Positions 1 to 64,000 of a DNA stretch of 64,000 nt are shown here, piece by piece (positions within the stretch are counted from its first letter, which is position 1; the number at the start of each line of letters is the position of its first letter). The notes under the pieces are model-generated. The model saw only the letters and a program-made list of their open reading frames with translations, had not been told where the DNA came from and did not search any database. The stretch spans positions 166,048 to 230,047 of the IMG/VR virus record IMGVR_UViG_3300042516_005475; one strand, given 5' to 3'. The translations under genes were made by a program, and so were the position numbers.

Positions 1-432
1 ATTGCTCTCTTAGCAAAAGACAATGCAATTTACAATTGGTATAAAACTACTGAGAATAGTATTTGTACGGGTAACTCTATATATAGAGAAATTTCTGACC
101 ATTTCTCTAATGAAAAGCTCATCATCGAGGAAAGAATTGGTGTTAAACTAAGCGATTTATTTAAGCACAATCAATTTGATCTAATTAAACTAGATACTCA
201 AGGCTCTGAGTTAGATATTATACAGGGTGGTATGGATATATGTAAAGCAGCCAAAGGCATTATTATTGAAACCTCTATCAACAAATACAATGATGGAGCT
301 CCTTTATACGTGCAAGTAGTAGTGTTTATGAATAGTATAGGTTTTGAGCAGCGAGAAGAAATCGACATTTTCCACTATGGAAATGTTTATCAAAAAGACA
401 TTCTTTTCATTAAGAAAGGCTTGAATTCGTAA
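1..432 (+). CDS. FkbM-family methyltransferase, 5'-truncated by window edge
   Basis: Frame 1 is open from base 1; motifs SICTGNSIYRE, FDLIKLDTQGSELDIIQGG, IIIETS; paralog of 15962-16579. Confidence 0.85.
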   Translation: MALLAKDNAIYNWYKTTENSICTGNSIYREISDHFSNEKLIIEERIGVKLSDLFKHNQFDLIKLDTQGSELDIIQGGMDICKAAKGIIIETSINKYNDGAPLYVQVVVFMNSIGFEQREEIDIFHYGNVYQKDILFIKKGLNS

Positions 433-455
433 AAAAATCAGTTAAAATAAGTGTA

Positions 456-1130
456 ATGAAAAACAAAGTCGAGTTGCTTGGATTTTACGGAAATGACCAG
501 GTGCATGCCTGTTCTGCCTGGACATCAACTAGTCGAAACTTATCAGATGAAAAAATTGAAAGAATTCCTAAATTGCTCAAGATGCTTGCTGACGCAGGTC
601 ACCATACTCCTTTTGAAAAGTCTACTCTACACTTTTTGGTGGATACTGATATTGCTAGTCACATTCATCTCCTTAAGCATCGTATCGGTGTATCTATTAA
701 TGGAGAGTCTGCTCGGTACAAGGAAATAAAGGAAGACAAGTATCTTATTCCAGAAGATTGGAAAGATATTGAATCTAATTTTGTAGATGGAGATAGTAAT
801 AAGTTAGGTGTTCAAAATGATAAATGGGCAAAAATTCTTGAACATTATACTGAACTTGGCAATACTCTTTATCATCAATGCGTTAAAGACCTTGAGCCAA
901 CTTTAGGGCGCAAGCGAGCTAAGGAATCTGCTCGATTCTTCAAAACTTACAACTCTCAGATTCAGGCTGATATTTCCTTTAATTGGCGAAGCTTTTATCA
1001 CTTCCTTCAGCTTCGCAACAAGCCTGATGCACAGCTAGAGATTCGAGAAATTGCTGCAGAGATGTTGAATCAAGTTAAGAACATTGACGGCAATCCGTTC
1101 GAACATACCATTGCTGCATTTGAACTGTAA
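456..1130 (+). CDS. thyX: FAD-dependent thymidylate synthase
   Basis: GHHTPFEK, HLLKHRIGVSINGESARY (variant of the RHRxxxSxxxxSxR signature), NWRSFYHFLQLR, AQLEIREIA. Confidence 0.93.
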   Translation: MKNKVELLGFYGNDQVHACSAWTSTSRNLSDEKIERIPKLLKMLADAGHHTPFEKSTLHFLVDTDIASHIHLLKHRIGVSINGESARYKEIKEDKYLIPEDWKDIESNFVDGDSNKLGVQNDKWAKILEHYTELGNTLYHQCVKDLEPTLGRKRAKESARFFKTYNSQIQADISFNWRSFYHFLQLRNKPDAQLEIREIAAEMLNQVKNIDGNPFEHTIAAFEL

Positions 1131-1131
1131 T

Positions 1132-1665
1132 ATGAATAAACCAGAAGAAATTATTGTTGAATTGCCTGAATTTTACCGAACTACTAAGCTCGGTGATAAA
1201 CTGCTTGATATTATTCCATACGGGTGGCGTATGTATTACAAGTATCAAGACTTGCAGCATTGGATTATTAAGACTTATCAAAAGCTTCGCTATGGAGTTT
1301 CTGAAAGTGAGTGTTGGAATCTTAGCACAACAATCACCAGCTTTGTATTGCCTCGTCTCAAGCATTTTAAGAAGATGCAGAGATATGCTTATCCTCCTGA
1401 TATAACTCCAGAGCAATGGGAAGAGATCATTGATGAGTTGATCTGGACATTTGAGTTCATGAATAACGAAGGAGAGGTTCTCAATCCTTTCCCAGATGTA
1501 TGGAAGAATGAAGAAGAAGAGCTATGGGAATACTGCCAGAGGAAGAAAACTCCTGAAGAGAAAGAGGCTATTAATAAATGGTATGCTAAGCAACTTGAAC
1601 TTAATGAGCGTAAGAGAAGGGGTCTCGAGTTATTTGCTAAGTACTATGATGCTCTTTGGGACTAA
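1132..1665 (+). CDS. hypothetical phage protein
   Basis: ATG 1132 follows thyX stop by 1 nt; PPDITPEQWEEIIDELIWTFE...RGLELFAKYYDALWD. Confidence 0.7.
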   Translation: MNKPEEIIVELPEFYRTTKLGDKLLDIIPYGWRMYYKYQDLQHWIIKTYQKLRYGVSESECWNLSTTITSFVLPRLKHFKKMQRYAYPPDITPEQWEEIIDELIWTFEFMNNEGEVLNPFPDVWKNEEEELWEYCQRKKTPEEKEAINKWYAKQLELNERKRRGLELFAKYYDALWD

Positions 1666-1673
1666 ATAACTTT

Positions 1674-1883
1674 ATGAATCAAAACATTATTAGAGAGAAC
1701 AATGATTTCTCAGTAGATTATAAGGATACCTGTGTAGCCTGTAATGGTCCTTCAGAGGAGAACAAGAGTACCAATGTTACTTTACGCAAATTTTATGTAG
1801 AAGGTTCTGGGCAATTGTGTAGGAAGTGTTATTTTAATGTTTTTCCAGAGAAACCCTATTCAAATTATTCGAATCTTGGATAA
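1674..1883 (+). CDS. small CxxC...CxxC zinc-finger protein
   Basis: CVACNG...YVEGSGQLCRKCY; TAAATA at 1663-1668 lies 5 nt before ATG 1674. Confidence 0.6.
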   Translation: MNQNIIRENNDFSVDYKDTCVACNGPSEENKSTNVTLRKFYVEGSGQLCRKCYFNVFPEKPYSNYSNLG

Positions 1884-1891
1884 ATACCTAT

Positions 1892-3988
1892 GTGAAGTTT
1901 CAAGATTATCTCATTGAGTCCTGGAAAGATTATAAAGTAAGTAACAGCCCCAAAGTACTTTTGTACGACTTTTACTTGCTTAGTTATCTTTCCTCTCTTA
2001 TTTTAGATCCAGGTACCAGAAAAGATGTTGGTTTAACAGGTGTTGGTTATTCTGGTAAATTCTTTGGAAGAGAAGGTAAAGAGCTCGATGAAGATATTCA
2101 AAACGCACAGAGAAAGCTATTACCATTCTTAGGTAACAAGCTATCTCAGGCTTTATTTTTAGCCGTTTGCGCAGAGCTACGCCATGTATTAGATAGAAAT
2201 CAACAATGGAGTGAGTTTAAGCATACAAAGAACAAAACATTTAGAAACTATATAAGAAACTTAGAGTTCATGAATAATAAAGAACTCAAAGATTTCCAAT
2301 CTAAAAGAAACATAGAAAATCCAAGATTACAGGTTCAAAGCCAAGGTTATAAAACATCTTACCAGGCTGCAAAGAAGTCTATCAAAGAAACAGGTGGCAA
2401 TGTAATTGACTTTGCCAGAATGGCTGCAGACGCCTTTGAAGATTTAAACTGGTCAGCATCATACGGAGGAGATAAGTGGGCTGAAATTGCTAAAGGTTAT
2501 GTAGATTTGCGCCTGGCTCTCAACAATTATAATCCTGAGGCTCCCAGCCCTTCTTCTGAGTCAGCAGAAAGGTTAATTGCTGCTATTGATCATGCATTTG
2601 ATTTAGAGCACAATACTGGTACAGTATTAAACAAAGTAAAGTACTTTGATGTTAAGGGATATGATTGGATTAAGACTGCCTTGGATGATAAGAGAGATGC
2701 TAACATGTATGACATAGCCAAGAAGGCTAGTAGCGACATGAGAAAGCTAGGTCAAGAAGTGTTAAAGGTGGCTGGTATGCAGGATAAGCAGATGAAAAAA
2801 GTACCTGCAGAGGCTGGTATTCCAACAAAGAAAATAAAGCTGGCTGGGTTTACCTCGAAGAAATATGAAGGTGAACATATTAAAGATCTCAGCAGTCTTC
2901 CTATAGGTAGTCTCATAACAGATGATTATAGCGAGTATGTAGCTAAAGTTTTAAATATAAAAAATGCAGAGAAAAAGGTTACGGTTAAATTTATAGCTAT
3001 AAAAAATAAAAATGATGAAAAATGGTTAGGAAAAACTCATAGATATAGTTTTAACTATATTAAAGAAAAATTACACATAGTTAAAAAACAAGATGAGGCT
3101 AATCTCTTAAAAGATTACTTTGTAGATCCTAGTTATAAACCGGAAGTTACTAGCACTTCATCTGCCATAAAAATTGGTGACACAGTAAAAGTTAAGAATA
3201 ATAACATGGAGGGTACTGTAGAATTAATTAATAATGAGGGAGATAATGAAGCACCCTTAGTTCAAATTAAAGTAATTAAAGCTATTCACCCTGAGCTTGT
3301 AGGTATTAAAACCTGGTACCCAGCAGACCATCTTGAGAAGATATCTCCATCAAAGGTAGTTAAGCTACAAGGTTTTGGTAGTAAAAAGCCAGCAAAAAAT
3401 GAGGCATTATTATTTTCAACAGAAATTGAAAGCCCATATATGTTAACTATAGGTTCAATTCTAATTAATATCCATAGTTCTGATCTATATATTGTTCAAA
3501 TGGTTAATGGGCCTGGAAATTATATAAAGATAAAATTAGTTGCATCGAACGACGCTTTGGAGTTTCCTAATTATACTGAACCTGAATTATACAATGGTGC
3601 TACAATTGCGAGAGATTTTAGATTAATAAAAAACAAAGATAAGGAAAGAGCCTTTGCTTCATATGAGTTTATAAAATTATCTTCTGCGAGTAGAGAAGCA
3701 TCTAAGGCTGCCAAGGCAGATGAGCCAGCCCCTAGAGAAAGAGATGAAAATTTAAAAGTTGGTTTTTACTTTGTAATTAATAATGAAACAAACATTGTTC
3801 AAATAACAGCTCTTCCAAGAGGTTATGTTGAATATAAAATAGTAGCAGCTACTAAAAAATATAAAGAGTTGGAAGGTGTTTCTAGCGGTATGCCTAAAGA
3901 TATGTTCATAGATTCAATTGACTTTGCTATTAATCCTAAATCAACTGAATTTAATTACTATATTAGACAATTCAAAAATAAACGTTGA
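1892..3988 (+). CDS. large late protein, putative internal head protein; conserved N-terminal domain plus KOW/SH3-like repeats (paralog of 8767-12267)
   Basis: 698 aa; MKFQDYLIE leader; LYDFY, WSASYGGDKW, IDHAFDLEHNTG shared with 8767; IKIGDTVKVK-type repeats; TAAATA 1881-1886. Confidence 0.65.
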   Translation: MKFQDYLIESWKDYKVSNSPKVLLYDFYLLSYLSSLILDPGTRKDVGLTGVGYSGKFFGREGKELDEDIQNAQRKLLPFLGNKLSQALFLAVCAELRHVLDRNQQWSEFKHTKNKTFRNYIRNLEFMNNKELKDFQSKRNIENPRLQVQSQGYKTSYQAAKKSIKETGGNVIDFARMAADAFEDLNWSASYGGDKWAEIAKGYVDLRLALNNYNPEAPSPSSESAERLIAAIDHAFDLEHNTGTVLNKVKYFDVKGYDWIKTALDDKRDANMYDIAKKASSDMRKLGQEVLKVAGMQDKQMKKVPAEAGIPTKKIKLAGFTSKKYEGEHIKDLSSLPIGSLITDDYSEYVAKVLNIKNAEKKVTVKFIAIKNKNDEKWLGKTHRYSFNYIKEKLHIVKKQDEANLLKDYFVDPSYKPEVTSTSSAIKIGDTVKVKNNNMEGTVELINNEGDNEAPLVQIKVIKAIHPELVGIKTWYPADHLEKISPSKVVKLQGFGSKKPAKNEALLFSTEIESPYMLTIGSILINIHSSDLYIVQMVNGPGNYIKIKLVASNDALEFPNYTEPELYNGATIARDFRLIKNKDKERAFASYEFIKLSSASREASKAAKADEPAPRERDENLKVGFYFVINNETNIVQITALPRGYVEYKIVAATKKYKELEGVSSGMPKDMFIDSIDFAINPKSTEFNYYIRQFKNKR

Positions 3989-4018
3989 TTCTGCATAGAA
4001 CCCCGTTATAATACAGAA

Positions 4019-4411
4019 ATGAGCTATTATCTCTTTTTGGACGATGAACGCTTCCCTCAAGATGTCACTTGGGTGAAGCTCCCACCCCACAACTGGACCA
4101 TTGTTCGCAACTATGCTGACTTTGTGCGAACCATTGAGAACAAAGGTTTGCCTGTGGAAATTGCCTTTGATCATGACTTGGGACACGAGCATTATCAGGC
4201 CTATCATGCCGCTGCTAAGCCTGGACATGGAGTCATTGATTACAGCAGCTTCAAGGAGAAGACTGGTCTCGACTGCGCCAAGTGGCTCATTGAACATTGT
4301 AACGAGAAGAATTTGCCGTTCCCCAAGTATTATGTTCACTCCATGAACCCCATTGGCAAGCAGAATATCATCAACGCTGTCAATTCCTTCAAAAGATATT
4401 TGCAAAAGTAG
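4019..4411 (+). CDS. cyclic-phosphate-processing receiver (cREC-type REC) domain protein
   Basis: LFLDDER.P, IAFDHDLG, TGLDCAKWL, VHSMNPIG motifs of this stand-alone receiver family. Confidence 0.8.
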   Translation: MSYYLFLDDERFPQDVTWVKLPPHNWTIVRNYADFVRTIENKGLPVEIAFDHDLGHEHYQAYHAAAKPGHGVIDYSSFKEKTGLDCAKWLIEHCNEKNLPFPKYYVHSMNPIGKQNIINAVNSFKRYLQK

Positions 4412-4440
4412 TGGCGTTCCTTCAAAAAAGCAGCCATAAT
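4411..4440 (+). promoter_or_regulatory. early-type promoter driving the ncRNA cluster
   Basis: gtggcg-ttcc...-CATAAT followed by GATTGTAGAAAAT, matching promoters at 26128, 27200 and 27485. Confidence 0.65.
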
Positions 4441-4554
4441 GATTGTAGAAAATTTAGAACGGTAGTAACGTTCAACAGGTGCTGACAATACGTAGAAAAA
4501 GATAGTGTTGGCTAAGTGCGAGTTGTAGTGCCTCCAGCCTGTGTTCTTTTCAAT

Positions 4555-4873
4555 GCGATCGTAGCTCAACGGTAGAGCATCGGCCTTTAATAGGAGCGCT
4601 TATAGAGTGATCTATAAGATGAACCGAGCCATATGCGGGGACCTCCTTAGAGCCTTGAGTACCGTAAGGTAAAAATCTCAAGGATTGGACAATCCGCAGG
4701 AAACCAGTAGATTAGTACGCTGTTGGTCATAAATTGGGATCCTCAGAGACTTTACGCTTGGCATCTCTAAAAGAGATGATGATAAAGTCCAGACTACAAC
4801 GGAAACGGCTAGTGAAAACTAGAGTAGTAAGTTAAGCCGGGTGTTGTGGATTCGAATTCCACCGGTCGCACCA
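4555..4873 (+). tRNA. trnK: tRNA-Lys(UUU) interrupted by a group I intron; exons 4555-4587 and 4832-4873
   Basis: Acceptor GCGATCG/CGGTCGC, D arm GCTC/GAGC, anticodon stem TCGGC/GCCGG, spliced loop CT-TTT-AA, T arm GTGGA-TTCGAAT-TCCAC, encoded ACCA end. Confidence 0.9.
4588..4831 (+). ncRNA. group I intron, 244 nt, no ORF (IC3-like)
   Basis: P ATGCGGGGAC 4633, Q AATCCGCAGG 4691, R CCTCAGAGACTTTA 4741, S GATGATAAAGTCC 4778; P7 GACTTTA/TAAAGTC; P3 CCGAGC/GCTTGG; P1 CTT/GAG; terminal G 4831. Confidence 0.92.
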
Positions 4874-4972
4874 TATTTGCCAACAGGGCTCAGCTTGATG
4901 CTTTGGACAGATAACAAAGTCTGATAGAGAGGCTAGTGCAGAAAATCCTGTATAAACTGCACATTAATTTTT

Positions 4973-5047
4973 CGGCAAGAGTCCTGATCAGACATGGTAA
5001 AGTGCCTGCAGAGGGCACGAGGCAGGTTCAAGTCCTCCATCTTGCCG
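4973..5047 (+). ncRNA. tRNA-like structured RNA without a normal anticodon arm
   Basis: CGGCAAG/CTTGCCG stem, TGGTAAA D-loop-like segment, GTGCCT/GGGCAC hairpin, AGG-TTCAAGT-CCT T-arm. Confidence 0.6.
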
Positions 5048-5070
5048 TTCAATTTAGTTCTTTTACATTT

Positions 5071-5162
5071 GAGTTGGAGCTGTATCCGCAAGGACAGCAT
5101 GGTGTTAGTGAAAGCATTGGAAATGCAGTCTTTCACCGGACTACGACGGTTCCATCCAACTC
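5071..5162 (+). ncRNA. structured RNA with the same architecture as 4973-5047
   Basis: GAGTTGG/CCAACTC, GCAA-tetraloop hairpin, ATGG/CCAT, GTGAAAG/CTTTCAC. Confidence 0.55.
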
Positions 5163-5169
5163 TTTAAAT

Positions 5170-5311
5170 TTATCTGTAGCTCAGCGGTAAGAGCAGAGTT
5201 CCTAACTATGGGTAAAGCCCTTAAAAATCTTATGTTAGGTCGTAAAATTGCCTTGTACTGATATTTTACAAGTTGTAAAAGTAGCCGTTGGTTCGATTCC
5301 AACCAGATGAA
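5170..5311 (+). ncRNA. tRNA-like RNA with a ~90 nt structured segment replacing the anticodon/variable region
   Basis: Acceptor TTATCTG/CAGATGA, TA-GCTC-AGCGGTAA-GAGC D arm, GTTGG-TTCGATT-CCAAC T arm; middle has CCTAAC/GTTAGG and CTTGTA/TACAAG. Confidence 0.7.
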
Positions 5312-5406
5312 CAATTACGCCCGGAGAATACCCGATAAATAGGACACTTAATTTGGTTCCCCATCAGAGGATTAAAACGCCAATTAAAAGACCGGCGACA
5401 ATTTTA

Positions 5407-5539
5407 TGCCAGGAGAGCGCGAGTAATACGCCTTCAGCTAGATGTAGTAATTAGCGTCTAGCAACGAGAAGAACAAAGGAAACCGAAGTAATTACCGGCT
5501 AACCTTTTATAGGTGGATAAAGAACCACCCCTGACACCA
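5407..5539 (+). ncRNA. CCA-ending tRNA-like RNA
   Basis: TGCCAGG/CCTGACA (one mismatch) then CCA; GGTGG/CCACC hairpin in T-arm position; internal GCTAGATG/CGTCTAGC stem. Confidence 0.45.
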
Positions 5540-5566
5540 ATTTAACAAGACAGATAGACGTGTAAG

Positions 5567-5621
5567 TAAGCTTTGGAAGCCACCCATAAGTGGGTGACTG
5601 GGTTCGATTCCCAGGAGCTTA
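5567..5621 (+). ncRNA. 55-nt minimal tRNA-like element
   Basis: TAAGCTT/GAGCTTA acceptor, TGGAAG linker, CACCCA-TAAG-TGGGTG hairpin, CTGGG-TTCGATT-CCCAG T arm; inside an AACAAG/CTTGTT outer stem (5544-5678). Confidence 0.6.
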
Positions 5622-5739
5622 TTAGGGAACAAACTGCCATCTCGACGAGAGAGCGTAGGTGAAATCCTGAAACTTGTTTCAAATTTTATTTGCAGTTCCT
5701 GTTACTTTCAGTTAAACTAAACGTAGTAAAAATAAAAAA

Positions 5740-6042
5740 ATGAACAAAGAAATCGTTAACATCGTTCGGGACCGCAAGGGTAATCCTCGTGGTTATGTTG
5801 TCGCTACTAAGCTCGAGAATGGTAAGGTTGGCCTTGGCTGGTCTTATGTTAATGTTAAGGCTGGAGATCGCTTCGACAAGTATCTCGGCCAAAAGATCGC
5901 CATGAATCGAGCCTTTACTGGTACTGATAAGTTTGTGCCTCGTGACGTGATGAAGGTGATTGATCGGGTGTCTTCTCGCGCTGTGAAGTACTTCAAGGCT
6001 CCTATTGATGCCTACCCTCAGCAAGTTGTTACTGTTGCGTAA
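5740..6042 (+). CDS. hypothetical early protein
   Basis: Downstream of TTGCAG-17-TAAACT promoter; GWSYVN...DRFDK.LG.KIA. Confidence 0.65.
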   Translation: MNKEIVNIVRDRKGNPRGYVVATKLENGKVGLGWSYVNVKAGDRFDKYLGQKIAMNRAFTGTDKFVPRDVMKVIDRVSSRAVKYFKAPIDAYPQQVVTVA

Positions 6043-6057
6043 ACAATTGCTAATGTT

Positions 6058-6264
6058 ATGATTAAAATCCTTGTTGATCTCGATACTGAAGGTGACAGCT
6101 TCAGAGGTAATATGTCTGGAGAAGTCACCAAGATCTCTAGGGATATTGGTGAAATGATCTTGGAAGTAATTAGCAAAGATGCTACTTGTGTATCGCGAGA
6201 TATCATCGATGCTGGAGATAATAAAATTGGTGTAGTAACTATTACTAATCCTTGGAGGGAATAA
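6058..6264 (+). CDS. hypothetical protein
   Basis: 68 aa ORF co-oriented with neighbours. Confidence 0.55.
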   Translation: MIKILVDLDTEGDSFRGNMSGEVTKISRDIGEMILEVISKDATCVSRDIIDAGDNKIGVVTITNPWRE

Positions 6265-6286
6265 CTAAAAGGGCATAAATATCTTT

Positions 6287-7684
6287 ATGCCTGTTAACAG
6301 TAATGTAACAACTCCTAATTACCAAACTTTAGAGTATCAAAAGTTTGTCCAAATATATAATGATACTAGATTCCCTCCAATAACAAGTGTAAGATCTGAC
6401 TATTATAGCGGTACACAGATTGAGATATATGATAAGTATGCTGTATTAACTTTTGATATTGGGCAAAATGCAGCTCTAGGACCAGCTAATACGTTGCCGT
6501 TTGGAGATAATGCTGCTAGTGATGCCTTTGGTAGACTGAGAGTTTCTCTCCCATCTACCTTATTTAACTCTAAACAAAATAATGATAGTAATTCTTTACT
6601 CTATAGCACAGCAACTGTAAATACAGGTAGTTGGTATTTTGATAACAATAATGCCTGTACAGTCTTATCTGTTTCAGCAACAGGAGATGTTGCTATAAAG
6701 CAGTCAAAAAAGTATATGAATTATCAGCCTGGCAAATCCCAGCTGATATTCGAAACCTTTGTAATGCCTAACACAGCAGGCATAGTTAACAGAGTTGGTT
6801 TATTTGATAGCTCAACAACTTCTCCATATAGCAATAATATTGAGGGTTATTATTTTCAATGTAATAATGGAGTAAATTCTTTCCATATTGCTAATGTTGG
6901 TGACGAGCCAAGCCAAAGCGCTTTACAATCTGAATGGAACATAGACAAGCTTAACGGTACAGGTTTATCTGGTATAACATTAGATGTTACAAAAACCCAG
7001 ATTTTAGTAATAGATTACGAGTGGTTAGGGGTAGGGAGAGTTAGAATGGGGTTCTGTATTAATGGTATTATATTTTATTGTCATCAATTCGTTCATGCAA
7101 ATGAAGTCTCTCTTCCTTATCTCCAAGATCCAAACAAACCTATTAGATATGAAATTAGAAGCACAGGTGGAATAGGTTCATTAAAACAAATATGCGCTAG
7201 TGTTATGAGTGAAGGTGGAAGTGTTGATAACGCTATCCCGTTATCTATTGATACTGGGTTTGACAGTATTGGTAATATTTCAAGCAATACATTATGGCCA
7301 GCTATAACTGTTAGACTAAAAGATTCTTTTAAGAGTGTAGATATACAATTAAAAGACTTTGCTGCAATGGCTTTCTCAACTACTAATACTCTTGTAAGAG
7401 TAGTATCAAATGGTGTTATTTCTAATTCAGCAGCCTTTGTTGATATGAGCTCTGGGGCCTTGGAATATAGTATAGGCACTACTTCTACTACTCTTACTGG
7501 AGGTGTTATATTATTCAGCTCTTTTTTTAATAAGGCCAGCAATACTATTAGTCAATTAGGAGAGTCTTTATATAGTTTAGGTAGCAACATAAACGGCACC
7601 AAAGATACATTATCATTAGTATTAGTTCCATGTGGAGGAAATGAAAAGTATTTTGCTGCAATGAACTTCAAACAGTACCTATAA
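6287..7684 (+). CDS. putative virion structural protein (beta-rich)
   Basis: 465 aa S/T/N-rich; DAFGRLRVS, YQPGKSQL, DYEWLGVGRVRMGF; TAAATA 6276-6281. Confidence 0.6.
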   Translation: MPVNSNVTTPNYQTLEYQKFVQIYNDTRFPPITSVRSDYYSGTQIEIYDKYAVLTFDIGQNAALGPANTLPFGDNAASDAFGRLRVSLPSTLFNSKQNNDSNSLLYSTATVNTGSWYFDNNNACTVLSVSATGDVAIKQSKKYMNYQPGKSQLIFETFVMPNTAGIVNRVGLFDSSTTSPYSNNIEGYYFQCNNGVNSFHIANVGDEPSQSALQSEWNIDKLNGTGLSGITLDVTKTQILVIDYEWLGVGRVRMGFCINGIIFYCHQFVHANEVSLPYLQDPNKPIRYEIRSTGGIGSLKQICASVMSEGGSVDNAIPLSIDTGFDSIGNISSNTLWPAITVRLKDSFKSVDIQLKDFAAMAFSTTNTLVRVVSNGVISNSAAFVDMSSGALEYSIGTTSTTLTGGVILFSSFFNKASNTISQLGESLYSLGSNINGTKDTLSLVLVPCGGNEKYFAAMNFKQYL

Positions 7685-7729
7685 TTTAGTTGCCTTTCCT
7701 GTTCAGGTAAATTATACTGTAGGAAGAAT

Positions 7730-8746
7730 ATGGAACGTAAACTTGCTAGTGTTCGTAAGATTCAAGAAATTAAGCTCATCGAAGGTGCTGACAAGATTTG
7801 CGCCTACCGAGTTGATGGTTGGTGGGTTGTAGATAGTATTAATAAGTATAATGTTGGTGATCTTGTGGTCTACTACGAGATTGATAGCTTTCTACCAATC
7901 ACTCCTCAATTTGAGTTTCTCCGCAAGTCTTCATTCAAGAAGATGGGTGAACGTGAAGGCTTTAGGCTCAAGACTATTAAGCTCAAGGGCCAGCTCAGCC
8001 AAGGTCTCTTGACTAAAATTCCAATTGGTCTCATTGTACCTCCTAAGGAAAATGATGACATGACTGAGTTGCTCGGCATTATCAAGTATGAGCCTCCTAT
8101 TCCTGCTGAGCTAGCTGGTGAGATCAAGGGTTCGTTCCCTAGCTTCATCCCTAAGACTGATGAGGTTCGTATTCAGAACTTTGAAAGGGAAGTTGGGGTT
8201 TCTATCGCTAATGAGCGAGTTTACGCTACTGAGAAGGTTGATGGTACTAGCTTTACTTGTTATGTTAACAATGGTGAGTTTGGTGTTTGTGGTCGCAATT
8301 GGGAGTTGAAGGAGACTCAAGGTAACTCTCTTTGGCGAATGGCTAACAAGCTCAATCTTCGTGAGAAGCTCTTGAGTCTCAATCTTAACATTGCCTTGCA
8401 GGGTGAGTTGTTTGGTAGTGGAATTAATGGTAATTGGTACAAGCTCAATGATCACCGACTCATGTTCTTTACTGGATATGATATTGATAATCAAAAGCGA
8501 TTGCAGTTTAATGAGTTAATGAACTTGTTGGATAGTTTGCAGTTGGAAAGTGTTCCTGTTATTGATTATATTGCTACTATTCCAGATGGTACTATGGCTG
8601 AGATCGTTGAGTGGTCTTTGTTGTATGCTGAGTCTGAGAGTAATATTAATGCTGCTGTAGAGAACGAAGGTGTTGTTATTCGTGGTCTTGAGAAGGAGTT
8701 TAGCTTCAAGGCTATTAGTAACAAGTGGCTCCTTAGTGAAAAGTAA
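7730..8746 (+). CDS. RNA ligase (DRB0094/Rnl5-like, N-terminal OB domain)
   Basis: MERKLAS...IEGADKI OB domain; FIPKTDEVRIQN; TEKVDGTS; LQGELFG; EGVVIR; SFKAISNKWLL. Confidence 0.88.
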   Translation: MERKLASVRKIQEIKLIEGADKICAYRVDGWWVVDSINKYNVGDLVVYYEIDSFLPITPQFEFLRKSSFKKMGEREGFRLKTIKLKGQLSQGLLTKIPIGLIVPPKENDDMTELLGIIKYEPPIPAELAGEIKGSFPSFIPKTDEVRIQNFEREVGVSIANERVYATEKVDGTSFTCYVNNGEFGVCGRNWELKETQGNSLWRMANKLNLREKLLSLNLNIALQGELFGSGINGNWYKLNDHRLMFFTGYDIDNQKRLQFNELMNLLDSLQLESVPVIDYIATIPDGTMAEIVEWSLLYAESESNINAAVENEGVVIRGLEKEFSFKAISNKWLLSEK

Positions 8747-8766
8747 GGAGAGTTAATAAATATTCA

Positions 8767-11700
8767 GTGATGACACTGAGCAATTTCTTAACCGAGGCAG
8801 CAGTAAATTACAAGATTGGTAGTGGTAACCCAGAGAAGATGCTCTATGACTTTTATGTCTTGAGCTTCATCTCTACCATTAACTTAACACCTGAGAAGGC
8901 CAAGACTGGAACCTTTGGAGATCTTGGATTCCAGGGTGGGTTTCTCGGTAAATCTGATAGAGTCAAGGAGGACATTGAGTACGCTCAAGATGTCCTCCTT
9001 CCTGTGTTAAAAGAGAAGCTAGTAAAAGGTTTGTTTGTATCTATCTGTGCTGAAATCAGACACATAAAAGATAGACCACAAAGCTATAAAGACACACCAT
9101 TAGCAACATCCAAGGTATTCAGAGACTACTATCGCAATTATACTTTAATAGATAAAAGTTTACCAAAAGAGTTTGAGATAAAGAGATTAAGAGAGCCTAA
9201 AAGCGCTATTCCAAAGTCTGAAGCTTACAAGAGATCCTATCAGGCGGCAACAAAGGCTATTAAAGACACAAATTCTACTCCATATGAGTTTGTTCAGATG
9301 TGTGAATATGCCTTTAAGAACATGTCATGGGCTGCTAGTTACGGTGGTAAGAACTGGGCTGCTATTTGCGCTGGGTACAGATTGTTAGTAGATTCTAAGT
9401 CAAAGGATCAGGTATCTGTAGCTATTGACCATGCATATGACCTTGAGCATAACACAGGTGCGGCTCTTAACAAGGTAAAGGATTTCTACATTACTGATAA
9501 AAATGGTAGAGAAGACTTTGATTGGATGGGCAAAGCATTGGATCTCAAGCGCGACGCTAAGTCCATGAACAAGCTCATTGACAAGTGTAGCGGTGATATG
9601 AAGAGATTAGCCTTGCAGGCTATGGCCTTATCTCCAATTGACTACATGAAGAAGAAGACTCCAGCTCCAGAGACTGTGATGCAGCAAACAGCATCTAAAG
9701 TAGGTGGAGAGTACTTAAATGCCTTTAATGAAGGAGCACCTAAGAAGTATAGAACAAAAGAAACTAAAAAGGAAGAGAAGGCTGATTTAAGTGAAGTAAA
9801 GGTAGTTCCAGGCCCTAAGCATGGATTAACAGCAGTAACCAAATATCAAGAAGATAATGTTTATTATGATGAGTATTTAAAAACCTATGTGTATGTTGTT
9901 AAGAAAGTGCCAGAAACAAAATCTGGAATAATTGTAAAATTAGCTGCTATAACAAAAGAAACCCCTAAAGAGATTTTAAAGAAGCAAATTGATCTACACA
10001 ACAAAGGAAATAATACTTATGTTAGTATCGACATGAACTTATTAAATTTAAGTCCAACAGATTTAGCTAACTTTTTTAATGAGGAAATACCAGTAACATC
10101 AAACGTAACAAAATTTAAATTAGCTCCTGCGCCTAAAGACTCTTCACATGCTCCTTACATTTTTCAAAAAAACAAATATTATTATGATAGTTTTTTAAAT
10201 GTTTATGTAGAGTTTATTAAACCAGACCCTGATTCTAAACTTGGAATAATTGTTTCTTTAGTAGCAGTTACTCCAAATTCTGCTATTTCTCTACTTCAAA
10301 ATAAAATTAAGGCCTATAATAAAGAACATGCTTATTTGAATACCTATGTCGCTGCGGAAAACGACCTTATGGGAGTTAGCCCAAAGGATGAAGAATCCTT
10401 AAAAGCTGCTGTATCTGGTAAGACTCCAATTAAATCACCAGAAGATCAATACGAAAGAGAGGAAAAGCAGTCAAAAGAGTATATTAGCAAGCTAGTACCT
10501 AATGCTCCTATGCCTATCACTGGTAGTAAGGTTAATAAGTTTAGTGATGATAAAATTTATTATGACAGCAAGACAAAGGCTTATGTAAAATATAAACATA
10601 AGAGTGGCTGGACAGATCCTAAAATAATGGAATTGTATGCAACAACATATTTTTCGGATACAGCTTTATTAAAAAGAAAAATTGAACTGTTTAAAAAGGA
10701 ATTTGGTCAAAATAAACAATATGTAGCTGCAATAAAAGATATTATTGAGATTGATGAATCTGATACAAACAAAGTAAAACAAGTAGTAGATGGAGAGAAG
10801 TCTGAGGTTAAGAAGCCTAATTTAGATGTATATTTCGCAAAGTATAAATTTGGTGATAAGGTCTTTTTAGATGTTAAAAAATCTGTATCTGGTCAAGTAA
10901 TAGAGAACTTTTTTGAAGATAATGATGAGTATTACAAAATTAAAGTAATTGATAATGCATCATATACTGGCGCTAGTTCTCCTTATGGAATAGGTAAAAT
11001 CTTTACAAAAACTGCAAAGTATATAGATGACTTAAACCCAAAATACAAAGTAACTGACAGAGTAATTTTAATACAATCCGGTAGTGAAGGTATTATTGTT
11101 CAGACCCCATTCAAGCAAGACGCTACATCTAATTATCTTATTAAGATTACAAAAGCAGGAGAGTCAAATGCCTTTAAAAAAGGAGAAGAAATTGTAGTTA
11201 ATACCAGCCGTATCGCCCCTTTGAAGAGGGAGAATGCTAGCGCAAGAACTAATGCTATTAAGAAGCAGAGTGCTCCAGGTAATATACCGTCAGAGGCCTG
11301 GGATAAAATGAGCGAAAAAGTAAAGAACATCTTTGCTCCATATAAGAAAAACAAAAACACTTCTTATGTTTATTATACTGAGAAAGGAGGCAGACAATTA
11401 GGTTTGTATGGTGTAATTGAAAAATTTTACTACAGTCAGGTTGGCGGTACAGAATTACTTACAGTAGAATTTAGATATTTTGTTTCTGCTGCATCTCAAG
11501 CTTCTTTTACAACAATATCTGAGAATAATTTTAATAAACTACAAGATTACAAATCTGCTTTAGAAAGTGTAAATGATTCACCTCTTTACAATGCTCCTTC
11601 TCAAAACTTAGATTCTGCATTAATGCTAAAAGACTATCAAACTGATATTAATGGAGAGGTATTTTATCATATACCAGCTCAGCAATATGTAAAGGTTAAG

Positions 11701-12267
11701 TCAAAAGGGGCTGGAATTCATACAGGTATATACTTTTCAGTTGTTCCAGTAGCAAAGACTAAATTCACCCCAGCTTATTATACATTTAACTGGGCAGAAA
11801 TAACAGCAACAACTAAAGATTTGCAAGAATTATCTATCAAGGCAATAGAATATTTGAAAAAACACTCTGGTGATATTGTTAAAGAGTTAATGCCAAAAGA
11901 AAACCCAGATGAAGTTAAAACACCTGGAAAAGTAAAGCCTGTTGAGATGAATGCATATGAAAAGGAAATACCTGTTCATTATATAAAGAATGAAGACTTC
12001 TTAGAATTAATTGATGCTCAGGCACTATCTTCTCAGTCTGAAATCAGAAGAGATCAATTTTATTATGATGTTACAACAAAGTTAGTAGTAAGTCCAATAA
12101 CTTCTAAAAAGCAATTTGGTGATGCTAGTAAGACTTTAGATGTAGCACCATATGAAAAGATTTTAATTAACTATTCAGGAGAGAAAACACCTAGAGGAGA
12201 GAAAATTATAGTACCTAAAACAATGTCTGTGTATGTGACTGATTTGCATAAAATCCTAGATTATTAG
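8767..12267 (+). CDS. very large late protein, paralog of 1892-3988, putative internal head protein
   Basis: 1166 aa; MTLSNFLTE leader; LYDFY, WAASYGGKNW, IDHAYDLEHNTG; repeated YYDxxxxxYV and YKxGDxV modules; TAAATA 8757-8762. Confidence 0.65.
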   Translation: MMTLSNFLTEAAVNYKIGSGNPEKMLYDFYVLSFISTINLTPEKAKTGTFGDLGFQGGFLGKSDRVKEDIEYAQDVLLPVLKEKLVKGLFVSICAEIRHIKDRPQSYKDTPLATSKVFRDYYRNYTLIDKSLPKEFEIKRLREPKSAIPKSEAYKRSYQAATKAIKDTNSTPYEFVQMCEYAFKNMSWAASYGGKNWAAICAGYRLLVDSKSKDQVSVAIDHAYDLEHNTGAALNKVKDFYITDKNGREDFDWMGKALDLKRDAKSMNKLIDKCSGDMKRLALQAMALSPIDYMKKKTPAPETVMQQTASKVGGEYLNAFNEGAPKKYRTKETKKEEKADLSEVKVVPGPKHGLTAVTKYQEDNVYYDEYLKTYVYVVKKVPETKSGIIVKLAAITKETPKEILKKQIDLHNKGNNTYVSIDMNLLNLSPTDLANFFNEEIPVTSNVTKFKLAPAPKDSSHAPYIFQKNKYYYDSFLNVYVEFIKPDPDSKLGIIVSLVAVTPNSAISLLQNKIKAYNKEHAYLNTYVAAENDLMGVSPKDEESLKAAVSGKTPIKSPEDQYEREEKQSKEYISKLVPNAPMPITGSKVNKFSDDKIYYDSKTKAYVKYKHKSGWTDPKIMELYATTYFSDTALLKRKIELFKKEFGQNKQYVAAIKDIIEIDESDTNKVKQVVDGEKSEVKKPNLDVYFAKYKFGDKVFLDVKKSVSGQVIENFFEDNDEYYKIKVIDNASYTGASSPYGIGKIFTKTAKYIDDLNPKYKVTDRVILIQSGSEGIIVQTPFKQDATSNYLIKITKAGESNAFKKGEEIVVNTSRIAPLKRENASARTNAIKKQSAPGNIPSEAWDKMSEKVKNIFAPYKKNKNTSYVYYTEKGGRQLGLYGVIEKFYYSQVGGTELLTVEFRYFVSAASQASFTTISENNFNKLQDYKSALESVNDSPLYNAPSQNLDSALMLKDYQTDINGEVFYHIPAQQYVKVKSKGAGIHTGIYFSVVPVAKTKFTPAYYTFNWAEITATTKDLQELSIKAIEYLKKHSGDIVKELMPKENPDEVKTPGKVKPVEMNAYEKEIPVHYIKNEDFLELIDAQALSSQSEIRRDQFYYDVTTKLVVSPITSKKQFGDASKTLDVAPYEKILINYSGEKTPRGEKIIVPKTMSVYVTDLHKILDY

Positions 12268-12301
12268 TTGATTCTTAAAAATCATTGGTTATAATAATTA
12301 C

Positions 12302-12649
12302 ATGACTGTTGAACAATTAGCGAGAGATTATAAGCAGCTAATGGCTGTGACTAATTCTCTCGCTTCTGCCTTGCAGAGCATTGATATCTTTCAGAAGTAT
12401 AACGAAGAATCTACATTAGCTACTCGTAGAATCTGGAGCAATTATAACTGTTGGCTATACAAAGGTGAGGCTATTGCCAATGTTAATGCAGAACAGATAG
12501 AACTTTCAGTTGCAAAGTTTGAAGATTTAATGCATACTGTTAACAGCAACCAAGAGCTTAAAATGCTCTTGCAAGGCATTGAAATTGAAAAGATAAACGA
12601 ACCTGATATTCAAGATGAAGCACCAAATAGATACGATGACATCTATTAA
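12302..12649 (+). CDS. hypothetical protein
   Basis: 115 aa ORF 6 nt after a TATAAT box. Confidence 0.6.
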   Translation: MTVEQLARDYKQLMAVTNSLASALQSIDIFQKYNEESTLATRRIWSNYNCWLYKGEAIANVNAEQIELSVAKFEDLMHTVNSNQELKMLLQGIEIEKINEPDIQDEAPNRYDDIY

Positions 12650-12812
12650 TAACCTCGTTAAAGGATATGAGAATACCATTGGTATGCTTAGGATTCAAAA
12701 CGAGCAATTGCGAATAGATTTAGACGAACTACGTAAAGAAAATCTATTGTTGAGAGTAGAATTGTCTGAAATAACTAAAAAGAGAAAGAAGAAGGTTTTG
12801 AGCTTCCATTGA
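12615..12812 (+). CDS. small coiled-coil protein
   Basis: Heptad pattern LRIQNEQLRIDLDELRKENLLL. Confidence 0.5.
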   Translation: MKHQIDTMTSINNLVKGYENTIGMLRIQNEQLRIDLDELRKENLLLRVELSEITKKRKKKVLSFH

Positions 12813-13069
12813 AGAATGCCTTGTTTCTTGACACATCTTGGTACGGAATAGATTTGTGTGCCAAAAGAATTCTGAATTTCTCTGGACTTTCCTCTGCAGG
12901 TCCTTCATAATCTCTTTAATGAATGAGATGCTTGATGCTCAGGATAGCCTCTACGATGTTGCTTTCGTCTCTGCAGAAGAGTATTATGAGGAAATGCAGC
13001 CGTTAGATTTAAACTAATTTTAAACTACGTTATTTGTATTTTATTTGTATTTAGATTAAATATAACTGT

Positions 13070-13372
13070 ATGTTTTGCCGCATTTTAAGCCTTTTTAGAT
13101 CGAAGCAGATATTGTTTCTGAATGTTGATTCTTTTAAAGAAATTAGTAAGCAGAACATACAAATCTTAGAAAACCAAAAAACAATTATGGCAGCTATCGA
13201 TAACCTCAATGAAGCACTACAACGCCTAGCAAAGGCAACTGACACCGCAGTGACTGTTCTCAATACTCCTCACCCAACCGAGGAAGCTATTCAGGCTGCT
13301 GCTGACCTAGTTCAAGCTCAGGCTCAACGTCTCGAGTCTGCAAGCGATAATGATCCTAGCACAATCGCCTAA
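13070..13372 (+). CDS. hypothetical helical protein
   Basis: Ala/Gln-rich C-terminal half; start may be 13187. Confidence 0.5.
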   Translation: MFCRILSLFRSKQILFLNVDSFKEISKQNIQILENQKTIMAAIDNLNEALQRLAKATDTAVTVLNTPHPTEEAIQAAADLVQAQAQRLESASDNDPSTIA

Positions 13373-13378
13373 ATCGTA

Positions 13379-13407
13379 GCCGCTGGAGAAATCTGGCGGC
13401 ATTTTTT
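13379..13407 (+). terminator. intrinsic terminator
   Basis: GCCGCTGGA-GAAA-TCTGGCGGC then ATTTTTT. Confidence 0.85.
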
Positions 13408-13839
13408 ATGTTCAAAAATAAAGGGTTTACAATATTAGAGATACTCTTAACAGTAGCCCTTTTAGCAACATTAATTGGTGTAGTGTCCTTTAACTTCAAT
13501 AGTTTATCAGATTCTGCTCAATACAAAGAAGCCAAAGAGAATCTAAAGACTCACTTAATAAGTCAGAAGTATAAGGCTGCTTATGAGCAGAAGGAGATTG
13601 AAGTTGATCTGAGTGTGGCAACAAATGATCTTAACATAGTAGATGCCACTAAGATAGTATTCTTCTCTGATGGTTCAGTTGAAGAGAGCTATATAATAGT
13701 AAGCTCTTTAGATGGTAAATATACTAACAAGATAGTAATTAATGTTATAGGTTATGTATCAGAGCAAGATACTTTCGATATTCTACCTATTGAGTCTAAA
13801 GACAGGTTACCGATAGAAAATTATGAAGAGTCTTTTTAA
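13408..13839 (+). CDS. type IV pilin/pseudopilin-like protein
   Basis: KNKG|FTILEILLTVALLATLIGVV: prepilin cleavage site, F+1, E+5, hydrophobic helix. Confidence 0.8.
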   Translation: MFKNKGFTILEILLTVALLATLIGVVSFNFNSLSDSAQYKEAKENLKTHLISQKYKAAYEQKEIEVDLSVATNDLNIVDATKIVFFSDGSVEESYIIVSSLDGKYTNKIVINVIGYVSEQDTFDILPIESKDRLPIENYEESF

Positions 13840-15318
13840 ATGGATAAAGTGGCATTGCTATGATATATTTGTTTGTGAGCACGTCAAAGGAGAAGGTATT
13901 CTCGTTGACGTTGGACGTAACAAATGTTGGTGGTGTACTAAATGCGGTTTATTAATCGAAACTTGTAACGGACCTTTTTTCTTATGGAAATTGACGAATT
14001 TATTGAAACGGAAACTGGCAAAAAAGCCATAAAGGCAATTGAAGAGCAAAAGAAAGAACTCTATGATAATTGGGGGTACACTAAAGAAGAGCTCGATCAC
14101 ATTGAGTTGTGTATGCTTAGGATTACTAATGAGATGTATCTAACATCAGAAGAGTGGGAAGAAGATGCTAGGCATTACCTTAAGATTATTGATAAGTATC
14201 GCAAGCTATTACTTCAGATTGCTAATGCTGCAGGTGTAAAGAGTCCAGTTGTTGATAGTACAACTGTAATGGAAGAAGCTATGTTTTATACTTTGCCTCA
14301 AGAAGTTAGGCAGATAAAAGAAAGAGCAGACTGGAATTAGACGAGGTTCCTGCTGGCGGTTCCTACGGTTTGCAGCCATAATCTTTACACAATGAAGACG
14401 ATGCAAATGGAAAAAGCCCTCGACTCAATCTCCGAGCAGCTGTTTGATCGTAGCCGCTCGCTTTCAATGTTCAATCTCGAATGCCCTACTTGCGGTGGAA
14501 CCATCAGCAAGTTTCGAGACGAACTCTCTGAGCGCGAATACCGTATCTCGGGTATGTGCCAAAAGTGTCAGGATGAAGTCTTTTCCGAGATTCCTGAAGA
14601 ATAAGCTTGAGGTTCCTGAGCTTTCGGCCTATACTGATTATAGAAAATAAGATATGAACTTGTTTACTTACAACGAAACTGAAAACTGGTACGAGTACTT
14701 TGACAAAGTCAATCTGCAGCTCACAGTTTACTCTGTGGAAGTTGAAAGCAACTGTGTAACTGTTCTTAATGGTCGTTCACCTATTCTTCAGAAGAGTATG
14801 GAGATGGCTAAGTCTAATATTAACTGGACTAAAGAAGAATCTTTCGGTATTGAGTTCATTAAAATGTTGAATCACGCTATTTCTAATAACTAAAATGACA
14901 TCTATTATTACTGATGATTTTCTCCAAGAGAAGATCTGGCAGAACGAATCATTCGAAAACGCAAAGGCTGAGTTTATCAACCTTATTAAGTCAGTCAATA
15001 TCAATCAAAAGGATAAGATGAAGATGGTGCGAGAGGCTATGAATGTCTCTACAAAAATAAAGCTTGATCAGTATGCTTTGAATGCCAAGTTTAAGTTTGA
15101 AGGTTTGGGGGTTATCTAATATGAAGAATCTTTTATATATGTTAGCGGTCGCGATTGTAGTATTCCTAATAGAGGCTTTACTCATTAAGTACTTGTGGAA
15201 CTTGTTGTTTCCAGAAATGTTTAATGCTCCATTCTTGGATTTCTGGCAGGCCTTGAGTATTCTGTTGTTATGTAACATCTTGTTTAAGACTCACTCAATA
15301 AAGAAATCAGAAGATTGA
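13823..15318 (+). other. run of small hypothetical early ORFs (13823, 13984, 14392, 14654, 14895, 15121)
   Basis: Contiguous + strand ORFs with promoters at 14354 and 14607; 14392 has CPTC...CQKC; the last has two hydrophobic helices. Confidence 0.6.
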
Positions 15319-15322
15319 GAAT

Positions 15323-15350
15323 GGCTACAGAGAAATCTGTAGCCTTTTAT
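15323..15350 (+). terminator. intrinsic terminator
   Basis: GGCTACAG-AGAAAT-CTGTAGCC then TTTTATTTT. Confidence 0.85.
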
Positions 15351-15372
15351 TTTTTACATATAAATATCTAGT

Positions 15373-15960
15373 ATGATTGATGATGTTTTAACAAGAAGCT
15401 CTTATAAAAACATTTGCCTACAGCAAAGAGAAGAGGTTAAAAACGTGTTCCCTGTATTGTTAAATAACATACTACCAAATAGAATTATTGAAGTAGGTAC
15501 TGGACATGGTGGTTTAACATTGTTCTTAAGGGATAATTTACCATCAACCTCAGATGTTTATTCTTTTGATATTGTTGAAAGTGTTTATCATAAAGATTTA
15601 AGAGATAATAAAATTAATATTTTTAATGGAAATATTTTTGAAGAAAAAACAGATTGGAATGAATTTATTTTAAAACAAGAATGGGAGCATTTATTTAACG
15701 TTAGCCCCAAAATTGTTATATGTGATGGAGGTTTCAAGCGAGGAGAGTTTAATGGTTTAGCAAAATATTTAAATATTGGGGATATTATAATGCTGCATGA
15801 TTATAGTACTGATAGAGAGTCTTTTGAAAAGTTAAACGTTTGGAATTGGTTAGAGTGTCAATATTCAGAAATTAAAAAAAGCTGTGAAACTTATAACCTA
15901 ATACCTTACATGCACGAAGAATTTCTAAATGTAGCGTGGGGATGTTTTCAAAAAAAATAA
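15373..15960 (+). CDS. class I SAM-dependent methyltransferase (CmcI-like)
   Basis: IIEVGTGHGG, YSFDI, ICDGG, GDIIMLHD; exact TATAAATA at 15359-15366. Confidence 0.75.
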   Translation: MIDDVLTRSSYKNICLQQREEVKNVFPVLLNNILPNRIIEVGTGHGGLTLFLRDNLPSTSDVYSFDIVESVYHKDLRDNKINIFNGNIFEEKTDWNEFILKQEWEHLFNVSPKIVICDGGFKRGEFNGLAKYLNIGDIIMLHDYSTDRESFEKLNVWNWLECQYSEIKKSCETYNLIPYMHEEFLNVAWGCFQKK

Positions 15961-15961
15961 T

Positions 15962-16579
15962 ATGTCTTTACAATTAATAAAAAAACACATTACCCCTCTT
16001 TCAATTCTTGATATTGGAGCTAATCACGGCCAATTTTATTGTGAAGCAAGAAAGATTTTTCCAGATAGTTATTTTTATTTAATAGAGGGTAACCCATACT
16101 GCGAACCTGCTCTTAAAGGTTTTGAGATAGATTACACTATAGCTCTCTTAAGTGATAAAGAAAAAGAAGTAGATTTTTTTATAAGAAATGGAGAAACAAG
16201 TTGTACAGGAAATTCTATTTATAAAGAAGATTCTGATTTTTATAAAGAGGGAAGCTACTTTAAAAAACAACTTTTCACTAAAACTTTAGACTCTGTATTA
16301 CAAGAGAAAAGATTCGACTTAATAAAATTAGATGTACAAGGATCAGAATTAGATATAATAAGAGGTGGTTTAGATATAGTTAAAGCAGCAAAAGCCTTGC
16401 TTTTAGAGGTAGCAGTAACCGATTTTAACATAGGTGCACCTAAAAAAGAAGAAGTTTTTCAATACCTCGCTTCTATTGGTTTTGAGCCAGTAGAAAAAAT
16501 AGCTGATTTAAACCATCCTATTTTGCATACTTTAGTACAGCAGGATTTTTTATTCTTAAATAAATCATATGATAAATAA
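15962..16579 (+). CDS. FkbM-family methyltransferase
   Basis: ILDIGANHGQF, LIEGNP, FDLIKLDVQGSELDII, LLLEV. Confidence 0.9.
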   Translation: MSLQLIKKHITPLSILDIGANHGQFYCEARKIFPDSYFYLIEGNPYCEPALKGFEIDYTIALLSDKEKEVDFFIRNGETSCTGNSIYKEDSDFYKEGSYFKKQLFTKTLDSVLQEKRFDLIKLDVQGSELDIIRGGLDIVKAAKALLLEVAVTDFNIGAPKKEEVFQYLASIGFEPVEKIADLNHPILHTLVQQDFLFLNKSYDK

Positions 16580-17255
16580 TATTTCTATTGTAAGTGTTCT
16601 TTTCGACTATCCTGAGCACTATTACCCTACTTTTTATAATAACGCTAAAAAGTACTTTCCGCTGGAAAATATTCATGTTGCGAGATACTCAAAGCTAATG
16701 GAGTTTATTTGTTATTACGATAAGCTTTATTTTTATAAAATTGAAAAACTTCTAGAATATGTAAAAGATAACATAAAAACAGAATATATGTTATTTTTAG
16801 ATGCTACAGATACAAATTTTTTAAAAGACCCATCAAATTTAGAAACAGATTTTAAAAACTATAACTGTTCAATTTTATTTTGTGCAGAAAGGGGCTTGTG
16901 GCCACCTACAGATTATAATCACTTATATAGTAATAAGAGAGTAATTTCAGAAAAGAAATATTTAAACTCTGGAGCTTATTTTGGGTATACAAAAAAAATT
17001 ATTGAGTGTTTGGAAGAGATAATTCAAGACCCTAGAGCTCATAAAGATGATCAAGCAAAATGGGCTATACAATATTTACACAAAGAAGATATAGTAATAG
17101 ATCAAGAATGTAATATTTTCTTTAGTTCTTATTTAAACAAGAACGATGTAATTTTTCATGACACCCACCCTAGTTTAAATAATTTAAATGCTTATATTGT
17201 TCATGATAACGGCGGTTATACTGAAGATACTTTAAAATTGGTACCTTTCTTTTAA
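16569..17255 (+). CDS. GT-A glycosyltransferase resembling the PLOD (lysyl hydroxylase) GT domain
   Basis: LFLDATD, ILFCAERGLWP, YLNSGAYFGY, DDQ, IDQECNIF, HDNG. Confidence 0.7.
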   Translation: MINNISIVSVLFDYPEHYYPTFYNNAKKYFPLENIHVARYSKLMEFICYYDKLYFYKIEKLLEYVKDNIKTEYMLFLDATDTNFLKDPSNLETDFKNYNCSILFCAERGLWPPTDYNHLYSNKRVISEKKYLNSGAYFGYTKKIIECLEEIIQDPRAHKDDQAKWAIQYLHKEDIVIDQECNIFFSSYLNKNDVIFHDTHPSLNNLNAYIVHDNGGYTEDTLKLVPFF

Positions 17256-17258
17256 ATT

Positions 17259-18242
17259 ATGAAAACAATTAGAATTACTCGGCAAGGCTTCCCAAATCAT
17301 GGTCAACACAGCTGGCCATCCTACTTTAAATTTATTTTATCAAAAAAGTATAATGTTATTTTAGATCCTATAAACCCTGATATAATTATTCAAACGGATC
17401 TATGTAATGATAGTACAAAAGTAGATTCCTATACTAATCATTTACCTACTTATTTTAATGCTTCTGACAAAAATAAGAAATTTATTTACATCTCAGGAGA
17501 AGCTGCTGATTTTCATAGTGGTTTAATTAATAACGATAACTGTTGGTCTTTAGGCTATCAAAAATTTTCTCACCCTCGTTATTTAAGACAACCTTCCTGT
17601 GTACTTGATGTTTGGACCCTTTTTGATGAGGCTAGGGTTGTAGACTCTCCTTTGAATTGGCTGACTCAAAAGAGAAATTTTGAGCAAATTTCCAAGAGAA
17701 ATAATAAATTTTGCTGTATAACTCAATCAAGTAATGTTGAATATAGAGGCAAAGTATTCGATAAACTTACTGAATATAAAACTGTAGACTCCTCAGGACC
17801 TTGGAGACAAAACCTATCAGGTAACGAAACTCTTAATAAGTACCAATGGATTAACCCTATTTATACAGGCAGAATGGATGGTTTAACATACAGAGAAAAA
17901 ATAGAGTTCTTTAAAAAATACAAATTTAATATTGCAATACATTTAACTAACACTGATTATATTGTTCAAGAAAAAATATACCATTCATTTTTTAGTGGTT
18001 GTATACCAATATTTTTTGGTAATAAATACATTCTTGAAGAGGGTTTTAACCCAGATAGTTTTATAAATTTACATGATTACTCTGATTTAAATTCTTTTCT
18101 AGAGCTTGTAAAAAATATAGACAACGATCAGAATCTATATAAAAAGTATATTGAATCTCCAATTTTTATAAATAATAAGTTACCAGAGTATTTTGACTTT
18201 GATTACACATTATCATTTTTAGAAAAAATTATAGAAGCCTAA
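17259..18242 (+). CDS. GT10-like (alpha-1,3-fucosyltransferase-type) glycosyltransferase
   Basis: KFCCI...SN, YKTVDSSG, KYKFNIAI, DYIVQEKIYHSFFSGCIPIFFG. Confidence 0.75.
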   Translation: MKTIRITRQGFPNHGQHSWPSYFKFILSKKYNVILDPINPDIIIQTDLCNDSTKVDSYTNHLPTYFNASDKNKKFIYISGEAADFHSGLINNDNCWSLGYQKFSHPRYLRQPSCVLDVWTLFDEARVVDSPLNWLTQKRNFEQISKRNNKFCCITQSSNVEYRGKVFDKLTEYKTVDSSGPWRQNLSGNETLNKYQWINPIYTGRMDGLTYREKIEFFKKYKFNIAIHLTNTDYIVQEKIYHSFFSGCIPIFFGNKYILEEGFNPDSFINLHDYSDLNSFLELVKNIDNDQNLYKKYIESPIFINNKLPEYFDFDYTLSFLEKIIEA

Positions 18243-19009
18243 TGAAATATTGCTTTACCACCTTAGCTGTAGGAGAACCTTACGAATCTAAAACTAAAGA
18301 GTTCTTTTCAAATTTAATAACTCGTACTAGTAATTGTGATTTTTTTGTTACTACTACTAATACAGAACTATCTCATGAAAGCGATAGAGTTAAAATAAAT
18401 GTTATAAATCCACCATCTTTAAGAACTACTCATGATAGGCTTGGTTTTAACTTTCATTTAAATTTAAAATGTTTATCTCTTAAACATGTATTAAATCACC
18501 AAAAAGAAATGTTAAAACAGGATACTTCCTTTGAAAATTATGATTTTGTTATATTTTGCGACGGAGATTGGTCGATGCATGAGGAATTTTCTGAAGAAAA
18601 AATCCTTTCAATGCTAGAACGTTTAAAAAATGAAGATATTGATTTTCTCTTTGAAAGACCAGCTGGGATAGGGGGAGCAAAAAGTGACCCACAGCAATGT
18701 TTTTTTAGAAATAAATTAGAGGATTATGATGTTTTCTCTCATAACAAGTGGGATGAGGCTCATGTACCTAATGAACAGTTTCTAGTTTTTAAAAATAACA
18801 ACAAGTTTAAGTTTTTTGTACAAAGATGGGAAATGTTCCTTTGGTACTGTATTGCTAATGATATTACTAGTTACCCTGATGGGTTTGAGATTGGTGTTTC
18901 AGCGCACGAGGCTGATATGAAATATGCTTATTACGGTTATTTTAATTACCATTTAACAAACTGTTTTTCTTTTTTAAACAAATACGGAGATAAAAGTATT
19001 AGATTTTAA
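18242..19009 (+). CDS. putative glycosyltransferase
   Basis: FTTLAVGE..Y N-terminus, VIFCDGDW DxD motif, in GT operon. Confidence 0.55.
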   Translation: MKYCFTTLAVGEPYESKTKEFFSNLITRTSNCDFFVTTTNTELSHESDRVKINVINPPSLRTTHDRLGFNFHLNLKCLSLKHVLNHQKEMLKQDTSFENYDFVIFCDGDWSMHEEFSEEKILSMLERLKNEDIDFLFERPAGIGGAKSDPQQCFFRNKLEDYDVFSHNKWDEAHVPNEQFLVFKNNNKFKFFVQRWEMFLWYCIANDITSYPDGFEIGVSAHEADMKYAYYGYFNYHLTNCFSFLNKYGDKSIRF

Positions 19010-19947
19010 AGCCAATTATTTAAATTTAATATACTGTATGTCTTATCTAAAGAAGGTTTTAGAGAAAGATTCTTTTCATAATATTCTCTAGCATTTTTAG
19101 AAATAAAAGCTAATAATCTCTCATTAGATATAACTTCAAAATATTTCTCCATAAATTTATCAGCATGTTCTTTTGTACCTGTTCTATAAAGAGTCATATC
19201 ATGAGGTCTAGGTATAGATATATAATGATAGTTTGGGATTAACGGCTCACTTAAAATAGATTCATATTCATACCTAATTATAGGTACCCCGCACCCAAAA
19301 CATTCTACATCTCTATAACAAAACTCACCCCTACCGTCTATAGAAATAGCGAGTTTGTGAGTAATCAATTGATTAAAATAATCATTAGGGTTAGTAGGAG
19401 CAAAATCAGTTACATAATTTTTATCTAAGTGGGATAAAAATGATCTATCTTGAATAGATGTTCCTTTAAAAAATAAAGTATTGCTCTTTTCTTTAATATA
19501 TTGTCTCTTATAATAAAACATATCTAAATTATCAAAAAGAGACTGAAAATATATCCAAGGTTTATATTTGTAAAAGAATTCCCCTGCATGGGATTTTACC
19601 TTGCTAGGATTAAATTGAGAAAACAATATAGACTTACAAAATGGGTTTTCTTTCTCATTTAAAGAGGCGTGAGAGAAATCATCAGATACTGAAATAACAT
19701 GAAACTCTCCTGTGTCTGCGTTTTCAATTACATACTCACACTCTAACAAGAGAAAGTTGTTTGAAATACTGTTTTTTAATTGCACTTGCCATCTTTCTCT
19801 ATCAGCTCCCTCAAAATATCTATTTTCTTCAACCTCAAAATTTTTTTTTAAAAAATGAGTAAAACTATCCCAGAAAAAATTATAATTTCTAAAATATCTT
19901 GTTTTTTCATTGCAAGGATTATGTACTATAATTTTAGGTTTACCCAT
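19006..19947 (-). CDS. putative GT-B glycosyltransferase
   Basis: LFFKG, KLAISIDGRGEFCYRDVECFGCGVP, LIPNYHYI, IxKNAREYY. Confidence 0.6.
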   Translation of the reverse strand: MGKPKIIVHNPCNEKTRYFRNYNFFWDSFTHFLKKNFEVEENRYFEGADRERWQVQLKNSISNNFLLLECEYVIENADTGEFHVISVSDDFSHASLNEKENPFCKSILFSQFNPSKVKSHAGEFFYKYKPWIYFQSLFDNLDMFYYKRQYIKEKSNTLFFKGTSIQDRSFLSHLDKNYVTDFAPTNPNDYFNQLITHKLAISIDGRGEFCYRDVECFGCGVPIIRYEYESILSEPLIPNYHYISIPRPHDMTLYRTGTKEHADKFMEKYFEVISNERLLAFISKNAREYYEKNLSLKPSLDKTYSILNLNNWL

Positions 19948-20025
19948 AATAATACTGATACTTATATTAAGCCTATATTTTTCAAGCTAAGTTGATTATT
20001 TAAAATAAAGGACTATAATATTCCT

Positions 20026-20865
20026 ATGACCAAGGTAGAACATCAGGAGCTAATTAACAAACTTGCCATGATTGGCTATCATGCTGATGGAGAGGATAAA
20101 GATGCAGTATTCTTAGCCATTGCTGCTTCTTATTCATTACCTTATGAAAAGTTAGATATATTAAAACAGCATGCAGAAGAGGTGGTCAACAATCAAACAC
20201 TCTTGAATGTAGATCTAATTCTTGAAACCATCTAAATTAAAAGTATATCCAGGGTGTAAGATTAAGTTTGATCTAAAACACTCTCCTTACTTAAAGGGTT
20301 TGGGTACAATATTAGAAATTTATACTGGGGTAGGCATACCTTGTATCTATTCTGTTGAGATAGAAGAAGTAGAGGGGCACTACATTTATCAAGCCGGGGA
20401 TAGTATTTTTGTGTTTCAGCACGAAATTGAAAAACTAGTTTATTTTGTTTAACCTTCTTGATTCTTTATTTTCTCTCTATAAAATTATTTTATGAACAAA
20501 TTCGAATACTATTGTTGTTGGCTAGATGTTTTTAATGCTCAATCTCTGCAAGAGTTCCTCGATGAAAAGGGCTCTCAGGGATGGCAAATCGATAGAACTT
20601 TACCAAGTAAAGACCCTAACGATTATAAGACTCTGTTTATATTTAAAAAAGAACTGCGGGAAATAATTGATGTAATTACATGATTAAAGAAGATATTGAA
20701 CAATTAAAGTCTTATAGAGCTATGCTATCTAAGATTAGTGAGGTAGTAGAAGAGTTCTGTGATACAGAAGAAAGTACTACTCTCGATTGTATTTTAGAGA
20801 TGAAGGCTCAGCTTTTCGAGGCAAAGGCTCAGCTTCTCCGCAAAAGAAAAACGATTCAATTCTGA
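20026..20865 (+). other. four small hypothetical ORFs (20026, 20222, 20492, 20680)
   Basis: Closely packed 61-76 aa ORFs after TTGATT/TATAAT promoters. Confidence 0.55.
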
Positions 20866-20930
20866 AGAAAGGCTTGCCGTTCCTGGCAGGAACCTGTATA
20901 CTTTTTGTAGAAAAATTAATAAATAATTGT

Positions 20931-21200
20931 ATGCCTTACAATAACGATTTCAACCGTATTTCTAAGAGCTATACTTCTCTTAAGGAGAACGAGGCTGCAA
21001 TGAAGATGCTGTTTGAGAATTTTGATATTACTGAAGAAGAATTTAAGAATGCTCCTCTTATCTCTACAATTGAAGAAATGAACACGCTGCTAGAAAAGCG
21101 AGGCGATATTTCTTGTAGTGTTTCTATTAACGAGAGCAATGGTAAAGATACATCAGTTGTTACTTTGAAGTACTTGGCACAAGGAGAAGATATTGTATGA
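20931..21200 (+). CDS. hypothetical late protein
   Basis: Start moved to ATG 20931 (TAAATA 20920-20925, 5 nt upstream). Confidence 0.55.
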   Translation: MPYNNDFNRISKSYTSLKENEAAMKMLFENFDITEEEFKNAPLISTIEEMNTLLEKRGDISCSVSINESNGKDTSVVTLKYLAQGEDIV

Positions 21201-21640
21201 GTATTATTTTAGAGGCAGTTAAAGAGAGTATCTCCTTTAATTATAACAAAGGGGATAGAATCACGGTAACTAGTGCTTTCTTAAAAGACAAACGAAAACT
21301 AGATCCAAAGATTAGAGCTGATTTGCAGAGACTACTTCGTACCTGGCAGCGCAGAGGGGGAGTAGATTTTCCTATTTTCGAATTTAAGAACCGTAGAAAG
21401 TTTCCAATGGACTTTGGAGATAGCAGAGGAATAGTTAAATCTTGTATGCCTCAATATGGCATTGAATTGCGTAAGAGAGTACCTCCAGTACATCTTAACG
21501 TGTTTATTACTGAAACTAATCCTATCTTTGGTAACCCAAAGACTCCTAACCCCAAGGGTAAGCTATTCATTTTTGACCGAATTTTCGATAATTACGACAA
21601 ATATAGGAATTATATCTCAGAAAAATACGAAGGCTGCTAA
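21197..21640 (+). CDS. hypothetical protein
   Basis: 147 aa, ATGA-coupled to the upstream gene. Confidence 0.6.
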   Translation: MSIILEAVKESISFNYNKGDRITVTSAFLKDKRKLDPKIRADLQRLLRTWQRRGGVDFPIFEFKNRRKFPMDFGDSRGIVKSCMPQYGIELRKRVPPVHLNVFITETNPIFGNPKTPNPKGKLFIFDRIFDNYDKYRNYISEKYEGC

Positions 21641-21697
21641 CTTTTCCTGTTGCAGTTCCTGTCCGAGGCATCTATACTGAATACAGAAAATAAAATT

Positions 21698-22033
21698 ATG
21701 AACAACGACGAAGTTATTATCCACGGTGAGTGCATGGTGTTTAAGAGCTCCATCCCTCAGAAGGCTAAGAAGATGAAGACTGCTGCTCAGCCTTATGTTA
21801 TTGTGGCACCTAGCGAGACTACTGGTAACCACCACGTGGTCGACCTCAAGCCTGGTGTCGCATTCTACGAGTACGAAGACGTTCTCTTCATGGAGAACGA
21901 AGTCGAGACTACTATTCGCTGCGTGGTTGCTGATCGCCACGACGAGATTACTCTTTCTCCTGGTGTCTATGAGTTCGGCTCTCAGCAGGAGTATGACCCG
22001 TTCACTGCTCGCCTTCAGAAGGTCCGCGACTAA
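21698..22033 (+). CDS. small His-rich beta protein of the type found beside DUF6745
   Basis: IIHGE, SETTGNHHVV, HDEITLSPGVYE..QQEYDP; start moved to ATG 21698. Confidence 0.7.
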   Translation: MNNDEVIIHGECMVFKSSIPQKAKKMKTAAQPYVIVAPSETTGNHHVVDLKPGVAFYEYEDVLFMENEVETTIRCVVADRHDEITLSPGVYEFGSQQEYDPFTARLQKVRD

Positions 22034-22107
22034 GCAGAATTTAGTTGCAGTTCCTCTGAAATTCGCATACACTAAAACCGTAAATTAGATACACCTACAC
22101 AAACGAT

Positions 22108-22980
22108 ATGAAGATTGAAAAGCTGACGAAGAAGCAAGAGAAGGAACTCGAAGCCTTTTATAAGGAGTGTCTCGAGATTGGACGTTCTTGCGAACCTATT
22201 AATCACGAGATTGCTGAGGGTATTATCTCTGGCTTCTATAAGCGGCTCGATATGCAGGCTCCTAAGTTCGTTTACTTCCCGAGCCCTCATGCAATCCTCA
22301 AGAGCGATTCGTCTATCGACTTGAACATGTACTTTGGTGGCCAGCAATGGATTCACTGGAAGGCCTTGTACAAGTTCGCTGAGCGTATCGGTGTTGAGTT
22401 CTCTAAGGAAGACAGTCAGTTGCTTGACGAGTGGTTCAATGAGTCTAAGCATTTGCATTGGTGGTTCCCGTTTACTGATGTTTGCTACATTAGCGAGCGA
22501 CCTATTCGGTTGACTGTTAACGAGGCTGGTGCCTTGCATAACGAGAAGTTCAAGGCGATTGAGTATGCTGACGGTTGGGGTATGTATTACCTCAATGGTA
22601 TCAAGGTGCCGGAGTACCTGGTTGTTACTCCGAGCGAGGATCTTAGCATTGACTTCTTTTTGAAGGAGAAGAATGCTGATGTTAAGGCTGAGTTCGTTCG
22701 TAAGTTTGGTGTTGAGCGAATGCTCGACATGGGTAAGAAGGTTGATACTTACGAGAAGTACAAGCAGAAGGATTATCCTTACTGGCATGAGAGTCAGTAC
22801 GAGCTGTGGGATATGGCTAAGTTGTTCGAGGGTCTCGACTATCAGCCGTATGTTAAGATGGTTAATCAGACTACTGGCATCTGGCATGTTGAGGCAGTTA
22901 GTCCTAGTTGCCGTAACCTTAAGGATGCAATTAAGGAGCGGTTCGGAGGCAAAGAGATGAAGATCATCGCGATCAAGTAA
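22108..22980 (+). CDS. DUF6745-like protein
   Basis: WWFPF..VCYISERP, LHNE..KAIEYADGWG.YYLNGI.VP, NA.V..E.VRK.G.ER. Confidence 0.75.
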   Translation: MKIEKLTKKQEKELEAFYKECLEIGRSCEPINHEIAEGIISGFYKRLDMQAPKFVYFPSPHAILKSDSSIDLNMYFGGQQWIHWKALYKFAERIGVEFSKEDSQLLDEWFNESKHLHWWFPFTDVCYISERPIRLTVNEAGALHNEKFKAIEYADGWGMYYLNGIKVPEYLVVTPSEDLSIDFFLKEKNADVKAEFVRKFGVERMLDMGKKVDTYEKYKQKDYPYWHESQYELWDMAKLFEGLDYQPYVKMVNQTTGIWHVEAVSPSCRNLKDAIKERFGGKEMKIIAIK

Positions 22981-22985
22981 GTTCG

Positions 22986-23014
22986 AACCCTCGGTTAACA
23001 GCCGAGGGTTTTTT
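22986..23014 (+). terminator. intrinsic terminator
   Basis: AACCCTCGGT-TAACA-GCCGAGGGTT then TTTT. Confidence 0.85.
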
Positions 23015-23434
23015 GTATGAAAGACTTAAAGATTACAAAGGCTCTAAAGTACCAATCAGCTACACTCAGAGGAGATCTTGATATTGTGCTGTTTAGACAA
23101 TTACCTGATAATTTTGCTAATCATTTGTTAGATAGGTTATCTCACAGATTACTAGATAACACACCTAGGTATGGGTATCATGAGCTGATGGAAGAACAAA
23201 ATCGTATTAAAAATGAATCAAGAGCTATACCAACAGACAATTGACTTCAGAGAAAAGACTTCCAAAAGGGTTGGTAAACAACTCTCAAGAAAGGCTTATA
23301 GGGTACTTGACGAGGTTTTGTGGGGAAATCTCTATGAAACACTCTTTTGGGGACTAGACAAAGAAATTAGAGTAAGTTTGAGGAAGGAAAAAGCTTGAGG
23401 TTCCTGTGAGGTGCCTATAGACTACTTGTAACAA

Positions 23435-24574
23435 ATGAAGATTACCTACGACACGCTTTATTCTGCCGACAGTAAGAACAACATTCGCATTTGGCGAATG
23501 GAACAGGATGGTGCGCAGTACCACACTACTTCAGGCTTGGAAGATGGTAAGCAGGTCACTACAGAGTGGTCTACTGCTGAGCCTAAGAACACTGGCAAGG
23601 CTAACGCTACTACTGCTACTCAGCAGGCCACTCTAGAGATTGAATCTCAATACGCTAAGAAGCTCAAGAGCGGTTATTTCCGAAGCAAGAATGATGTCAA
23701 TAAGATTACCTTTATTGAGCCTATGCTTGCTCAACCACTACATAAGCTCGCTAAGCAGCCTGACTTTGCGAATGAGAAGTGGGGCTTGCAATGTAAGTTC
23801 AACGGTAATCGATGCATTGCTACTAAGAATGGATTGTTCTCTCGTACTGGAGAGAAGTACTATAGTGTCCCACACATCGAGGGAGCTCTTAAGAGTTTCT
23901 TTGAGGTATGTCCAGCAGCTGTGCTAGATGGAGAATTGTTTAACAATCATCTCCGTACTCAGCTTAACGAGATCAACAAGCTTATTCGTAAGTCTAAGCA
24001 TATTAGCCAAGAAGACTTTGCTAAGAGTGAAGAGCTTGTTAAGTTCTACATCTATGATGGATACAATTTCTGTGGTTATAATGAGCTTTCTGCCTATCAT
24101 CTTCGCAAGAAGGCAATTGATAACTTCTTGCTCACTTGTAAGCTCAAGTGTTTGGCTAGTGTAGAGACTATTGCTATCAATTCTACTGATCAGATGAAAG
24201 AAGAGTTTAATAGACTCTTGGCTGATCAACAAGAGGGCGCTATTTTGCGTTGGATGGATGCTCCTTACGAGCACAAGCGCTCTAAGTACCTTGTTAAGGT
24301 CAAGGTTGATGATGATAGCGAGGCTACTATTGTCGACATTACTGATGGAGATGGTAACTGGAAGGGTGCTGCTACTAATGTTACATTGAACTGGAAGGGT
24401 AAGGTGTTTGATGGTGTGTTCAAGGGCAAGTATGAGAAGCGAGCTGATATCCTCAAGGATAAGAAGAATTGGATTGGCAAGGAGGTTACCTTTCTCTACA
24501 TGGGTCTCACCGGACTCGGCACCCCGAATTTCGCCCGAGTCGACCCTGACAACTGCTTCAAAAATGACCGCTGA
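23435..24574 (+). CDS. ATP-dependent DNA ligase
   Basis: IEPMLAQ, KFNGNRC (KxDG-type motif I), LDGELF, EGAILR, KRSKYLVKVK, C-terminal OB fold. Confidence 0.88.
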   Translation: MKITYDTLYSADSKNNIRIWRMEQDGAQYHTTSGLEDGKQVTTEWSTAEPKNTGKANATTATQQATLEIESQYAKKLKSGYFRSKNDVNKITFIEPMLAQPLHKLAKQPDFANEKWGLQCKFNGNRCIATKNGLFSRTGEKYYSVPHIEGALKSFFEVCPAAVLDGELFNNHLRTQLNEINKLIRKSKHISQEDFAKSEELVKFYIYDGYNFCGYNELSAYHLRKKAIDNFLLTCKLKCLASVETIAINSTDQMKEEFNRLLADQQEGAILRWMDAPYEHKRSKYLVKVKVDDDSEATIVDITDGDGNWKGAATNVTLNWKGKVFDGVFKGKYEKRADILKDKKNWIGKEVTFLYMGLTGLGTPNFARVDPDNCFKNDR

Positions 24575-25705
24575 TGCGGTTCCTGCTGGAGGTTCCTGCC
24601 GGGAGACTGTATCATCTTTGTAATGAATGAGAATTTCGTCACTGTCGCAGATGTAATCGATTTCTTCAAAACGATTCCTCCTGATGCGAAGATTCGTGTT
24701 AAACAGGAATGCTCCCGTGGTTATGAAACGTATACAAAGTATGTTAATGCTGTTAAGTATACCACCTTCATTGACGGCATCGATTACTCTGAAAGAAATA
24801 ACTCTGTTGATTTTGGCATTTAATTAATATGATTACTCATTTTACTAATAAAGCCTGGTTGGTTACTTGGGAGTTTTTAGGGCCTCGTATGGGTTGTGTA
24901 AGCTATGGTATTCATGGCATTTACAACAAAGAGAATCTCGCTAAGGAGGCTGCGGAACTTCTTAAAAAGAACCACAATTGGCGAGAGCCTAATACTTTTG
25001 CCATAAAGGTGAAAGAGGTTAGTCTCGATGGAACTCACGAACTGTTTAACTACGTATATTAACATGAAAGTTTACGCTATTCTTGAACACGATGATGAAT
25101 ACGAAGTAGCTATTAGCAAGATCTTTAGCAATCGCAAAAAAGCTCGTAAGTATGTATTTGAAAAATACTATGCTAACTGCGATGCTTCAGATGCTAAAGT
25201 TATTAAAGATATTGATTATTGGATTGATGTTGTAAATGTTGAATAATATGAATAAAGAAAAACTGAAACTTACAAGTGAACAAGGACAAGCTATCATTTA
25301 TGGAAGGGATAGTAATTTCGTTACTACCCATAAAAAGATAGTTGGAAAGAGGAGATGGGTTCTTGTATATGAAATTGTAGTGCAACGTAAATCTGACGGC
25401 AAATACTTCAAAGATGTCTACGATATTGGAGCAACAGAAAATGAGGAACAAGCCCCATACGAATTCTCTGAGCCTAATTTCATAGAGGTAGAACCGGTAG
25501 AAACAACTATTATTGAATACATTTAACATGACTGATCAAGACTATAAGGTTATTAGCGCAATGCGTACTTACGGAGGCTCTTTTGTGCAGTCCTTGGGTA
25601 TTTGCGCGCTTCATGCAGATGCTAGTAACCTCGCCAAGATCAAGGCTACCTGGCCTGATTACTGGCAGGAGTATGTTGTGATGGCTGAACAAGACGAGAA
25701 GAGAG

Positions 25706-26110
25706 GTGTTCATGATAGCTAAGTTTAGAGTCTGGGATGAGAAGTATAACTGTTGGAGCAAAGAGTCTCTCTTGCTCTATCCTGGTGAAGAGGTAATCAG
25801 GCAAGGCCGAGTTATCCAATGGTATACTGGTAAAGATGATAAGACTGGTAAAGAGATTTACCAAGGTGATATTATTCAAGGTCAATTTGATTTCGGACCG
25901 GCAGGGTTTATGGAGCATTTGTCAGTTGTTAAATGGGATAACGATGATGGTTATCAATGGAGCTATTGGGCTATGTCTACTGTGGAGGTTGTTGGTAACA
26001 TCTTTGAGCTGCCTTGTAGCAAGCCTAAAGCATTCGATCACAACGGAGAATGTTTGACTTGCGATGCCTGGGCGACCGACTGCCCCTTCATCGGCTGTAA
26101 AGTAAAGTAA
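25706..26110 (+). CDS. YopX-family protein
   Basis: KFRVWD, QWYTG.DDK.GKEIYQGDII, EVVGNIFE. Confidence 0.85.
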   Translation: MFMIAKFRVWDEKYNCWSKESLLLYPGEEVIRQGRVIQWYTGKDDKTGKEIYQGDIIQGQFDFGPAGFMEHLSVVKWDNDDGYQWSYWAMSTVEVVGNIFELPCSKPKAFDHNGECLTCDAWATDCPFIGCKVK

Positions 26111-26578
26111 CTTTTGGCGGTTCCTGCTTGAGGATCCGGGCAGGAACCGCCATAATGATTGCAGAAAATAAGATCTGACATGAAATACAAATACAACAAA
26201 GAAAATCTGGTTAAGGCCTTCAAGAATCTCGCTGAATGGGCTGAGAATCTCGATGCTAAGACTGACAAGGATGTGATTGGAACTGCCTGGGTCCAGTTGG
26301 AAAGTCTCACTACCGAGATCCAAGATAATCACGATGACATCTTTGGTACTGAGGGTTACGAAGCAACCATTCTCGGTAAAGACTAAGAAATATGAAACTG
26401 ATTGATGTTGATAACGCCGAGGTTGAAGTGGAAGATAGTTGGCAAGATGAATGTCCCCAATGTGGTGACACGAATGTGGAATGTTTCTATGTGCCAAACT
26501 GGGCTGCAACTCGTTGTTATGACTGCCTGGTTAACGAAGCGATAAAGTTTAATTACAAAATTCAAGATAACTAAAAAT

Positions 26579-26953
26579 ATGGCTACTCGATCATACATTG
26601 GACGGCTTAAGAACGAAACTGTCAAGTACATCTATTGTCACTTTGACGGCTACCCTCGGCACAATGGTAAGTTGCTGTTGCAAAACTACACTGACCCTGC
26701 TGATGTTGATGAACTCATTGAACTTGGTGATATGAGTGGTCTCAATGAGAATATTGAGATGTGTAATTATTATGGCCGTGACAGGAAAGAGAAGGGTTAT
26801 GTCTATAGGACTGCACAGAGTCTCAGCGAGTTCGAGAAAGAGCTTGAACATGTTAATTATCTTTATTACTTTAGTGAAGGTAATTGGTATGTGATGGGTG
26901 GAGAGTATAAGAGCTGGGCTATGGTTACCCCTCGAGTCTGCTGCTGCGATTAA
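26579..26953 (+). CDS. hypothetical phage protein
   Basis: MATRSYIG...YIYCHFDGYP...G..LL..Y. Confidence 0.7.
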   Translation: MATRSYIGRLKNETVKYIYCHFDGYPRHNGKLLLQNYTDPADVDELIELGDMSGLNENIEMCNYYGRDRKEKGYVYRTAQSLSEFEKELEHVNYLYYFSEGNWYVMGGEYKSWAMVTPRVCCCD

Positions 26954-28815
26954 TATGATTGTTAGGGTTAACTGAAACGGAACCAAACGATAATAACATA
27001 TACCCACGATGGAAGAACAACCACTCAACCCTTACGATTATTCAAACGAATATTTGAATCAATATGGAATTACTGACGTAGATGGTTTCAGGAAGTCTCA
27101 AAAAAGAAATCAAGTTATCTATGAAAAAGTGTTTCTAACGGCTTACCAAAATTTGACGGGCTCAGCAGCGGGCCTGGGTGAGATTCTCCAACTCCCTGCT
27201 GGAGGTTCCCCTGAGGAACCTTCATAATGATTGCAGAAAATAAGATATGAAAGATTTACAAGATAAGAGAGGGTGGATGATATGACTAACAAAGATCGAT
27301 TGCGTCTGATTAATGCTATTACTACTATACAAGGTACTTGTAGTGCAAAACACTTTGTTAGTACAGTTGCAGATTGTCGTTGGATTATCAATATCCTTTC
27401 AAACACCGAGCTAAGCAGCGAGTCTGTAAAAATTGAACTCGACTTGTTTAAAAAGTTGGCCCCTGAATTCGCTGAAATTTCTGCTTGAGGTTCCTGGCAG
27501 GAACCGCCATAATGATTGCAGAAAATAAGATATGACTAACGATCAAGTTCCCTTTGTGCCTACTCGCGACGATCTCATTGGTTACATCAGCGACACCTAC
27601 AAGGAGATCAACGGCTTTCGCCCTCACCCTATCTGGTCTGAGATCTCTTACGAGCAGCTGGACAAGTGGGGTCGTGAGCTGGCTACTGAGGTTGATACGC
27701 ATCGCAAGAGCGAAGTGAAGCGCGAGCGCATTGCTCGTAACCTTCGCCGGGCTCAGCAGAAGGCCTGGGATGAGAAGAAGCGCTCTTATTTCACCCCGGT
27801 CAACTTCACTATTGGTCAACTCGTCTCCGCTATCTAATGAAAACTATGAAGACTCCTAAAACTAAGATTGACAAGGCTGCTAAGAAGTATGATTACGTAG
27901 TTATTGGTCGCTTTGATCACGACGACCGCGGTATGGGTGATATGAGCTACAGAAAAGCTATTTTGTATACCGCTGACGAACTCAACGAGGTTATTAAAAA
28001 AAGTGGACATTCTTGGATTGTGAAAGTGTATAAGGTTGGAGAAGAGTTTAATATCTCGTTCAAAGTCGAAAAAGCTAATTAATATGAAGACCCCTACTAT
28101 CAAATACGTTGACGGCATTCGCCAATATTTTGTTGAGGCTCCTTTGGTTGACAAGTATGGTAGCATTACTGCTGCTCGTACGGACAAAGACACTGCTCAA
28201 GCCTTGCTGCTAGAGAACGAAGCAATTACTAAGGGAGGTCACATTTATTATTTCGCCTTGAAGCACATTGGTCTCAATGTTTACTCTGTTAAGCTTCGCC
28301 CTAAGGGTTCGATTGACACTTACATTGTCGAAAGCTTTGAGAAACATCTTATCAACGAAGGACCTGAAGGAGGTCTCCCCACTGCTCGGTATTAATTAAA
28401 CTAAAGCCTCTTGGAAATATGAAATTGAAAACAGGAAAGTATATGCTCCTAGGCAACCCAAACTCTCTATTTGGCCCAGACATCCGATATGCTGATACTC
28501 TCAAGGGACTAAAGCTCAAGGCCTGGGAGAAGGATGAGATAAAGCGAGGTACGAATGCTTTGTTTGTTGCTCGGGATACTAAGATTGTTAGGGTTAACTG
28601 CAACGGAACCAAACGATAATAATAACATATGAAAGAAACTGTTACAATTAGCAAAGAAGAATACGAAAGCCTCTTGGAGGACAGTAACAAGCTCTTGGCA
28701 CTTGAGGGTGCTGGAGTTGATAACTGGGAGGGTTATGATGAAGCTATGGAAATGATGAGAGAAATGAATGAGGAAGATAGTAGCAATTAAAAAATCTTAA
28801 GTTATAATCTCTCTT

Positions 28816-29337
28816 ATGAGCGAACAAACTTATATGAAGCTCGGTGATAAGGTTAAGAGGCCTACTCTTAGCGCTAATAATATTAACCGCTCTAACAAGT
28901 CATTTGTTAGGATGGTTGACAGCTATCAGAAATGGAATGAGTCTATCACTGCTGATGAGCCTCGCGAGACCTATGAGAAGGACATCTTTGAGTGTCTCTT
29001 TGAACCTGACTTGGATGGTTATAATTTGGCAGAGCATCTGAAGAGTAAGGTTTATCTTGAGCCTGATGCCTCGCTTGTAGAGATTTTGGATGATATGATC
29101 TTCGTCAAGAGGGCTCTAGAAGATGATTTGATTGCTCAATGGGTAGAGGAGAACTTTTTGACTGTCCCCGAAGATGTTATCGGTAAGAAGGTTAATGGTA
29201 AGGCTGGGTTTAAGACGCTAAACGGATACTATATTACTGCTATTCATCAGAAGAGGTATCAAGTTGTTATTAGTGAATCAACAGAGAAGAAGAACAATGG
29301 CTACTTCGTAAATTACGAGACACTTGTATTTGTATGA
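28816..29337 (+). CDS. hypothetical protein
   Basis: 173 aa ORF 7 nt after TATAAT. Confidence 0.6.
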   Translation: MSEQTYMKLGDKVKRPTLSANNINRSNKSFVRMVDSYQKWNESITADEPRETYEKDIFECLFEPDLDGYNLAEHLKSKVYLEPDASLVEILDDMIFVKRALEDDLIAQWVEENFLTVPEDVIGKKVNGKAGFKTLNGYYITAIHQKRYQVVISESTEKKNNGYFVNYETLVFV

Positions 29338-30468
29338 TTGAGTCTATTAAAAAGGCTATACCTCAACCTTACTTAAGGCAGAAGATTTCTCTTGTTACAA
29401 GTATTAAACTAAATCAAAGTTGTGATATTGAGCAGGACTTGTCTACTAATATTAGAGACAATATTTGTTCTCATTTGTTCTGGGAACTTAAGAGAGAAGA
29501 TTCTAATTTCTTGCATAATGTTAATATCTATTAAAAATGCTATTCATGAGGCAGAGTCTCGGGCTTACTTTAGGCAGAACCTATCTGTTAATAACAATAT
29601 TAGAATGTATCTTAATTCTAATATTAAAAGAGACTTGTGTACTAATATCAGAGACAATCTTCATTCTCCTTTGTTCTGGGAATTGATAAGAGACTTCGAT
29701 TAATCTCAACATTAATGAATACTGCTAAAGAGTTTAGTGCTAATCATAAAATTCATACCAGACTCTATACGGATTTGCGGTTGAGTATGTTTGATGTGTT
29801 TAATTTTAATTGTTCACCAACGAGTAAAGAACTCTTAAAAAGTATATCTGATAATCTTAGACCCATTAACTTTATTAGCAATCAGATATATAGTAACTTA
29901 AATATTGAAAAATATGAATGAGATATCAATATCTATTAATAAAGAAATAATTGAAATGACTAATCAAGTTGATGTTATGATTGAAATGGCAAAAGATTCT
30001 GACAAATTAGAGAGTGAGAATTTTATTGCAAAACTAAACAATATTCCTTGGCCTGAGCCATTAGATCCTCCAACTACTACTGCTGAGGCAGAAGCCAGAC
30101 AAAGAAGGTTTGAAGATGATATCAATTAATAAAGAAATAGGTAAATACATTAATGGTTTAAAGGATTAATATGGAAGAATGTAAAGCTGCTGTACCTACG
30201 AAGAAAAACATGGGGCACTTCATACGCAAGTGGTATTATGGAGCTCTCTTTTGGATGTATTTGAACATATGGTGTCGGTATTGTTATCGCCATGTTATGC
30301 GATGGATGCATAAGTTTAATTTTCACCACACCACTGTAGTTAATATTGTAGAAGAAAAGAATGAATTGACAGGTAAACATCAACGCAAGCATTTGTGGTG
30401 TCAATGGTGTGGATTGCGAGGCGACATTTTAAAGTTTAATCATGATGAGTAATTGAATAAATAATATT

Positions 30469-31706
30469 ATGTTCAACGAATTAGCTAACTCTCTTATTCA
30501 AGAGAGTTTCCACCCAATCAGAGCTAAAGAGCGTATAAAAAAGTTAATTGAGACCCCTCAAGGAGCATTCCAATATGCTTTAAAAATTAAAAAAGGTAGA
30601 GCACCAGAAGTTGAGCCTATTATTTTAAAAAAAGCCTCTACAGCTATTCAATATGCTGCATTTATTATTAAAGGTAGATGGCCAGAGGCAGAGCCAATAA
30701 TATTAAAAAATGCTGCTACAGCTTACAATTATGCGCTTAATGTAATAGACGGTAGATGGCCAGAAGCTGAGCAAGTAATATTACAAAGCAATAATGCTTC
30801 TATCGCGTCATCTTATGCTGCGTTTGTAATAAATGGTAGATGGCCAGAGGCTGAACCAATAATTAAAGATAATCCTAGCGCTTCTCTCTCCTACGCAAAA
30901 TATTTACTAAAGGAAAGATTCCCAGCTGGAGAAAAAGCAATAAAAGAGAGCCCCGCACATGCAAAAGACTATGCTATTTTTGTTCTAAGAGATAGATGGC
31001 CTGAAGCTGAGCCTACTATTAAAAAGGATGAAGAACAATGGGAAAGTTATAAAGATTACTTTGGAATAGAGGAAGAAGATTAATATGCCATTAAAACCTA
31101 TTAATACTAAACCTAGAATAGATAAACTAAAGAAATGGCCTTATCATGCATATTATATTGCTAAAGATATTAAAAAAGGCAGATGGCCAGAAGCTGAACC
31201 TTATATCAAAAACGATGCCAGATGGGCATATTTCTATGCCAGAGACATCATCAAAGGCAGATGGCCAGAGGCTGATTCTGTGATCATGAATTCCAGATGG
31301 GCTGTAGCATACCTCACCATTATTTAATATGCCACTAAAACCTCTTAAAACTAAAGAAAGATTAAATGCTAAGATAGCTGAGATAAAATCATTACAACAT
31401 CGTTATAGTGCTGCTTCGGTCGCTAGAATGTCTTTTGAATTAGCTAATGGTATTGAAATACGCATACCAGAACTAGAACCCTTTATATTTAAAGATCATT
31501 GGGCTGCATATGAATATGTTAGATCAGTAGTAAAGAAACCTTTGCCAGAAGCTGAACCAATCATTCTAGATGACCCATGGACTGCCTTTTATTATGCTGT
31601 TAAAATTAAAAAAGAGAGATGGCCAGCAGCAGAACAAGTACTAAAAAACAACCAGTTAGAAGGTTTTTGGAACAAATATAAAGAAAAATTCAATATTAAA
31701 GACTAA
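30469..31706 (+). CDS. three tandem WPEAEP helical-repeat genes (30469-31083, 31085-31327, 31329-31706)
   Basis: ~24 aa unit A..YA..VIKGRWPEAEP.I; TAA-T-ATG junctions; TAAATA 30458-30463. Confidence 0.75.
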
Positions 31707-31788
31707 TTTGCCAGCCTCGCTGAATAAATCTGCCGCAAAAAAAAGCTTGAACTGCCTGTGAAAAGTTATAGAGATAATAAATATAAAC

Positions 31789-32094
31789 ATGAGCAACATC
31801 AATGACCCAATTTTCGAGGCTTATAGAGATATGGATCGTTCAGCAGGATTTAGAAGATTCATGGCTAGTCAACAAAACAAACCAGAGACTAATTCAGAAG
31901 AACAATCTAGCTGGGCAGATAAAATCTCTGCGACATCTGAACATGGACAAATGGTAGCTAATAAACTAAAAGAAATATTCAAAGAGAATCACGGATTATC
32001 ACCAGCATTGTGGGGAAGAGCCTTGAAGATATGCAATGAGTTAACTAAACTAATTGATGAAGCTAATTCAAATATGGGGAAAATGATTAAATAA
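31789..32094 (+). CDS. hypothetical late protein
   Basis: TAAATA 31778-31783; MSNINDPIFE leader. Confidence 0.6.
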   Translation: MSNINDPIFEAYRDMDRSAGFRRFMASQQNKPETNSEEQSSWADKISATSEHGQMVANKLKEIFKENHGLSPALWGRALKICNELTKLIDEANSNMGKMIK

Positions 32095-32104
32095 TAAGAA
32101 AAAG

Positions 32105-32133
32105 AAGAGCCCTCTGTTTCGAGGGCTTTTTTT
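32105..32133. terminator. probable bidirectional terminator
   Basis: A-run, AGAGCCCTC/GAGGGCTTT hairpin, T-run between convergent genes. Confidence 0.75.
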
Positions 32134-32878
32134 ATCGTCTATTAGAATTAATTGAAGATTGTACATTTCTCATAGTAGTATTTCTTCTGTTACCTACATC
32201 ACTAGACATGTTACGCAATTCATCTGCACTTAAATTACCTTGCTTTAAACGCTCTCTTTTTAGTCTCAAATCTTGCAAGTCTGCTAACATTTGTTTGTAC
32301 TTCTCTTTAATTTCTGGAGAAAGCTTAGGGTCTTTTAATTTATTGTTTATACTTGCCTCTTGTTGCGCGTATGGATCAGGCTCTTGATTAGGGGTTTGCT
32401 GGGATTGGGATTGATAAGCACTTACTGGAGTCCCGCAATTAAGGCAAAATCTATCTCCAGAGTTTAATTTAGAACCGCAGTTACCACAAAAGCCTCCTGC
32501 TTGTTGCTGTTGTTGATTCTGATTAGATCTTTGCTGTTGTTGATTCTGATTAGTCTGCTGTTGTTGATTCTGATTAGATCTTTGCTGTTGTTGATTCTGA
32601 TTAGTCTGCTGTTGAGTTGGTGTACTATTGTTCAAAGCTTCATAAGCAGCCTGTATTTTAATAAAATCATTATGAGTATCTCTCCCTGAGGTGTCAGGAT
32701 GATATTGTATAGATAATTTTCTAAAAGATTTCTTTAATTCATCTTTGGATAAATTACCAGCATTATTAATACCATATTGCTGCATTATTTGTATAGCCTC
32801 ATCTCTTGAATAAGTTTCTTCCAAAAAAATATTACTGCCAAATAAAACCTCATCAATTAAAGAGCTTAAAAGTCTCAT
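32132..32878 (-). CDS. J-domain (DnaJ-like) protein with Q/N repeat and zinc ribbon
   Basis: LKKSFRKLSIQYHPD...FIKIQAAYEAL; Q/N tract; FCGNCG...FCLNCG. Confidence 0.85.
   Translation of the reverse strand: MRLLSSLIDEVLFGSNIFLEETYSRDEAIQIMQQYGINNAGNLSKDELKKSFRKLSIQYHPDTSGRDTHNDFIKIQAAYEALNNSTPTQQQTNQNQQQQRSNQNQQQQTNQNQQQQRSNQNQQQQQAGGFCGNCGSKLNSGDRFCLNCGTPVSAYQSQSQQTPNQEPDPYAQQEASINNKLKDPKLSPEIKEKYKQMLADLQDLRLKRERLKQGNLSADELRNMSSDVGNRRNTTMRNVQSSINSNRR
32506..32614. repeat. alternating 27/24-nt tandem repeat encoding the Q/N tract
   Basis: gattagatctttgctgttgttgattct and gattagtctgctgttgttgattct units. Confidence 0.85.
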
Positions 32879-32946
32879 AAGAATATTTATGAAATTTTCC
32901 TAAAAAAGCTTGAACTGCCTGTGAAAAGTTCATATCATAAGTAGGA

Positions 32947-33243
32947 ATGTTTAAAGAAGACGACTCCATCCAACCGTTCACTGGCTCCATCGATGCACTC
33001 CTTGAGCAATCTATGATGCTAGATCCTAATGCTATTGCTCTTCAGGTAGAAGAAGAAAAGTATAATCTGGGTATGTTGGAAATTATGCGTATGTTCGAAT
33101 GTACTTACGAAGAGGCTGAGTTCTTGTTCAATGAGGCTCAACAGCAAATGATCAAACAAGAGCTTGAGGCGCTCATCGCTGAGGGTAAAGTAAAGATCGT
33201 CGGAACCGATGAAAGTGGGAATACCCTGTATGCCTCTGCCTGA
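32947..33243 (+). CDS. hypothetical acidic protein
   Basis: 98 aa after TTGAAC-17-TATCAT promoter. Confidence 0.55.
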   Translation: MFKEDDSIQPFTGSIDALLEQSMMLDPNAIALQVEEEKYNLGMLEIMRMFECTYEEAEFLFNEAQQQMIKQELEALIAEGKVKIVGTDESGNTLYASA

Positions 33244-33313
33244 GTTTCCCGGAGAAACTTCTTGAGGTTCCCCACGTTCGCCTCCATAATGTATGGGTAG
33301 TTAAGAACATCAT

Positions 33314-34222
33314 ATGGACCTCAACATTACCAAATCCGACTTCATCCGCGTTGCCGACGTCAAGATCAGCGATATCTTTTATCGCCGTCTTCAGACCGGC
33401 ATTACTAAGATCGACGAGTTCATGAGCGGTGGTTTCTTGCCTGGCTCTAGCTTTACTCTGGCTGCTTCGCCTGGTACTGGTAAGACTACTCTTATGCTGC
33501 AGATCCTTGAGTCTCTTGCTAAGCAAGGCTACAAGGTTGGTTACATCTCCGGTGAGGAGAATATTATGCAGGTTGCCTATACCTGTCAGCGTATCAAGGT
33601 TGAGAACGTTATGGTTCGCAACGAGACTAACATTAACGAGATTAAGAAGGTGATGCAAGACTTCGATCTTATCATCATTGACAGCTTTCAGTGCTTGACT
33701 GGCGATGTTAATATGAGCTCTGTTGAGCGTGAGAAGTATATCCTCAAAGAGCTGTTGCCTGAGGCTAAGTCTACTGAGTGTGTCATTGGCTTCATTATGC
33801 ATATGACTAAGGATGGTAAGAACATGAAGGGTTCTACTTTGGTTCCGCATTCTGTTGACGCTAACCTTACTCTCGATATTGACGAAGAAGGTGATGACGG
33901 CACTCGCGTTCTTGGTACTCAGAAGAATCGCTTTGGCTCTCTCAACCAGGTCAGCTTGTACATGGGTTCTACTGGTTATGACTTTGATGCCAAGATTGAG
34001 GTGTTCAATGCTGAGAAGAAGGCTGCCCCTAAGAAGGACCGCAAGGCTGCTGACATGGAGAAGATTATGAATCTCGGCAATGAGTTTACTATTGAGCAGG
34101 TTATGCCTATTGCTAACGGAGACTATTGCCGCGCTCAGTACTTGCTGCGTAACTTGCTCAGTAGCAACAAGCTGACTAAGAGCGGTCGCGGCAATGAGGC
34201 TAAGTTTCAGGTCATTAACTAA
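33314..34222 (+). CDS. radA: RadA/Sms-like RecA-family ATPase lacking N-terminal Zn finger and Lon-like domain
   Basis: GGFLPGS, ASPGTGKTT, YISGEE, IIIDSFQ, PHSVD, KNRFG. Confidence 0.85.
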   Translation: MDLNITKSDFIRVADVKISDIFYRRLQTGITKIDEFMSGGFLPGSSFTLAASPGTGKTTLMLQILESLAKQGYKVGYISGEENIMQVAYTCQRIKVENVMVRNETNINEIKKVMQDFDLIIIDSFQCLTGDVNMSSVEREKYILKELLPEAKSTECVIGFIMHMTKDGKNMKGSTLVPHSVDANLTLDIDEEGDDGTRVLGTQKNRFGSLNQVSLYMGSTGYDFDAKIEVFNAEKKAAPKKDRKAADMEKIMNLGNEFTIEQVMPIANGDYCRAQYLLRNLLSSNKLTKSGRGNEAKFQVIN

Positions 34223-34255
34223 TCAACAATAACAAACTATAACATAACAAACTAT

Positions 34256-34657
34256 ATGAAACGTAATAACAAAGCTGGTTTTACTCTCGTTGAGCTGATG
34301 ATTAGTGTCGTTATCTTTTTCATCGTTATCTCAACCATTATTGGTATTAGTGGCATTATTATTGGCAAGAGCGACGGTAAGCGAGTTGGTACTATTACTA
34401 AATTCAGTCACAAGGGCTTGTTTGTTAAGAGCTACGAAGGCGAACTCAATATGGGTGGTTTTCGCGATCGTACTGACAGTGAAGGTAAGCATAGCGTTGT
34501 TGGCAACGTTTGGGAGTTTAGCTGCAGCAATCCTGAGGTTGCTAAGAAGTTGGATAATTTGCTTGGCAAGCAAGTCGTTATTCAGTATCATCAGAGCTTC
34601 AAAGGGTTCAAGATGGATACTAGCTATGATGTTGTTAGCGTAGAGGAAGTGAAATAA
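34256..34657 (+). CDS. prepilin-type N-terminal domain fused to an OB-like domain
   Basis: KAG|FTLVELMISVVIFFIV; G.RVG.ITKFSHKG..VKSYEGEL C-terminal domain. Confidence 0.75.
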   Translation: MKRNNKAGFTLVELMISVVIFFIVISTIIGISGIIIGKSDGKRVGTITKFSHKGLFVKSYEGELNMGGFRDRTDSEGKHSVVGNVWEFSCSNPEVAKKLDNLLGKQVVIQYHQSFKGFKMDTSYDVVSVEEVK

Positions 34658-37600
34658 ATGAGACTCAAAGAGACTGGCGAATACAAAGAGCCAATTAGTC
34701 TCAAGTATGGCCAGAGCTTGTTCGTAGATATGTGGGATAAGTATTACCTCTACGAAGAATGCTCTGGTACATCTTTTGACTTTAGATTGAATAGATACTT
34801 AGAAGATAGGTCTCGTAGTATAAATTACTTTAATTCTAACTATATTAAGATGATTATAAAATGGAATCGTTAAAGAATAAATTCTACAACGAGTTGGATC
34901 TTAAATTAAGTGCCAATTTAACTAATCGTATGGATAATAAGTTGGCAAATAATTTTTATGGTTATTTGCTAAACAAGCTCAATTATAGTTTGTATTGGCA
35001 GCTTGATTTAGTTTACTGTAATCGAATTGCTGACGAGATACACTTATCCTTAACAGATGAAAAATGAGGCTCAAAATATGTCTATTATTCTAATGTTAGA
35101 AGACAAGTTAGTAGAAAGAGTTCGTAAAGATGTTCTCAAAAAGAGTATCAAGATAGACCCAAAAGTTGACGATCTACTTTATATTAATTTGAGTAGATCT
35201 ATTGTATCGTTAGATATACAATTAAGCGATGAGTTGATGGGATGGTAGAGATACTATGAAAAACATGAAGGGTAAATCTATAAAAGGTAAAATGATAATG
35301 AGACAGATGGCTGTCAAAGATTCTTTCTTTAATAATATCTCTAAACAATTAGGTAGAGGGTACAAGTGGAAGATTTATATTGATTTTGGTAATGATTTGT
35401 TTATTATAGAAGAAGCTAGTGATGAGATACATAAGAGCCTTTCTATAGAAAACTACAAAAAGAAGCTATGAAGCCAATCAAGAAAAAATTATTTGCATTG
35501 TACTTAGATAACCGATTGTATCAGGTTTTAAGTACGCAAATGTTTTTTGATGTTCATTGGGATATTTCAGGAAAATTGTTTAATGATTTGCATGATAAAA
35601 TGTTAACGGTTAGTCAAAGAGTTGAAAATAGACTAGTCAAAGAGAGGCGAATAGGAGAAGTATGACATCCATTAAAGGCAAACTACTAGAGCCAGATAAT
35701 AATGCTCTCTATAGTCTCGATTTAATCTCTAAGATTAATAATTTGTACAATAATATTCCAAAACATATAGATGGCCTTTTTCTTTTTAGGCAGCTATCAT
35801 TGATGTTGTCAGAAGAAATTAACGATGGCTTAAAAGATGAAATCAAGAAAAGAAAACTCTCTAAAAGAAAAACTATTTAACAAACTGCGAATAAAATTAG
35901 AGAGTAATCTGCTCTCTACCGTCTGTTCTGATCCTATTATCATCGACAATTTCAAAATAATCAGGAGACATAATTTGAGGCTAGCAATTAGGATTCGCAA
36001 TAGTACACTTATACCATATGTATATAAAGAATAAAGAGTCTATAATTTGTGCATTAAATCCTGTTTTTATTTCTACTATATTGGGCAGAGCGTTGAATGT
36101 AAAAGTTGACTGTAAACTTATAAGTGCATTACACTTTGCCTTGTCTGAAGAGCTTTTAAGTAAAGTTAGGATTAATATTTCTCAAGGAATATCGGACGAA
36201 TTATATGAAGAAAAAAAGCAAATCAATTAGTAAAAAAATTCTCCTCAATCAATTTAAGTTTCAAGATCAATTAGAAAATACAAGGCAGAAGTACTTTCAT
36301 AAAGAATTACGTATAGACTTCGAGATAAGCCTTTATAATAGGTTATATGTTCAGCTGACTTATGACTACCTGTAAAGTAAACATTCGTAAAGTGCTTTTA
36401 AGTCAAGTTAAAAAGCTGAAGCTTAACCTTGAAATTAATACATCTAAACGATTAGATAATAGTTTATATTGGGATCTCACTAAAAGAGAGAACCACATGT
36501 ATATTATTTTTTATCTACGTCCCAAAGCCATTTACAATGAACAGCTTAAAAAAGATTTATATTGATTCACTTGAACAAAATTTATTTCGTAAGACACAAA
36601 ATACTCTTGATAGAAAGATTGTGTCTGAAATGATTAAAAATATTAATCTATCTTTAGTGTGGGCTGTGCATGATGAGCTATATATAAACCCAATTAAACG
36701 TGAAAATGTCTCTAAGATCAAAAATTAATCGCTCTCTGGCTAGTCCATGTACTGATGATAGATTTAAAGAACTAAACAAAATAAGCACTAAAATTATTGC
36801 CACTTTACATACTCAATTGTATAATAATATCCAACAAACATTAGATCATCAAATATTCGTGGGACTATTAGGTATAAAACATGACATCAACAAAGAATAA
36901 AATTGTTAGTAGCGTTAGTCTTCACCTTGACACTTGTTTGTATAAACAAACAAATCAAAAAGATTATTTAAAATTGGTTGGTACTTTAGACGATAATTTA
37001 CATGAATTGTTACTTAATCAAATGTGCCTAAAGATTCATAGCAAACTCTTGTTTAACAGAGAAAACTTTATATACCTAAACTTTGAGGTGTTCTAGCAAA
37101 TGTGCCTAGATCTTCATAACAAACTCTTATTTAACAGTGAAACCTATATACCTTAAACTTTGCGGCACTCTATCTAAGTACATTAACAAACATGTTACTC
37201 TAGATAGATATTATGTCAGCCCTTATTATGGCAGCCCTTATTTTATTACCAAATATGATATTTCAAATAGTTCTTATAAACAATTGAAACATAAATTTGA
37301 TGATGAACTATTCGATGTAACCTACAACAATATTAACAATGCCATTAAGAAAGAACTGCTTAAAACTATTCATCGCTAATATTTTTGAAAAGGTGAATCA
37401 TGACAACCTGAAGGATATTTGCCCTAAACTTCTCTCCGAAATTTTAGTTGACTATGAGGTCAAGGTAGCCCATAATATAGCCAATCACATAGAGTTAGCA
37501 ACCTTTAGCCATATTATTGAGGATCATGAACTCGTGCGCTGGTAAAGTATCAGTCAGAAAAGAAATTAATCGGGTGATATATAGTACTTACGCTATATCT

Positions 37601-40600
37601 AAGTTGACAAAATCAAAGAGAGATGTTATAGAATCAAAACTATTCTACAATACAGACTTACCCTACAATACTGTACATTGGCATTTATATCATGAGCTTA
37701 AGACAGGAAATTGAAATGAGAATGTTAGAGAGTAAGCGTAATATGTGTGCTCATTACACATTGAATGCTTTCTCAAATGCTAAGCCTAAAAACAAAATAG
37801 AGCAAAAAATATGGGGAGATAATTCTATTTCTGATCTTATTCAATTGCTAGAATACAATTTACGAGAACATCTATATGACTAAACAAAAAAGACAACCAG
37901 TAAATTTCTCTTGCTTCGATAACCTATACGTGACTTCTGAAAAGTTGTTGCTTAATTCTTTGTATTATACTTTAAATGATAACATTCAAATAAAGCTTTA
38001 TAATAACATATATAATAATTTTAATCGCAATTTAAGGACTCAACTAAAAAATGAAGGCTATCGCTCGTAAATTAACTTTTTTAAATGGGACCCCTTATCG
38101 AGTTAAATGTGGTAAGAAGTTGTTCTATTATTTAGAATTAATATTTCATAAAAAATTAGGACAAGAATCTGTGAGTAGAATTAATGTACAATTAGTAAAT
38201 GAATTACTAAACAATGAAAAGCGTTAAAATTCTAATTATAACTAATGCATTTTTTCATGCTAGTATTAGAAATGCTGTCGTCTCTAAATTAAAAGATGAA
38301 GCTATATCAGATCTAGAAGTTAAAATGTGGACTGACCTATATGGATTAATATGGTCTAATGTTTATGAACCTTTAAGCAGTGAACTCAATAAAAACTGAA
38401 ATAACTAATAAAGTACTTTATCATTGGAGTATAAAGTATAATAAGATTCTCTCATCTGATGCTCTCATTAGTTATTGGAGAAATAATCCATTTGCCTTTG
38501 TTAACGATGCCTTGTTCGTTGGCTTAAATGATAAACAAAATGAAGAAATCTGATAACATCAAGAAACAACTACAAGGGTTTAAAGACACAATCTACAAGG
38601 TCTACTACATGAAACAAACATCTTCTTTCAATAGGTGTATTGACTTATATGGTGAACTCAGCCATAATCTTAACAGCAATTTAACTAATCACACTGAGAG
38701 GCAATTAAAAAATGAAAGAAGAAACGCACATTTTAAAACTGGAAAAAGAGCGCAGAAGGCTCTATACTAGAATAAACAATAGCTGTGGAGTAGTTACAGC
38801 TATGTTGCAAACACCCTTTTATTATAAAGAGCTCTATCAACCAATAGAATTTGCAATGATCATAGAGAATGAATTAGAAAATGAAATCGATTAGACTAAA
38901 AATGATAGTTAAAATGCACTTCAGCAGAGATACTCGAATTAAAATTACTCCTGAAACTGTAGAAAAACTATACAACCCCTTATGGGCTAATCTACAAGTT
39001 AACATCTCACGAAATTTAGCCAATAAATTGATATTCAAAAATATTTTAGAAGACTATGAAAAATAAAGAGGTTCTCCATAAAATGAATGAGCAACGCAAT
39101 TGGGCTATTGGTAGATGCAATCCTATTATTGATAAAATTATTAACCGAGAGATTTTACTAAATAGTTTTGTAGATTTTAGTTTTCAAATGCGGTCGCTTA
39201 ATGTTAATGTAATGAGAGATTTGTTAAATGAAACCTAAAACCCTCAGATTTAAAATACAAGATCAAATCAATGATAGCTTCTGTACTACCCGAACTCTGG
39301 GCAGAAACGATAAGTGGGAAGAATTAGATAGTACTTTGTTATTTTTCTTATATTATGAGTTAGAGCATATTATTCAGCATTCTTTATCAGAGGAGTTAAA
39401 TGAAGCCAAAATATCTTAGACACAAAATAAACGAGAAATTACATGCTCATCGTTTTAGAATCATTTTACATGAGCAAATAATAGATTTGTCTAGGCAAGA
39501 TTTATATAGAAAGTTAGCTAACCCATTGTATGATAATAGCCTTGAGGATACAATAGGGTGGGAATTGAGAAAACAAATAAAGAATGAAATCAAAAAACAT
39601 TAGACAAAAAATACAAGAGAACTTATTTGATCTTCGTTTTAGAATTGCCTTACAAGAGCAAATAATAGACTTGCTTAAAGATCAATTAATTAAAAAGTTA
39701 GCTAATCCATTGTATACTAATAGCCTTGAGGATATAATAGACTCTGAACTTAGAAAACAAATACTGAATGAAGCCAATTAAAACTAGTTTAAACGTACTT
39801 TATCTTTACCATTCATTGACAGAATTGAGTACTATTGTTCGTAACAAGTTATCCAATGAGCTTTATCACCCTTTATTTGTTAATATTGATAGGGGCATTA
39901 GCATGATAAAGAGGAGAGAACTTAAAAAATGAAGCCAATTAAAGATAAACTTAGAGAAAAGCTATTCTATAACTGTTATTATAGATTTAGCAATGAGTAC
40001 TATAAAAAGGTATCGTATGGATGCTATGTTAGGGTGTCAGGCAAACTAAACATTGAACTCAAAGAAAAATGTGATGAGGTAAATTATCAAGTAAGTGAAC
40101 AATTACTCTGGAGCAATGAAAACAAAAAGAAACTTATATTTTAACATATCCAATAAGGCAGTAGTTATGGGTCAAAAATTACACCTCAGTGTGAGTAAAC
40201 AAACTAACTTAGAATACTTTCAACCAGTTGAAGTTAAACTAAATTGTGCTTTGCATAAAAACTTAGAGGCTCAATTGTTCTACGTTATAAAAGACTCATT
40301 AGTTCATCATAAAACAATTTCAACATAAATGAAACCTTTAACTAAAGAAATACATTCAAAATTGATTTGTAAATTAGAAACAAAATTGAATAGACCATAT
40401 TATAGTAACCTAAAAAACGAGCCAAGATGGAAACTACAAAATGCATTTAATGTTGTTTATAATGACCTAGACCAAATAAACAAAAGGTTAGAACACTTCT
40501 GAATGCTTATAATATTATCTATGACTTTAATCACTCATAAAATAATGGAAAGGCTAGTGAGCAAAATGGAAATGAATCTGTATAGAGCCATGTATTACTC

Positions 40601-40927
40601 TCTCAAAAACAAATGTTACACTCGCTTTCAAAACCAATTCAACTCCGAATTGTATCACCTTATACACAATAGATTAAACTTCTCCATTAGGAGCAACTTA
40701 AGAGAAGAATGAAACCATTAACAGTTAGCATAATTAATAAACTATACAATGAATTGGAAACTAATTTGTATAATGCCTTGTATTGGAACACTAAAGCTAA
40801 TGCATATACCGCTTTACAATCAAGACTCTTTGCTGGGTTATATATCGAGTTGAATAATAGATTAAACGAAACTGTTGATAATAACCTCTTTGATGAGCAA
40901 TTAAAACTTCATAACCATACCAATTAA
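34658..40927 (+). other. tandem array of 30+ translationally coupled ~55-80 aa helical mini-genes
   Basis: Continuous overlapping ORFs, many starting MK(P/S)(I/L)K.K(L/I), with L..xLYxxL periodicity and ATGA-type overlaps. Confidence 0.7.
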
Positions 40928-40965
40928 AGGAAGATTAGTTAAGAGAGGCATATTAAATAACCTAT

Positions 40966-42260
40966 ATGTCTCTTAAACCATTAAAGACTAAAGAGCGATT
41001 AGATGCCTTGAAGAACAATCCAAAGGCATTATTAGCTTTTTGCAAAGATGTATTAAAGGCTCCATGGCCAGAGGCTGAACCATACATCTTAAAAGATACT
41101 ATGGTTGCTATGCATTATGCCTATCATGTTAAACAGAAGCTATGGCCTGAGTTAGAAAATATACTAGATGGTACTAGATATATGCCAATGTATAACTGGA
41201 ACATGAGATATTTTACCTATTAATATGCCTCTTAAATCAATCAAACTAAAAGATAGATTACAAAAGAAAAAGAAAGATCCTTTTGAAATCATTAATTTTT
41301 GCAGATACACTATAATGGGTCGCTGGCCAGAAGTTGAACCTTTTTTACTAAAACATAAAGATCCTTTTTGGGCATTGTTATATGCCAGAGACATCATCAA
41401 AGGGCGATGGCCAGAAGCAGAACCTCTTATCATGAAAGAGGCATACATGGCATACAAGTACGCTAGAGATGTAATCAAAGGACCTTGGCCTGAAGCCGAG
41501 AAACATATTAAACGAGATGCTGCTGCCTGGAGCGAATATACAAAAAAGGTACTAAACAACTCATAACATATGCCCCTAAAACCAATAAAGACTAAAGAGA
41601 GATTTGAAAATCTTATAAAAACTCCTAGAGGTGTTGTTACATATGCTGAGCATAAAAAAACGCCTGTACCTGATCTTGAGCATGTAATATTACTAGATGA
41701 CTTGGCAATCTATTGGTATGCCTATTATGTTTTACACCGCAGATGGCCAAAGGGAGAACAGATATTGTTGAGAGGAGCTTTTCCTATATGGGGACCAAAT
41801 GCCTATGTTCTAAGCAGATATGCAGAAAATATAATAAAAAATCGTTGGCCAGAGGCTGAACCATTTATTAAAAAAGATTCATCAGAATGGGAAAATTACT
41901 CAAACAACTTTAACATTCAAGACTAATATGCCCCTCAAACCAATAAAGACTAAAGAAAGATTAGAACAAGTAAAGAAAGATGCAGGATTAGCATATTATT
42001 TTGCTAAAGATGTAATCAAGGATCGTTGGCCAGAAGTTGAACCTATTATTATGCAGGATGCCTGGTGGGCATGGAAGTATGCTGTAGACGTTATTAGAGC
42101 ACCATGGCCAGAGGCTGAACATGTTATCTCTAAAAAATCTATGCCTGCTTATAATTATGCTGTATTGGTAATAAAAGATAAATGGCCACCTGGAGAAAAA
42201 GCTATTAATAAATTAGCCTACTCCAAAAAAGGATATAAACATTTTGTAGACAATTTATAA
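40966..42260 (+). CDS. four tandem WPEAEP helical-repeat genes (40966, 41225, 41570, 41928)
   Basis: M(P/S)LK(P/S)(I/L)K.K(E/D)R N-termini, RWPEAEP.I repeats, TAAATA 40954-40959. Confidence 0.75.
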
Positions 42261-42422
42261 ACTAAAGGAGCAATGAATAAAGAATTCTCTATTAAACAAT
42301 ACACCTTGTCACAAAAGATCATGATGATACTAATAACACTAGTTGTTACTGTATTACCCATACTGTTCTGGATGTGGATCACATCATACCTAATCAAATG
42401 TAACAAAGATGTCATGATGAAA

Positions 42423-43169
42423 TTAAAAAGGAAATAATTCACATTGTCTGGATGCAGGGTAATTTTGAGTAACATCCAAAAATTCATGCTGTTCCATTTT
42501 TACAAACTTGTCCCAGCAATTGTAATGCTCAAAATAATATGAAAAAAATAATTCAGGAAAGAAATTTGGCCCGTTAAAATTGTGCTTCCAGGCATACATT
42601 TTTTCTGAAAATTCTGGGCTGTACAGCTTGTCAAATAAATTAAAATAATTATGAAAAGAGTTGGGCAGTATAAAACTTGTGTCCATAAAAAATTTAGGTG
42701 CATCGAGGAACATGTTGTAGCTACAGTTGGCATAAAAATTTTCCTTATTTAATGTTGTTAAATCTGGAAAAGTTATGATGTGACAAGAGTCATAACGCCC
42801 TCTAATAATAAAGTCATATTGAGACCAATCAAATAAATTACTAACATTCTGCAAACCATGCAATTGAGAGAAATGCATCTGATTGTTGGTAGTTCTGCCT
42901 CCTGCATTATTAAAATTAAATCCATGCAGTTTGATTAATTCTGGGTAGTCAGCCACATGCTGCTGCATTAATAATCGCTGAGGAGCATATGCCTCCATAA
43001 TTTTTGTCTCTGTTTCTTGTTTGTTCTGTTCACTGGTGTACCAACATTGACAATATACATCTGTAGAGTACTTGCTGATGATTTTATCAATTAGATAATC
43101 TTTGGAGTTGTTGTTTCTAAACAACCCACTGAGAAGTAATGCAATTTTCATGATGGTACTTATCTTCAC
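42423..43169 (-). CDS. putative glycosyltransferase-like protein
   Basis: KIALLLSGLFRN, DVYCQCW, YDFIIRGRYD, FFPELFF. Confidence 0.55.
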   Translation of the reverse strand: MKISTIMKIALLLSGLFRNNNSKDYLIDKIISKYSTDVYCQCWYTSEQNKQETETKIMEAYAPQRLLMQQHVADYPELIKLHGFNFNNAGGRTTNNQMHFSQLHGLQNVSNLFDWSQYDFIIRGRYDSCHIITFPDLTTLNKENFYANCSYNMFLDAPKFFMDTSFILPNSFHNYFNLFDKLYSPEFSEKMYAWKHNFNGPNFFPELFFSYYFEHYNCWDKFVKMEQHEFLDVTQNYPASRQCELFPF

Positions 43170-43558
43170 AAGAAAATTATTGCAAAGAGTATAATGGAGA
43201 TGTAGACGTTATAATAATACTACAAGTATAGGTACCTGCCTAACAACATGGTACAGAATCATGTGACCATCTGCAGCACTCAAGGAGAACGGCAGAGAAT
43301 AAAAAGGATCTGCGTATATTCTTTGATGCCTATCCCCAGAAGTCAACTAGGAACCTCAAAAATGTTTCCACACACCTGAGCCTTTCCTGTTGATCTGTGT
43401 ACTGAGAGCCTGTATACTGTATACAGTGACAATGAATCACCGATAGTACGCATAGTTGCAATAGCGCTCGAGAAGGGCTGCAGAACATGGGTCCACTATG
43501 TTGACTATCAAACACAAACAAAATAGGAGCTCGCTGAGCCTAGTGACTAGCAAACCAT

Positions 43559-44036
43559 ATGGAAGAAACTGAAACTGAACCTACTATTACGATTGTGCTT
43601 GGAGCTGACATGAAGCCTGCCAGAAAGCCTATTGAGTTTCACCGTGTGTTGGATAGTGATGAGACGTTTGGATCGGTCTATGAAGAATATCCTTGTCTTT
43701 GGAAGTACATTGAGCTTATCTGTAAGGAGTATCTTGGAACCAAGACATTAGACTTGATGTATGCCTACGACAATCCTAAAGATCGCTCTAGAGGTAGGCT
43801 CTTTCTTGGTCAGTGGAACGATGGCTATGTAGAGCGCTAATATGACGTCCAAATATAATAGCTTAGACTATGAGCTAGAGTCTCGACTAAGGACAAGATT
43901 GTTTGATGCTACTGAAAAGAAACTAAACATGAATCTATTTGAAGTGTTGTCAAAGTCTTATAGCAATAGGCTATATGTAAACAATACAATTGCATTTCAC
44001 AATCCACTATGGGATGAACTTAAACAAAGCAACTAA
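43559..44036 (+). other. two small hypothetical ORFs (43559-43840, 43842-44036)
   Basis: Co-oriented ORFs; the second resembles the mini-gene array. Confidence 0.5.
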
Positions 44037-44239
44037 CTAATATGAAGATCGTTATCTATAATACTAAACGTAAGAGCTGGACGTTCAAGCCTACTACTAA
44101 GGTTAAGATCTCTAGTAAGCTCTACAACCGCAAGCGGCATAAGCAAGTGCTAACGCCAGTAGAGGTAGATGAGTGCTATAGTGACATGTGAGCTATAGAG
44201 CCAAGTGTCTGAGATCTGCATCCTGTGTTCTGAAACCGT

Positions 44240-44491
44240 AAACGGGGCCGTGAAACACAAACGGGTCTCAGACACCCCCAGGGGTCTAGGACACAAACGG
44301 GGATATAGAACCAAGGGGCTAGAATCCACATATAGTAGAGAAGGCAAGCTAATAGGTAGGAACCGCATGCTCCAAACTTTTGGCAAAATTTTTTTTGGAT
44401 TTTCTATATGGATTTTCCTATAGGGCCGCAATTGCTCCAAACTTTTGGCAAATTTTTTTGGAATTTTTCTATGGATTTTCTGTATGGCCCC
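44240..44491. repeat. non-coding repeat region: three AAACGGG units and two ~65-bp tandem copies
   Basis: AAACGGG at 44240, 44259, 44295; TGCTCCAAACTTTTGGCAAA...TGGATTTT from 44368 and 44433. Confidence 0.75.
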
Positions 44492-44970
44492 TCTTTTGCT
44501 CTCTGCTGCCTCTCTGTAACATTGATATCTGCTTCGTTGTTTCTCTGAAAGTCTGATGTTCTGATATTCTGATGATATGTGAGTCTGTTTATTATTGAGT
44601 CTGAATCTCTCTTATTCTCGGCTTGTGATGCCTTCGGCACATAGGAGAATCTTTTTTATCAGGTAAGATAAGTAATAGTATGTATAGTGCTCCTAGTGGA
44701 ATAGTGATGAACGATTATGACCATGAGCCAATGTCATTAATTGCGCAAAAGTGGTTGGGTAAAAACAGGCGCAAGAAGAAAAAGAGAGTTTCTGAATCTT
44801 TTGCTAATTATTATCGTCGATATAATGCCTAATAATTGTGAATGACAATAGTTGGTTAATATTGGGACATGAATATAGTTTAATTAACTCGGTAGAGACA
44901 AGGTAGTATATACTATGGATCTGGGTTTGAGCTATAAAAAAAATCTTATTCAGACTAAATATTAGTAGAT

Positions 44971-45345
44971 ATGATCACATCTTTTTTAAACTCGGTTGAT
45001 TTGCCAACGGTATCTGGAATTAACTCAACATCTGGATTGCCAGCTGGTATTGCTTATGAGGCTGGCATTGCTGGTTCATCTATATTGTACACCTTGCCAA
45101 CTTCTACTCTTGGTACTACTTTTACATTAATTACCTTGAGTGTAGCTGGTAATACTACTAACAGGATTAGACTCAACAAATCTTATAGTGGTCAGACACT
45201 TGGTTTTATTAATCAGGACCGTTCTTCTTTCTTATTCACCTATACATCAGGTGGAACTGCAACAGCCTCTCTGACTGCAACAGCCAACTATTACGACAAT
45301 GTTGGACCAGTGCAGCGTAGATTGGTACAAGGTTACGAAGCCTAA
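44971..45345 (+). CDS. S/T/G-rich late protein, probably virion-associated
   Basis: TAAATA 44956-44961; beta-rich composition. Confidence 0.55.
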   Translation: MITSFLNSVDLPTVSGINSTSGLPAGIAYEAGIAGSSILYTLPTSTLGTTFTLITLSVAGNTTNRIRLNKSYSGQTLGFINQDRSSFLFTYTSGGTATASLTATANYYDNVGPVQRRLVQGYEA

Positions 45346-45362
45346 TACCATTATAAACAATG

Positions 45363-45390
45363 AACCCGCCAAGAACATTGGCGGGTTTTT
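45363..45390. terminator. terminator between convergent genes
   Basis: AACCCGCCAA/TTGGCGGGTT then TTT. Confidence 0.8.
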
Positions 45391-45391
45391 A

Positions 45392-45697
45392 TTAGTCTTT
45401 TTTAGGCTTTGGCGAGCCTGGAGGTCTTGGTGGTCCGAAGCTTCTGAGAAGTTTACGATCTTCTTCACTTACATTTTTGCGTTCCTCTGGATCTAGCTTT
45501 CCGTCTTTATTTGTATCGTATTTGCTAACAATAGCATCTCTTTGTTTCTTTTGTTCCTCAGTTAACTTGGGACGTCTAGGTGCCTTATCATGTACACGTT
45601 CCTCTAAAGGAGGAGGTCGTTGACCTGGTGCATGTTCCTTAGGAACCTGAGCCACTAAAGTTGTGGCTGCCAATAGGGATAAGAATAACATTTTCAT
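45392..45697 (-). CDS. secreted Pro-rich single EF-hand protein
   Basis: Signal peptide MKMLFLSLLAATTLVA; loop YDTNKDGKLDPEER. Confidence 0.7.
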   Translation of the reverse strand: MKMLFLSLLAATTLVAQVPKEHAPGQRPPPLEERVHDKAPRRPKLTEEQKKQRDAIVSKYDTNKDGKLDPEERKNVSEEDRKLLRSFGPPRPPGSPKPKKD

Positions 45698-45750
45698 ATC
45701 TATAGGTACTTAGCTCATCTAGAACATTGCTTAAACATTCTCATTAAACT

Positions 45751-46578
45751 TTAAACATCTACACCTAATATCTTTAGGTACTTTTCTGTATCTGCTTTGC
45801 TCATTTTTTTATCATCAGCATCAAAGCCTTCTCTAATAACACCATCTGGGCTATCAGATTCAGGATCAGTTCCTGGAGCAATGTCTACTAATACAGCACA
45901 AGACTGTACGTTCCTCTTTGGAAATGCCTGTTGTAGTTCCTGTAGCTTTTGTTCACTCTTAGGTTTAGCAAAGTAGAAGGTAATCAATTGATTTTCAAAG
46001 TAATCCTTCCAGTGATCATCATTCTTATAGGTGATGCACCAGGCACAATCCTTCTTGCCATCCTTGCCTGTTCGGTGAGCAAATTCACTCAGGCCTAACT
46101 TACGAGCAGCGCTGTGATTCAATGGAGCAACTACTAAGGCATCATTGTTATCCAAGTAGACTTCCACTTCACCTTCTGATTGAGATCTGCTTGGATTAGC
46201 TTTTACTTGTTGATTAGCCTGTGTTACCTTTTTCTGAAGATCCTCATATGTTGGATACTTCTCAATATTAGAGTCTTCACCAGCAATAGAGCCGCTATTA
46301 ACCATGGCAATGAACTCAGTAACAGCATTTCTCAATTGATCCCAATCAAATGGAGCATTAGGTTCTTTTGTTTTGAGATATTGACGGCCAATCCATCCAA
46401 CGAACTTCTTTGTTGGTGTATTATCAGACTGAAGAATCTGATTGAATTCTTCTTGGTCTATCTTTTTACCGGCTAGCATTTGCTTGAGCTGAGCCTTGTT
46501 TTCATTGACCAAAATATTTGAACGGTTGTGATTAACGTACCCTTCAAACATTAAGCTATTAATTGATTGATTCTTCAT
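45751..46578 (-). CDS. hypothetical late protein with WC-motif domain, putative internal head protein
   Basis: IEKYPTYEDL, LVVAPLNHSAARKLG, WCITY...HW..Y. Confidence 0.55.
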   Translation of the reverse strand: MKNQSINSLMFEGYVNHNRSNILVNENKAQLKQMLAGKKIDQEEFNQILQSDNTPTKKFVGWIGRQYLKTKEPNAPFDWDQLRNAVTEFIAMVNSGSIAGEDSNIEKYPTYEDLQKKVTQANQQVKANPSRSQSEGEVEVYLDNNDALVVAPLNHSAARKLGLSEFAHRTGKDGKKDCAWCITYKNDDHWKDYFENQLITFYFAKPKSEQKLQELQQAFPKRNVQSCAVLVDIAPGTDPESDSPDGVIREGFDADDKKMSKADTEKYLKILGVDV

Positions 46579-46579
46579 A

Positions 46580-47731
46580 TTAAAATTCTTGTTCTGGGTT
46601 AGAGCTATTTTTCCAGTTATTATAAGTTTCTCTGGCTCTTGCCACTAACTTATCCATGATATTTTTGGCTTCACCACCACCTGTATTAACCTTTTTGATT
46701 ACTTCTGCTGGATGTCTTAATAGATCTTTTACAATGAATGGTATTAGATGTTGATCTTTAACCTCGATTAACTTGCGGAAGTTATTGTATACTTCTTCTC
46801 CACTCATTAGTTCTAGTACTTCTTGATCTAGAGTTTCACGATCTAACTCACTTTGAGTAGCAATATCATAGGTTAACCAATTGTAGATGCCTTTAACAAT
46901 CTCATGTACAAGGATTGGAAAGTTAGCTCCACGAGCCTTGATTGTGCTATCGTTTTCTACTTCTACAGAGCCAACAGCAGCACTATTAGCAAAGGCTCTG
47001 GACATCTCAATCATTGGCATGCCATAGTAACTCATAGTAGTACCAGCGCAAACAATGCCGTACATCTTAGGCAATTGTGGGTTAATTTGAGTTAGCTTGT
47101 CTTCTACTAAATGGAATAGGTAGAATTTATTGACTGCATTACCTTGGGTTAATGTTTTGGCAAAAGAACGTTTGGCCAAGATGTCTGGATCTAGTTCTGG
47201 TTTAACAAATTCTGTGGCTAATTGTTGAGTATCTTTCTCTGATGTGGATAGCTTGCCGTTTTTAGCCTTTAATTCATTCTCTGTTATAGCATTGCTCAAG
47301 TTAGGGGTATCTAATTTAGCATCAATAATTAGCATGCCTTCAGCAACCATTTCTTTTACTGCCTTGAATTCAGGCAAATCTAATACAGTTTCAACAGCTA
47401 ATGTTTGTAATTCATCCTTATAATTCTCTTCTGCTTGAACAGTATTAAGGAAGTTAGTGAGGATGATATTGTATAAAGAGCTAAAGGATGAGTGCTTCTT
47501 ATGCAAGGCTTCTAAGGACAGGCCAAGGTATTTGGCTAATCGTTCTACTGAGCGTTTGTATGTAGCGCTTGTGATGAGCTCTAAGTAGGCCTGATTGTCT
47601 GCATCTAGAGAAGGGTACATGCCTGTTACAATTTCTTTCTCATGAGATGGTAAGTTCTCTACATAATCCTTTTTGGAGGGATGCATGTACTTGCCACCAA
47701 ATGGTAAATCTAGAGCTTCTTTTAGTTTCAT
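46580..47731 (-). CDS. hypothetical late protein
   Basis: 383 aa; IKARGANFPILVHEIVKG motif. Confidence 0.6.
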   Translation of the reverse strand: MKLKEALDLPFGGKYMHPSKKDYVENLPSHEKEIVTGMYPSLDADNQAYLELITSATYKRSVERLAKYLGLSLEALHKKHSSFSSLYNIILTNFLNTVQAEENYKDELQTLAVETVLDLPEFKAVKEMVAEGMLIIDAKLDTPNLSNAITENELKAKNGKLSTSEKDTQQLATEFVKPELDPDILAKRSFAKTLTQGNAVNKFYLFHLVEDKLTQINPQLPKMYGIVCAGTTMSYYGMPMIEMSRAFANSAAVGSVEVENDSTIKARGANFPILVHEIVKGIYNWLTYDIATQSELDRETLDQEVLELMSGEEVYNNFRKLIEVKDQHLIPFIVKDLLRHPAEVIKKVNTGGGEAKNIMDKLVARARETYNNWKNSSNPEQEF

Positions 47732-47732
47732 A

Positions 47733-47999
47733 TTATTTGCGAGCGTTTAAAAAGGCTGCTACATCTGGACTGATTGGACCTTTATCGGTGGCCTGTGGTC
47801 TAGGCTTTACATCTGGGCGAGTTGGTTGAAGAGGGTGTCTCTTAGGTGCTAATGGCTTTTGTGGGCCTGGAGTTGGTAGAGGTTTTGTATCTGGTTTAAT
47901 ATCAGGCTCAACCTCTGGCTCTTCAACAGGTGCTGCTGGAGCCTCAAACAAGGTTTTGCTTAATAAATTATTGACTAAATCGTCAAAGTTATCTTTCAT
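47733..47999 (-). CDS. small Pro-rich protein
   Basis: TLFE|APAAP...PE/KP/TP-rich; coupled to 46580 gene. Confidence 0.6.
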   Translation of the reverse strand: MKDNFDDLVNNLLSKTLFEAPAAPVEEPEVEPDIKPDTKPLPTPGPQKPLAPKRHPLQPTRPDVKPRPQATDKGPISPDVAAFLNARK

Positions 48000-49360
48000 G
48001 GTTTCTTATATTTATCTTTTACAGATGGTGTTTGTGGCGTCTTTTTAATATCTGCTGCTGGGTAGCCTGTTGGTTTAATTGTTGGTTGTTGAGAGGCTTC
48101 AACTAATTCAAACTGTGTTACACCACCTGGCATTCTAATAGCATATAGTTTCTTGCCTGATAATGGAACTCTTAATACTATTCTATTTCTCTTTTGGGCA
48201 ATGGCTGGTAATTGTAAAAAGTAATTGATCCACTTGGGCAATACCTTAGTATTATGAGCACCAAAGTATCTGAACTCAACTGTTTTATATTTGGCAAAGG
48301 CCTTTATGTTAGTACCAGCATAACGATCAGCGCTATTAATTGTTTCTAATAGTTCTTTATTAGACATCTGAAAAGGCTTTGGTTTATCCTGCCCACCATA
48401 TTTAACTCTTAAAATAACACTAATTAAGTTCTTTGAAACTTCATTTCTCAATTTTGCAAAGCCTAAATCTCTTCTTACCTTAGAGGCTTTTAAATCTGAC
48501 TCTACTTGCTCTTCATCTACTAGTGTTGTCATCGCCAGTAAATCGAAAGCATCAAAGTCTTTGGGTGTTCCAATGTGTATATGTAAACCAGTACCACTAT
48601 CGGTAATCTGATGGTCTACGAAGGCTGAGACCAAGTCTACTTGATCCATATTCTCTCTCTTTAAAATAGGAGATCTAATCTCTGTATTTGGACCGTCTGG
48701 ACCAATTGTCCACATATTAGGATCATATCGTTCATCTCTTTTGATGCTAATAGATTTGTTAAGAACATTAATAGCCTCATAGCAGCTAGCTTCTGGGTCT
48801 ACATCAACTTCAACTTCTACAAAGTCTTGCCAATTGTTATCAGCGATATACTCAAAGAATTCGTCTGTATTATCGTATTTGTCTCTTCTTTCCCAATAGG
48901 CGTAATTGTAATCAACATCACTTAATTTTTCTTGATATTCTTTTAATTCTCTTTCGTAGTCTTCTTCATTATTGTATGCGCTTAAATTTGGCTCAGCGTA
49001 CACATCAGTAAATGTGTCTTGAGACATTGGTCCATAGATATCATCATATCTGCTTATATCCCCTCTTCCGTATCTTTTCCATTGGATAGCAGCATCATTT
49101 CTTTTTTCTTCTAGCCAAGACAAATATTCAGCCTCTAAGTCTCTATTGCGACCACCTCTCCAAGAACCATTCAAGGCTTCTAATATATCGTCTTTCTCAA
49201 CTTCTTTGCTTGTTGTATTCGGTAGATATTCATACTCTACTCCGAATGTACCTTCTGGGATAGAGTGCTGCTCAGCCATTTTATTCTTGATCTGCTCTAT
49301 CTTTGCAAATGGAACTGGGCCCTCTTGTAGCAGGCTATTATATAAGTCTTTAAACTTCAC
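47996..49360 (-). CDS. amidoligase (COOH-NH2 ligase type 2)-like protein with acidic insertion
   Basis: TFGVEYEY, EIRSPIL, GTGLHIHIG, YKTVEFRYF; GTG start. Confidence 0.75.
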   Translation of the reverse strand: MKFKDLYNSLLQEGPVPFAKIEQIKNKMAEQHSIPEGTFGVEYEYLPNTTSKEVEKDDILEALNGSWRGGRNRDLEAEYLSWLEEKRNDAAIQWKRYGRGDISRYDDIYGPMSQDTFTDVYAEPNLSAYNNEEDYERELKEYQEKLSDVDYNYAYWERRDKYDNTDEFFEYIADNNWQDFVEVEVDVDPEASCYEAINVLNKSISIKRDERYDPNMWTIGPDGPNTEIRSPILKRENMDQVDLVSAFVDHQITDSGTGLHIHIGTPKDFDAFDLLAMTTLVDEEQVESDLKASKVRRDLGFAKLRNEVSKNLISVILRVKYGGQDKPKPFQMSNKELLETINSADRYAGTNIKAFAKYKTVEFRYFGAHNTKVLPKWINYFLQLPAIAQKRNRIVLRVPLSGKKLYAIRMPGGVTQFELVEASQQPTIKPTGYPAADIKKTPQTPSVKDKYKKP

Positions 49361-49409
49361 GTAATTATTTATTGCCTTTGGTAGATAGGCCCTTATAATA
49401 CCTCGTAGA

Positions 49410-49823
49410 GTGAAGAGATTAAAGAAGAACTTTGAGATTAAGCTCGATCAGACGTCTAAAGGGCCATGGAAGAGGTTCAAGACTGGCTCACATTTTCAGT
49501 ACATGGCGTACTATGAAGATATAGAGATCGGTAACATATCTGTTTTTAAAAATGGAATAAACGTTTATGTTAACACTGTTTTTATAAAAACCAATTATAG
49601 AGGCAATGGCTTTGGATATCAATTGTATGAATTTGCTTTTAAGCAGCATGGATGTCTGAGTACATTTTATTTTAGTGCCTCTGATGACGCAAAGCGTGTA
49701 TGGAAAAAGTTAATTAAAAAATACAGATATGAAACCGACTTCTTTAAAGAGACCTTAACTATTTACTGTGCTGATGATAAACTATCAGATAAAAGTGCAG
49801 CTTCTTTAAATGCTAAAGCCTGA
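49410..49823 (+). CDS. GNAT-family acetyltransferase
   Basis: VFIKTNYRGNGFGYQLYE; A..VWKKL. Confidence 0.75.
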   Translation: MKRLKKNFEIKLDQTSKGPWKRFKTGSHFQYMAYYEDIEIGNISVFKNGINVYVNTVFIKTNYRGNGFGYQLYEFAFKQHGCLSTFYFSASDDAKRVWKKLIKKYRYETDFFKETLTIYCADDKLSDKSAASLNAKA

Positions 49824-50383
49824 GCAACATGTCCTTGATCAAGCAAAAAGGTTTCTTTTGGAATGAATCCAACCAACTTTAATGATTCAAGTGTTTGTGG
49901 ATTGCTCATAGCGTTGAGCAACTTAGCTGCTGAAGGCCTACCATATGCAATAATTTCTGCTTGAATCTCTCTTCCAATAGTAACAGTAAATTCGTTGTTG
50001 GCATTAGCCTCAAACATTTGATCATCTGTATAACCTGGAATTCTAGTTGGCTCACAAATCTCATATAGCTCAGCAATGAGCTTATTTAAGATAGCTAGCT
50101 CTTGTCTATTAAGATTAAAGGCATGAGCAGTATCTTCAAGAGTAGATTCTAGCTCAATAATTTCAGCCTCAAGATTTAAAATGACGTGCGGTAATGCAGA
50201 AATCTGCTTTAAATGCTTTAGCTCTTCTAATTTAGCCTTATGCTTCAATTCTGCTACCTTTTCCAAGGCTGCTGCGCGCTTGCGTCCTTCTAGAAACCCT
50301 TTGAGAGTCTTTAGCTTCTCCCAGGGAGTACTACCAATAACCTGATAACGATAATTAAATTCTGAATTTAAATTAGATGCCAT
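49763..50383 (-). CDS. coiled-coil protein adjacent to fibre genes
   Basis: MASNLNSEFNYRYQVIGSTPWEK; long heptad region. Confidence 0.6.
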   Translation of the reverse strand: MASNLNSEFNYRYQVIGSTPWEKLKTLKGFLEGRKRAAALEKVAELKHKAKLEELKHLKQISALPHVILNLEAEIIELESTLEDTAHAFNLNRQELAILNKLIAELYEICEPTRIPGYTDDQMFEANANNEFTVTIGREIQAEIIAYGRPSAAKLLNAMSNPQTLESLKLVGFIPKETFLLDQGHVAQALAFKEAALLSDSLSSAQ

Positions 50384-50472
50384 ACAATATATGTATTAAG
50401 CAGTTAGAGAGTATCCAGCTGCTGTACGATAATATTAGCTTATTTTTAATATTTCTAAAAGGTAAATTTATT

Positions 50473-51861
50473 TTAGGCTGTTGTTGAGTAACCAGCGGCA
50501 CCTAAACCAGATCTTGATGTCCCAATTTGGGTTGCAGAATCAGTAGCTATTACCCCTAAATTAGATACAAGATTTGTAATACTAACAGTTGAACCAGAGG
50601 AGTTTTCCCCATATCCAAAAATAGCCTTATCCCCACCATAGCTAGCAGCTGCAAGTCCATACCTAGCGGTACCTACCCCTGTTGTATTCGTTGCAATTAC
50701 CCCTGTATTAGATACTAGATTAGAAACACTAACAACTCCACCCTGTTGACTATTAGTAGTACCAAAACCAAAAATAGCCTTATCAGTGCTATACTTCGCA
50801 GCTCCAAGGTGAGTTCTCGCTGTTCCAACCCCTGTTGTATCAGTAGATACTACCCCTGTGTTAGATACTAGATTTGACATACTAACAGTTACAGAAAAGC
50901 TTGTAGACCCGTAAGCAAAAATAGCTTTATCAGTACCGTAACCTGTTCCTGCTAATCCGTATCTTGCTGTTCCGACCCCTGTTGTATCAGTAGATACTAC
51001 CCCAGTGTTTGATACGAGGTTAGTTATAGCAGTTGAAACAAAAGAGTCTGAAAAACCATAACCAAATATAGCTTTATCTGTACCATAACTACAAGCCCGA
51101 GTGTTTTCTCTACTTGTACCTACTCCTGTTACATCAGTAGATACTACACCAGTGTTTGAGACGAGGTTAGTCATAGATAAAATGGTATTATTATAACCGT
51201 ATCCAAATATTCCTTTATCTATACCATAAGTAGCTGCACCAAGTGTGCTTCTAGCAGTACCAACTCCCGTTACATTACTAGCAACGACTCCTGAGCTGGA
51301 TACTAAATTTTTTAAAGATAAGTAAGAACCACCACCATCACTTCCATAGGCAAATATCGCCTTTTGTGTAGGCGTACTAGCAGCGCCTGACGGTGTTGGA
51401 GTTGGTGTAACTGTAGAGGTTGGAGTAACAGTATTGGTTGGAGTAACTGTAATGGTTGGTGTAACTGTTGGTGTTACAGAGTTAGTCGGTGTAACTGTAA
51501 TGGTTGGTGTAACTGTTGGTGTTACAGAGTTAGTCGGTGTAACTGTGATGGTTGGTGTTACCGTAATTGTCGGAGTCGGAGTCGGTGTGATGTTATAACC
51601 AGAAACAATTGTATCACCAGCAGTAGTATTTATTGTAAAAGTATCCCCGTATATGAAAGCTGTATTTGAATAATTAAAACCTATTACCCCTTGATTTGGA
51701 CTTAAAGCGGTTGGGTCCCACCCGTCAATTAAACCATAAACTTTATTTGTATAAGCTGTAACACCACCTATAGTAACAAAAGAATTAAACGGTATAAATG
51801 TGTCTGTGTAGCAGAACACATAATTATATCTCGGATCTTTGAATACTAAATTCGCAGCCAT
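50473..51861 (-). CDS. putative fibre/adhesin: Thr-Pro linker plus Kelch-like beta-propeller
   Basis: TPTxTV repeats; ~6 repeats of DKAIFGYG...TNLVSNTGVV.TD.TGVGTAR; TATTTA 51867-51872. Confidence 0.7.
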   Translation of the reverse strand: MAANLVFKDPRYNYVFCYTDTFIPFNSFVTIGGVTAYTNKVYGLIDGWDPTALSPNQGVIGFNYSNTAFIYGDTFTINTTAGDTIVSGYNITPTPTPTITVTPTITVTPTNSVTPTVTPTITVTPTNSVTPTVTPTITVTPTNTVTPTSTVTPTPTPSGAASTPTQKAIFAYGSDGGGSYLSLKNLVSSSGVVASNVTGVGTARSTLGAATYGIDKGIFGYGYNNTILSMTNLVSNTGVVSTDVTGVGTSRENTRACSYGTDKAIFGYGFSDSFVSTAITNLVSNTGVVSTDTTGVGTARYGLAGTGYGTDKAIFAYGSTSFSVTVSMSNLVSNTGVVSTDTTGVGTARTHLGAAKYSTDKAIFGFGTTNSQQGGVVSVSNLVSNTGVIATNTTGVGTARYGLAAASYGGDKAIFGYGENSSGSTVSITNLVSNLGVIATDSATQIGTSRSGLGAAGYSTTA

Positions 51862-51888
51862 GTAGTTATTTATGGTTCGTAAGATTTA

Positions 51889-54165
51889 TTAACTCAAGGA
51901 GTATCCAGCTGCTGCTAAAGCATATCTTACAGTACCAACACCAGTTGTATCAGTTGCAACCACACCAGTGTTTGAAACTAAGTTAGTAATAGAAACAAAA
52001 ACATAACTACTACTGAAACCGTAACCAAATATTGCCTTATCTCCTCCATATCCAGCTGCTGCTAAGCCGTATCTAGCAGTACCAACACCAGTTGTATCAG
52101 TTGCAACTGTTCCAGTATTATTTACCAAATTAGTCATAGAAAAACTTGAAAACAGTTGACCACCATACCCAAATATTGCTTTATCAGTTCCATAACTAGC
52201 TGCAGCTAGACCTTCTCTAGAAGTCCCTACACCCTCAGTATTACCAGCAAAAACTCCAGTGTTAGATACTAAATTAGTCACTGATCCTAGAGTACTCATA
52301 GCATTATCTACACCATACCCAAATATAGCTTTATCTGTGCCGTAACTAGCAGCAGCTAAGTTAGCTCTTGATGTACCAGCCACTTGAACATCATTAGCAA
52401 CAATACCCGCATTTGAAACTAAATTACTATAGGATAAACCAAAATCAGCCGTACCATAAGCAAATACAGCTTTATCAGTACCATATGTAGCAGCAGCTCT
52501 ACCTATTCTACTAGTTCCAACACCTGTTGTATCAGCTGCAACTACGCCTGTATTACTTACCAAATTTGTCATAGATACAGCAACACTAGTTTTACCATAA
52601 CCAAAAATAGCTTTATCAGTACCATATCCAGCAGCAGCTAAGTAAGATCTTGATGTTCCAACACCTGTTGTATCAGCTGCAACCACGCCTGTATTAGACA
52701 CAAGATTAGTAATAGAAGTATTACCTCCATCCCCTTCACCAAACCCAAAAATTGCTCTTTGAGTGCCTGCAGCTGCCGCTGCAGATGGTGTAGGTGTTGG
52801 TGTAACTGTGTTGGTTGGTGTAACTGTAATTGTTGGTGTAACTGTGTTAGTTGGTGTAACAGTTGGTGTAACAGAGTTGGTCGGGGTAACAGTATTGGTT
52901 GGTGTTACTGTAACTGTTGGTGTAACTGTGTTAGTTGGTGTAACAGTTGGTGTAACAGAGTTGGTCGGGGTAACAGAGTTGGTAGGTGTTACTGTTGGTG
53001 TAACTGTTGGAGTAACAGAGTTGGTAGGAGTAACAGAGTTGGTAGGTGTAACAGAGTTGGTAGGTGTAACAGTAGGGGTTACAGTTTTGGTTGGTGTAAC
53101 AGTAGGGGTTACAGTTTTGGTTGGTGTAACAGTAGGGGTTACAGTTTTGGTTGGTGTAACAGTAGGGGTTACAGTAGGGGTAACTGCAGGTACAGGTTCA
53201 GAAAAATCTAAAACCAATGATACCATTCTTGGGGATACCTGAATAGCACTAATTGCATTACCGTAAGCATCATAACCGTTAACAACAACAGTGGAAAGAG
53301 CTGGAAAGTTAACATCATCGTTATATAATGGAACGTAATTACCTATTTGAGATAACTGAATTGGTAATGGAGCAGAGTAATCTAATACTGTAGCAGGATC
53401 AATGTTGTAAACTAATGAGGCTGTTCTTGGAAATACTTGTACAGCAGATAGCGCATTACCGTATGCATCATAACCATTAACAACAACTGTAGAAAGAGCT
53501 GGGTAAGTAACATTCCCAGCATACAGCTGAGCATAATTTGTTACCTGCTGTAATTGGATTGGATTTGCAGCAGTTTGGTTCCATGTTAAAGTTGATAAGG
53601 ATTTAACAAGTTGCAATTGTCTAGGAAATATTTGTACTGCGCTTATGGCAGTACCATAAGCATTGTAACCATTTACTACAATGCAACTCAAAGGATCAAT
53701 GCCATTTGTAACCTGTACATAATTAGTTACCTGAGATAATTGTATGGGACTAGGCATTGTTACGTTTAAAGCAGATACCACCTCAGTTACAAGACTAATG
53801 GTTCGAGGGAATATTTGTACATGTGCAATTTGATTGCCATAGGCATTGTAACCTTCTACAATAGTTGTTGATAGTGCAGGAAATGTCGCATCATTATTAT
53901 ACAAAGGAATATAGTTAGTTACTTGAGACAGCTGTATGGGGTTTGGTATGGTAGGGTTGGTTGCAACATCGTTTGCGTACCTTACTAATTTTACAGTTCT
54001 AGGGAATACTTGAACAGCAGATAAGGCGTTACCGTATGCATCATAACCATTAACAACGATGGTGCTAAGAGGAGGGAAAGCTGGATCGTTAATCACTACA
54101 TAATTTGTCACCTGTGACAATTGAATGGGTAGTGGTTCGTTAAGATTAAGATCTGTTAAAAGCAT
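51889..54165 (-). CDS. putative fibre/adhesin: N-terminal repeats, Thr-Pro linker, Kelch-like propeller
   Basis: ~4 PIQLSQVTNY...VVNGYDAYGNA.SAVQVFPR repeats; VTPTNS tract; DKAIFGYG repeats; start moved to 54165. Confidence 0.7.
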   Translation of the reverse strand: MLLTDLNLNEPLPIQLSQVTNYVVINDPAFPPLSTIVVNGYDAYGNALSAVQVFPRTVKLVRYANDVATNPTIPNPIQLSQVTNYIPLYNNDATFPALSTTIVEGYNAYGNQIAHVQIFPRTISLVTEVVSALNVTMPSPIQLSQVTNYVQVTNGIDPLSCIVVNGYNAYGTAISAVQIFPRQLQLVKSLSTLTWNQTAANPIQLQQVTNYAQLYAGNVTYPALSTVVVNGYDAYGNALSAVQVFPRTASLVYNIDPATVLDYSAPLPIQLSQIGNYVPLYNDDVNFPALSTVVVNGYDAYGNAISAIQVSPRMVSLVLDFSEPVPAVTPTVTPTVTPTKTVTPTVTPTKTVTPTVTPTKTVTPTVTPTNSVTPTNSVTPTNSVTPTVTPTVTPTNSVTPTNSVTPTVTPTNTVTPTVTVTPTNTVTPTNSVTPTVTPTNTVTPTITVTPTNTVTPTPTPSAAAAAGTQRAIFGFGEGDGGNTSITNLVSNTGVVAADTTGVGTSRSYLAAAGYGTDKAIFGYGKTSVAVSMTNLVSNTGVVAADTTGVGTSRIGRAAATYGTDKAVFAYGTADFGLSYSNLVSNAGIVANDVQVAGTSRANLAAASYGTDKAIFGYGVDNAMSTLGSVTNLVSNTGVFAGNTEGVGTSREGLAAASYGTDKAIFGYGGQLFSSFSMTNLVNNTGTVATDTTGVGTARYGLAAAGYGGDKAIFGYGFSSSYVFVSITNLVSNTGVVATDTTGVGTVRYALAAAGYSLS
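52790..53190. repeat. Thr-Pro (mucin-like) coding repeat; shorter copy at ~51374-51590
   Basis: GGTGTAAC(A/T)G-based 12/18/30-nt units encoding TPTV, TPTNS, TPTKT. Confidence 0.85.
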
Positions 54166-54210
54166 ACAGTTACATATATTTATCGTAGAGGAGAATAAAT
54201 AATTAAGCAT

Positions 54211-55134
54211 ATGAACAGCATTTTCGATGAGTATTACGAAACTTTAATCAAAGAGGCTATTGGTTTGAATGAAATGCCAGTAAGCCGCATTGCCTCTGAT
54301 TTAACATCTTTTAAGCCAAGCAAAGAGCTTGGCTCATATTCAATTACAGATATAACAGGTGAGGATGAAGAAAAAATTAAACAGGTACTTGTTAAGGTTG
54401 GTGAATATGTAATTGACAATCTTAAAGAACCATCTTCTGCTTCAAGAAAAGAGTATCAAGATGTAGTCGCTGAATTTATTAGAAAGGCTATTAATGACGT
54501 ATTCCCCGATTCCAAAAAGGCTTCAGGAGGCAAGCCTTTTACTGCCAGAGATTACTATGCTGCAAGAGCTATTATCAAGGCTTTCGAAGACCAGAATATT
54601 ATTAACACCAATGATACTGGTGGTAAGATTGAAAAAGGCTCTGTTGAAAAAGATGAGCTACCTCAAACAGTAGCTGACATTACTCAGGACGTTTCAAATG
54701 AAGTAGAGGCTAAGGTACAAGATGATTTGGATGATACCAAGGAAAAGCAAGAAGAGACTCAAGTAGAAGTTGGTGAGATAGGTTTAGTCAAAGGTGATAA
54801 GTTTGAACCAACAGCAGTATATTCTGTTGATGAGACATCTGATAAAGAAAATCTAAGCCCATTAGAGAAGTATGCTCTTGATTATGTTGAACCTGAAACA
54901 AGTGGCATTGATATTGTAAAGATGCTTAAAAACTCAATTAAGCTCAGAAACAAAGAAAACGAAATCAGAGATCTATTAGATTCTCTTGTGAAGAAAGGTA
55001 TTTTAGCCAAGACTGGTGATGATGAAGATTCTGGCAGAGGAGTTTCAAAGACTGGAGATGATTCAGTTGAGGATATATTAAAGGGCATGGGGCCAAGAGA
55101 GAATCCCGAAACTGGAGTTCTAGGCGATTTATAA
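54211..55134 (+). CDS. acidic late protein, putative internal head protein
   Basis: TAAATA 54196-54201; ...YETLIKE leader; D/E-rich. Confidence 0.55.
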   Translation: MNSIFDEYYETLIKEAIGLNEMPVSRIASDLTSFKPSKELGSYSITDITGEDEEKIKQVLVKVGEYVIDNLKEPSSASRKEYQDVVAEFIRKAINDVFPDSKKASGGKPFTARDYYAARAIIKAFEDQNIINTNDTGGKIEKGSVEKDELPQTVADITQDVSNEVEAKVQDDLDDTKEKQEETQVEVGEIGLVKGDKFEPTAVYSVDETSDKENLSPLEKYALDYVEPETSGIDIVKMLKNSIKLRNKENEIRDLLDSLVKKGILAKTGDDEDSGRGVSKTGDDSVEDILKGMGPRENPETGVLGDL

Positions 55135-55356
55135 TAACTACTTGGTAATGGATATCAATAAAAAAATTGATGCTTATCTAAAAGAGGGTAGGCCAGTTGA
55201 TGCAGACTTTATAATTGAAATTTATAAACACGCAAAAACAACCTACCCTGAAAAGGAGTTCAAGGATATTCAGAAAGATTTAAAAGTTTTAGTTAAACTG
55301 TTGAAAAAGAGCGGGACTGATAATACAATTGTTAAAATTAAAAAGTCCCGCTTAAA

Positions 55357-55806
55357 ATGAACGATGAATTAAATCTTACCTGGGCTGATGTTGAACAGGG
55401 TGTAAACATTATTATTAATAGAATCGGTAACAAGAAATATGACTATGTTGTTGGAATTGCAAATGGCGGTCTTATTCCTGCTACATTAATTGCCAAAAGA
55501 CTTAAGCTAAAGACCATGTCAGTTGGATTAGAGTCTTACGAAAATAAAGACTTTAAGAATGTTACTCTCTGGTCTGAAATTAATAAGAGGTTGTATATTT
55601 TACAACAACAAGGCTTATGTTTACTTGTTGACGACATAAGCGACTCTGGCAAATCTTTTAACTATATCAAGAATGCCTACTTGAAAAAAGAAGAAATTAT
55701 TTGCGATACTGCATCTTTAGTTGTAAAGCCAAAGACAACATTCATGCCTGATTATTTTGCAATGAGTGTGCATACTGACACTTGGGTTAAGTTTCCTTGG
55801 GAATAA
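55357..55806 (+). CDS. purine phosphoribosyltransferase (Gpt/Hpt-like)
   Basis: VVGIANGGLIPA, LLVDDISDSGKS, DTWVKFPWE. Confidence 0.88.
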   Translation: MNDELNLTWADVEQGVNIIINRIGNKKYDYVVGIANGGLIPATLIAKRLKLKTMSVGLESYENKDFKNVTLWSEINKRLYILQQQGLCLLVDDISDSGKSFNYIKNAYLKKEEIICDTASLVVKPKTTFMPDYFAMSVHTDTWVKFPWE

Positions 55807-55807
55807 T

Positions 55808-56317
55808 ATGGCCTCACAGAAAGATATTGACAAGGCATACTTGCGTATGTGTGTAGAGTGGGCTAGACTATCTACAGCTCGTCGACGCAAGGTTGGCTGT
55901 CTAATTGTTAAAAGTGGCCAGATAATCTCTGATGGTTATAATGGTACTCCTAAAGGGTTTGATAACAATTGTGAAGAAGAAGTTAATGGAGAGCTAGTAA
56001 CAAAATCAATTGTTCTTCATGCGGAGAGTAACGCCATTACTAAACTAGCTAAATCTAATAATTCTTCTGATGGTGCCACCTTATATGTTACTTGCTCTCC
56101 GTGCTTTGAATGTAGTAAGCTTATTATCCAGGCTGGTATAAAGAGAGTAGTACATTGCCACTTTTATCGAAATACAAGTGGCTTAGTGTTGCTTGATCAA
56201 GCTAATATTGAATGGAGTTTTTATGATCTTAGCTCAGAATTCTCTGCTGACCATTTTCAATCGATATTGCATTCTTCTTCTCGTTCACAGGAGGGTAAGC
56301 AGCAGTTGCAGCAGTAG
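55808..56317 (+). CDS. dCMP deaminase
   Basis: GYNGTPKG, LHAESNAI, YVTCSPCFECSKLIIQAGI; start moved to ATG 55808. Confidence 0.92.
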   Translation: MASQKDIDKAYLRMCVEWARLSTARRRKVGCLIVKSGQIISDGYNGTPKGFDNNCEEEVNGELVTKSIVLHAESNAITKLAKSNNSSDGATLYVTCSPCFECSKLIIQAGIKRVVHCHFYRNTSGLVLLDQANIEWSFYDLSSEFSADHFQSILHSSSRSQEGKQQLQQ

Positions 56318-58700
56318 GCATTGTATTCTCTCTGCCTAATGTTCTTACATCATCTGCAGATGCCATTAATGTTAATGGCAGATTTCTGAATTGATGAGAA
56401 TGTCTTCCAACATTAACTGGAATCTTTTCAGTAAAGTAAAGAGTAAAGTTACAAGGATCTCCACCACAGTTTAACACCCCGCGATAGTTAACATTTGGTA
56501 AAACATATCCCTCTAAGAACACTTCTTCAGTTTCCTGAAACTCAATAGGAGCAGTAATATGCTGTACAGTAAGTTCTCCTTCAACGTGAGCACTTCCAGC
56601 TACTACAATATTTTGGGTAATGCCTAGATTACTATCAACTAATACCTGTTTACCTTGAGATTGTCTTAATACTAATATATCGGATGAGATAGATAGTCTC
56701 TTTTTAGCATTAATATTAACTTCATTATTAGAAGCAATGTTAACTTGTTCTCCAGTTAAGTTTGTAATTGACCCAGCTATATCAACTGGACCATAGGATT
56801 TAAGAGCGACCCCACCTGAACCAACAAGTACATTCCATCTGTTACAAACGTTTAAATTATATGTACCACCTGGCAAGTCTTCTACATTAACATACTCCAT
56901 CATAGGAGATTCTTTTTGACTTATATATACACCTTGAGCAGCAACTATAACCTCGTTGTTGGTTATTTTACCGGTGTTATCATATCTAATATTAGGTAAA
57001 TCGTTCATTACTAATCCAATAGTTTCAAGTTTATGTTTAGTAATTTGAATGATCTTGGATCCACCTAACCCCATTTGTTTCTCTAAGGCTGTAATCTCAT
57101 TAATCTTAGATTCAAACTTTAGCTTTAAAGCATCCTTCTTATCTTCTACTGCCCAAATACCATCTTGAGTTGAAGGAGAAATACCTGTACCGTTACATAC
57201 TGGGCATGGACCACTTCCCAAGAAGTTTCTTGGTTGTGCTGGTGGCTGTATTAATTGAGACGGTACATTGTAATTGTAAACAATAATATTCTGACCTAGA
57301 TAACCAGTAGCTCGTCTTACACTAAAGCTAGAGTCGTTAATCATATTATAAGCAGTTGTCCAATTACCACCCATTGGATTAGTTGCTGTAATAATTGCTG
57401 TGCTATTAACTGGTATATAAAGTGAGAATGTTTCTCTTCTGCTCCATATAGCTGGTCTGTTAGCTGCTGAACAAACAGGGCATTTAGCATATGAACCAGA
57501 TTGGTTTTGTAGAGGGGAGGTATATGGGAACAAATTATTATATGAACCTGTTTGATTGCATCTCTGTATTTCAAATAATTGCTTTACTGCTGCAATTTCT
57601 TCAGCAATATCTTTCCATTGTTGAATAGCTGACTTGTTAAAGTTACCTATCTTTTCAAAATGATCACCTCTAATAATCTCATCATGATCTTTTTCAGTGT
57701 ATTCATTCTTATACCCTCGAGTTGTTTCAAAAGAATCTGCTAGTGTTAAATTTTGTTTGTTTTGAGTGTTAAGTTCAATAGTAGCCTGGTTGTTCATTTC
57801 TCTATATGAACCATTATAGGCTGTCATTCTTATAGCCTCTTTATTGTCAGTATTAACTACTTCTATAGTACCACCCTTTTGGTTTAGCACCATTTTACCT
57901 CTATAGGTTTCAGTATCTGGAGTATAACCCTGAGTATCAGCTGGATTAACATTGTTGTAATCTCCTGGATAGTCTACTGGGTAAGTTTCTAGATTGCCTT
58001 GATAAACACCTAACCAATCCTGAGTACCGTAGTGAGCTGCGAATACAACTGGGTAATTAGCATCACCTTCTCTAAAGAATACCCAAACGTGAGCTCCAAC
58101 ATCAGGAATAGCAAATTGACCTTTAGTACAATTTGAATAGGTGTGTGGTTTATATAAATGAGTATATGGATTGACTCTATTAGGGTTACCTGTAGATATT
58201 ACTCCTGTGTTTGTATTATATGTTTTGCTAAAGGCATCTGATGGTTGTAATTCGTTAATTTCATATATTCTGCCATACTTCTCTCCAGTACCATCAACGT
58301 TAAGAGAGTATTTTGAATTAGCAGATAAAGTTGGTATAGATGTATCAACTCTGTTAGAATCTGATATAGAAGCTTTACTATCCCAATTATAATACTTGCC
58401 AGATGCACCACCGCTAACAACTGGCAAGGCTACTTCAGCCCAAGGTAATAACCTTTTAATTTCCTCATTAACTGAGGTTAGAGAAGATTCAATGTTGTTA
58501 CCCATGAATCTAAAATTCTTATCTGTATTCTCTTGCTTGAAGCTGCTATAAACAGTTTGAGAGATATGAGGCACCCATACCTTTACTCTGCCTCTTTTTT
58601 GAGGATCATTGTTCTGAACAACAATGCCGAGATAATGACCGTAATAATACGGTAGTTGTTTTCTACTGGGGCTACCTTCTAATGCGTTAGAATATCTCAT
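56229..58700 (-). CDS. baseplate hub/spike protein (T4 gp5/VgrG-like)
   Basis: GIVVQNNDPQKRGRVKVWVP, IPDVGAHVWVFFREGDANYPV OB fold; beta-helix repeats; CPVC Zn-finger insert. Confidence 0.75.
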   Translation of the reverse strand: MRYSNALEGSPSRKQLPYYYGHYLGIVVQNNDPQKRGRVKVWVPHISQTVYSSFKQENTDKNFRFMGNNIESSLTSVNEEIKRLLPWAEVALPVVSGGASGKYYNWDSKASISDSNRVDTSIPTLSANSKYSLNVDGTGEKYGRIYEINELQPSDAFSKTYNTNTGVISTGNPNRVNPYTHLYKPHTYSNCTKGQFAIPDVGAHVWVFFREGDANYPVVFAAHYGTQDWLGVYQGNLETYPVDYPGDYNNVNPADTQGYTPDTETYRGKMVLNQKGGTIEVVNTDNKEAIRMTAYNGSYREMNNQATIELNTQNKQNLTLADSFETTRGYKNEYTEKDHDEIIRGDHFEKIGNFNKSAIQQWKDIAEEIAAVKQLFEIQRCNQTGSYNNLFPYTSPLQNQSGSYAKCPVCSAANRPAIWSRRETFSLYIPVNSTAIITATNPMGGNWTTAYNMINDSSFSVRRATGYLGQNIIVYNYNVPSQLIQPPAQPRNFLGSGPCPVCNGTGISPSTQDGIWAVEDKKDALKLKFESKINEITALEKQMGLGGSKIIQITKHKLETIGLVMNDLPNIRYDNTGKITNNEVIVAAQGVYISQKESPMMEYVNVEDLPGGTYNLNVCNRWNVLVGSGGVALKSYGPVDIAGSITNLTGEQVNIASNNEVNINAKKRLSISSDILVLRQSQGKQVLVDSNLGITQNIVVAGSAHVEGELTVQHITAPIEFQETEEVFLEGYVLPNVNYRGVLNCGGDPCNFTLYFTEKIPVNVGRHSHQFRNLPLTLMASADDVRTLGRENTMPTAATAAYPPVNEKKNAISIENGQQRILS

Positions 58701-58705
58701 ATTAA

Positions 58706-59962
58706 TTAACCTTGCTTCGGAACATTGCTATTTATAGCATTTTTAATGTTATTATAGGCTCTTGCTGTACCTGAAGTAACATCAGATACAACACTAGTTG
58801 CTGTATTGCTAGCAGCAGTAGCAACAGTACTTGTAGCTGTATTCACACTCTTATTAACAGTAGAAGGTAAGCCAGTTACAGAATTAAAAAAGTCTTTTGG
58901 TCCTTTAGCAGAGAAACCGCTAGCGGCTTGTACAACTTGATTCTCTAAATTGTTTACAACACTATCAGCAGCAACATTAGCTACCATATCCACAATAGGG
59001 CCACCCTTTGAAAGCTTCTTTTTATTTCTAGGGGATAAGGTATTGCATATCTTATTAATATTACTGTTTACTTCAGATGTTAACTTGGCTGTATAAAAAT
59101 TTGTATTCTTAACATCTTTTATTATATCTAAACTTCCAGTAACAGAAGTCGTTAAAGTCTTTCTTTTAAAATCTAACGTACCCAGCAATGATATTTCTGC
59201 ATTAAGATGCTTGTTAATTTTCTTATTAAGTTCAATAGCACCAGCAGCACCAGCACTTGTTATAACACCATTAACACTCACACCGTTAGGTATACTAGGT
59301 GTTATGCCTCCAAATGGAATGTTTGGAGAGGATATATTACTAAGTAAAGAACTTACAGCACTACGCAAACAATTTTTAATACCTAATCTTAAAGTACCTT
59401 TTATTTGAGTCAAACTACCTCTTACTGCAACAGTAGCAATACCAAATGAGGATTTTGCAAAATTACCTACAGCTCCAACAGCTCCTGTTACACCATTTTG
59501 AATGGTATTACCTGATACTAATCCAGACACAGTTGATTTGGCTCCACCAACTGTAGATACAACTGCCCCTTTTAAGGAAGCTGAACCACCTCTAACAAAC
59601 CCACCTATAGAGCCTCTCACACCATCACCTGAAACAGCTCCACCAATAGCCCCACCCAAAGTGTTGATTGCTACATTATTTAATTTTGTACGAGCAGCAC
59701 CTGAGGCAGCGGTTATGCCATCTTTAACCACCCCATTTGGATTCTTTACTAATGTCTTTACTGAACCAACTAAACCTTTTACATTGGCATTAATCGGAGG
59801 CAAAGGAGGAGCAGCTATGTTTATGCCAGTCTTAGCGTTGAGTTGATCGGTTAAAGACTGTGGAACAGATGTAACTCTTCCAATCTTCTCATCAACAGCG
59901 CTGATAGTCTTAGTAATATTCTTACTAAAATTTACAGGGTTAAACTTTTCTAATGCAGCCAT
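58706..59962 (-). CDS. G/A/S/T-rich structural protein (baseplate/tail module)
   Basis: 418 aa upstream of gp5-like gene; TATTTA 59969-59974. Confidence 0.5.
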   Translation of the reverse strand: MAALEKFNPVNFSKNITKTISAVDEKIGRVTSVPQSLTDQLNAKTGINIAAPPLPPINANVKGLVGSVKTLVKNPNGVVKDGITAASGAARTKLNNVAINTLGGAIGGAVSGDGVRGSIGGFVRGGSASLKGAVVSTVGGAKSTVSGLVSGNTIQNGVTGAVGAVGNFAKSSFGIATVAVRGSLTQIKGTLRLGIKNCLRSAVSSLLSNISSPNIPFGGITPSIPNGVSVNGVITSAGAAGAIELNKKINKHLNAEISLLGTLDFKRKTLTTSVTGSLDIIKDVKNTNFYTAKLTSEVNSNINKICNTLSPRNKKKLSKGGPIVDMVANVAADSVVNNLENQVVQAASGFSAKGPKDFFNSVTGLPSTVNKSVNTATSTVATAASNTATSVVSDVTSGTARAYNNIKNAINSNVPKQG

Positions 59963-60010
59963 TTAAATTATTTATTTGATTCTCTGAGTTTTGACACTAT
60001 AATGACAGAG

Positions 60011-60835
60011 ATGAATATTAAAGTATCTCATGAAGTACCTATTAAGCTCCTTGATTATTCTCGAAACTTTAACGATTATGACTACTGTCTGGTACACCTA
60101 CTGGATCAGAAACCGGAGTATAAGAAATATTATCAGTCTTGTAAACTCTATGACCGAGAATTGCTCTTGGATAATAGTATTTTCGAGCTTGGTAAGGCTT
60201 TCGATTCTGATAAGTTTGCTGAAAAGGTTGTAGAAATTGAACCTACTTATTACATTGTTCCTGACTCTCTGCAGAACTGTGAAGAGACTATTAGCAATTG
60301 GAAGAGTTTCGTTGCTAAGTATAATGACTTGCCTGGACTTAAAATTGGTGTCGTGCAAGGCAATACCTGGCGAGAACTTAAGTATTGCTATCAGTTCATG
60401 AACGAACATGCTGACTATATTGCAATCTCGTTCGATTATGCGTATTATTTGGTTACTGGAGAGTCTCCTACTAATAACAAGCTCGAGCTCTGGTGCTCTG
60501 GACGTCAACGACTCATTCAGCAACTTATGGATAGTGGCATCTGGAATACAAAGAAGCCTCATCACTTGCTTGGTTGTTCATTGGCTAAGGAGTTTAAGGC
60601 CTATATCGGTCAAACATCTATTCGCTCCGTCGATACTTCGAACCCAGTTGTTGCAGCCTTGCATAATCTCAAGTATAACGGTGATCTTGGATTGAAGACT
60701 AAACCGAGTACCAAGTTGGCTGATCTTATTGACTCTGAAGTTAGCAATGAGCAAATGGATCTTGTTGAGTACAATGTTGGAGCCTTTAAGGAGATCCTTG
60801 GGCGTCCCTCTGATAACTTCCTTCGAAAATTTTAA
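60011..60835 (+). CDS. TGT-fold protein, putative 7-deazaguanine-DNA transglycosylase (DpdA-like)
   Basis: LLLDNS.FELG, IVPD, GVVQG, HHLLGCS, SVDTS; context with QueF; ATG 60002 overlaps the -10 box so 60011 preferred. Confidence 0.65.
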   Translation: MNIKVSHEVPIKLLDYSRNFNDYDYCLVHLLDQKPEYKKYYQSCKLYDRELLLDNSIFELGKAFDSDKFAEKVVEIEPTYYIVPDSLQNCEETISNWKSFVAKYNDLPGLKIGVVQGNTWRELKYCYQFMNEHADYIAISFDYAYYLVTGESPTNNKLELWCSGRQRLIQQLMDSGIWNTKKPHHLLGCSLAKEFKAYIGQTSIRSVDTSNPVVAALHNLKYNGDLGLKTKPSTKLADLIDSEVSNEQMDLVEYNVGAFKEILGRPSDNFLRKF

Positions 60836-60838
60836 ACT

Positions 60839-61768
60839 ATGAAGAAATGGATAGCATTTTTCTCTAAGTCAGGAAGCGAGATTGCTGAATTAAGCAATCG
60901 ATTGGGACGGTGGCCTGATCTCATCGTTACTAATCGTAATGATGTAAATGATTGTAATTTAGCATTAGTTCAATACATTCAGAACAACTTAGATAAGATT
61001 GAATATATTAAGAACGATCCATCTGAATTAGATTATACAAATGCAATAAACTCTTTCTGGAGTACAGATTTGTTTATTACATTGCATGGATACATGCGGA
61101 TCATTCCAAAGAAGATTTGTGAGACTTATGAGATTTATAATGGGCACCCTGGGTTAATTACTAAGTACCCTGAACTCAAAGGTAAAGATCCACAGCGCAA
61201 GGCCTGGCTTGGCGCATATAAGACTTCTGGTTGTGTAATTCATAAGGTTACTGCAGAGGTTGATGATGGTGAGGTTCTTGCTGAAGTTGAAGTTCCAATT
61301 GGTGGGACACTTGATGATACAATTAGCATCTTGCATAAGAACTCTATTGATTTGTGGGAAAATTTCTTGAGAGATAAGCTTATAGAGAAATCTAAAATTA
61401 CAACTGATTATAGAGAACTTGTAAGAAATCATGATTACTCAGTTGAATATTGTGAACATCATTACCCGGAGACTATGCAAGAGCTGAGACGTTTGCAAAA
61501 AGAAGAGTTTCGACTATTCTGTAAAAAGCAGTTTGATTATGGCCCTGGTAATATCTCGGTTGGTCAAGACACAACTACTGCAGATGGTAAGAGAGTTTCT
61601 CTCTGCTCTATCGTCTTTAGATGCAATGATAAAGTTCAGCGTTTGTTAAATCTTGTGGTTAAGAATAATAAGTCTGCTCAGAACGAACCTGTTATGGATG
61701 CTTTCGAGGATCTTTCTCTTTACGGAAAGATTGCAAAAATAGTTGATAAAGGTGTGTGGGGCAAGTAA
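60839..61768 (+). CDS. PurN-like formyltransferase (DpdN-like) fused to a DUF1599-like domain
   Basis: FFSKSGS, LHGYMRII, IYNGHPG, GCVIHKVTAEVDDG; C-terminal KKQFDYG...RCNDK..RL.NL...D.FEDL..YG. Confidence 0.8.
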   Translation: MKKWIAFFSKSGSEIAELSNRLGRWPDLIVTNRNDVNDCNLALVQYIQNNLDKIEYIKNDPSELDYTNAINSFWSTDLFITLHGYMRIIPKKICETYEIYNGHPGLITKYPELKGKDPQRKAWLGAYKTSGCVIHKVTAEVDDGEVLAEVEVPIGGTLDDTISILHKNSIDLWENFLRDKLIEKSKITTDYRELVRNHDYSVEYCEHHYPETMQELRRLQKEEFRLFCKKQFDYGPGNISVGQDTTTADGKRVSLCSIVFRCNDKVQRLLNLVVKNNKSAQNEPVMDAFEDLSLYGKIAKIVDKGVWGK

Positions 61769-61777
61769 AATCAAAGC

Positions 61778-62464
61778 ATGAGAAAGCTGTTTACGTTTAC
61801 TGGCGCTCAGAGTACTGGTAAGACTACTTTGCTTAATAAGGTAAAAGAATTGTATCCTAATCGATTTGAATATGTAACTGAGGTAACTCGTCGTATTCAG
61901 CGATTAGGAGTTTCTATTAATGATAATGCTAAAAACTATGATTTGACTCAGTCTCTTATTATTGGAGATCATTTGATTAACTACATGAAGGTGCATGAGC
62001 AACGTGAAGAGAATGTTACTGATATCTTGCTCGATCGTTGCATTGTAGATGGTTACATTTATACAAAGTACTTTTATGAGCAAGATAAAGTGTCTCGTAC
62101 AGTAATGGACTTTGCTGAATATTGGTTTAAAGAACTAACTCCTAAATATGATGTTATTTTCTATACTAATCCTTCTGATGTTAAACTTGTTGATGACGGG
62201 GTTCGTAGTACTAGTAGTGGTTTTCGAGAAAGAATTATTGAACTCTATAATACAGAATTTATCGATAAATATGATAATATCTGTACGTTAAATGGCTCTG
62301 TTGAAGAACGTATAGAAGTTATGAAAATTGGAATGTTGTATAGTCAATGTAACAACTGCAATATTATGATTGATCTGGATGCTAGCAAGCCCATTCGGAA
62401 GCAAAATAATTATTCAGAATCTGCTGGACAATTGTGTGAAGGCTGCTATAATAATCAAAAATAA
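61778..62464 (+). CDS. P-loop nucleotide kinase-like ATPase (AAA_28/NadR-type) with C-terminal Zn ribbon
   Basis: TFTGAQSTGKTTL, LLDRCIVD, DDGVRS; CNNC...LCEGC. Confidence 0.75.
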   Translation: MRKLFTFTGAQSTGKTTLLNKVKELYPNRFEYVTEVTRRIQRLGVSINDNAKNYDLTQSLIIGDHLINYMKVHEQREENVTDILLDRCIVDGYIYTKYFYEQDKVSRTVMDFAEYWFKELTPKYDVIFYTNPSDVKLVDDGVRSTSSGFRERIIELYNTEFIDKYDNICTLNGSVEERIEVMKIGMLYSQCNNCNIMIDLDASKPIRKQNNYSESAGQLCEGCYNNQK

Positions 62465-62467
62465 ATT

Positions 62468-63358
62468 ATGAGTGACATTACAAAACATCTTGGTAAGACT
62501 AGTGCCTATAAGGCTACTTACGACAAGTCTTTGCTTGTTCGTGAACCTCGTCAACGCAATCGTACCTATCTTGGTATTCAAAACGAGAGTCTTCCGTTCG
62601 TTGGATATGATATCTGGAATGCCTTTGAGGTGTCGACTTTGCTTTCTAATGGGTGCCCTGTTAGTGTAATTGCTAAGGTTACGTATAACTGTGACTCTGA
62701 ATACATTGTTGAGTCAAAGTCTATTAAGCTCTACTTTAACTCCTTTAATATGGAGAAGCGAGCTCATATCAATACTGTTGAAGATGCTATTGAGTTCATC
62801 GAAGAGACTGCTAGTCAAGACCTTTCTGATCTTCTTGAAACTAATGTAATTGTTACTTGCTTTAAGACTAGTCAGTATGTTGTTAATGATAATCTTGCTG
62901 GTTATCCTGTTCTAGAGAATGAGGTGATGTATGGTGTTGACGAAGAGTTTACTAGCTACTCTGAGAATCCTTTGCTCTTGAAGATTAGTGATGTAACTAA
63001 GAAGCCTGTTAAGCAGTACTTTAACTCTAAGCTATTGAAGTCTAACTGTAAGGTTACTAGTCAGCCTGACTGGGGTGATGTGTATATTTACTTGAAGTCT
63101 GATAAGCTTGTTGATAAAACTTCTCTGCTTAAGTATATTGTTTCATTCCGTGATGAGTGTCACTTCCATGAAGAGATTTGTGAAGCTATCTATAAACGAC
63201 TTTGGGATAATTTTGAACCAGAAGAGTTGTTAGTGTTTTGCTTCTATGTTCGTCGTGGTGGTATTGATATTAATCCTATTCGAGCATCGAATATTAATCT
63301 AATCGATAATGATATGATTGATCCGTATTTGCCGTTTATTCGAACTGGCAGACAGTAA
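62468..63358 (+). CDS. queF: NADPH-dependent preQ0 reductase (two-domain type)
   Basis: DIWNAFEVS, VESKSIKLYFNSFN, LKSNCKVTSQPDWG, FHEEICE, RRGGIDINP.R. Confidence 0.95.
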   Translation: MSDITKHLGKTSAYKATYDKSLLVREPRQRNRTYLGIQNESLPFVGYDIWNAFEVSTLLSNGCPVSVIAKVTYNCDSEYIVESKSIKLYFNSFNMEKRAHINTVEDAIEFIEETASQDLSDLLETNVIVTCFKTSQYVVNDNLAGYPVLENEVMYGVDEEFTSYSENPLLLKISDVTKKPVKQYFNSKLLKSNCKVTSQPDWGDVYIYLKSDKLVDKTSLLKYIVSFRDECHFHEEICEAIYKRLWDNFEPEELLVFCFYVRRGGIDINPIRASNINLIDNDMIDPYLPFIRTGRQ

Positions 63359-63360
63359 AC

Positions 63361-63397
63361 AAAGAAAAGGCCGATCTTTCGATCGGCCTTTTTTATT
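63361..63397. terminator. bidirectional intrinsic terminator
   Basis: AAAAGGCCGATC-TTTC-GATCGGCCTTTT between convergent queF and capsid gene. Confidence 0.9.
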
Positions 63398-63418
63398 GAA
63401 CTACTATTGCTTCTAAGA

Positions 63419-64000
63419 TTAGAAGTATACAACAGATGTTGCTGGGGTGAAGGCAATGCCAAGACCCTTAACAACAACCAATGTATAGTACAAGTTAGCA
63501 CCAAAGATGTTATCGACAACACCATAACGTGTTAGCAAGCCAACACGAGGAGCGAAGTCGTTAGGACCGATTGTGCGTTGTACCATTACTGGGATGTATG
63601 GACAATAGATAATACCAGTGTCATAGAACTCTGGTCCCTTATAACCCAATAGTGCGTACTCAACTGTGGTACGTTGACCTGTTAGGTTTTGAGCATCGGT
63701 ACGAGTATCGCGGTAGACTTGGAAACGACCACCAACTGTACCAACCTTAGCAACACCTGTTGGTTGAGTGTTAACGTTACCGTCAACAGTCATCCAGCTG
63801 AACTCAGGAAGAGCCTCGAGAATAGCGCAAACTCTTGGAGTAGCGATAATGAAGTTAGCAGCACCACGGCGGTTACGAACTGCAATTCTGTTTGCTTCAA
63901 CGATCAACTTCTGATAGAAGTCGCGATTACGCTCAGCCAACCAGCGACCGTCAGCAGCAGAAGCTGTCCAGCTTGTTACGGAACCGTAAGAAGCATACTT
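63419..64000 (-). CDS. gp23: major capsid protein, T4 gp23 family, C-terminal part running off the window
   Basis: ADGRW..ER, RRGAANFIIATP, VGTVGGRFQVY.D, GYKG...DTGIIYCPYIP, P..GLLTRYG; frame open to 64000. Confidence 0.93.
   Translation of the reverse strand, partial: KYASYGSVTSWTASAADGRWLAERNRDFYQKLIVEANRIAVRNRRGAANFIIATPRVCAILEALPEFSWMTVDGNVNTQPTGVAKVGTVGGRFQVYRDTRTDAQNLTGQRTTVEYALLGYKGPEFYDTGIIYCPYIPVMVQRTIGPNDFAPRVGLLTRYGVVDNIFGANLYYTLVVVKGLGIAFTPATSVVYF

What the first reader, a model, noticed from the sequence alone, without database searches (positions are those of the whole stretch)
1663..60011. Late promoter sits a near-fixed 5-6 nt before the start codon: predicted leaderless mRNAs
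Seen: TAAATA-N5-start at 1674, 1892, 6287, 20931, 30469, 31789, 32878(-), 51861(-); N6 at 15373, 40966, 59962(-). TATAAT-N6/7-ATG at 4019, 12302, 20026, 28816, 60011. Shine-Dalgarno sequences are not evident; coupled genes use TAA-T-ATG. Known: T4 late transcription starts a few nt after TATAAATA. Inference: +1 falls at or next to the AUG, so much of the programme is leaderless, perhaps to bypass shut-off of canonical initiation.
Basis: partly seen in the sequence, partly recalled or inferred. Interest (0 to 1): 0.65.

Follow-up and report, generated by a model that had tools for sequence, protein, structure and literature searches.

The report
Promoters fused to start codons
In this uncultured 230-kb T4-like phage, both the late promoters and the host-type early promoters sit so close to the start codon that transcription should begin on the AUG itself, giving messages with no leader and no ribosome-binding site; a cultured SAR11 phage has the same late-promoter layout, so the prediction can be tested.

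Summary
All 16 listed sites check out. Genome-wide, TAAATA lies exactly 5 nt before 26 unbiased (longest-ORF) gene starts, against 0.19 expected.

The phage is a distant T4 relative with a gp55 late-sigma homolog. Published T4 numbering puts TATAAATA at -13 to -6, so an N5 spacer places +1 on the A of ATG.

The TATAAT sites are not late promoters. They are complete sigma-70-type promoters (TTGAWT-N16/17-TATAAT-N6/7-ATG; 6 in the window, 0.01 expected) with the same -10-to-ATG geometry. They precede DNA-metabolism genes, whereas TAAATA precedes portal, terminase and tail genes.

No Shine-Dalgarno signal exists anywhere. T4 run through the same pipeline shows one clearly. Other genes are tightly coupled (ATGA, TAATATG).

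Further support:
- 95% pyrimidine at -1, and no TTG starts.
- The motif is avoided away from gene starts.
- 15 of 26 divergent gene pairs have 17-60 bp spacers, most visibly filled by back-to-back promoters.
- A close relative conserves motif and spacing in 14 of 14 orthologs.

The late layout recurs in marine relatives and in cultured Pelagibacter phage HTVC008M. It is absent from T4, S-PM2 and PTm1.

No RNA data could be obtained, so leaderless transcription remains a strong prediction. The "bypass of shut-off" motive is not supported.

The parts
1663..1676 (+). Late-type promoter core TAAATA, N5, ATG (69-aa ORF)
1881..1894 (+). TAAATA, N5, GTG start of a 698-aa protein
6276..6289 (+). TAAATA, N5, ATG of a 465-aa virion structural protein (phrog_1645)
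8757..8772 (+). TAAATA, then GTG at N4 or ATG at N7, start of a 1166-aa protein
13057..13072 (+). TAAATA, N7, ATG (100 aa)
15323..15375 (+). Intrinsic terminator (stem 15323-15344, then a T run), followed by TAAATA (15361-15366), N6, ATG 15373. Only 28 nt separate the stem from the start codon
16557..16571 (+). TAAATA, N6, ATG of a 2OG-Fe(II) oxygenase-like protein (228 aa)
20920..20933 (+). TAAATA, N5, ATG (89 aa). A GGTTCCTG-type promoter-like element lies about 40 nt upstream
30458..30471 (+). TAAATA, N5, ATG (204 aa)
31778..31791 (+). TAAATA, N5, ATG (101 aa)
32876..32889 (-). TAAATA, N5, ATG (248 aa), minus strand
40954..40968 (+). TAAATA, N6, ATG (85 aa)
49358..49371 (-). TAAATA, N5, GTG of a 454-aa amidoligase-like protein
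51859..51872 (-). TAAATA, N5, ATG (462 aa)
59960..60013 (.). Divergent cassette. A 48-bp spacer between ATG 59962(-) and ATG 60011(+) holds a minus-strand TAAATA-N6 promoter directly abutting a plus-strand TTGATT-N16-TATAAT-N7 promoter
421..458 (+). Sigma-70-type promoter TTGAAT-N16-TAAAAT-N7-ATG of a thymidylate synthase-like gene
3985..4021 (+). TTGATT-N16-TATAAT-N6-ATG (130 aa)
12268..12304 (+). TTGATT-N16-TATAAT-N6-ATG (115 aa)
19992..20028 (+). TTGATT-N16-TATAAT-N6-ATG (69 aa)
20458..20494 (+). TTGATT-N16-TAAAAT-N6-ATG (63 aa)
28803..28818 (+). TATAAT-N7-ATG (173 aa). No clear -35 box
61743..61780 (+). TTGATA-N17-TAAAAT-N6-ATG of a thymidylate kinase-like gene

Best explanation
The window is the last 64 kb of a 230-kb uncultured phage that is a distant relative of T4. 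It uses at least two promoter classes that are physically fused to start codons.

Class 1 is a T4-type late promoter, (A)ATAAATA with no -35 box, presumably read by host RNA polymerase carrying the phage gp55 homolog. It lies 5 nt (less often 6-7 nt) before the ATG or GTG of virion and other late genes.

Class 2 is a canonical host sigma-70-type promoter, TTGAWT-N16/17-TATAAT. It lies 6-7 nt before the ATG of DNA and nucleotide-metabolism genes.

In both classes the -10 hexamer (ATAAAT or TATAAT) starts 12 nt before the start codon. The polymerase should therefore initiate on, or within a nucleotide or two of, the A or G of the start codon, giving leaderless mRNAs that ribosomes load directly at a 5'-terminal AUG or GUG.

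No gene has a Shine-Dalgarno sequence. Downstream genes in each unit are mostly joined by overlapping or adjacent stop and start codons (ATGA, TAATG, TAATATG), which fits termination-reinitiation.

Shown here: the motifs, their spacing and enrichment, the gp55 homolog, the split of gene functions between classes, the lack of SD, and conservation in relatives.
Inferred: the position of the transcription start, leaderless translation, and reinitiation.
For: Geometry:
- T4 late promoters are numbered -13 to -6 relative to the start site (PMC1524935; PMC2988020). A -10-like TANNNT about 12 nt before the start codon is the accepted bacterial signature of leaderless genes (PMC3160421; PMC12340547; PMC4007540, abstract as listed).

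Enrichment:
- TAAATA at offset 11 occurs 26 times against 0.19 expected, TATAAT at offset 12 occurs 9 against 0.21, and TTGATT at offset 34 occurs 6 against 0.18.
- The composite sigma-70 pattern is 6 against 0.01 in the window.
- Of 46 loose -35/-10 matches with a gene start within 80 nt, 20 lie at 6-7 nt.

Machinery:
- gp55 homolog: E 3.5e-9 against T4 gp55 and 7.8e-27 against phrog_234.
- T4-like DNA polymerase, UvsX, gp32 and gp44 are present.

Gene classes:
- The late motif precedes portal, large terminase, tail tube, sheath stabiliser and a virion protein.
- The sigma-70 type precedes UvsX, QueC, dUTPase, epimerase and thymidylate synthase/kinase-like genes.

Start-site signature in the 38 N5 genes:
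- Pyrimidine at -1 in 36 of 38.
- Start codons ATG 33, GTG 5, TTG 0.
- AT-rich spacer, as described for T4.

Selection:
- ATAAATA is the rarest of 21 same-composition words away from starts (65, typical values around 140), yet 54 of 119 copies lie within 25 nt of a called start.

No room for leaders:
- 15 of 26 divergent gene pairs have 17-60 bp spacers, most visibly filled by back-to-back promoters.
- A terminator stem ends 28 nt before ATG 15373.

Conservation:
- 14 of 14 orthologs in a close relative keep motif and spacing while flanks vary.

SD:
- No SD here, whereas T4 and S-PM2 show SD in the same pipeline.
- In HTVC008M the TAAATA-N5 genes sit beside SD-bearing genes, and 8 of 8 sites checked match independently annotated CDS starts.
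Against: - No transcript 5' end has been mapped. No RNA run was listed for this phage.
- The host and its RNA polymerase and ribosomes are unknown, so start-site choice and competence for leaderless translation are assumed.
- gp33 and the gp45 clamp were not detected by sequence.
- 5 of the 38 N5 genes start with GTG, which is poorly used on leaderless mRNAs in E. coli (my recollection), though it is accepted in Deinococcus (PMC4007540 abstract).
- The spacer is more conserved (A-T-T-A-T) than start-site geometry alone requires.
- Some late-type motifs lie 8-16 nt upstream, and read-through transcripts would also carry these genes internally.
Confidence: 0.7

Rival explanations
1. The motifs are promoters, but in this host the polymerase starts a few nucleotides away from the predicted +1. 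The mRNAs would then carry very short leaders (3-8 nt) rather than none, or would start inside the codon with translation beginning elsewhere.
For: - N6 and N7 variants exist beside N5.
- Some late motifs lie 8-16 nt upstream.
- The host polymerase is unknown.
- An A is frequent at -2 (20 of 38).
Against: - There is a sharp N5 mode, with pyrimidine at -1 in 36 of 38 genes and a purine-initial start codon in all 38.
- An independent promoter class has the same hexamer offset of 12.
- The ATG is itself part of the conserved pattern.
- Orthologous proteins align from residue 1.
Confidence: 0.13
2. TAAATA acts in the RNA, not the DNA. It would be an A/U-rich, Shine-Dalgarno-independent ribosome landing or enhancer element at a fixed distance from the AUG on longer transcripts, and its likeness to the T4 late promoter would be incidental or secondary.
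For: - The phage has no SD at all, so some other initiation signal is needed.
- The spacer is conserved.
- 15 motif-bearing genes lie inside tightly packed gene chains.
Against: - The motif equals the gp55 -10 consensus, and gp55 is encoded.
- It is restricted largely to late and structural genes.
- A second class with a full -35/-10 at the same offset cannot be an RNA signal.
- The motif is avoided elsewhere on both strands.
- Divergent spacers of 34-48 bp leave no other place for promoters.
- The Bacteroidota-infecting T4-like phage PTm1 also lacks SD but shows no such motif.
Confidence: 0.08
3. One reading: the leaderless layout is a late-phase device that lets phage messages escape a phage-imposed shut-off of canonical (SD-dependent) initiation.
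For: By my recollection, which I could not check here, Thermus phage phiYS40 combines leaderless middle and late transcripts with changes in host initiation factors. The genome also carries its own tmRNA, 24 tRNAs and an initiator-like tRNA-Met.
Against: - Early-type sigma-70 promoters are fused to start codons in the same way.
- No phage gene class uses SD, so nothing in the phage programme separates 'canonical' from 'leaderless' messages.
- No phage bS21 was detected.
Confidence: 0.1
4. Composition or gene-calling artefact in an AT-rich genome.
For: The genome is 36% G+C, and the gene caller used here was home-made.
Against: - Dinucleotide-preserving shuffles never reach the observed counts.
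- Starts were taken as the longest ORF, independent of the motif.
- T4, S-PM2 and the even more AT-rich PTm1 give no such spike in the same pipeline.
- RefSeq-annotated starts in HTVC008M coincide with the motif.
Confidence: 0.01

Closest known systems
T4 late promoters (TATAAATA read by gp55, with gp33 and the gp45 clamp)
   Same: Same -10-type core without a -35 box. A gp55-family sigma is encoded, and the motif sits in front of virion genes. A or T varies at -13, as in other T4 relatives.
   Different: In T4 the motif-to-ATG distance is scattered and the genes carry Shine-Dalgarno leaders (control). Here the motif is locked at N5/N6 and there is no SD. gp33 and gp45 were not detected by sequence.
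Leaderless genes with a -10 box adjacent to the ORF in Deinococcus-Thermus and Actinobacteria
   Same: TANNNT starts about 12 nt before the start codon, giving transcripts that begin at AUG or GUG (PMC3160421; PMC12340547; PMC4007540 abstract). A -35 box 17 bp upstream strengthens such promoters. The hexamer offset found here is the same.
   Different: Those are cellular genes read by the housekeeping sigma. Here the layout is in a phage genome and is applied to two sigma specificities, one of them phage-encoded. The remaining genes have no SD either.
Thermus phages phiYS40 and P23-45 (leaderless middle and late transcripts)
   Same: A lytic phage whose later temporal classes are reported to be largely leaderless. 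This is my recollection of Sevostyanova et al. 2007; the paper could not be opened.
   Different: Those phages are not T4-like, and host sigma-A reads extended -10 promoters. They infect a host phylum already known to favour leaderless mRNAs.
Pelagibacter phage HTVC008M (cultured T4-like pelagiphage)
   Same: TAAATA at offset 11 is the top upstream signal: 11 genes against 0.12 expected. It coincides with RefSeq CDS starts of head-closure, baseplate, tape-measure and DNA-end-protector genes.
   Different: Its other genes use a clear AGGAGA Shine-Dalgarno, and no fused sigma-70 class stood out. It is only distantly related: 2 of 56 late proteins hit at 1e-8. I found no paper in the library describing this layout.
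Lambda cI mRNA from PRM
   Same: The classical phage leaderless message, starting at the A of the AUG (textbook knowledge; cited in PMC12340547's reference list).
   Different: That is a single regulatory gene, not a genome-wide layout.

Membership tests
T4-type late transcription system | gp55-family late sigma factor encoded | tested here: met
   G000:C1:28740-29048 matches T4 gp55 at E 3.5e-9. The ORF L003:13581-14162 hits phrog_234 'late sigma transcription factor' at E 7.8e-27. It lies next to an ORF that looks like the T4 gp47 nuclease (my reading of its sequence, not tested), as in T4.
T4-type late transcription system | TATAAATA-like -10 element, no -35 box, upstream of late (virion) genes | tested here: met
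   The consensus is (A)ATAAATA, with nothing conserved upstream. It precedes portal, TerL, tail tube, sheath stabiliser and a virion protein.
T4-type late transcription system | gp33 co-activator | tested here: inconclusive
   A T4 gp33 query found nothing. The protein is short and fast-evolving, so a blank is uninformative.
T4-type late transcription system | gp45 sliding clamp as activator | tested here: inconclusive
   T4 gp45 and Pfam PF02916 found nothing. A gp44 clamp-loader homolog is present (E 2e-26), so a divergent clamp is expected.
T4-type late transcription system | Transcription starts 6 nt after the last A of the motif | not testable with these tools
   No RNA run was listed. 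The geometry is taken from PMC1524935 and PMC2988020.
Leaderless mRNA | -10 element beginning about 12 nt before the start codon | tested here: met
   ATAAAT at offset 12 in 23 genes and TATAAT at offset 12 in 9 genes, against about 0.2 expected. The criterion is from PMC3160421.
Leaderless mRNA | No Shine-Dalgarno or other room for a leader | tested here: met
   G is depleted and there is no SD k-mer enrichment. The T4 control is positive for SD. Divergent spacers are 17-60 bp in 15 of 26 pairs.
Leaderless mRNA | Mapped primary 5' end at or within a few nt of the start codon | not testable with these tools
   The look-up of sequencing runs listed no RNA holder, so read laying could not be used.
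Sigma-70-type (host) promoter | -35 TTGACA-like and -10 TATAAT-like hexamers 16-18 bp apart | tested here: met
   TTGAWT-N16/17-TAWAAT-N6/7-ATG occurs 6 times in the window against 0.01 expected. Two of them are among the best plus-strand matches of the independent promoter scan.

The most novel reading that the evidence does not exclude
A whole lineage of abundant aquatic T4-like phages, with freshwater and marine members and, separately, the cultured SAR11 phage HTVC008M, may make its late proteins from leaderless mRNAs that gp55-directed polymerase starts exactly on the AUG. This particular phage may go further and run an entirely Shine-Dalgarno-free programme: leaderless first genes from both host-sigma and phage-sigma promoters, with downstream genes translated by termination-reinitiation. 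That would be the first T4-family example, and the first case of a phage-encoded sigma factor dedicated to making leaderless messages.
Probability: 0.55. Interest if true: 0.72.

Novelty: new variant of a known kind. Interest (0 to 1): 0.6.

Why it matters
T4 late transcription and leaderless translation are both well studied, but separately. Finding them fused, with a phage sigma factor placing +1 on the AUG across a clade of environmentally abundant phages, would have three consequences.

- It would show how T4-like phages adapt gene expression to hosts that do not use Shine-Dalgarno pairing.
- It would give gene callers a strong start-codon signal for such genomes.
- It would provide a compact, self-contained expression cassette: 12-35 bp of promoter and no UTR.

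Because cultured Pelagibacter phage HTVC008M shows the same late-promoter layout, the prediction can be tested directly in an ecologically dominant host-phage pair.

Tried and rejected
- **RNA evidence.** The look-up of sequencing runs listed no RNA holder for window 1600-7590, so read laying was never usable.
- **Close cultured relatives.** None found. The megablast search was blank, and the best portal identity was 33%, to cyanophages.
- **Host identification failed.**
  - No whiB, so no actinophage marker.
  - No psbA.
  - No bS21.
  - The single genome-contig hit to the portal profile lies on a 9.6-kb contig of a MAG labelled 'archaeon ARS54'. I regard this as probable mis-binning, because a gp55 sigma and bacterial -35/-10 promoters do not fit an archaeal host.
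  - A Bacteroidota host is unlikely. The early promoters are canonical TTGAWT/TATAAT, and the Tenacibaculum phage PTm1 shows no fused motif.
- **gp45 and gp33.** Not detected by sequence.
- **Formyltransferase at 60839-61768.** I considered it as a possible Met-tRNA formyltransferase, which would bear on initiation. It matches PurN and sugar N-formyltransferases instead, so I dropped the idea.
- **TAA of the motif as the upstream stop codon.** I considered this as a reinitiation spacing rule and rejected it, because it applies to only a handful of junctions.
- **Literature.** Searches for 'leaderless' with T4-like late promoters, cyanophages or HTVC008M found nothing relevant. The phiYS40 paper could not be opened.
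Full report
**What the sequence is.** The window is bases 166,048-230,047 of a 230,047-bp IMG/VR virus record with 36% G+C.
- It has no close cultured relative. The megablast search was blank, and portal and virion proteins are about 33-35% identical to those of T4-like cyanophages.
- It carries T4-type core genes:
  - portal, large terminase, tail tube and sheath stabiliser;
  - family-B DNA polymerase, UvsX and gp32-like SSB;
  - a gp44 clamp-loader homolog and baseplate wedge proteins.
- Crucially, it encodes a homolog of the T4 late sigma factor gp55: E 3.5e-9 to T4 gp55 and E 7.8e-27 to phrog_234.
- The gp55 gene sits next to an ORF that looks like the T4 gp47 nuclease. That is my reading of its sequence and was not tested. 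The arrangement is the same as in T4.

**Checking the observation.**
- In the window, TAAATA-N5-ATG occurs 8 times against 2.13 +/- 1.40 in dinucleotide-preserving shuffles.
- Genome-wide, the spacing histogram from TAAATA to ATG has a sharp spike at N5 (41) and a shoulder at N6 (18), over a background of about 5. For ATAAATA, 33 of 119 copies are followed by ATG at exactly N5.
- To avoid circularity I called genes with a simple codon-usage model and took the longest ORF as the start. I then asked which hexamer at which offset is most over-represented upstream of the 270 starts:
  - TAAATA at offset 11 ranks first, 26 against 0.19 expected.
  - TATAAT at offset 12 occurs 9 times against 0.21.
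  - TTGATT at offset 34 occurs 6 times against 0.18.
- The same pipeline run on T4 returns the Shine-Dalgarno sequence (AGGAGA at offset 11) and no TAAATA spike. On cyanophage S-PM2 it returns a weaker SD and no spike.
- In this phage there is no SD signal at any offset, and G is depleted just upstream of starts.

**What the two motif groups are.**
- *TAAATA group.* Its extended consensus is (A)A-TAAATA-A-T-T-A-T-ATG, with nothing conserved further upstream. That is a T4-type late promoter.
  - It precedes portal, terminase, tail tube, sheath stabiliser and a virion structural protein.
They are complete sigma-70-type promoters, TTGAWT-N16/17-TATAAT-N6/7-ATG.
  - The pattern occurs six times in the window against 0.01 expected.
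  - Genome-wide, TTGA at offset 34 occurs 14 times against about 2 at neighbouring offsets.
  - 20 of 46 loose -35/-10 matches near a gene start fall at 6-7 nt.
  - These promoters precede UvsX, a QueC-like gene, dUTPase, a sugar epimerase and thymidylate synthase/kinase-like genes. Those are early or middle functions.

**Why this predicts leaderless mRNAs.**
- Two papers state that the T4 late consensus occupies -13 to -6 relative to the transcription start (PMC1524935; PMC2988020). The last A is therefore -6, five spacer bases fill -5 to -1, and the A of an ATG at N5 is +1.
- Read as a hexamer, ATAAAT starts 12 nt before the ATG, exactly as TATAAT does in the sigma-70 class. Two promoter classes with different sigma factors thus share one geometry with respect to the start codon.
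- A TANNNT box about 12 nt upstream of the start codon is the accepted computational signature of bacterial leaderless genes (PMC3160421). In Deinococcus it has been tied experimentally to transcripts that begin at AUG or GUG (PMC12340547; PMC4007540 abstract).

**Independent signatures that fit a start site on the start codon.**
1. In the 38 N5 genes, position -1 is a pyrimidine in 36 and the start codon is ATG (33) or GTG (5), never TTG. That is the classical pyrimidine(-1)/purine(+1) start dinucleotide. The spacer is AT-rich, as described for T4 (PMC2988020).
2. ATAAATA is the rarest of all 21 words of the same composition away from gene starts (65 copies; typical values about 140). Yet 54 of its 119 copies lie within 25 nt of a called start. 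This pattern is expected if stray promoters are selected against.
3. There is no room for leaders.
   - 15 of 26 divergent gene pairs are separated by only 17-60 bp, and most of these spacers are visibly filled by back-to-back promoters.
   - An example is window 59960-60013, where a minus-strand TAAATA-N6 promoter abuts the -35 box of a plus-strand TTGATT-N16-TATAAT-N7 promoter.
   - The independent terminator scan places a strong hairpin plus T run at 15323-15344, 28 nt before ATG 15373, and the late motif lies in between.
4. Conservation.
   - Before the portal gene, relatives with 77-97% protein identity keep TAAATA-N5-ATG although the upstream sequence and the spacer letters differ.
   - In a 68-kb contig of a close relative, 14 of 14 orthologs with a clear start keep both motif and spacing.
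   - In a relative with a 77%-identical portal, 4 of 8 do; in 50-56% relatives, about 5 of 12.
   - Orthologous proteins mostly align from residue 1, so these are the real start codons.

**How general it is.**
- The layout is a lineage trait rather than a quirk.
  - A complete 200,819-bp marine relative (portal 55% identical) shows TAAATA at offsets 11 and 12 as its top signals and also lacks SD.
  - Another relative of similar distance (127 kb, portal about 51% identical) has 15 TAAATA-N5-ATG sites against 2 for the reversed control pattern.
- Unexpectedly, the cultured Pelagibacter phage HTVC008M, only distantly related, does too.
  - TAAATA at offset 11 is its top signal, 11 genes against 0.12 expected, alongside a clear AGGAGA SD on other genes.
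  - All eight TAAATA-N5-ATG sites between 5.5 and 32.5 kb coincide with RefSeq-annotated CDS starts. These include the head-closure, baseplate tube cap, baseplate wedge, tape-measure and DNA-end-protector genes.
  - In a phage that does use SD, the motif-bearing genes therefore have no room for one, which is what a leaderless class looks like.
- T4, S-PM2, P-SSM2 and S-SRM01 show only background counts. The Tenacibaculum phage PTm1 has some raw excess over its reversed-pattern control (20 against 5), but no positional spike in the offset scan.
- I found no paper in the searchable library that describes this layout.

**Limits.**
- No RNA run could be listed, so no 5' end is mapped. The transcription start, leaderless translation and reinitiation are all inferences.
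- The host is unknown. There is no whiB, psbA or bS21. The only genome hit is a probably mis-binned contig in a MAG labelled as an archaeon.
- gp33 and the gp45 clamp were not detected by sequence.
- Not all genes are leaderless. By my crude calls:
  - 55 of 270 genes carry a late motif at N4-7;
  - 29 carry a -10-like hexamer at N6-7;
  - 90 are coupled to the upstream gene with a gap of 15 nt or less;
  - 96 are 'other'.
- The 'other' group includes late motifs 8-16 nt upstream. It also includes a third promoter-like class, cTTGaGGTTCCTG-N11/12-TATACT. That class should give A-rich, SD-less leaders of roughly 0-21 nt.

The suggestion that leaderless messages bypass a shut-off of canonical initiation is not supported. 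Early-type promoters share the geometry, and no phage gene class uses SD. The layout is the phage's general expression style and probably mirrors the translation habits of its host. I cannot exclude that the phage also manipulates initiation. It encodes a tmRNA, 24 tRNAs and an initiator-like tRNA-Met.

**Verdict.**
The core leaderless prediction is well founded, but the promoter classes were mislabelled and the proposed motive is unsupported.
- I rate it a new variant of known kinds: a T4 late promoter combined with -10-adjacent leaderless genes.
- Confidence is about 0.7 that most fused genes yield transcripts starting within 2 nt of the start codon.

Noticed in passing
window 5688-5745, 14340-14400, 14605-14660, 20872-20933, 21648-21705, 23393-23440, 24585-24630, 26113-26180, 27483-27540: A third promoter-like class has the consensus cTTGaGGTTCCTG, 11-12 nt, then TATACT, TATCAT or CATAAT. 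It is followed by an A-rich, SD-less stretch of 7-28 nt before the ATG, three times with the near-identical leader AGAAAATAAGAT. It lies upstream of small genes of unknown function. In three copies GGTTCCTG is half of an inverted repeat (GGTTCCTGGCAGGAACC). It may be a middle-type promoter with an activator box, loosely comparable to T4 MotA boxes.
   Followed up: partly
window 62468-63358 (QueF), 60839-61768 (formyltransferase), 61778-62464 (thymidylate kinase-like); genome 37601-38311 (QueC-like, L004:7601-8311): 7-deazaguanine (queuosine precursor) pathway genes are present: a two-domain QueF and a QueC-like gene. Near them sit a PurN or sugar-type formyltransferase and nucleotide kinases. 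This suggests the phage DNA carries a modified base.
   Followed up: partly
L011:7843-8222 (genome 142,843-143,222): A phage-encoded tmRNA (Rfam RF00023, 113 bits, E 2e-45) with an unusual 25-residue tag ending in AVA. A tRNA cluster follows directly.
   Followed up: partly
L008-L012 (genome about 108.6-165 kb); L012:5310-5382: There are 24 tRNA genes outside the window. One tRNA-Met (CAT) has a mismatched 1:72 pair (U opposite U) and strong overall likeness to bacterial initiator tRNA. A phage-borne initiator tRNA would bear on leaderless initiation.
   Followed up: partly
Pelagibacter phage HTVC008M, NC_020484 (L132-L139, L162): This cultured pelagiphage has TAAATA exactly 5 nt before at least 11 gene starts, mostly virion genes, with the extended consensus TAAATAGTAWYATG. 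Its other genes use AGGAGA. I found no published description of this.
   Followed up: yes
genome 131800/131835, 49427/49447, 72400/72449, 26767/26814, 70200/70248, 130511/130572; window 59962/60011: Compact divergent promoter cassettes. Two start codons 19-60 bp apart have back-to-back late/late or late/sigma-70 promoters. At 49427/49447 a near-palindromic TATAAATATTTAT serves both strands.
   Followed up: yes
window 13379-13410: A strong terminator hairpin (9 pairs, 6 of them G-C) has a T run that leads directly into ATG 13408, leaving no room for any promoter. That gene must depend on read-through or on some other mechanism.
   Followed up: no
L128 (NYZO01000119.1, 9.6-kb contig): The only hit to the portal profile among 185,579 species genomes lies in a MAG labelled 'archaeon isolate ARS54' (53% identity). 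This is probably a phage contig mis-binned by composition or coverage, not a host clue.
   Followed up: no
genome 94381-104982 and 116443-120564 (outside the window): A 3533-aa ORF is preceded by TAAATA-N6. A 1373-aa ORF appears to contain collagen-like Gly-X-Y repeats, judged from its repeated GGNNNNCCNGG-type DNA units.
   Followed up: no
window 7730-8746 and 23435-24574: A T4 RnlA-like RNA ligase (phrog_968, E 3e-71) and an ATP-dependent DNA ligase are both present in the window.
   Followed up: no
window 30142-30155: One further TAAATA-N5-ATG does not coincide with a called gene start. It is either a chance match or the start of an uncalled small ORF just upstream of the 30171-30452 ORF.
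   Followed up: no

Follow-up and report, generated by a model that had tools for sequence, protein, structure and literature searches.

Two large phage paralogs with a conserved shared domain, variable tails and N-terminal leaders resembling a capsid targeting sequence

The locus and its two paralogs

The window analyzed here is a stretch of 64,000 nucleotides, positions 166,048 to 230,047 of the IMG/VR virus record IMGVR_UViG_3300042516_005475, from the 230,047-bp genome of a T4-like phage. It carries two large genes, P0001 and P0002, with RNA elements and RNA-related genes between them. The features are as follows, in window coordinates.

1892..3988, plus strand: P0001, 698 aa, consisting of a leader, the shared domain (DOM) and a basic tail of 398 aa (ORF and translation)
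1919..2791, plus strand: DOM of P0001, residues ~10-300 (BLASTP against P0002, family alignments and profile match)
2792..3985, plus strand: tail of P0001, residues 301-698, unrelated to the P0002 tail
4019..4411, plus strand: cREC (cyclic-phosphate-processing receiver) protein (Pfam PF20274, E 2.8e-23)
4556..5621, plus strand: RNA cluster with an intron-bearing tRNA-like gene, a tRNA match with an insert and a tRNA-like element (Rfam and reading of the sequence)
4577-4812, within the RNA cluster: group I intron (Rfam)
5170-5311, within the RNA cluster: tRNA model match (Rfam)
7730..8746, plus strand: ATP-dependent RNA ligase with PHA02142 OB fold and RNA_ligase matches (Pfam E 9e-33 and 1.2e-22; PHROG 968)
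8767..12267, plus strand: P0002, 1166 aa, consisting of a leader, DOM and a tail of 866 aa (ORF and translation)
8797..9666, plus strand: DOM of P0002, all-alpha (AlphaFold2 model)

Both reading frames translate without stops. P0002 follows the RNA ligase gene after a gap of 21 nt, and its translation probably begins at ATG 8770 rather than at GTG 8767, because its homologues begin MTLSNF. The two proteins share 122 of 312 aligned positions in BLASTP (39% identity, E 2e-63), the similarity being restricted to residues ~3-306 of P0001 and 4-300 of P0002, an N-terminal domain of ~295 aa that we refer to as DOM. These are the only DOM copies in the genome. P0001 (pI 9.1) is identical to a metagenomic cluster representative found on 10 contigs. 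The original prediction, made from the sequence alone, had described two large paralogs with a conserved domain of ~290 aa flanking an RNA cluster and a ligase, and this description holds, with cREC, the group I intron, the tRNA match and the RNA ligase all lying between them. The motifs it quoted, LYDFY.LS, CAE(L/I)RH, W.ASYGG..WA, IDHA(F/Y)DLEHNTG..LNKVK and K(C/A)S.DM.(K/R)L, were all found and make up the most conserved columns of the family alignments.

The conserved domain and the variable tails

DOM is abundant in phage metagenomes, with 1809 clusters at 50% identity, and a profile of the family matches P0001 over residues 2-302 (E 2.3e-90). Among 338 unique DOM copies, E96, G193, W197, D221, H228, N229, K236 and W253 are each conserved at 100% (rounded), and H99, H222, D225 and K261 at 93-97%. 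A Gly-Gly loop precedes one of the helices. Judging from this conservation, the eight invariant residues look like an active or ligand-binding site.

The AlphaFold2 model of the P0002 domain (m723b02d74298; pLDDT 80.6, pTM 0.79) is all-alpha, with helices at residues 22-35, 59-101, 116-129, 152-167, 172-185, 195-209, 213-230, 252-263 and 276-288. No Pfam or NCBIfam family includes DOM, and a Pfam search of 52 members at E values up to 10 gave no recurring family. The sole library family that matches is PHROG 20946, of unknown function and without annotation (E 1.6e-9 and 2.7e-7); the match spans the most conserved part of DOM, residues ~166-266, but is partial, covering 74-80 of 336 profile positions. 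The DOM profile found no match among PDB sequences. Comparison of the model with the PDB by Foldseek gave no fold match (best E 0.41, TM below 0.2), a VIA comparison with 48,161 chains reached Z 5.4 at best with generic helical bundles, and TM values against the ESM Atlas were at most 0.27. Known all-alpha (metallo)enzyme folds to which the model shows no structural match include the HD fold, the ferritin-like and haem-oxygenase-like di-iron folds, and the ADP-ribosylglycohydrolase, Fic, lysozyme-like, HEPN and MazG folds. The modelling and Foldseek comparison proposed with the original prediction thus gave a confident model that does not map to a known structural protein lacking a catalytic pocket, and the domain does lie outside known families, as had been claimed. 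Of the further suggestion of a metal-dependent enzyme, an enzyme-like character is supported by the full conservation (rounded) of E96, D221, H228, N229 and K236 and by two fusions in which DOM takes the place of a dikinase substrate domain; as for the metal, the model matches no metalloenzyme fold, nor any other solved fold.

DOM has no recognised nucleotide-binding motif. No conserved GxxxxGK[ST] was seen by eye in the family alignments, Pfam finds no P-loop polynucleotide kinase of the T4 Pnk type in P0001 or P0002, and the 230,047-bp genome gives no AAA_33 match. Any kinase activity of DOM would therefore not be of the P-loop polynucleotide kinase family.

The tails are unrelated to each other (best E about 7), in agreement with the earlier reading, and they change quickly: among P0001 homologues DOM is 70-99% identical, yet tail lengths differ, with overall lengths of 446-883 aa. 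Pfam detects nothing significant in either tail; P0001 shows an MSSS SH3 hit at residues 428-446 below the cut-off (E 0.037), and P0002 none. The model of the P0002 tail (m964ed0905b83), of only moderate confidence at pLDDT 68, suggests the following modules.

9859..10788, plus strand: three repeated modules, P0002 residues 365-436, 471-550 and 586-674 (secondary structure of the model)
10858..11226, plus strand: two candidate SH3/KOW-like small beta-barrels, residues 698-756 and 759-820, the second modelled at low confidence
11290..12255, plus strand: three further beta-rich C-terminal modules, residues 842-935, 965-1041 and 1065-1163 (AlphaFold model)

The three repeated units are ~80-90 aa long, with a beta3-alpha-beta2 arrangement and 'YYD...YV' repeats; they are not plain SH3 domains and show only a weak resemblance to PUR repeats (Foldseek probability 0.16-0.18). 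The best Foldseek match of the tail model is multi-KOW SPT5 (E 1.4e-4), and tandem Tudor/SAWADEE/Agenet domains are matched as well (probability 0.9 or more for Tudor/SAWADEE); the SPT5 and tandem Tudor matches extend across the tail. Tails of relatives match KOW, SPT5-KOW4, SH3_15, KIN17-SH3, ProQ_C-like and Tudor-like DUF4537 families in Pfam. The proposal of SH3/KOW-like tails is consequently borne out at the fold level for P0002 and at the family level for relatives, and falls short where significant Pfam matches in these two tails are concerned. The idea of multiple binding modules would fit such KOW/Tudor-like tails as modelled, and we infer that these are KOW/Tudor/SH3-like arrays aiming DOM at nucleic acid or at a host transcription or translation protein.

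N-terminal leaders and head genes

The capsid targeting sequence (CTS) of phage T4 is the 10-residue peptide MKTYQEFIAE, and the T4 protease gp21 cleaves after L/I-X-E (PMC8442874, PMC9026906). DOM proteins start with a peptide, mostly of 8-14 residues, that ends in (L/I)-x-Glu, the most common distance from Met to Glu being 10. Two such leaders and a prohead protease gene are present here, the latter given in genome coordinates.

1892..1918, plus strand: leader of P0001, (V/M)KFQDYLIE, ending L-I-E and followed by Ser; predicted CTS and prohead-protease site
8770..8796, plus strand: leader of P0002, MTLSNFLTE, ending L-T-E and followed by Ala; predicted CTS and prohead-protease site
2272-2841 of the 230,047-bp genome, minus strand: S77 prohead protease (38% identity, E 1e-32)

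In the P0002 model, residues 1-11 have pLDDT below 50 and are therefore not packed on the DOM fold. Across the family, the P3 position is Leu in 60%, Ile in 18% and Phe in 11% of leaders (Leu or Ile 78%), and [LIVMF]xE occurs ~17 residues ahead of the LYDFY block in 173 of 192 N-terminal DOM copies. The (L/I)xE motif may partly be a structural feature of DOM, because it also precedes 22 of 33 internal copies.

The leaders are not confined to DOM proteins. Eight ORFs of the 230,047-bp genome carry the leader pattern, compared with 1.4 +/- 1.2 in shuffled controls (none of 300 shuffles gave as many as eight), a statistic inflated by the pattern having been written after the hits were seen. A permutation control with leaders drawn from other lineages is free of this post hoc flaw: 15 unrelated ORFs share the DOM leader in 9 of 48 lineages, as opposed to a mean of 0.47 and a maximum of 4 in 200 permutations. 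In lineages L005 and L003 the DOM protein and unrelated proteins begin with MKYTDYY.(H/Y)L..E or a close variant; the latter comprise proteins of 188, 797, 186, 120 and 88 aa, an amidoligase and a Nudix protein. In L049, six DOM paralogs and three neighbouring non-DOM proteins carry MNFREHYF..E, and in L064 and L011 other leader sequences are likewise common to unrelated proteins. Proteins with such phage-specific leaders include Nudix, amidoligase and P-loop proteins; the RNA ligase and cREC are themselves without a leader. The reading of these leaders as a shared CTS-like signal, suggested by their sequences, is a point absent from the original prediction. That prediction had DOM proteins 'delivered', a claim with which a T4-CTS-like leader common to unrelated proteins would fit, for a reason not given before.

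The S77 protease gene adjoins gp22-like and gp23 genes. Of five further DOM contigs that were tested, three also encode the protease, and the two lacking a match are only 51% and 82% complete. DOM genes lie immediately upstream of the protease gene in L037, L044, L045 and L069, and within 2.5 kb of gp23 in nine lineages and of the S77 gene in six. An S77 gene within 10 kb of DOM occurs in 13 of 77 lineages, only modestly above chance for genomes of 35-230 kb. In the phage studied here, P0001 and P0002 are 55-62 kb from the head module, and no T4-type late promoter TATAAATA was found upstream of either gene.

Possible functions and comparison with known systems

Several fusions and gene neighbourhoods bear on the chemistry of DOM. 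In L071 and L068, the N-terminal part of the protein matches pyruvate phosphate dikinase (PPDK; PDB 1kbl residues 2-516, E 1e-119) with its ATP-grasp and phospho-His swivel domains, and DOM comes next, in the slot of the PEP/pyruvate barrel, the phosphoryl-acceptor substrate domain of PPDK and PEP synthase. Unlike that TIM barrel, DOM is all-alpha, and ATP-grasp and swivel domains are absent from P0001, P0002 and the genome as a whole. Vibrio phages PJ32 and VH2_2019 have an operon of the order ppdK - x - phosphatase - DOM-like. Eight of 77 lineages have a DSP-type phosphatase next to DOM, no more than 0.5 kb away, L045-type proteins combine DOM with a HAD (DxDxT) phosphatase in one chain, and one member bears a 2H domain. 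RNA ligase genes lie upstream of DOM in the window and in L046. The dikinase link is seen in only three lineages and the RNA ligase link in only two, and no dikinase or DSP phosphatase was found in the 230,047-bp genome. By guilt by association, this context points to phosphoryl transfer, and phosphoryl-acceptor or phosphoryl-transfer chemistry is most likely for DOM. The dikinase-DOM fusions offer a testable handle on it.

The explanation that we favor, and to which we give about an even chance of being correct as a whole, is that P0001 and P0002 are injected head cargo. The ~9-residue leaders (MKFQDYLIE and MTLSNFLTE) would bring them into the prohead core in the manner of the T4 CTS, and the gp21-type (S77) protease would remove the leader after the Glu of (L/I)-x-E; we infer packaging and cleavage from the leaders and the protease. 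The mature proteins would remain in the DNA-filled head and would probably enter the host together with the genome. DOM, with its all-alpha fold lacking recognised relatives and its polar constellation E96/D221/H228/N229/K236, would be the working part, binding a phosphoryl acceptor or acting on a nucleotide or a nucleic-acid (RNA) end by phosphoryl transfer or phosphoester chemistry, and the fast-changing KOW/Tudor/SH3-like array would target it to nucleic acid or to a host transcription or translation protein. A more specific version, which we think rather improbable, is that DOM is a phosphotransferase or phosphoryl acceptor of a new fold (e.g. a non-P-loop polynucleotide 5'-kinase or a nucleotide-signal enzyme), preloaded through the CTS with Nudix, amidoligase and other proteins and injected to counter RNA- or nucleotide-directed defences before phage expression, with the KOW/Tudor arrays retargeting the paralogs.

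It is also conceivable, though unlikely, that nothing is packaged and that DOM acts in cytoplasmic RNA repair as the missing end-healing activity, e.g. a non-P-loop polynucleotide 5'-kinase. Together with cREC, which opens 2',3'-cyclic phosphate, and the ligase it would mend tRNAs cut by host anticodon nucleases, using its tails to attach to tRNA or the ribosome. The order in the window (DOM - cREC - tRNA cluster - ... - RNA ligase - DOM, with a ligase-P0002 gap of 21 nt) agrees with this, as does an RNA ligase - phosphatase - DOM - DOM operon in L046, where the phosphatase gene alone parts the ligase from DOM and the ligase is 29% identical to that of the window. In L028, L035 and L051, a CCA-adding/poly(A)-polymerase-HD gene lies next to DOM in divergent orientation, and the DOM-HAD, DOM-2H and dikinase-DOM arrangements mimic the kinase-phosphatase, kinase-CPDase and phosphodonor-acceptor layouts of known repair enzymes. 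The genome gives no AAA_33/PNK-type kinase match even though an ATP-dependent ligase requires a 5'-phosphate; linkage of cREC and ligase in jumbo phages, and the need for kinases, have been described (PMC7824862). However, of 77 lineages only two have the ligase next to DOM and one has cREC there, and neither protein has a leader. Leaders shared with Nudix, amidoligase and other proteins, the position of DOM beside the prohead protease and arrays of 5-6 paralogs are left unexplained by repair. Packaging and a role in repair are compatible and not mutually exclusive.

Quite improbable, in our estimation, is a non-enzymatic role in the head core, like that of T4 gp67/gp68 or of the phiKZ-type inner-body paralogs, with DOM as a scaffold- or DNA-binding module whose conserved residues serve assembly rather than catalysis. 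A DOM gene between portal-side genes and the prohead protease has the place of gp67/gp68 in T4, the leader and protease motif are present, the proteins are mildly basic (pI ~9), paralog numbers are plastic as in the head families of giant phages, and the model has no known catalytic fold. Yet invariant E, D, H, N and K residues and a Gly-Gly loop in 338 divergent copies are unusual for a purely structural helical domain, and an assembly role makes little sense for leaderless DOM at the C-terminus of dikinase-like enzymes and in a siphophage phosphatase operon. Receptor-binding, tail-fibre-like proteins that combine a conserved N-terminal anchor with changing binding modules at the C-terminus, or else a cell-wall hydrolase whose wall-binding repeats are of the SH3b type, are very improbable: a constant N-terminus, hypervariable C-terminus and tandem paralogs are the classic pattern of host-range proteins and endolysins often carry SH3-like repeats, but the confident DOM model gives no lysozyme-like, transglycosylase or fibre fold, PHROG and Pfam give no tail, lysis or fibre match, the neighbours are head rather than baseplate genes, the tail modules are nearer to KOW/Tudor domains (which bind nucleic acids or proteins) than to SH3b, and the enzyme domains joined to DOM in fusions (dikinase, HAD, ART, 2H) are cytoplasmic.

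If the leader of the favored head-cargo explanation is a true CTS, the injected arsenal of uncultured T4-like phages could be read from sequence alone as the proteins bearing the phage's own N-terminal leader, here Nudix, amidoligase, P-loop and DOM proteins. DOM, with its 1809 clusters, would then be among the commonest injected cargo domains of environmental phages and a way into the study of early host takeover or counter-defence before transcription, and the leaders would form a natural set with which foreign proteins could be loaded into non-coli T4-like capsids.

Among known packaged proteins, the closest parallels are T4 IPI, IPII, IPIII and Alt. Their short N-terminal leader with aromatic residues also ends in (L/I)-x-Glu, one leader is used across otherwise unrelated proteins of a phage, a gp21/S77 protease is encoded, and the cargo is diverse and fast-evolving. 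In some relatives, DOM is fused to an Alt/VIP2-type ADP-ribosyltransferase (ART) domain within proteins of 1300-3200 aa. In contrast, DOM has no sequence or fold relation to any T4 internal protein or Alt, DOM proteins greatly exceed these in size, with 700-1170 aa in the present phage and as many as 4153 aa in others, and the predicted cargo has one conserved enzyme-like domain in common, with up to six paralogs in a single phage. Polyvalent proteins and MuF-fused effectors (PMC9503650) have in common with DOM proteins the predicted co-delivery with DNA and enzymatic modules in variable architectures, and the giant DOM proteins (1900-4150 aa) that carry an ART or a HAD phosphatase domain accord with this class; large relatives include P0216 with ART, L045 with HAD, and L030 and L031 at 3450 and 4153 aa. 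P0001 and P0002 differ in consisting of one conserved domain and binding repeats, their predicted loading signal is a cleavable CTS-like leader and not a MuF/portal fusion, and DOM is absent among the Pfam polyvalent-protein domains. The head paralogs of phiKZ and SPN3US likewise vary widely in copy number among related phages and are cleaved after Glu (PMC5694885, PMC9026906), but belong to other protein families (Pfam PF12699 is not matched by DOM) and another phage lineage, and are processed by a protease of a different family (S80). Tandem arrays of DOM paralogs, with up to six copies and variable tails, resemble these plastic head-protein families of giant phages (PMC5694885).

Two paralogs around an RNA gene cluster

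The original prediction of two large paralogs with a common N-terminal domain and unrelated tails was borne out: the first ~300 residues of P0001 (698 aa) and P0002 (1166 aa) align with 39% identity (E 2e-63), no alignment between the two was found outside these residues, and the sequence motifs quoted for the domain are all real, being the best-conserved columns of the family alignments. This domain (hereafter DOM) is present in these two copies and no others in the phage genome from which the window derives. The gene order between the paralogs likewise confirms that they flank an RNA cluster and a ligase.

Features from P0001 to P0002 (window coordinates)
1892-3988 (+), P0001
4019-4411, gene for a cyclic-phosphate-processing receiver protein (cREC)
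4577-4812, group I intron (Rfam RF00028, 70.9 bits), part of the RNA cluster with tRNA-like elements
Two small ORFs, between P0001 and P0002
ATP-dependent RNA ligase gene, ending 21 nt before P0002
8767-12267 (+), P0002

The segment at 4556-4873 (+), GCGATCGTAGCTCAACGGTAGAGCA ... GGATTCGAATTCCACCGGTCGCACCA, looks like a tRNA gene with the RF00028 intron inserted in its anticodon loop. A tRNA covariance-model match of 36.4 bits at 5170-5311 (+) carries an 86-nt insert at the expected anticodon-arm position, and a separate tRNA-like acceptor/T-arm element is found at 5567-5621 (+), with weak matches to mascRNA and the tmRNA end; ARAGORN reported zero tRNAs across the whole window. Inside this RNA-repair-like cluster, the 465-aa product of 6287-7684 (+) is homologous to a protein annotated 'virion structural protein' in T4-like cyanophages (cyanomyoviruses), with 33-36% identity over ~85% of the length and 38-39% in shorter matches. 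The cyanophage gene has the terminase genes gp16 and gp17 on either side, and a further homologue occurs in Puniceispirillum phage HMO-2011.

The conserved domain and its variable tails

A word-index search identified 124 relatives of 386-1184 aa, all unnamed metagenomic proteins with conserved N-domains and differing tails, and a profile run against 1.84 billion cluster representatives gave 1809 proteins at E <=1e-3 and 386 at E <=1e-30. DOM is N-terminal in 231 of the 254 members examined, stands alone in ten (<=340 aa) and is internal to larger proteins in 13, some of them with two or three copies. Scans of IMG/VR and metagenomes yielded 134 DOM loci, grouped into 77 lineages (L numbers) at 55% identity. 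Tandem arrays are common, with six paralogs in L049 (and a seventh copy, L062, on the same contig), five in L038, three in L060 and two each in L025 and L017. A tblastn search of DOM against phage records hit two records only, and the family is not described in the open-access papers searched.

Among 338 unique DOM copies, E96, G193, W197, D221, H228, N229, K236 and W253 are each conserved at 100% (rounded), followed by D28 and F29 (98%), K261 (97%), D225 (96%), H222 (95%), H99 (93%) and R98 (89%). A ~200-aa 'mini' relative retains only the YxFY, W and D...HNT elements.

The sole match of P0001 and P0002 in Pfam, NCBIfam and PHROG scans was a partial one to PHROG 20946, of unknown function; no weak Pfam family recurred across 52 diverse DOM copies at E up to 10, single matches to RtcB and Cas6_N among these copies (E 0.04-0.18) being noise, and PDB sequence searches with one sequence and two profiles returned nothing. 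The AlphaFold2 model of DOM is confident and all-alpha (pLDDT 80.6, pTM 0.79), with CAEIRH at the end of a 43-residue helix and IDHAYDLEHNT within helix 213-230. Foldseek found no relative of this model in the PDB (best E 0.41), exhaustive VIA alignment against the PDB recovered generic bundles only (best Z 5.4), the ESM Atlas held no relative (TM at most 0.27), and an ESM-feature search gave zero usable matches. BFVD returned only four unnamed viral proteins, which are probably members of the DOM family.

Because the Foldseek, VIA and ESM Atlas searches found no fold relative, the di-iron, Fic, HD and lysozyme readings of DOM fail the fold test. The haem-oxygenase-like di-iron site (ExxH ... 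DxxxDxxH) had come from motif spacing and a phmmer match to HemO (E 0.35), and the lysozyme/endolysin reading had been prompted by the SH3 repeats; both were dropped after the fold searches. The Fic-like motif (H.F.D..N.G) also differs in register.

The description of the tails as SH3/KOW-like modules is fair at the level of fold, but neither tail has a significant Pfam match. The model of the P0002 tail (pLDDT 68) contains three beta3-alpha-beta2 repeats and several small beta-barrels, and in the PDB it most resembles multi-KOW SPT5 (E 1.4e-4) and tandem Tudor/SAWADEE/Agenet domains. The internal repeats are visible by eye and in the model but escaped BLASTP self-comparison of the tails. Tails of relatives match KOW, SPT5-KOW4, SH3_15, KIN17-SH3, ProQ_C-like, Tudor-like DUF4537 and MscS beta-domain families.

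Leaders common to the domain and to unrelated proteins

A hydrophobic-x-Glu motif lies ~17 residues before LYDFY in 173 of 192 N-terminal DOM proteins and ends a short leader, as in the window paralogs (MKFQDYLIES and MKYTDYYSHLNEG). At position P3, L accounts for 60%, I for 18% and F for 11%; most leaders run 8-14 residues from Met to Glu, 10 being the commonest length, the Glu is most often followed by S, K, A, I or G, and the leader residues are unstructured in the DOM model (pLDDT <50). Internal proteins of T4 are loaded via a 10-residue capsid targeting sequence (CTS), MKTYQEFIAE, which gp21 removes by cutting after L/I-X-E (PMC8442874, PMC9026906). The CTS leader is the only common feature of T-even internal proteins (PMC3012670), and it has been suggested that T4-like phages use such sequences generally (PMC9026906).

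Decisive here is the occurrence of a phage-specific leader on both DOM and unrelated proteins of the same phage. In 48 lineage representatives, 15 non-DOM ORFs have a leader with at least 6 of 11 residues identical to that of the DOM protein of their own locus, against a mean of 0.47 and a maximum of 4 in 200 permutations with leaders from other lineages. For the window's own genome, eight ORFs fit a leader pattern drawn up post hoc, with the hits already seen, compared with 1.4 +/- 1.2 in shuffled sequence, and none of 300 shuffles reaches eight. Among these eight are both paralogs, an amidoligase and small proteins elsewhere in the genome; a stricter pattern additionally selects 30469-31083.

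Leader-bearing ORFs besides the paralogs (the residue after the leader follows the slash)
Window 47996-49360 (-), Amidoligase_2 protein, CTS-like leader MKFKDLYNSLLQE/G
Window 30469-31083 (+), 204-aa protein, CTS-like leader MFNELANSLIQE/S
Window 45751-46578 (-), 275-aa protein, CTS-like leader MKNQSINSLMFE/G
Genome 55723-56058 (+), MKYDILVQQLLTE/A
Genome 111801-112544 (+), MNFLNHYLIQE/S
Genome 124460-124882 (-), MTFDQLCKSLLEE/A
Genome 149225-149875 (-), MRFQDLCLIYE/G

The four ORFs outside the window may encode small internal head proteins; three of them need an alternative start codon within the ORF. In the distant phage L005, the amidoligase homologue has the leader typical of L005 itself, MNYKDHYKHLTNE/S.

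Other lineages repeat this arrangement with leaders of their own. In L003 (8387-15960) and L005 (10001-19749), 7-8 consecutive genes begin with MKYTDYY.(H/Y)L..E or a close variant; they encode DOM, proteins of 188/219, 351, 797/946, 186, 120 and 67/88 aa, an amidoligase and a Nudix protein, and the block appears to be a cluster of genes for leader-tagged cargo of the head. MNF(R/K)(D/E)(H/Y)Y starts six DOM paralogs and three other proteins in L049, ERIL(E/D)L(S/A)G..LNE/S is common to DOM and two neighbours in L064, and in L011 the DOM leader MKRILLKDLLFE matches that of a lysozyme-like neighbour, MHIIKLKDLLYE. At L144 (228-1067) a P-loop (GLPAAGKT) kinase-like protein starts with MKFKQFYLNE, which matches the start of the adjacent DOM protein, MKFKTFYLLNE; the kinase-like protein is another candidate packaged enzyme.

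Gene neighbourhoods and the head-cargo reading

The source phage is a T4-like myovirus with a G+C content of ~36%, and the window is the final 64 kb of a 230,047-bp IMG/VR record rated complete by CheckV. Each end of the record carries one part of the major capsid gene gp23, with ~35 profile positions duplicated, which points to a circularly permuted assembly whose termini overlap slightly.

Head genes
Window 63419-64000 (-) and genome 1-1089 (-), the two parts of gp23
Genome 1-6076 (-), head module, in the order gp23, gp22-like protein rich in (L/I)xE, gp21-type (S77) prohead protease
Genome 2215-2889 (-), S77 protease gene
Genome 4265-6076, 603-aa ORF that may encode the portal

The region had no megablast match among 50,697 phage records, and no cultured phage is close. 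A promoter scan showed no enrichment of the T4 late promoter TATAAATA and no copy of it ahead of P0001 or P0002; nothing useful came from scans for sigma-70 promoters and terminators. Besides this genome, three of five other DOM contigs tested have the S77 protease, and the two without it are incomplete. The DOM genes of this phage are distant from the head module; the ip and alt genes of T4 are likewise far from the T4 head module.

L037, L044, L045 and L069 have the arrangement DUF6267, (large gene), DOM, S77 protease, gp22-position gene and gp23, so that DOM stands at the position of T4's prohead core genes; in L034 it has the portal gene on one side and the protease gene on the other. Within 2.5 kb of DOM, gp23 is found in 9 of 77 lineages and S77 in six, which is a moderate enrichment because many loci are short. 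DUF6267, a frequent upstream neighbour, was rejected as the portal; its cyanomyovirus homologues are annotated 'hypothetical'.

DOM is also associated with enzymes of phosphoryl chemistry. In L071 (8003-10351) and L068 (8282-10624) it replaces the substrate barrel of a pyruvate phosphate dikinase, C-terminal to the ATP-grasp and phospho-His swivel domains (E 1e-119 to PDB 1kbl residues 2-516). Vibrio phages PJ32 (L007, 21-4075) and VH2_2019 (L073), ~80-kb siphophages, have an operon of ppdK, one further gene, tyrosine/dual-specificity phosphatase and DOM-like protein next to DNA polymerase I. A DSP-type phosphatase directly adjoins DOM in eight lineages. L045-type giants combine DOM with a fused HAD phosphatase (DxDxT), in L037 such a phosphatase is fused to mini-DOM, and one family member has a 2H domain. 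An RNA ligase adjoins DOM in two distant lineages, and a CCA-adding/poly(A)-polymerase gene neighbours it in three (<=2.5 kb in two). The member P0216 and, with a weak match, P0209 have DOM fused to an ADP-ribosyltransferase (ART) domain. No PNK-type kinase, dikinase or DSP phosphatase was found in the window's genome. Because of the invariant polar residues and the place of DOM in dikinase fusions, we argue for a predicted catalytic or ligand-binding pocket handling a phosphoryl group.

On present evidence P0001 and P0002 are best read as head cargo, for which we infer packaging, cleavage, injection and chemistry. The CTS-like leader would steer them into the prohead and the S77 protease would cut it off; DOM would be the effector part, and the KOW/Tudor arrays would supply targeting. 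Myoviruses have been proposed, by inference, to package ART, Macro and Nudix enzymes (PMC9503650), and the head-cargo reading fits both this and the suggestion of a general CTS (PMC9026906). A purely cytoplasmic role in RNA repair is suggested by the local context of cREC, tRNA and ligase, but this context is rare across lineages and such a role leaves the leaders unexplained. A non-catalytic role in the head core is hard to reconcile with the leaderless enzyme fusions of DOM, and for a receptor-binding or lytic role no supporting evidence was found. CTS-directed internal proteins are already known in T4; new here are a very large, unnamed cargo family of new fold and the leader 'regulons' of uncultured T4-like phages.

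ThyX (456-1130) precedes P0001 by 0.8 kb, and a second lineage (L035, L036, L118) has ThyX 0.9-1.7 kb from DOM. The phage-encoded protein at 13408-13839 (+) carries an N-terminal methylation motif like that of type IV pilins (PF07963, E 1.4e-4). A cluster for glycan or nucleic-acid modification is suggested by the genes at 1-432 and 15373-18242 (+), which encode methyltransferases of FkbM type and FtsJ-like methyltransferases together with a GT10 fucosyltransferase-like protein.

Follow-up and report, generated by a model that had tools for sequence, protein, structure and literature searches.

We found that an uncultured T4-like myovirus from lake water, with a genome of 230,047 bp, has probably multiplied the internal-protein mechanism of T4, so that short N-terminal leaders target many of its late proteins to the head. 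Such a class greatly expands a known mechanism, with a cargo that is mostly of unknown fold. Positions below refer to the window, i.e., the analyzed final 64 kb of this genome, unless they are given as genome positions. By analogy to T4, the leader would bind the gp22-based scaffolding core during prohead assembly, the gp21-type S77 protease would cut after the glutamate that ends the leader, and the mature protein would remain in the head and exit with the DNA at infection. Core binding, copy number and any role of the cargo, as well as presence in virions, cleavage and injection, are what we infer for these proteins from the T4 precedent. In T4, the capsid targeting sequence (CTS) is a propeptide of 10 to 19 amino acids that ends in (L/I)-x-E and has hydrophobic or aromatic residues where targeting is determined; targeting relies on residues 4 and 7, processing on residues 8 and 10, and IPIII-CTS fusions have shown that this tag alone can bring a foreign protein into the head (PMC9026906). 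The positions used by the T4 CTS hold conserved aromatic or hydrophobic residues and the glutamate in the leaders described here.

The initial annotation had listed twelve ORFs with such N-termini, all of which we recovered (predicted cut sites are marked by a slash). On the plus strand, these comprise a 698-aa protein (1892..3988; GTG start; leader MKFQDYLIE/SWKDY, codons 1892-1918; TAAATA at 1881-1886) and its 1,165-aa paralogue (8767..12267; leader (M)MTLSNFLTE/AAVNY; TAAATA at 8757-8762), for which a GTG at 8767 lies one codon upstream of position 8770, with the TAAATA box 5 nt before it. They are followed by an 89-aa protein (20931..21200; putative 19-aa leader MPYNNDFNRISKSYTSLKE/N; TAAATA at 20920-20925), a 147-aa basic protein that overlaps the stop of this preceding gene (21197..21640; short putative leader MSIILE/AVKE), a 204-aa protein (30469..31083; leader MFNELANSLIQE/SFHP; TAAATA at 30458-30463), a 101-aa protein (31789..32094; leader MSNINDPIFE/AYRD; TAAATA at 31778-31783) and a 307-aa acidic protein (54211..55134; leader MNSIFDEYYETLIKE/AIGLNE; TAAATA at 54196-54201). 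The minus strand carries a 248-aa J-domain and zinc-ribbon protein (32132..32878; leader MRLLSSLIDE/VLFG; TAAATA at 32884-32889), a 454-aa Amidoligase_2 protein (47996..49360; leader (GTG)KFKDLYNSLLQE/GPVPF; TAAATA at 49366-49371), an 88-aa protein with a Pro-rich tail (47733..47999; leader MKDNFDDLVNNLLSKTLFE/APAAP; TAAATA at 48009-48014), a 383-aa member of a large uncharacterized phage family (46580..47731; minimal leader MKLKE/ALDLP) and, as the final gene of a four-gene leader operon, a 275-aa protein (45751..46578; leader MKNQSINSLMFE/GYVNH).

That these genes lie mostly behind TAAATA was borne out: nine of the twelve (at 1892, 8770, 20931, 30469, 31789, 32132, 47733, 47996 and 54211) have the box 5 to 9 nt upstream, and the other three (21197, 45751 and 46580), having no box of their own, abut a preceding leader-bearing gene and lie downstream in the same operons. 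Leader genes are typically small cassettes, each having an ATAAATA box 5 to 6 nt before its start codon. The leader resembles the MKTYQEFIAE of T4 and, like the leaders of the T4 internal proteins, combines Met with an aromatic residue at position 3 or 4, often followed by Asp, Asn or Glu, then a hydrophobic pair and x-Glu, all within 5 to 19 residues; the residue following Glu is mostly Ala, Gly or Ser. Judged on sequence alone, the calls at 20931, 21197 and 46580 are individually weak. The first, made without comparative support, is weak to moderate, and that at 21197..21640, promoterless on its own, is the weakest among the twelve, whereas that at 46580 is rescued by the family evidence described below. 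The gene at 51889 was rejected as a leader gene, its glutamate being replaced by Gln or Ser in relatives.

The initial count of about a dozen proved to be an undercount. In the window, at least one further gene, missed initially, is a candidate (55148..55360, plus strand; 70-aa basic protein; leader MDINKKIDAYLKE/GRPVD), and about 20 further leader genes lie elsewhere in the genome, so that the class is genome-wide and, as estimated from N-terminal sequences, comprises roughly 20 to 35 genes. Over all 280 N-termini, [LI]xE with its Glu at residues 5 to 20 was found in 80, compared to 42 expected from internal windows. TAAATA stands 2 to 20 nt upstream of the start in 64 of the 280 genes (216 remaining). 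The motif occurs within residues 5 to 20 in 34 of these 64, against 12.9 ± 3.1 in within-peptide shuffles (none of 2,000 shuffles reached 34); chance alone is expected to give 13 of the 34 matches. A T4-CTS-like regular expression, which was composed after inspection of the data, matched 20 of the 64 TAAATA genes versus 1.6 ± 1.3 after shuffling, and showed almost no excess in the 216 others (5 versus 4.2 expected). As a less circular check we retained a Glu-anchored weight matrix, whose separation, though significant, was weak owing to the variable length of the leaders; in leave-one-out scoring it identified 14 of the 64 promoter-proximal genes (0.7 expected) and 1 of the 216 others (2.5 expected). 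Leader matches in the sheath protein (MPTQTIE), an SNase homologue and a ClpB-like ATPase, the Clp_N domain of which begins at residue 15, were rejected as probably false.

Might this N-terminal pattern be unrelated to the capsid, reflecting either a generic amphipathic first helix or a constraint on the first codons of near-leaderless late mRNAs that lack a Shine-Dalgarno sequence? With the box only 5 to 6 nt from the start and a Shine-Dalgarno sequence in 1 of 64 late genes versus 36 of 216 others, the 5' coding sequence could indeed face unusual selection. AT-rich codons would favor Lys, Asn, Phe, Tyr, Ile, Leu (TTA), Glu (GAA) and Asp (GAT), which are the residues of the leaders. The regular expression moreover is unspecific: in T4 it recovers IPI, IPII and IPIII but also matches 12 proteins such as lysozyme, thymidylate synthase, RNA ligase and portal, which in T4 are not capsid targeted. 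A leader-like N-terminus by itself is therefore insufficient, and single leader calls carry a real false-positive risk. Nevertheless, the signal was abolished by composition-preserving shuffling within each N-terminus and likewise under a null of pooled late-gene composition. Furthermore, the genes for portal, sheath, tube, sheath stabilizer, baseplate wedge and TerL have TAAATA-N5-ATG, an identical promoter layout, yet their products start with MA, MG or MP and are without leader. The late genes thus fall into two classes, leader-bearing genes and canonical virion genes without leader. Since, in addition, homologues of differing leader length keep both the Glu and the P1' residue, and the h-x-E junction is internal, far from start codons, in fused homologues (see below), we consider a capsid-unrelated origin of the pattern improbable.

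The pattern was repeated in a distant 197-kb relative, where 30 of 72 genes matched against 13.9 ± 3.0 expected. Cyanophage S-SM1, which belongs to the closest cultured clade and served as a negative control, showed neither a leader class nor enrichment; a cross-check against its published virion proteome (PMC3037559) was dropped for this reason. Only a weak enrichment signal was seen in a 511-kb phage that encodes a homologue of the N-domain of the 698-aa protein, and we do not claim a generalization to megaphages. The leader rule thus appears to be lineage restricted. Megablast searches of cultured phages with 11 kb of the window gave no match, and in one metatranscriptome (assembled contigs only) 7% of the sampled words of a single 3.8-kb stretch (45700-49500) were found.

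The phage also encodes the machinery on which head targeting by leaders would depend. Its capsid module gp20-gp21-gp22-gp23 is syntenic with that of T4, and the TAAATA box is common to the portal, sheath, tube, baseplate, TerL and protease genes. The C-terminal part of a gp23-type major capsid protein (63419..64000, minus strand; PF07068 match) is encoded at the end of the window by a gene spanning the record junction, past which, near the gp23 gene, lie the gp22 homologue (genome 1161-2066, minus strand) and the gp21-type S77 prohead protease (genome 2215-2889, minus strand; PF03420 at 115 bits, cutoff 27). H79 and S132 of the protease align with H85 and S140 of T4 gp21, which we take, from the gp21 structure, to be its catalytic residues. 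All three homologues retain h-x-E sites: the protease has an N-terminal site, LLVE/TP, corresponding to LLIE/TW of T4; the gp22 homologue starts with MSALIE/KLKE/, which is conserved among relatives; and the N-terminal Delta-like piece of the gp23 homologue ends in ENQERWCIEE/SGAN, with CIEE/SG in the position of LTE/AE of T4.

Given that the cleavage-type motif is the best-conserved part, the Glu sites could alternatively be activation switches, through which the prohead protease turns late cytoplasmic proteins on or off without packaging them. Two of the twelve leaders, MKLKE and MSIILE, are shorter than any T4 CTS and may lack room for the T4-like targeting positions 4 and 7. However, proteases of the gp21 type belong to the core and act within the prohead, and most leaders do carry the T4-type aromatic and hydrophobic targeting positions. 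We regard such switches as very improbable.

Comparison within protein families supports leaders that end in a fixed cut site: in the 698/1165-aa, amidoligase, J-domain, 307-aa and 383-aa families, homologues keep the Glu but differ in the length and sequence of their leaders. E9 of the 698-aa protein is invariant in 15 diverse homologues despite leader indels. Amidoligase homologues, to about 30% identity, retain h-x-E before [AGV][VI]P[FI] behind leaders of 5 to 16 aa. A 77% homologue of the J-domain protein begins with MKTLNDLINE/VLFN and a 60% relative with MSNLLNE/T; similar junctions are present in a 51% orthologue of the 307-aa protein (MNTSIFDETFNKLITE/AIGLNE), a 53% orthologue of the 70-aa protein (MTVQDIIDSYIKE/GREID) and a relative of the 275-aa protein at 68% identity (MKNKSINGLMFE/SYVNH). 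The leader of the 101-aa protein has a paralogue at genome position 136235 (MNSNINNSIFE/AYVK). In the 204-aa protein, a WPEAEP-repeat domain begins near residue 26, and the similarity to homologues starts only at residue ∼25; other large phages have this domain in bigger proteins starting with MKLSLILE, MRYHEFLIE and similar sequences. In the 383-aa family, the Glu-Ala/Met junction is conserved behind leaders of 4 to 11 aa, and in fused homologues the junction, which is a gene boundary here, lies inside the protein as a boundary between domains, at a distance from any start codon; the 88-aa protein shares homology with the propeptide-like module at the N terminus of these fused members. The fused homologues support the predicted cut site. 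The Glu could, on the other hand, be a mere part of a conserved N-terminal helix, because conservation extends beyond it in several families. Leaders and mature parts did not differ consistently in divergence (pooled identities of 74% and 63%, respectively, with heterogeneity).

The proposed cargo comprises the J-domain/zinc-ribbon protein, the Amidoligase_2 enzyme, two basic proteins of 700 to 1,200 aa sharing a novel alpha-helical N-domain, and many orphans. Both enzyme-like assignments of the initial annotation were correct, scoring above the Pfam gathering thresholds. The J-domain protein matched PF00226 (DnaJ) over residues 42 to 86 (42.8 bits, cutoff 27.8; 5.5e-11) and contains the HPD motif (QYHPDTSG) as well as the zinc ribbon. 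The protein encoded at 47996..49360 is, by its profile matches, an Amidoligase_2 family member (PF12224 over residues 225 to 369, 28.5 bits, cutoff 22; PHROGs 2443 and 7469, both "amidoligase enzyme"); tblastn detected no homologue in cultured phages, and IMG/VR searches with the amidoligase alone returned only an identical fragment. For most cargo proteins Pfam and PHROGs gave no match, and none of the leader proteins matched an internal-protein family in either database. A feature search of the ESM Atlas was uninformative.

The 698- and 1,165-aa proteins, both in PHROG 20946, have a conserved all-alpha N-domain (approximately residues 10 to 295 of the 698-aa protein) followed by Lys-rich small beta modules, and the C-terminal part of the family is variable, both in its length and in what it contains, even among near-identical strains. 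A PDB profile search returned nothing, the N-domain matching neither MuF nor any solved fold, and in the cultured-phage tblastn search its sole match was an uncultured 595-kb phage. Structure prediction, which had been suggested as a check and which we performed with AF2 for the 698-aa and 383-aa families, was informative in part. Residues 1 to 8 of the 698-aa protein are disordered in the model and the fold begins at residue 10, right after the Glu, and the 383-aa model reached a pTM of 0.89, but Foldseek searches of the PDB with both models gave nothing below E = 0.08. BFVD returned one uncharacterized phage protein. Because almost all cargo lacks a recognizable domain or fold, the suggestion that it consists of anti-defense or takeover effectors is speculation. 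The capsid-targeting reading, in contrast, was favored by each of the computational tests capable of contradicting it, although the scale had been underestimated.

A further question is whether proteins that enter the prohead and are cut there are injected at all, or whether most of them are assembly or packing parts: components of the scaffolding core, an inner-body-like DNA-organizing mass, or peptides destined for degradation and expulsion, as with T4 gp22, gp67 and gp68. The 88-aa protein, a leader plus a Pro-rich low-complexity module with homology to a propeptide-like extension, would fit such a role, as would several mature parts that are small and basic or Lys-rich, as in DNA-associated internal proteins. 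The 698- and 1,165-aa proteins have repeated small beta modules and no catalytic domain, and in one relative their N-domain lies within a 1,928-aa protein adjoining the protease gene. Enzyme-like cargo such as the Amidoligase_2 and J-domain proteins is, however, hard to fit as scaffold, well-folded domains of 380 to 450 aa (pTM 0.89) are unlikely to be degraded to peptides, and the leader-bearing internal proteins of T4 are ejected (PMC3012670). On balance, we think it unlikely that most of the class serves in assembly or packing.

Head targeting followed by delivery would place this class closest to IPI, IPII, IPIII and Alt of T4, with which it shares the S77 protease, gp22 scaffold and gp23 capsid homologues, predicted late promoters and a cargo that is hypervariable between relatives: only 68 of the 280 proteins have any match in T4 or in G002 and G005, two phages of ∼190 to 197 kb with homologues of the 698-aa family. 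When all 280 proteins were compared with the T4 proteome by BLASTP, no leader-bearing protein save the protease had a match, and no similarity to internal proteins was seen. The T4 internal proteins are established by experiment, whereas the class described here is known from sequence. It also differs in that the leaders vary from gene to gene, while T4 IPII and IPIII share an identical leader; in that the cargo reaches 1,165 aa and includes enzyme-like proteins; and in that the genes occur singly at scattered sites, as cassettes in which TAAATA stands 5 to 6 nt from the start. Above all, T4 has 3 to 4 leader-bearing genes, and the ∼20 to 35 found here, about ten times as many, suggest that an unusually large set of proteins is delivered into the host alongside the DNA.

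In the giant phages phiKZ, 201phi2-1 and SPN3US, head, inner-body and ejection proteins are cut after S/A-x-E by a gp21-like protease, and the DNA is delivered together with a large mass of protein (PMC9026906, PMC7411985). The phage described here, with a genome likewise above 200 kb, may by analogy process many head proteins after Glu and deliver a comparable mass. Its capsid module is syntenic with T4, however, while the genome organization of those giants is not T4-like, its P3 residue is Leu or Ile rather than small, and its leaders are short N-terminal tags, unlike their often long and multisite propeptides. The 698- and 1,165-aa proteins also resemble MuF-type polymorphic toxins and polyvalent proteins (PMC5512222) in joining a conserved N-terminal module to a variable C-terminal part, but differ from them in the N-domain, which lacks a MuF match, and in the variable parts, where we found no toxin or enzyme domain and only weak matches to SH3-like beta modules.

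We tentatively propose, at somewhat less than even confidence, that this freshwater T4-like lineage has turned the CTS into a general address label, by which about one-tenth of the proteome (roughly 25 to 35 proteins) would be packed into the head and reach the host with the DNA. Among these would be a J-domain co-chaperone, an amidoligase, basic proteins of 700 to 1,200 aa with strain-variable C termini and folds without known relatives. This would be the T4-type counterpart of the phiKZ bolus of ejection proteins. Capsid-borne proteins act before any phage gene is expressed; among those of T4, one inhibits a host restriction enzyme and another is an enzyme modifying host RNA polymerase. If head targeting holds, the T4 tag would be scalable and attachable to large enzymes, a point of interest where T4-type capsids are used as protein delivery vehicles, and the propeptide/cargo split of the 383-aa family would be a natural record of the position of the protease cut. 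The combination of late box, aromatic leader and h-x-E would then predict injected proteins of uncultured large phages straight from sequence, nominating virion-internal proteins where proteomics is impossible. For the phage itself, the 20 to 35 tagged proteins, nearly all with a fold that has no known relative, would be a concentrated source of functions for host takeover or counter-defense in the first minutes of infection.

The window forms the last part (166,048 to 230,047) of a 230,047-bp IMG/VR phage record, a circular permutation cut within the major capsid gene, and joining its end to its start yields a single uninterrupted gp23-type open reading frame (ORF). A Peptidase_S77 (T4 gp21-type) prohead protease is encoded at genome positions 2215-2889(-) (115 bits against a cutoff of 27) in a T4-like gene order, with the portal gene upstream of it and the genes for a gp22-like scaffold and the capsid protein after it. 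Among cultured phages, marine cyanomyoviruses come nearest, with a protease identity of only ∼42%. Many lake-water metagenomes contain window positions 45700 to 49500, the sole stretch searched (3.8 kb), in near-identical form (81 to 100% of sampled words). Annotated genes in the window include an ATP-dependent DNA ligase (23435-24574, +), a KaiC/RecA-like ATPase (33314-34222, +), and a gp5-like baseplate spike (Phage_base_V; 56229-58700, -).

In an alignment with T4 gp21, protease residues His79 and Ser132 matched the positions of T4 His85 and Ser140, the catalytic residues in the gp21 structure. The protease N terminus, MPHRLLVE/TP (slashes mark predicted cuts), corresponds to T4 MNEPQLLIE/TW and is kept in relatives; the scaffold homologue starts with MSALIE/KLKE/, and the capsid protein carries ...WCIEE/SGAN in place of T4 ...FLTE/AEIG. 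From these sites, the likely specificity, cleavage after Glu with Leu, Ile, or Val two residues before, seems to be retained.

Among the 280 genes called across the whole genome, 64 carry TAAATA 2 to 20 nt upstream of the start, with a spacing of exactly 5 nt in 35 and exactly 6 nt in 10 of them. The full box reads ATAAATA(A/T)TT(A/G)(T/C) (in the window, for example, at 1881-1894, 30458-30471, and 49360-49371). TAAATA-N5-ATG is also found ahead of the genes for portal, tail sheath, tail tube, sheath stabilizer, baseplate wedge, large terminase, and protease, which marks the box as a probable late or virion promoter element. A Shine-Dalgarno-like motif was found before 1 of the 64 box-preceded genes versus 36 of the 216 others; with the box only 5 to 6 nt from the start, the late mRNAs would thus be leaderless or nearly so. 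Three box-proximal genes begin with GTG, an unusual start codon for leaderless translation. A 197-kb relative (G002) shares this box layout, and the box lies 4 nt from the start in a 511-kb phage, 19 to 31 nt in the cultured cyanophage S-SM1, and 13 to 29 nt in T4. Portal-, tail-, and terminase-type proteins start with MA.., MG.., or MP.. and have no aromatic leader; proteins of the leader class nearly all lack Pfam or PHROG matches.

The initial annotation had listed twelve late proteins of the window whose N termini resemble the T4 capsid-targeting sequence (CTS), and all twelve are there as written. They were said to lie mostly behind TAAATA, and indeed nine have a box ending 5 to 9 nt before the start, and the remaining three come immediately after a gene that has a leader. 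Genome-wide, [LI]xE with Glu at positions 5 to 20 occurred in 80 of 280 N termini, against 42 predicted from internal windows of the same proteins. This excess was concentrated in box-proximal genes, with [LI]xE in 34 of 64 versus 12.9 ± 3.1 when residues 2 to 22 of each protein were permuted (2,000 shuffles). A T4-CTS-like pattern (M, 1 to 3 residues, F/Y, an optional residue, D/N/E, 1 to 11 residues, a hydrophobic residue, x, E), which was drawn up after the list had been read, matched 20 of the 64 versus 1.6 ± 1.3. No shuffle (0/2,000) reached 34 or 20, respectively. In the remaining 216 genes, the pattern was found 5 times (4.2 expected) and [LI]xE 46 times (34.9 expected). A leave-one-out weight matrix, added as a check on the pattern, retrieved 14 of the 64 box-proximal genes (0.7 expected) and 1 of the 216 others (2.5 expected). 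AT-rich early codons do not account for these figures, since a composition-only null from pooled late N termini gave an equally low expectation. After removal of the chance expectation, about 20 box-proximal genes would carry real leaders, with several more probably downstream in the same operons. The original estimate of about a dozen was too low: we add W55148 (genes are named by window coordinate), encoding a 70-aa protein, and about 20 further candidates outside the window, at genome positions including 16457, 16681, 24578, 48996, 51650, 55750, 111801, 124460, 131423, 131835, 136235, 149225, 152548, and 163537.

In T4, the pattern retrieves the internal proteins IPII and IPIII (MKTYQEFIAE/A) as well as IPI (19-residue leader), within a total of 16 matches among 258 proteins. 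Twelve of these, including lysozyme, thymidylate synthase, RNA ligase, and portal, are not capsid targeted, so the pattern alone is unspecific; what sets this phage apart is that the matches cluster in a single promoter class. A 54-codon T4 ORF (NC_000866, 18966-19130, -) starts with MKTFKEFIKE/D, very similar to the IP targeting sequence. The leader phenomenon is repeated in the distant relative G002, where [LI]xE occurs in 30 of 72 box-proximal genes (13.9 ± 3.0 in shuffles) and the pattern in 9 (2.0 ± 1.3). It is absent from S-SM1 (3 versus 3.6 expected), and 192-kb and 511-kb phages with homologues of the N-domain of the 698-aa protein W1892 show little or no excess, which together indicates a lineage-restricted leader class. 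In the 192-kb phage (G005; IMG/VR 3300005077_000004), this N-domain forms residues ∼387 to 644 of a 1,928-aa protein, whose gene (161565-167351, -) adjoins the prohead protease gene.

Conservation of the predicted junctions was followed family by family. W1892 and the 1,165-aa protein W8770 are paralogues, and 111 database homologues and 18 IMG/VR loci of the 698-aa family start with a leader differing in length and sequence (MKFQDYLIE, MKLQDFLVE, MNYRDFFLIE, MKYTDYYSHLNE, MIYLKDLLLLTE, MLKFKDLHMKLLSE, and MRFRAYLE, among others). Each leader closes with a single invariant Glu ahead of (S/G/A/K)(W/F)..Y, and AF2 prediction on the family alignment (pTM 0.73) gave disordered residues 1 to 8 and an all-alpha fold from residue 10. 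For the amidoligase W47996, h-x-E ahead of [AGV][VI]P[FI] is kept in homologues down to ∼30% identity, with leaders of 5 to 16 residues (MKFKDLYNSLLQE, MTRLELKKLIRELLDE, MIKLKDILLE, MLFSEFLE). A 77% homologue of the J-domain protein W32132 differs at 5 of 10 leader residues (MKTLNDLINE/VLF) and keeps the motif; the junctions of the 307-aa (W54211) and 70-aa proteins are kept in a 51 to 53% orthologue, the leader of the 307-aa protein differing by a one-residue indel. Neither amidoligase nor 698-aa family members were found in a search of cultured relatives.

Most telling for a functional junction is the family of the 383-aa protein W46580, which comprises 470 clusters. Single-domain members have leaders of 4 to 11 residues followed by a conserved E/A(L/I/M)D or E/MAF junction. 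Many longer members have an N-terminal extension of ∼75 to 90 residues (leader, EAP, Pro-rich stretch, PKPKA..DVELF) homologous to the neighboring 88-aa protein W47733, and here the same h-x-E/(A or M) junction is internal, at the domain boundary. In this phage and one relative, the gene is split exactly at this junction. Such a junction, kept within the protein in some members and between genes in others, matches the expectation for a processing site. W51889 (LNLNE) was rejected as a leader gene, as relatives have Gln or Ser in place of its Glu; the junction test is thus able to fail. Also rejected were two genes at 13408-13839(+) and 34256-34657(+), where L-x-E belongs to a prepilin peptidase motif (MFKNKGFTILE... 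and MKRNNKAGFTLVE...; PF07963, N_methyl), making them pilin or pseudopilin-like proteins. Overall, W1892, W8770, W47996, and W54211 are strong leader candidates; W32132, W30469, W47733, W46580, and W45751 are good; W31789, with a paralogous leader at genome position 136235, is moderate; and W20931 and W21197 are weak, putative ones, MSIILE of W21197 also being very short.

As for the cargo, the J-domain (with a zinc ribbon) and Amidoligase_2 assignments were confirmed, and one small leader protein is a DUF6321 protein. The 698- and 1,165-aa proteins are basic (pI ∼9) and combine a helical N-domain, conserved and novel, with small beta modules in repeated copies. In close relatives (P0001 to P0044), the N-terminal ∼320 residues of the 698-aa protein are 95 to 100% identical and the C-terminal parts differ in length (600 to 880 aa), suggesting exchange of modules or a change in repeat number in what is probably a head-internal protein. 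Structure prediction of the mature parts, proposed initially, gave the all-alpha N-domain of the 698-aa protein and a confident 383-aa domain (pTM 0.89) but no named structural relative for the latter. Six small paralogues (31085-31327, 31329-31706, 40966-41223, 41225-41566, 41570-41926, and 41928-42260, all +) share a second recurrent N terminus, M(P/S)LKP(I/L)KTKER(L/F), and W30469-family repeat proteins (WPEAEP motif) adjoin two of them. An ORF-poor, GC-richer stretch holds a group I intron (4577-4812, +; Rfam RF00028, 70.9 bits) and a 142-nt tRNA-model match (5170-5311, +; 36.4 bits) not called by ARAGORN. On one side lies a gene for a cyclic-phosphate processing receiver (cREC_REC; 4019-4411) and on the other an RNA ligase gene with a PHA02142 OB domain (7730-8746, +); the stretch could represent an intron-containing tRNA or an RNA-repair module.

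Most leader proteins lack homologues in T4 and in G002 and G005, the two ∼190- to 197-kb phages with 698-aa-family homologues. Two small leader-type ORFs (MKFDDIINQILSE... and MKNFISFKAFFE/AS; genome 56030-56475) are missing from a ∼96% identical contig (G006, 65100-65771), so that a putative cargo gene has been gained or lost between strains. The T4 internal proteins turn over in a similar way (PMC3012670, PMC9026906). The cargo itself has no homology to them.

A protease and scaffold of T4 type, leaders of T4-like form, and a putative late promoter class are all present. These sequences are best read as a capsid-targeting and processing system of the T4 type that has grown about tenfold. By analogy to T4, the leader proteins would bind the scaffold core, and leader cleavage, copy number, and ejection of the cargo may likewise follow T4. 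A serious alternative is that part of the leader set has an inner-body or scaffold-like role, and the anti-defense effector role initially proposed for the cargo is a guess. The expanded targeting system would resemble the T4 IP/CTS system in mode of working and, in scale, the head proteins processed in phiKZ-type phages. Its interest lies mainly in this scale, in the sequence rule that it offers, and in the fused or split propeptide family.
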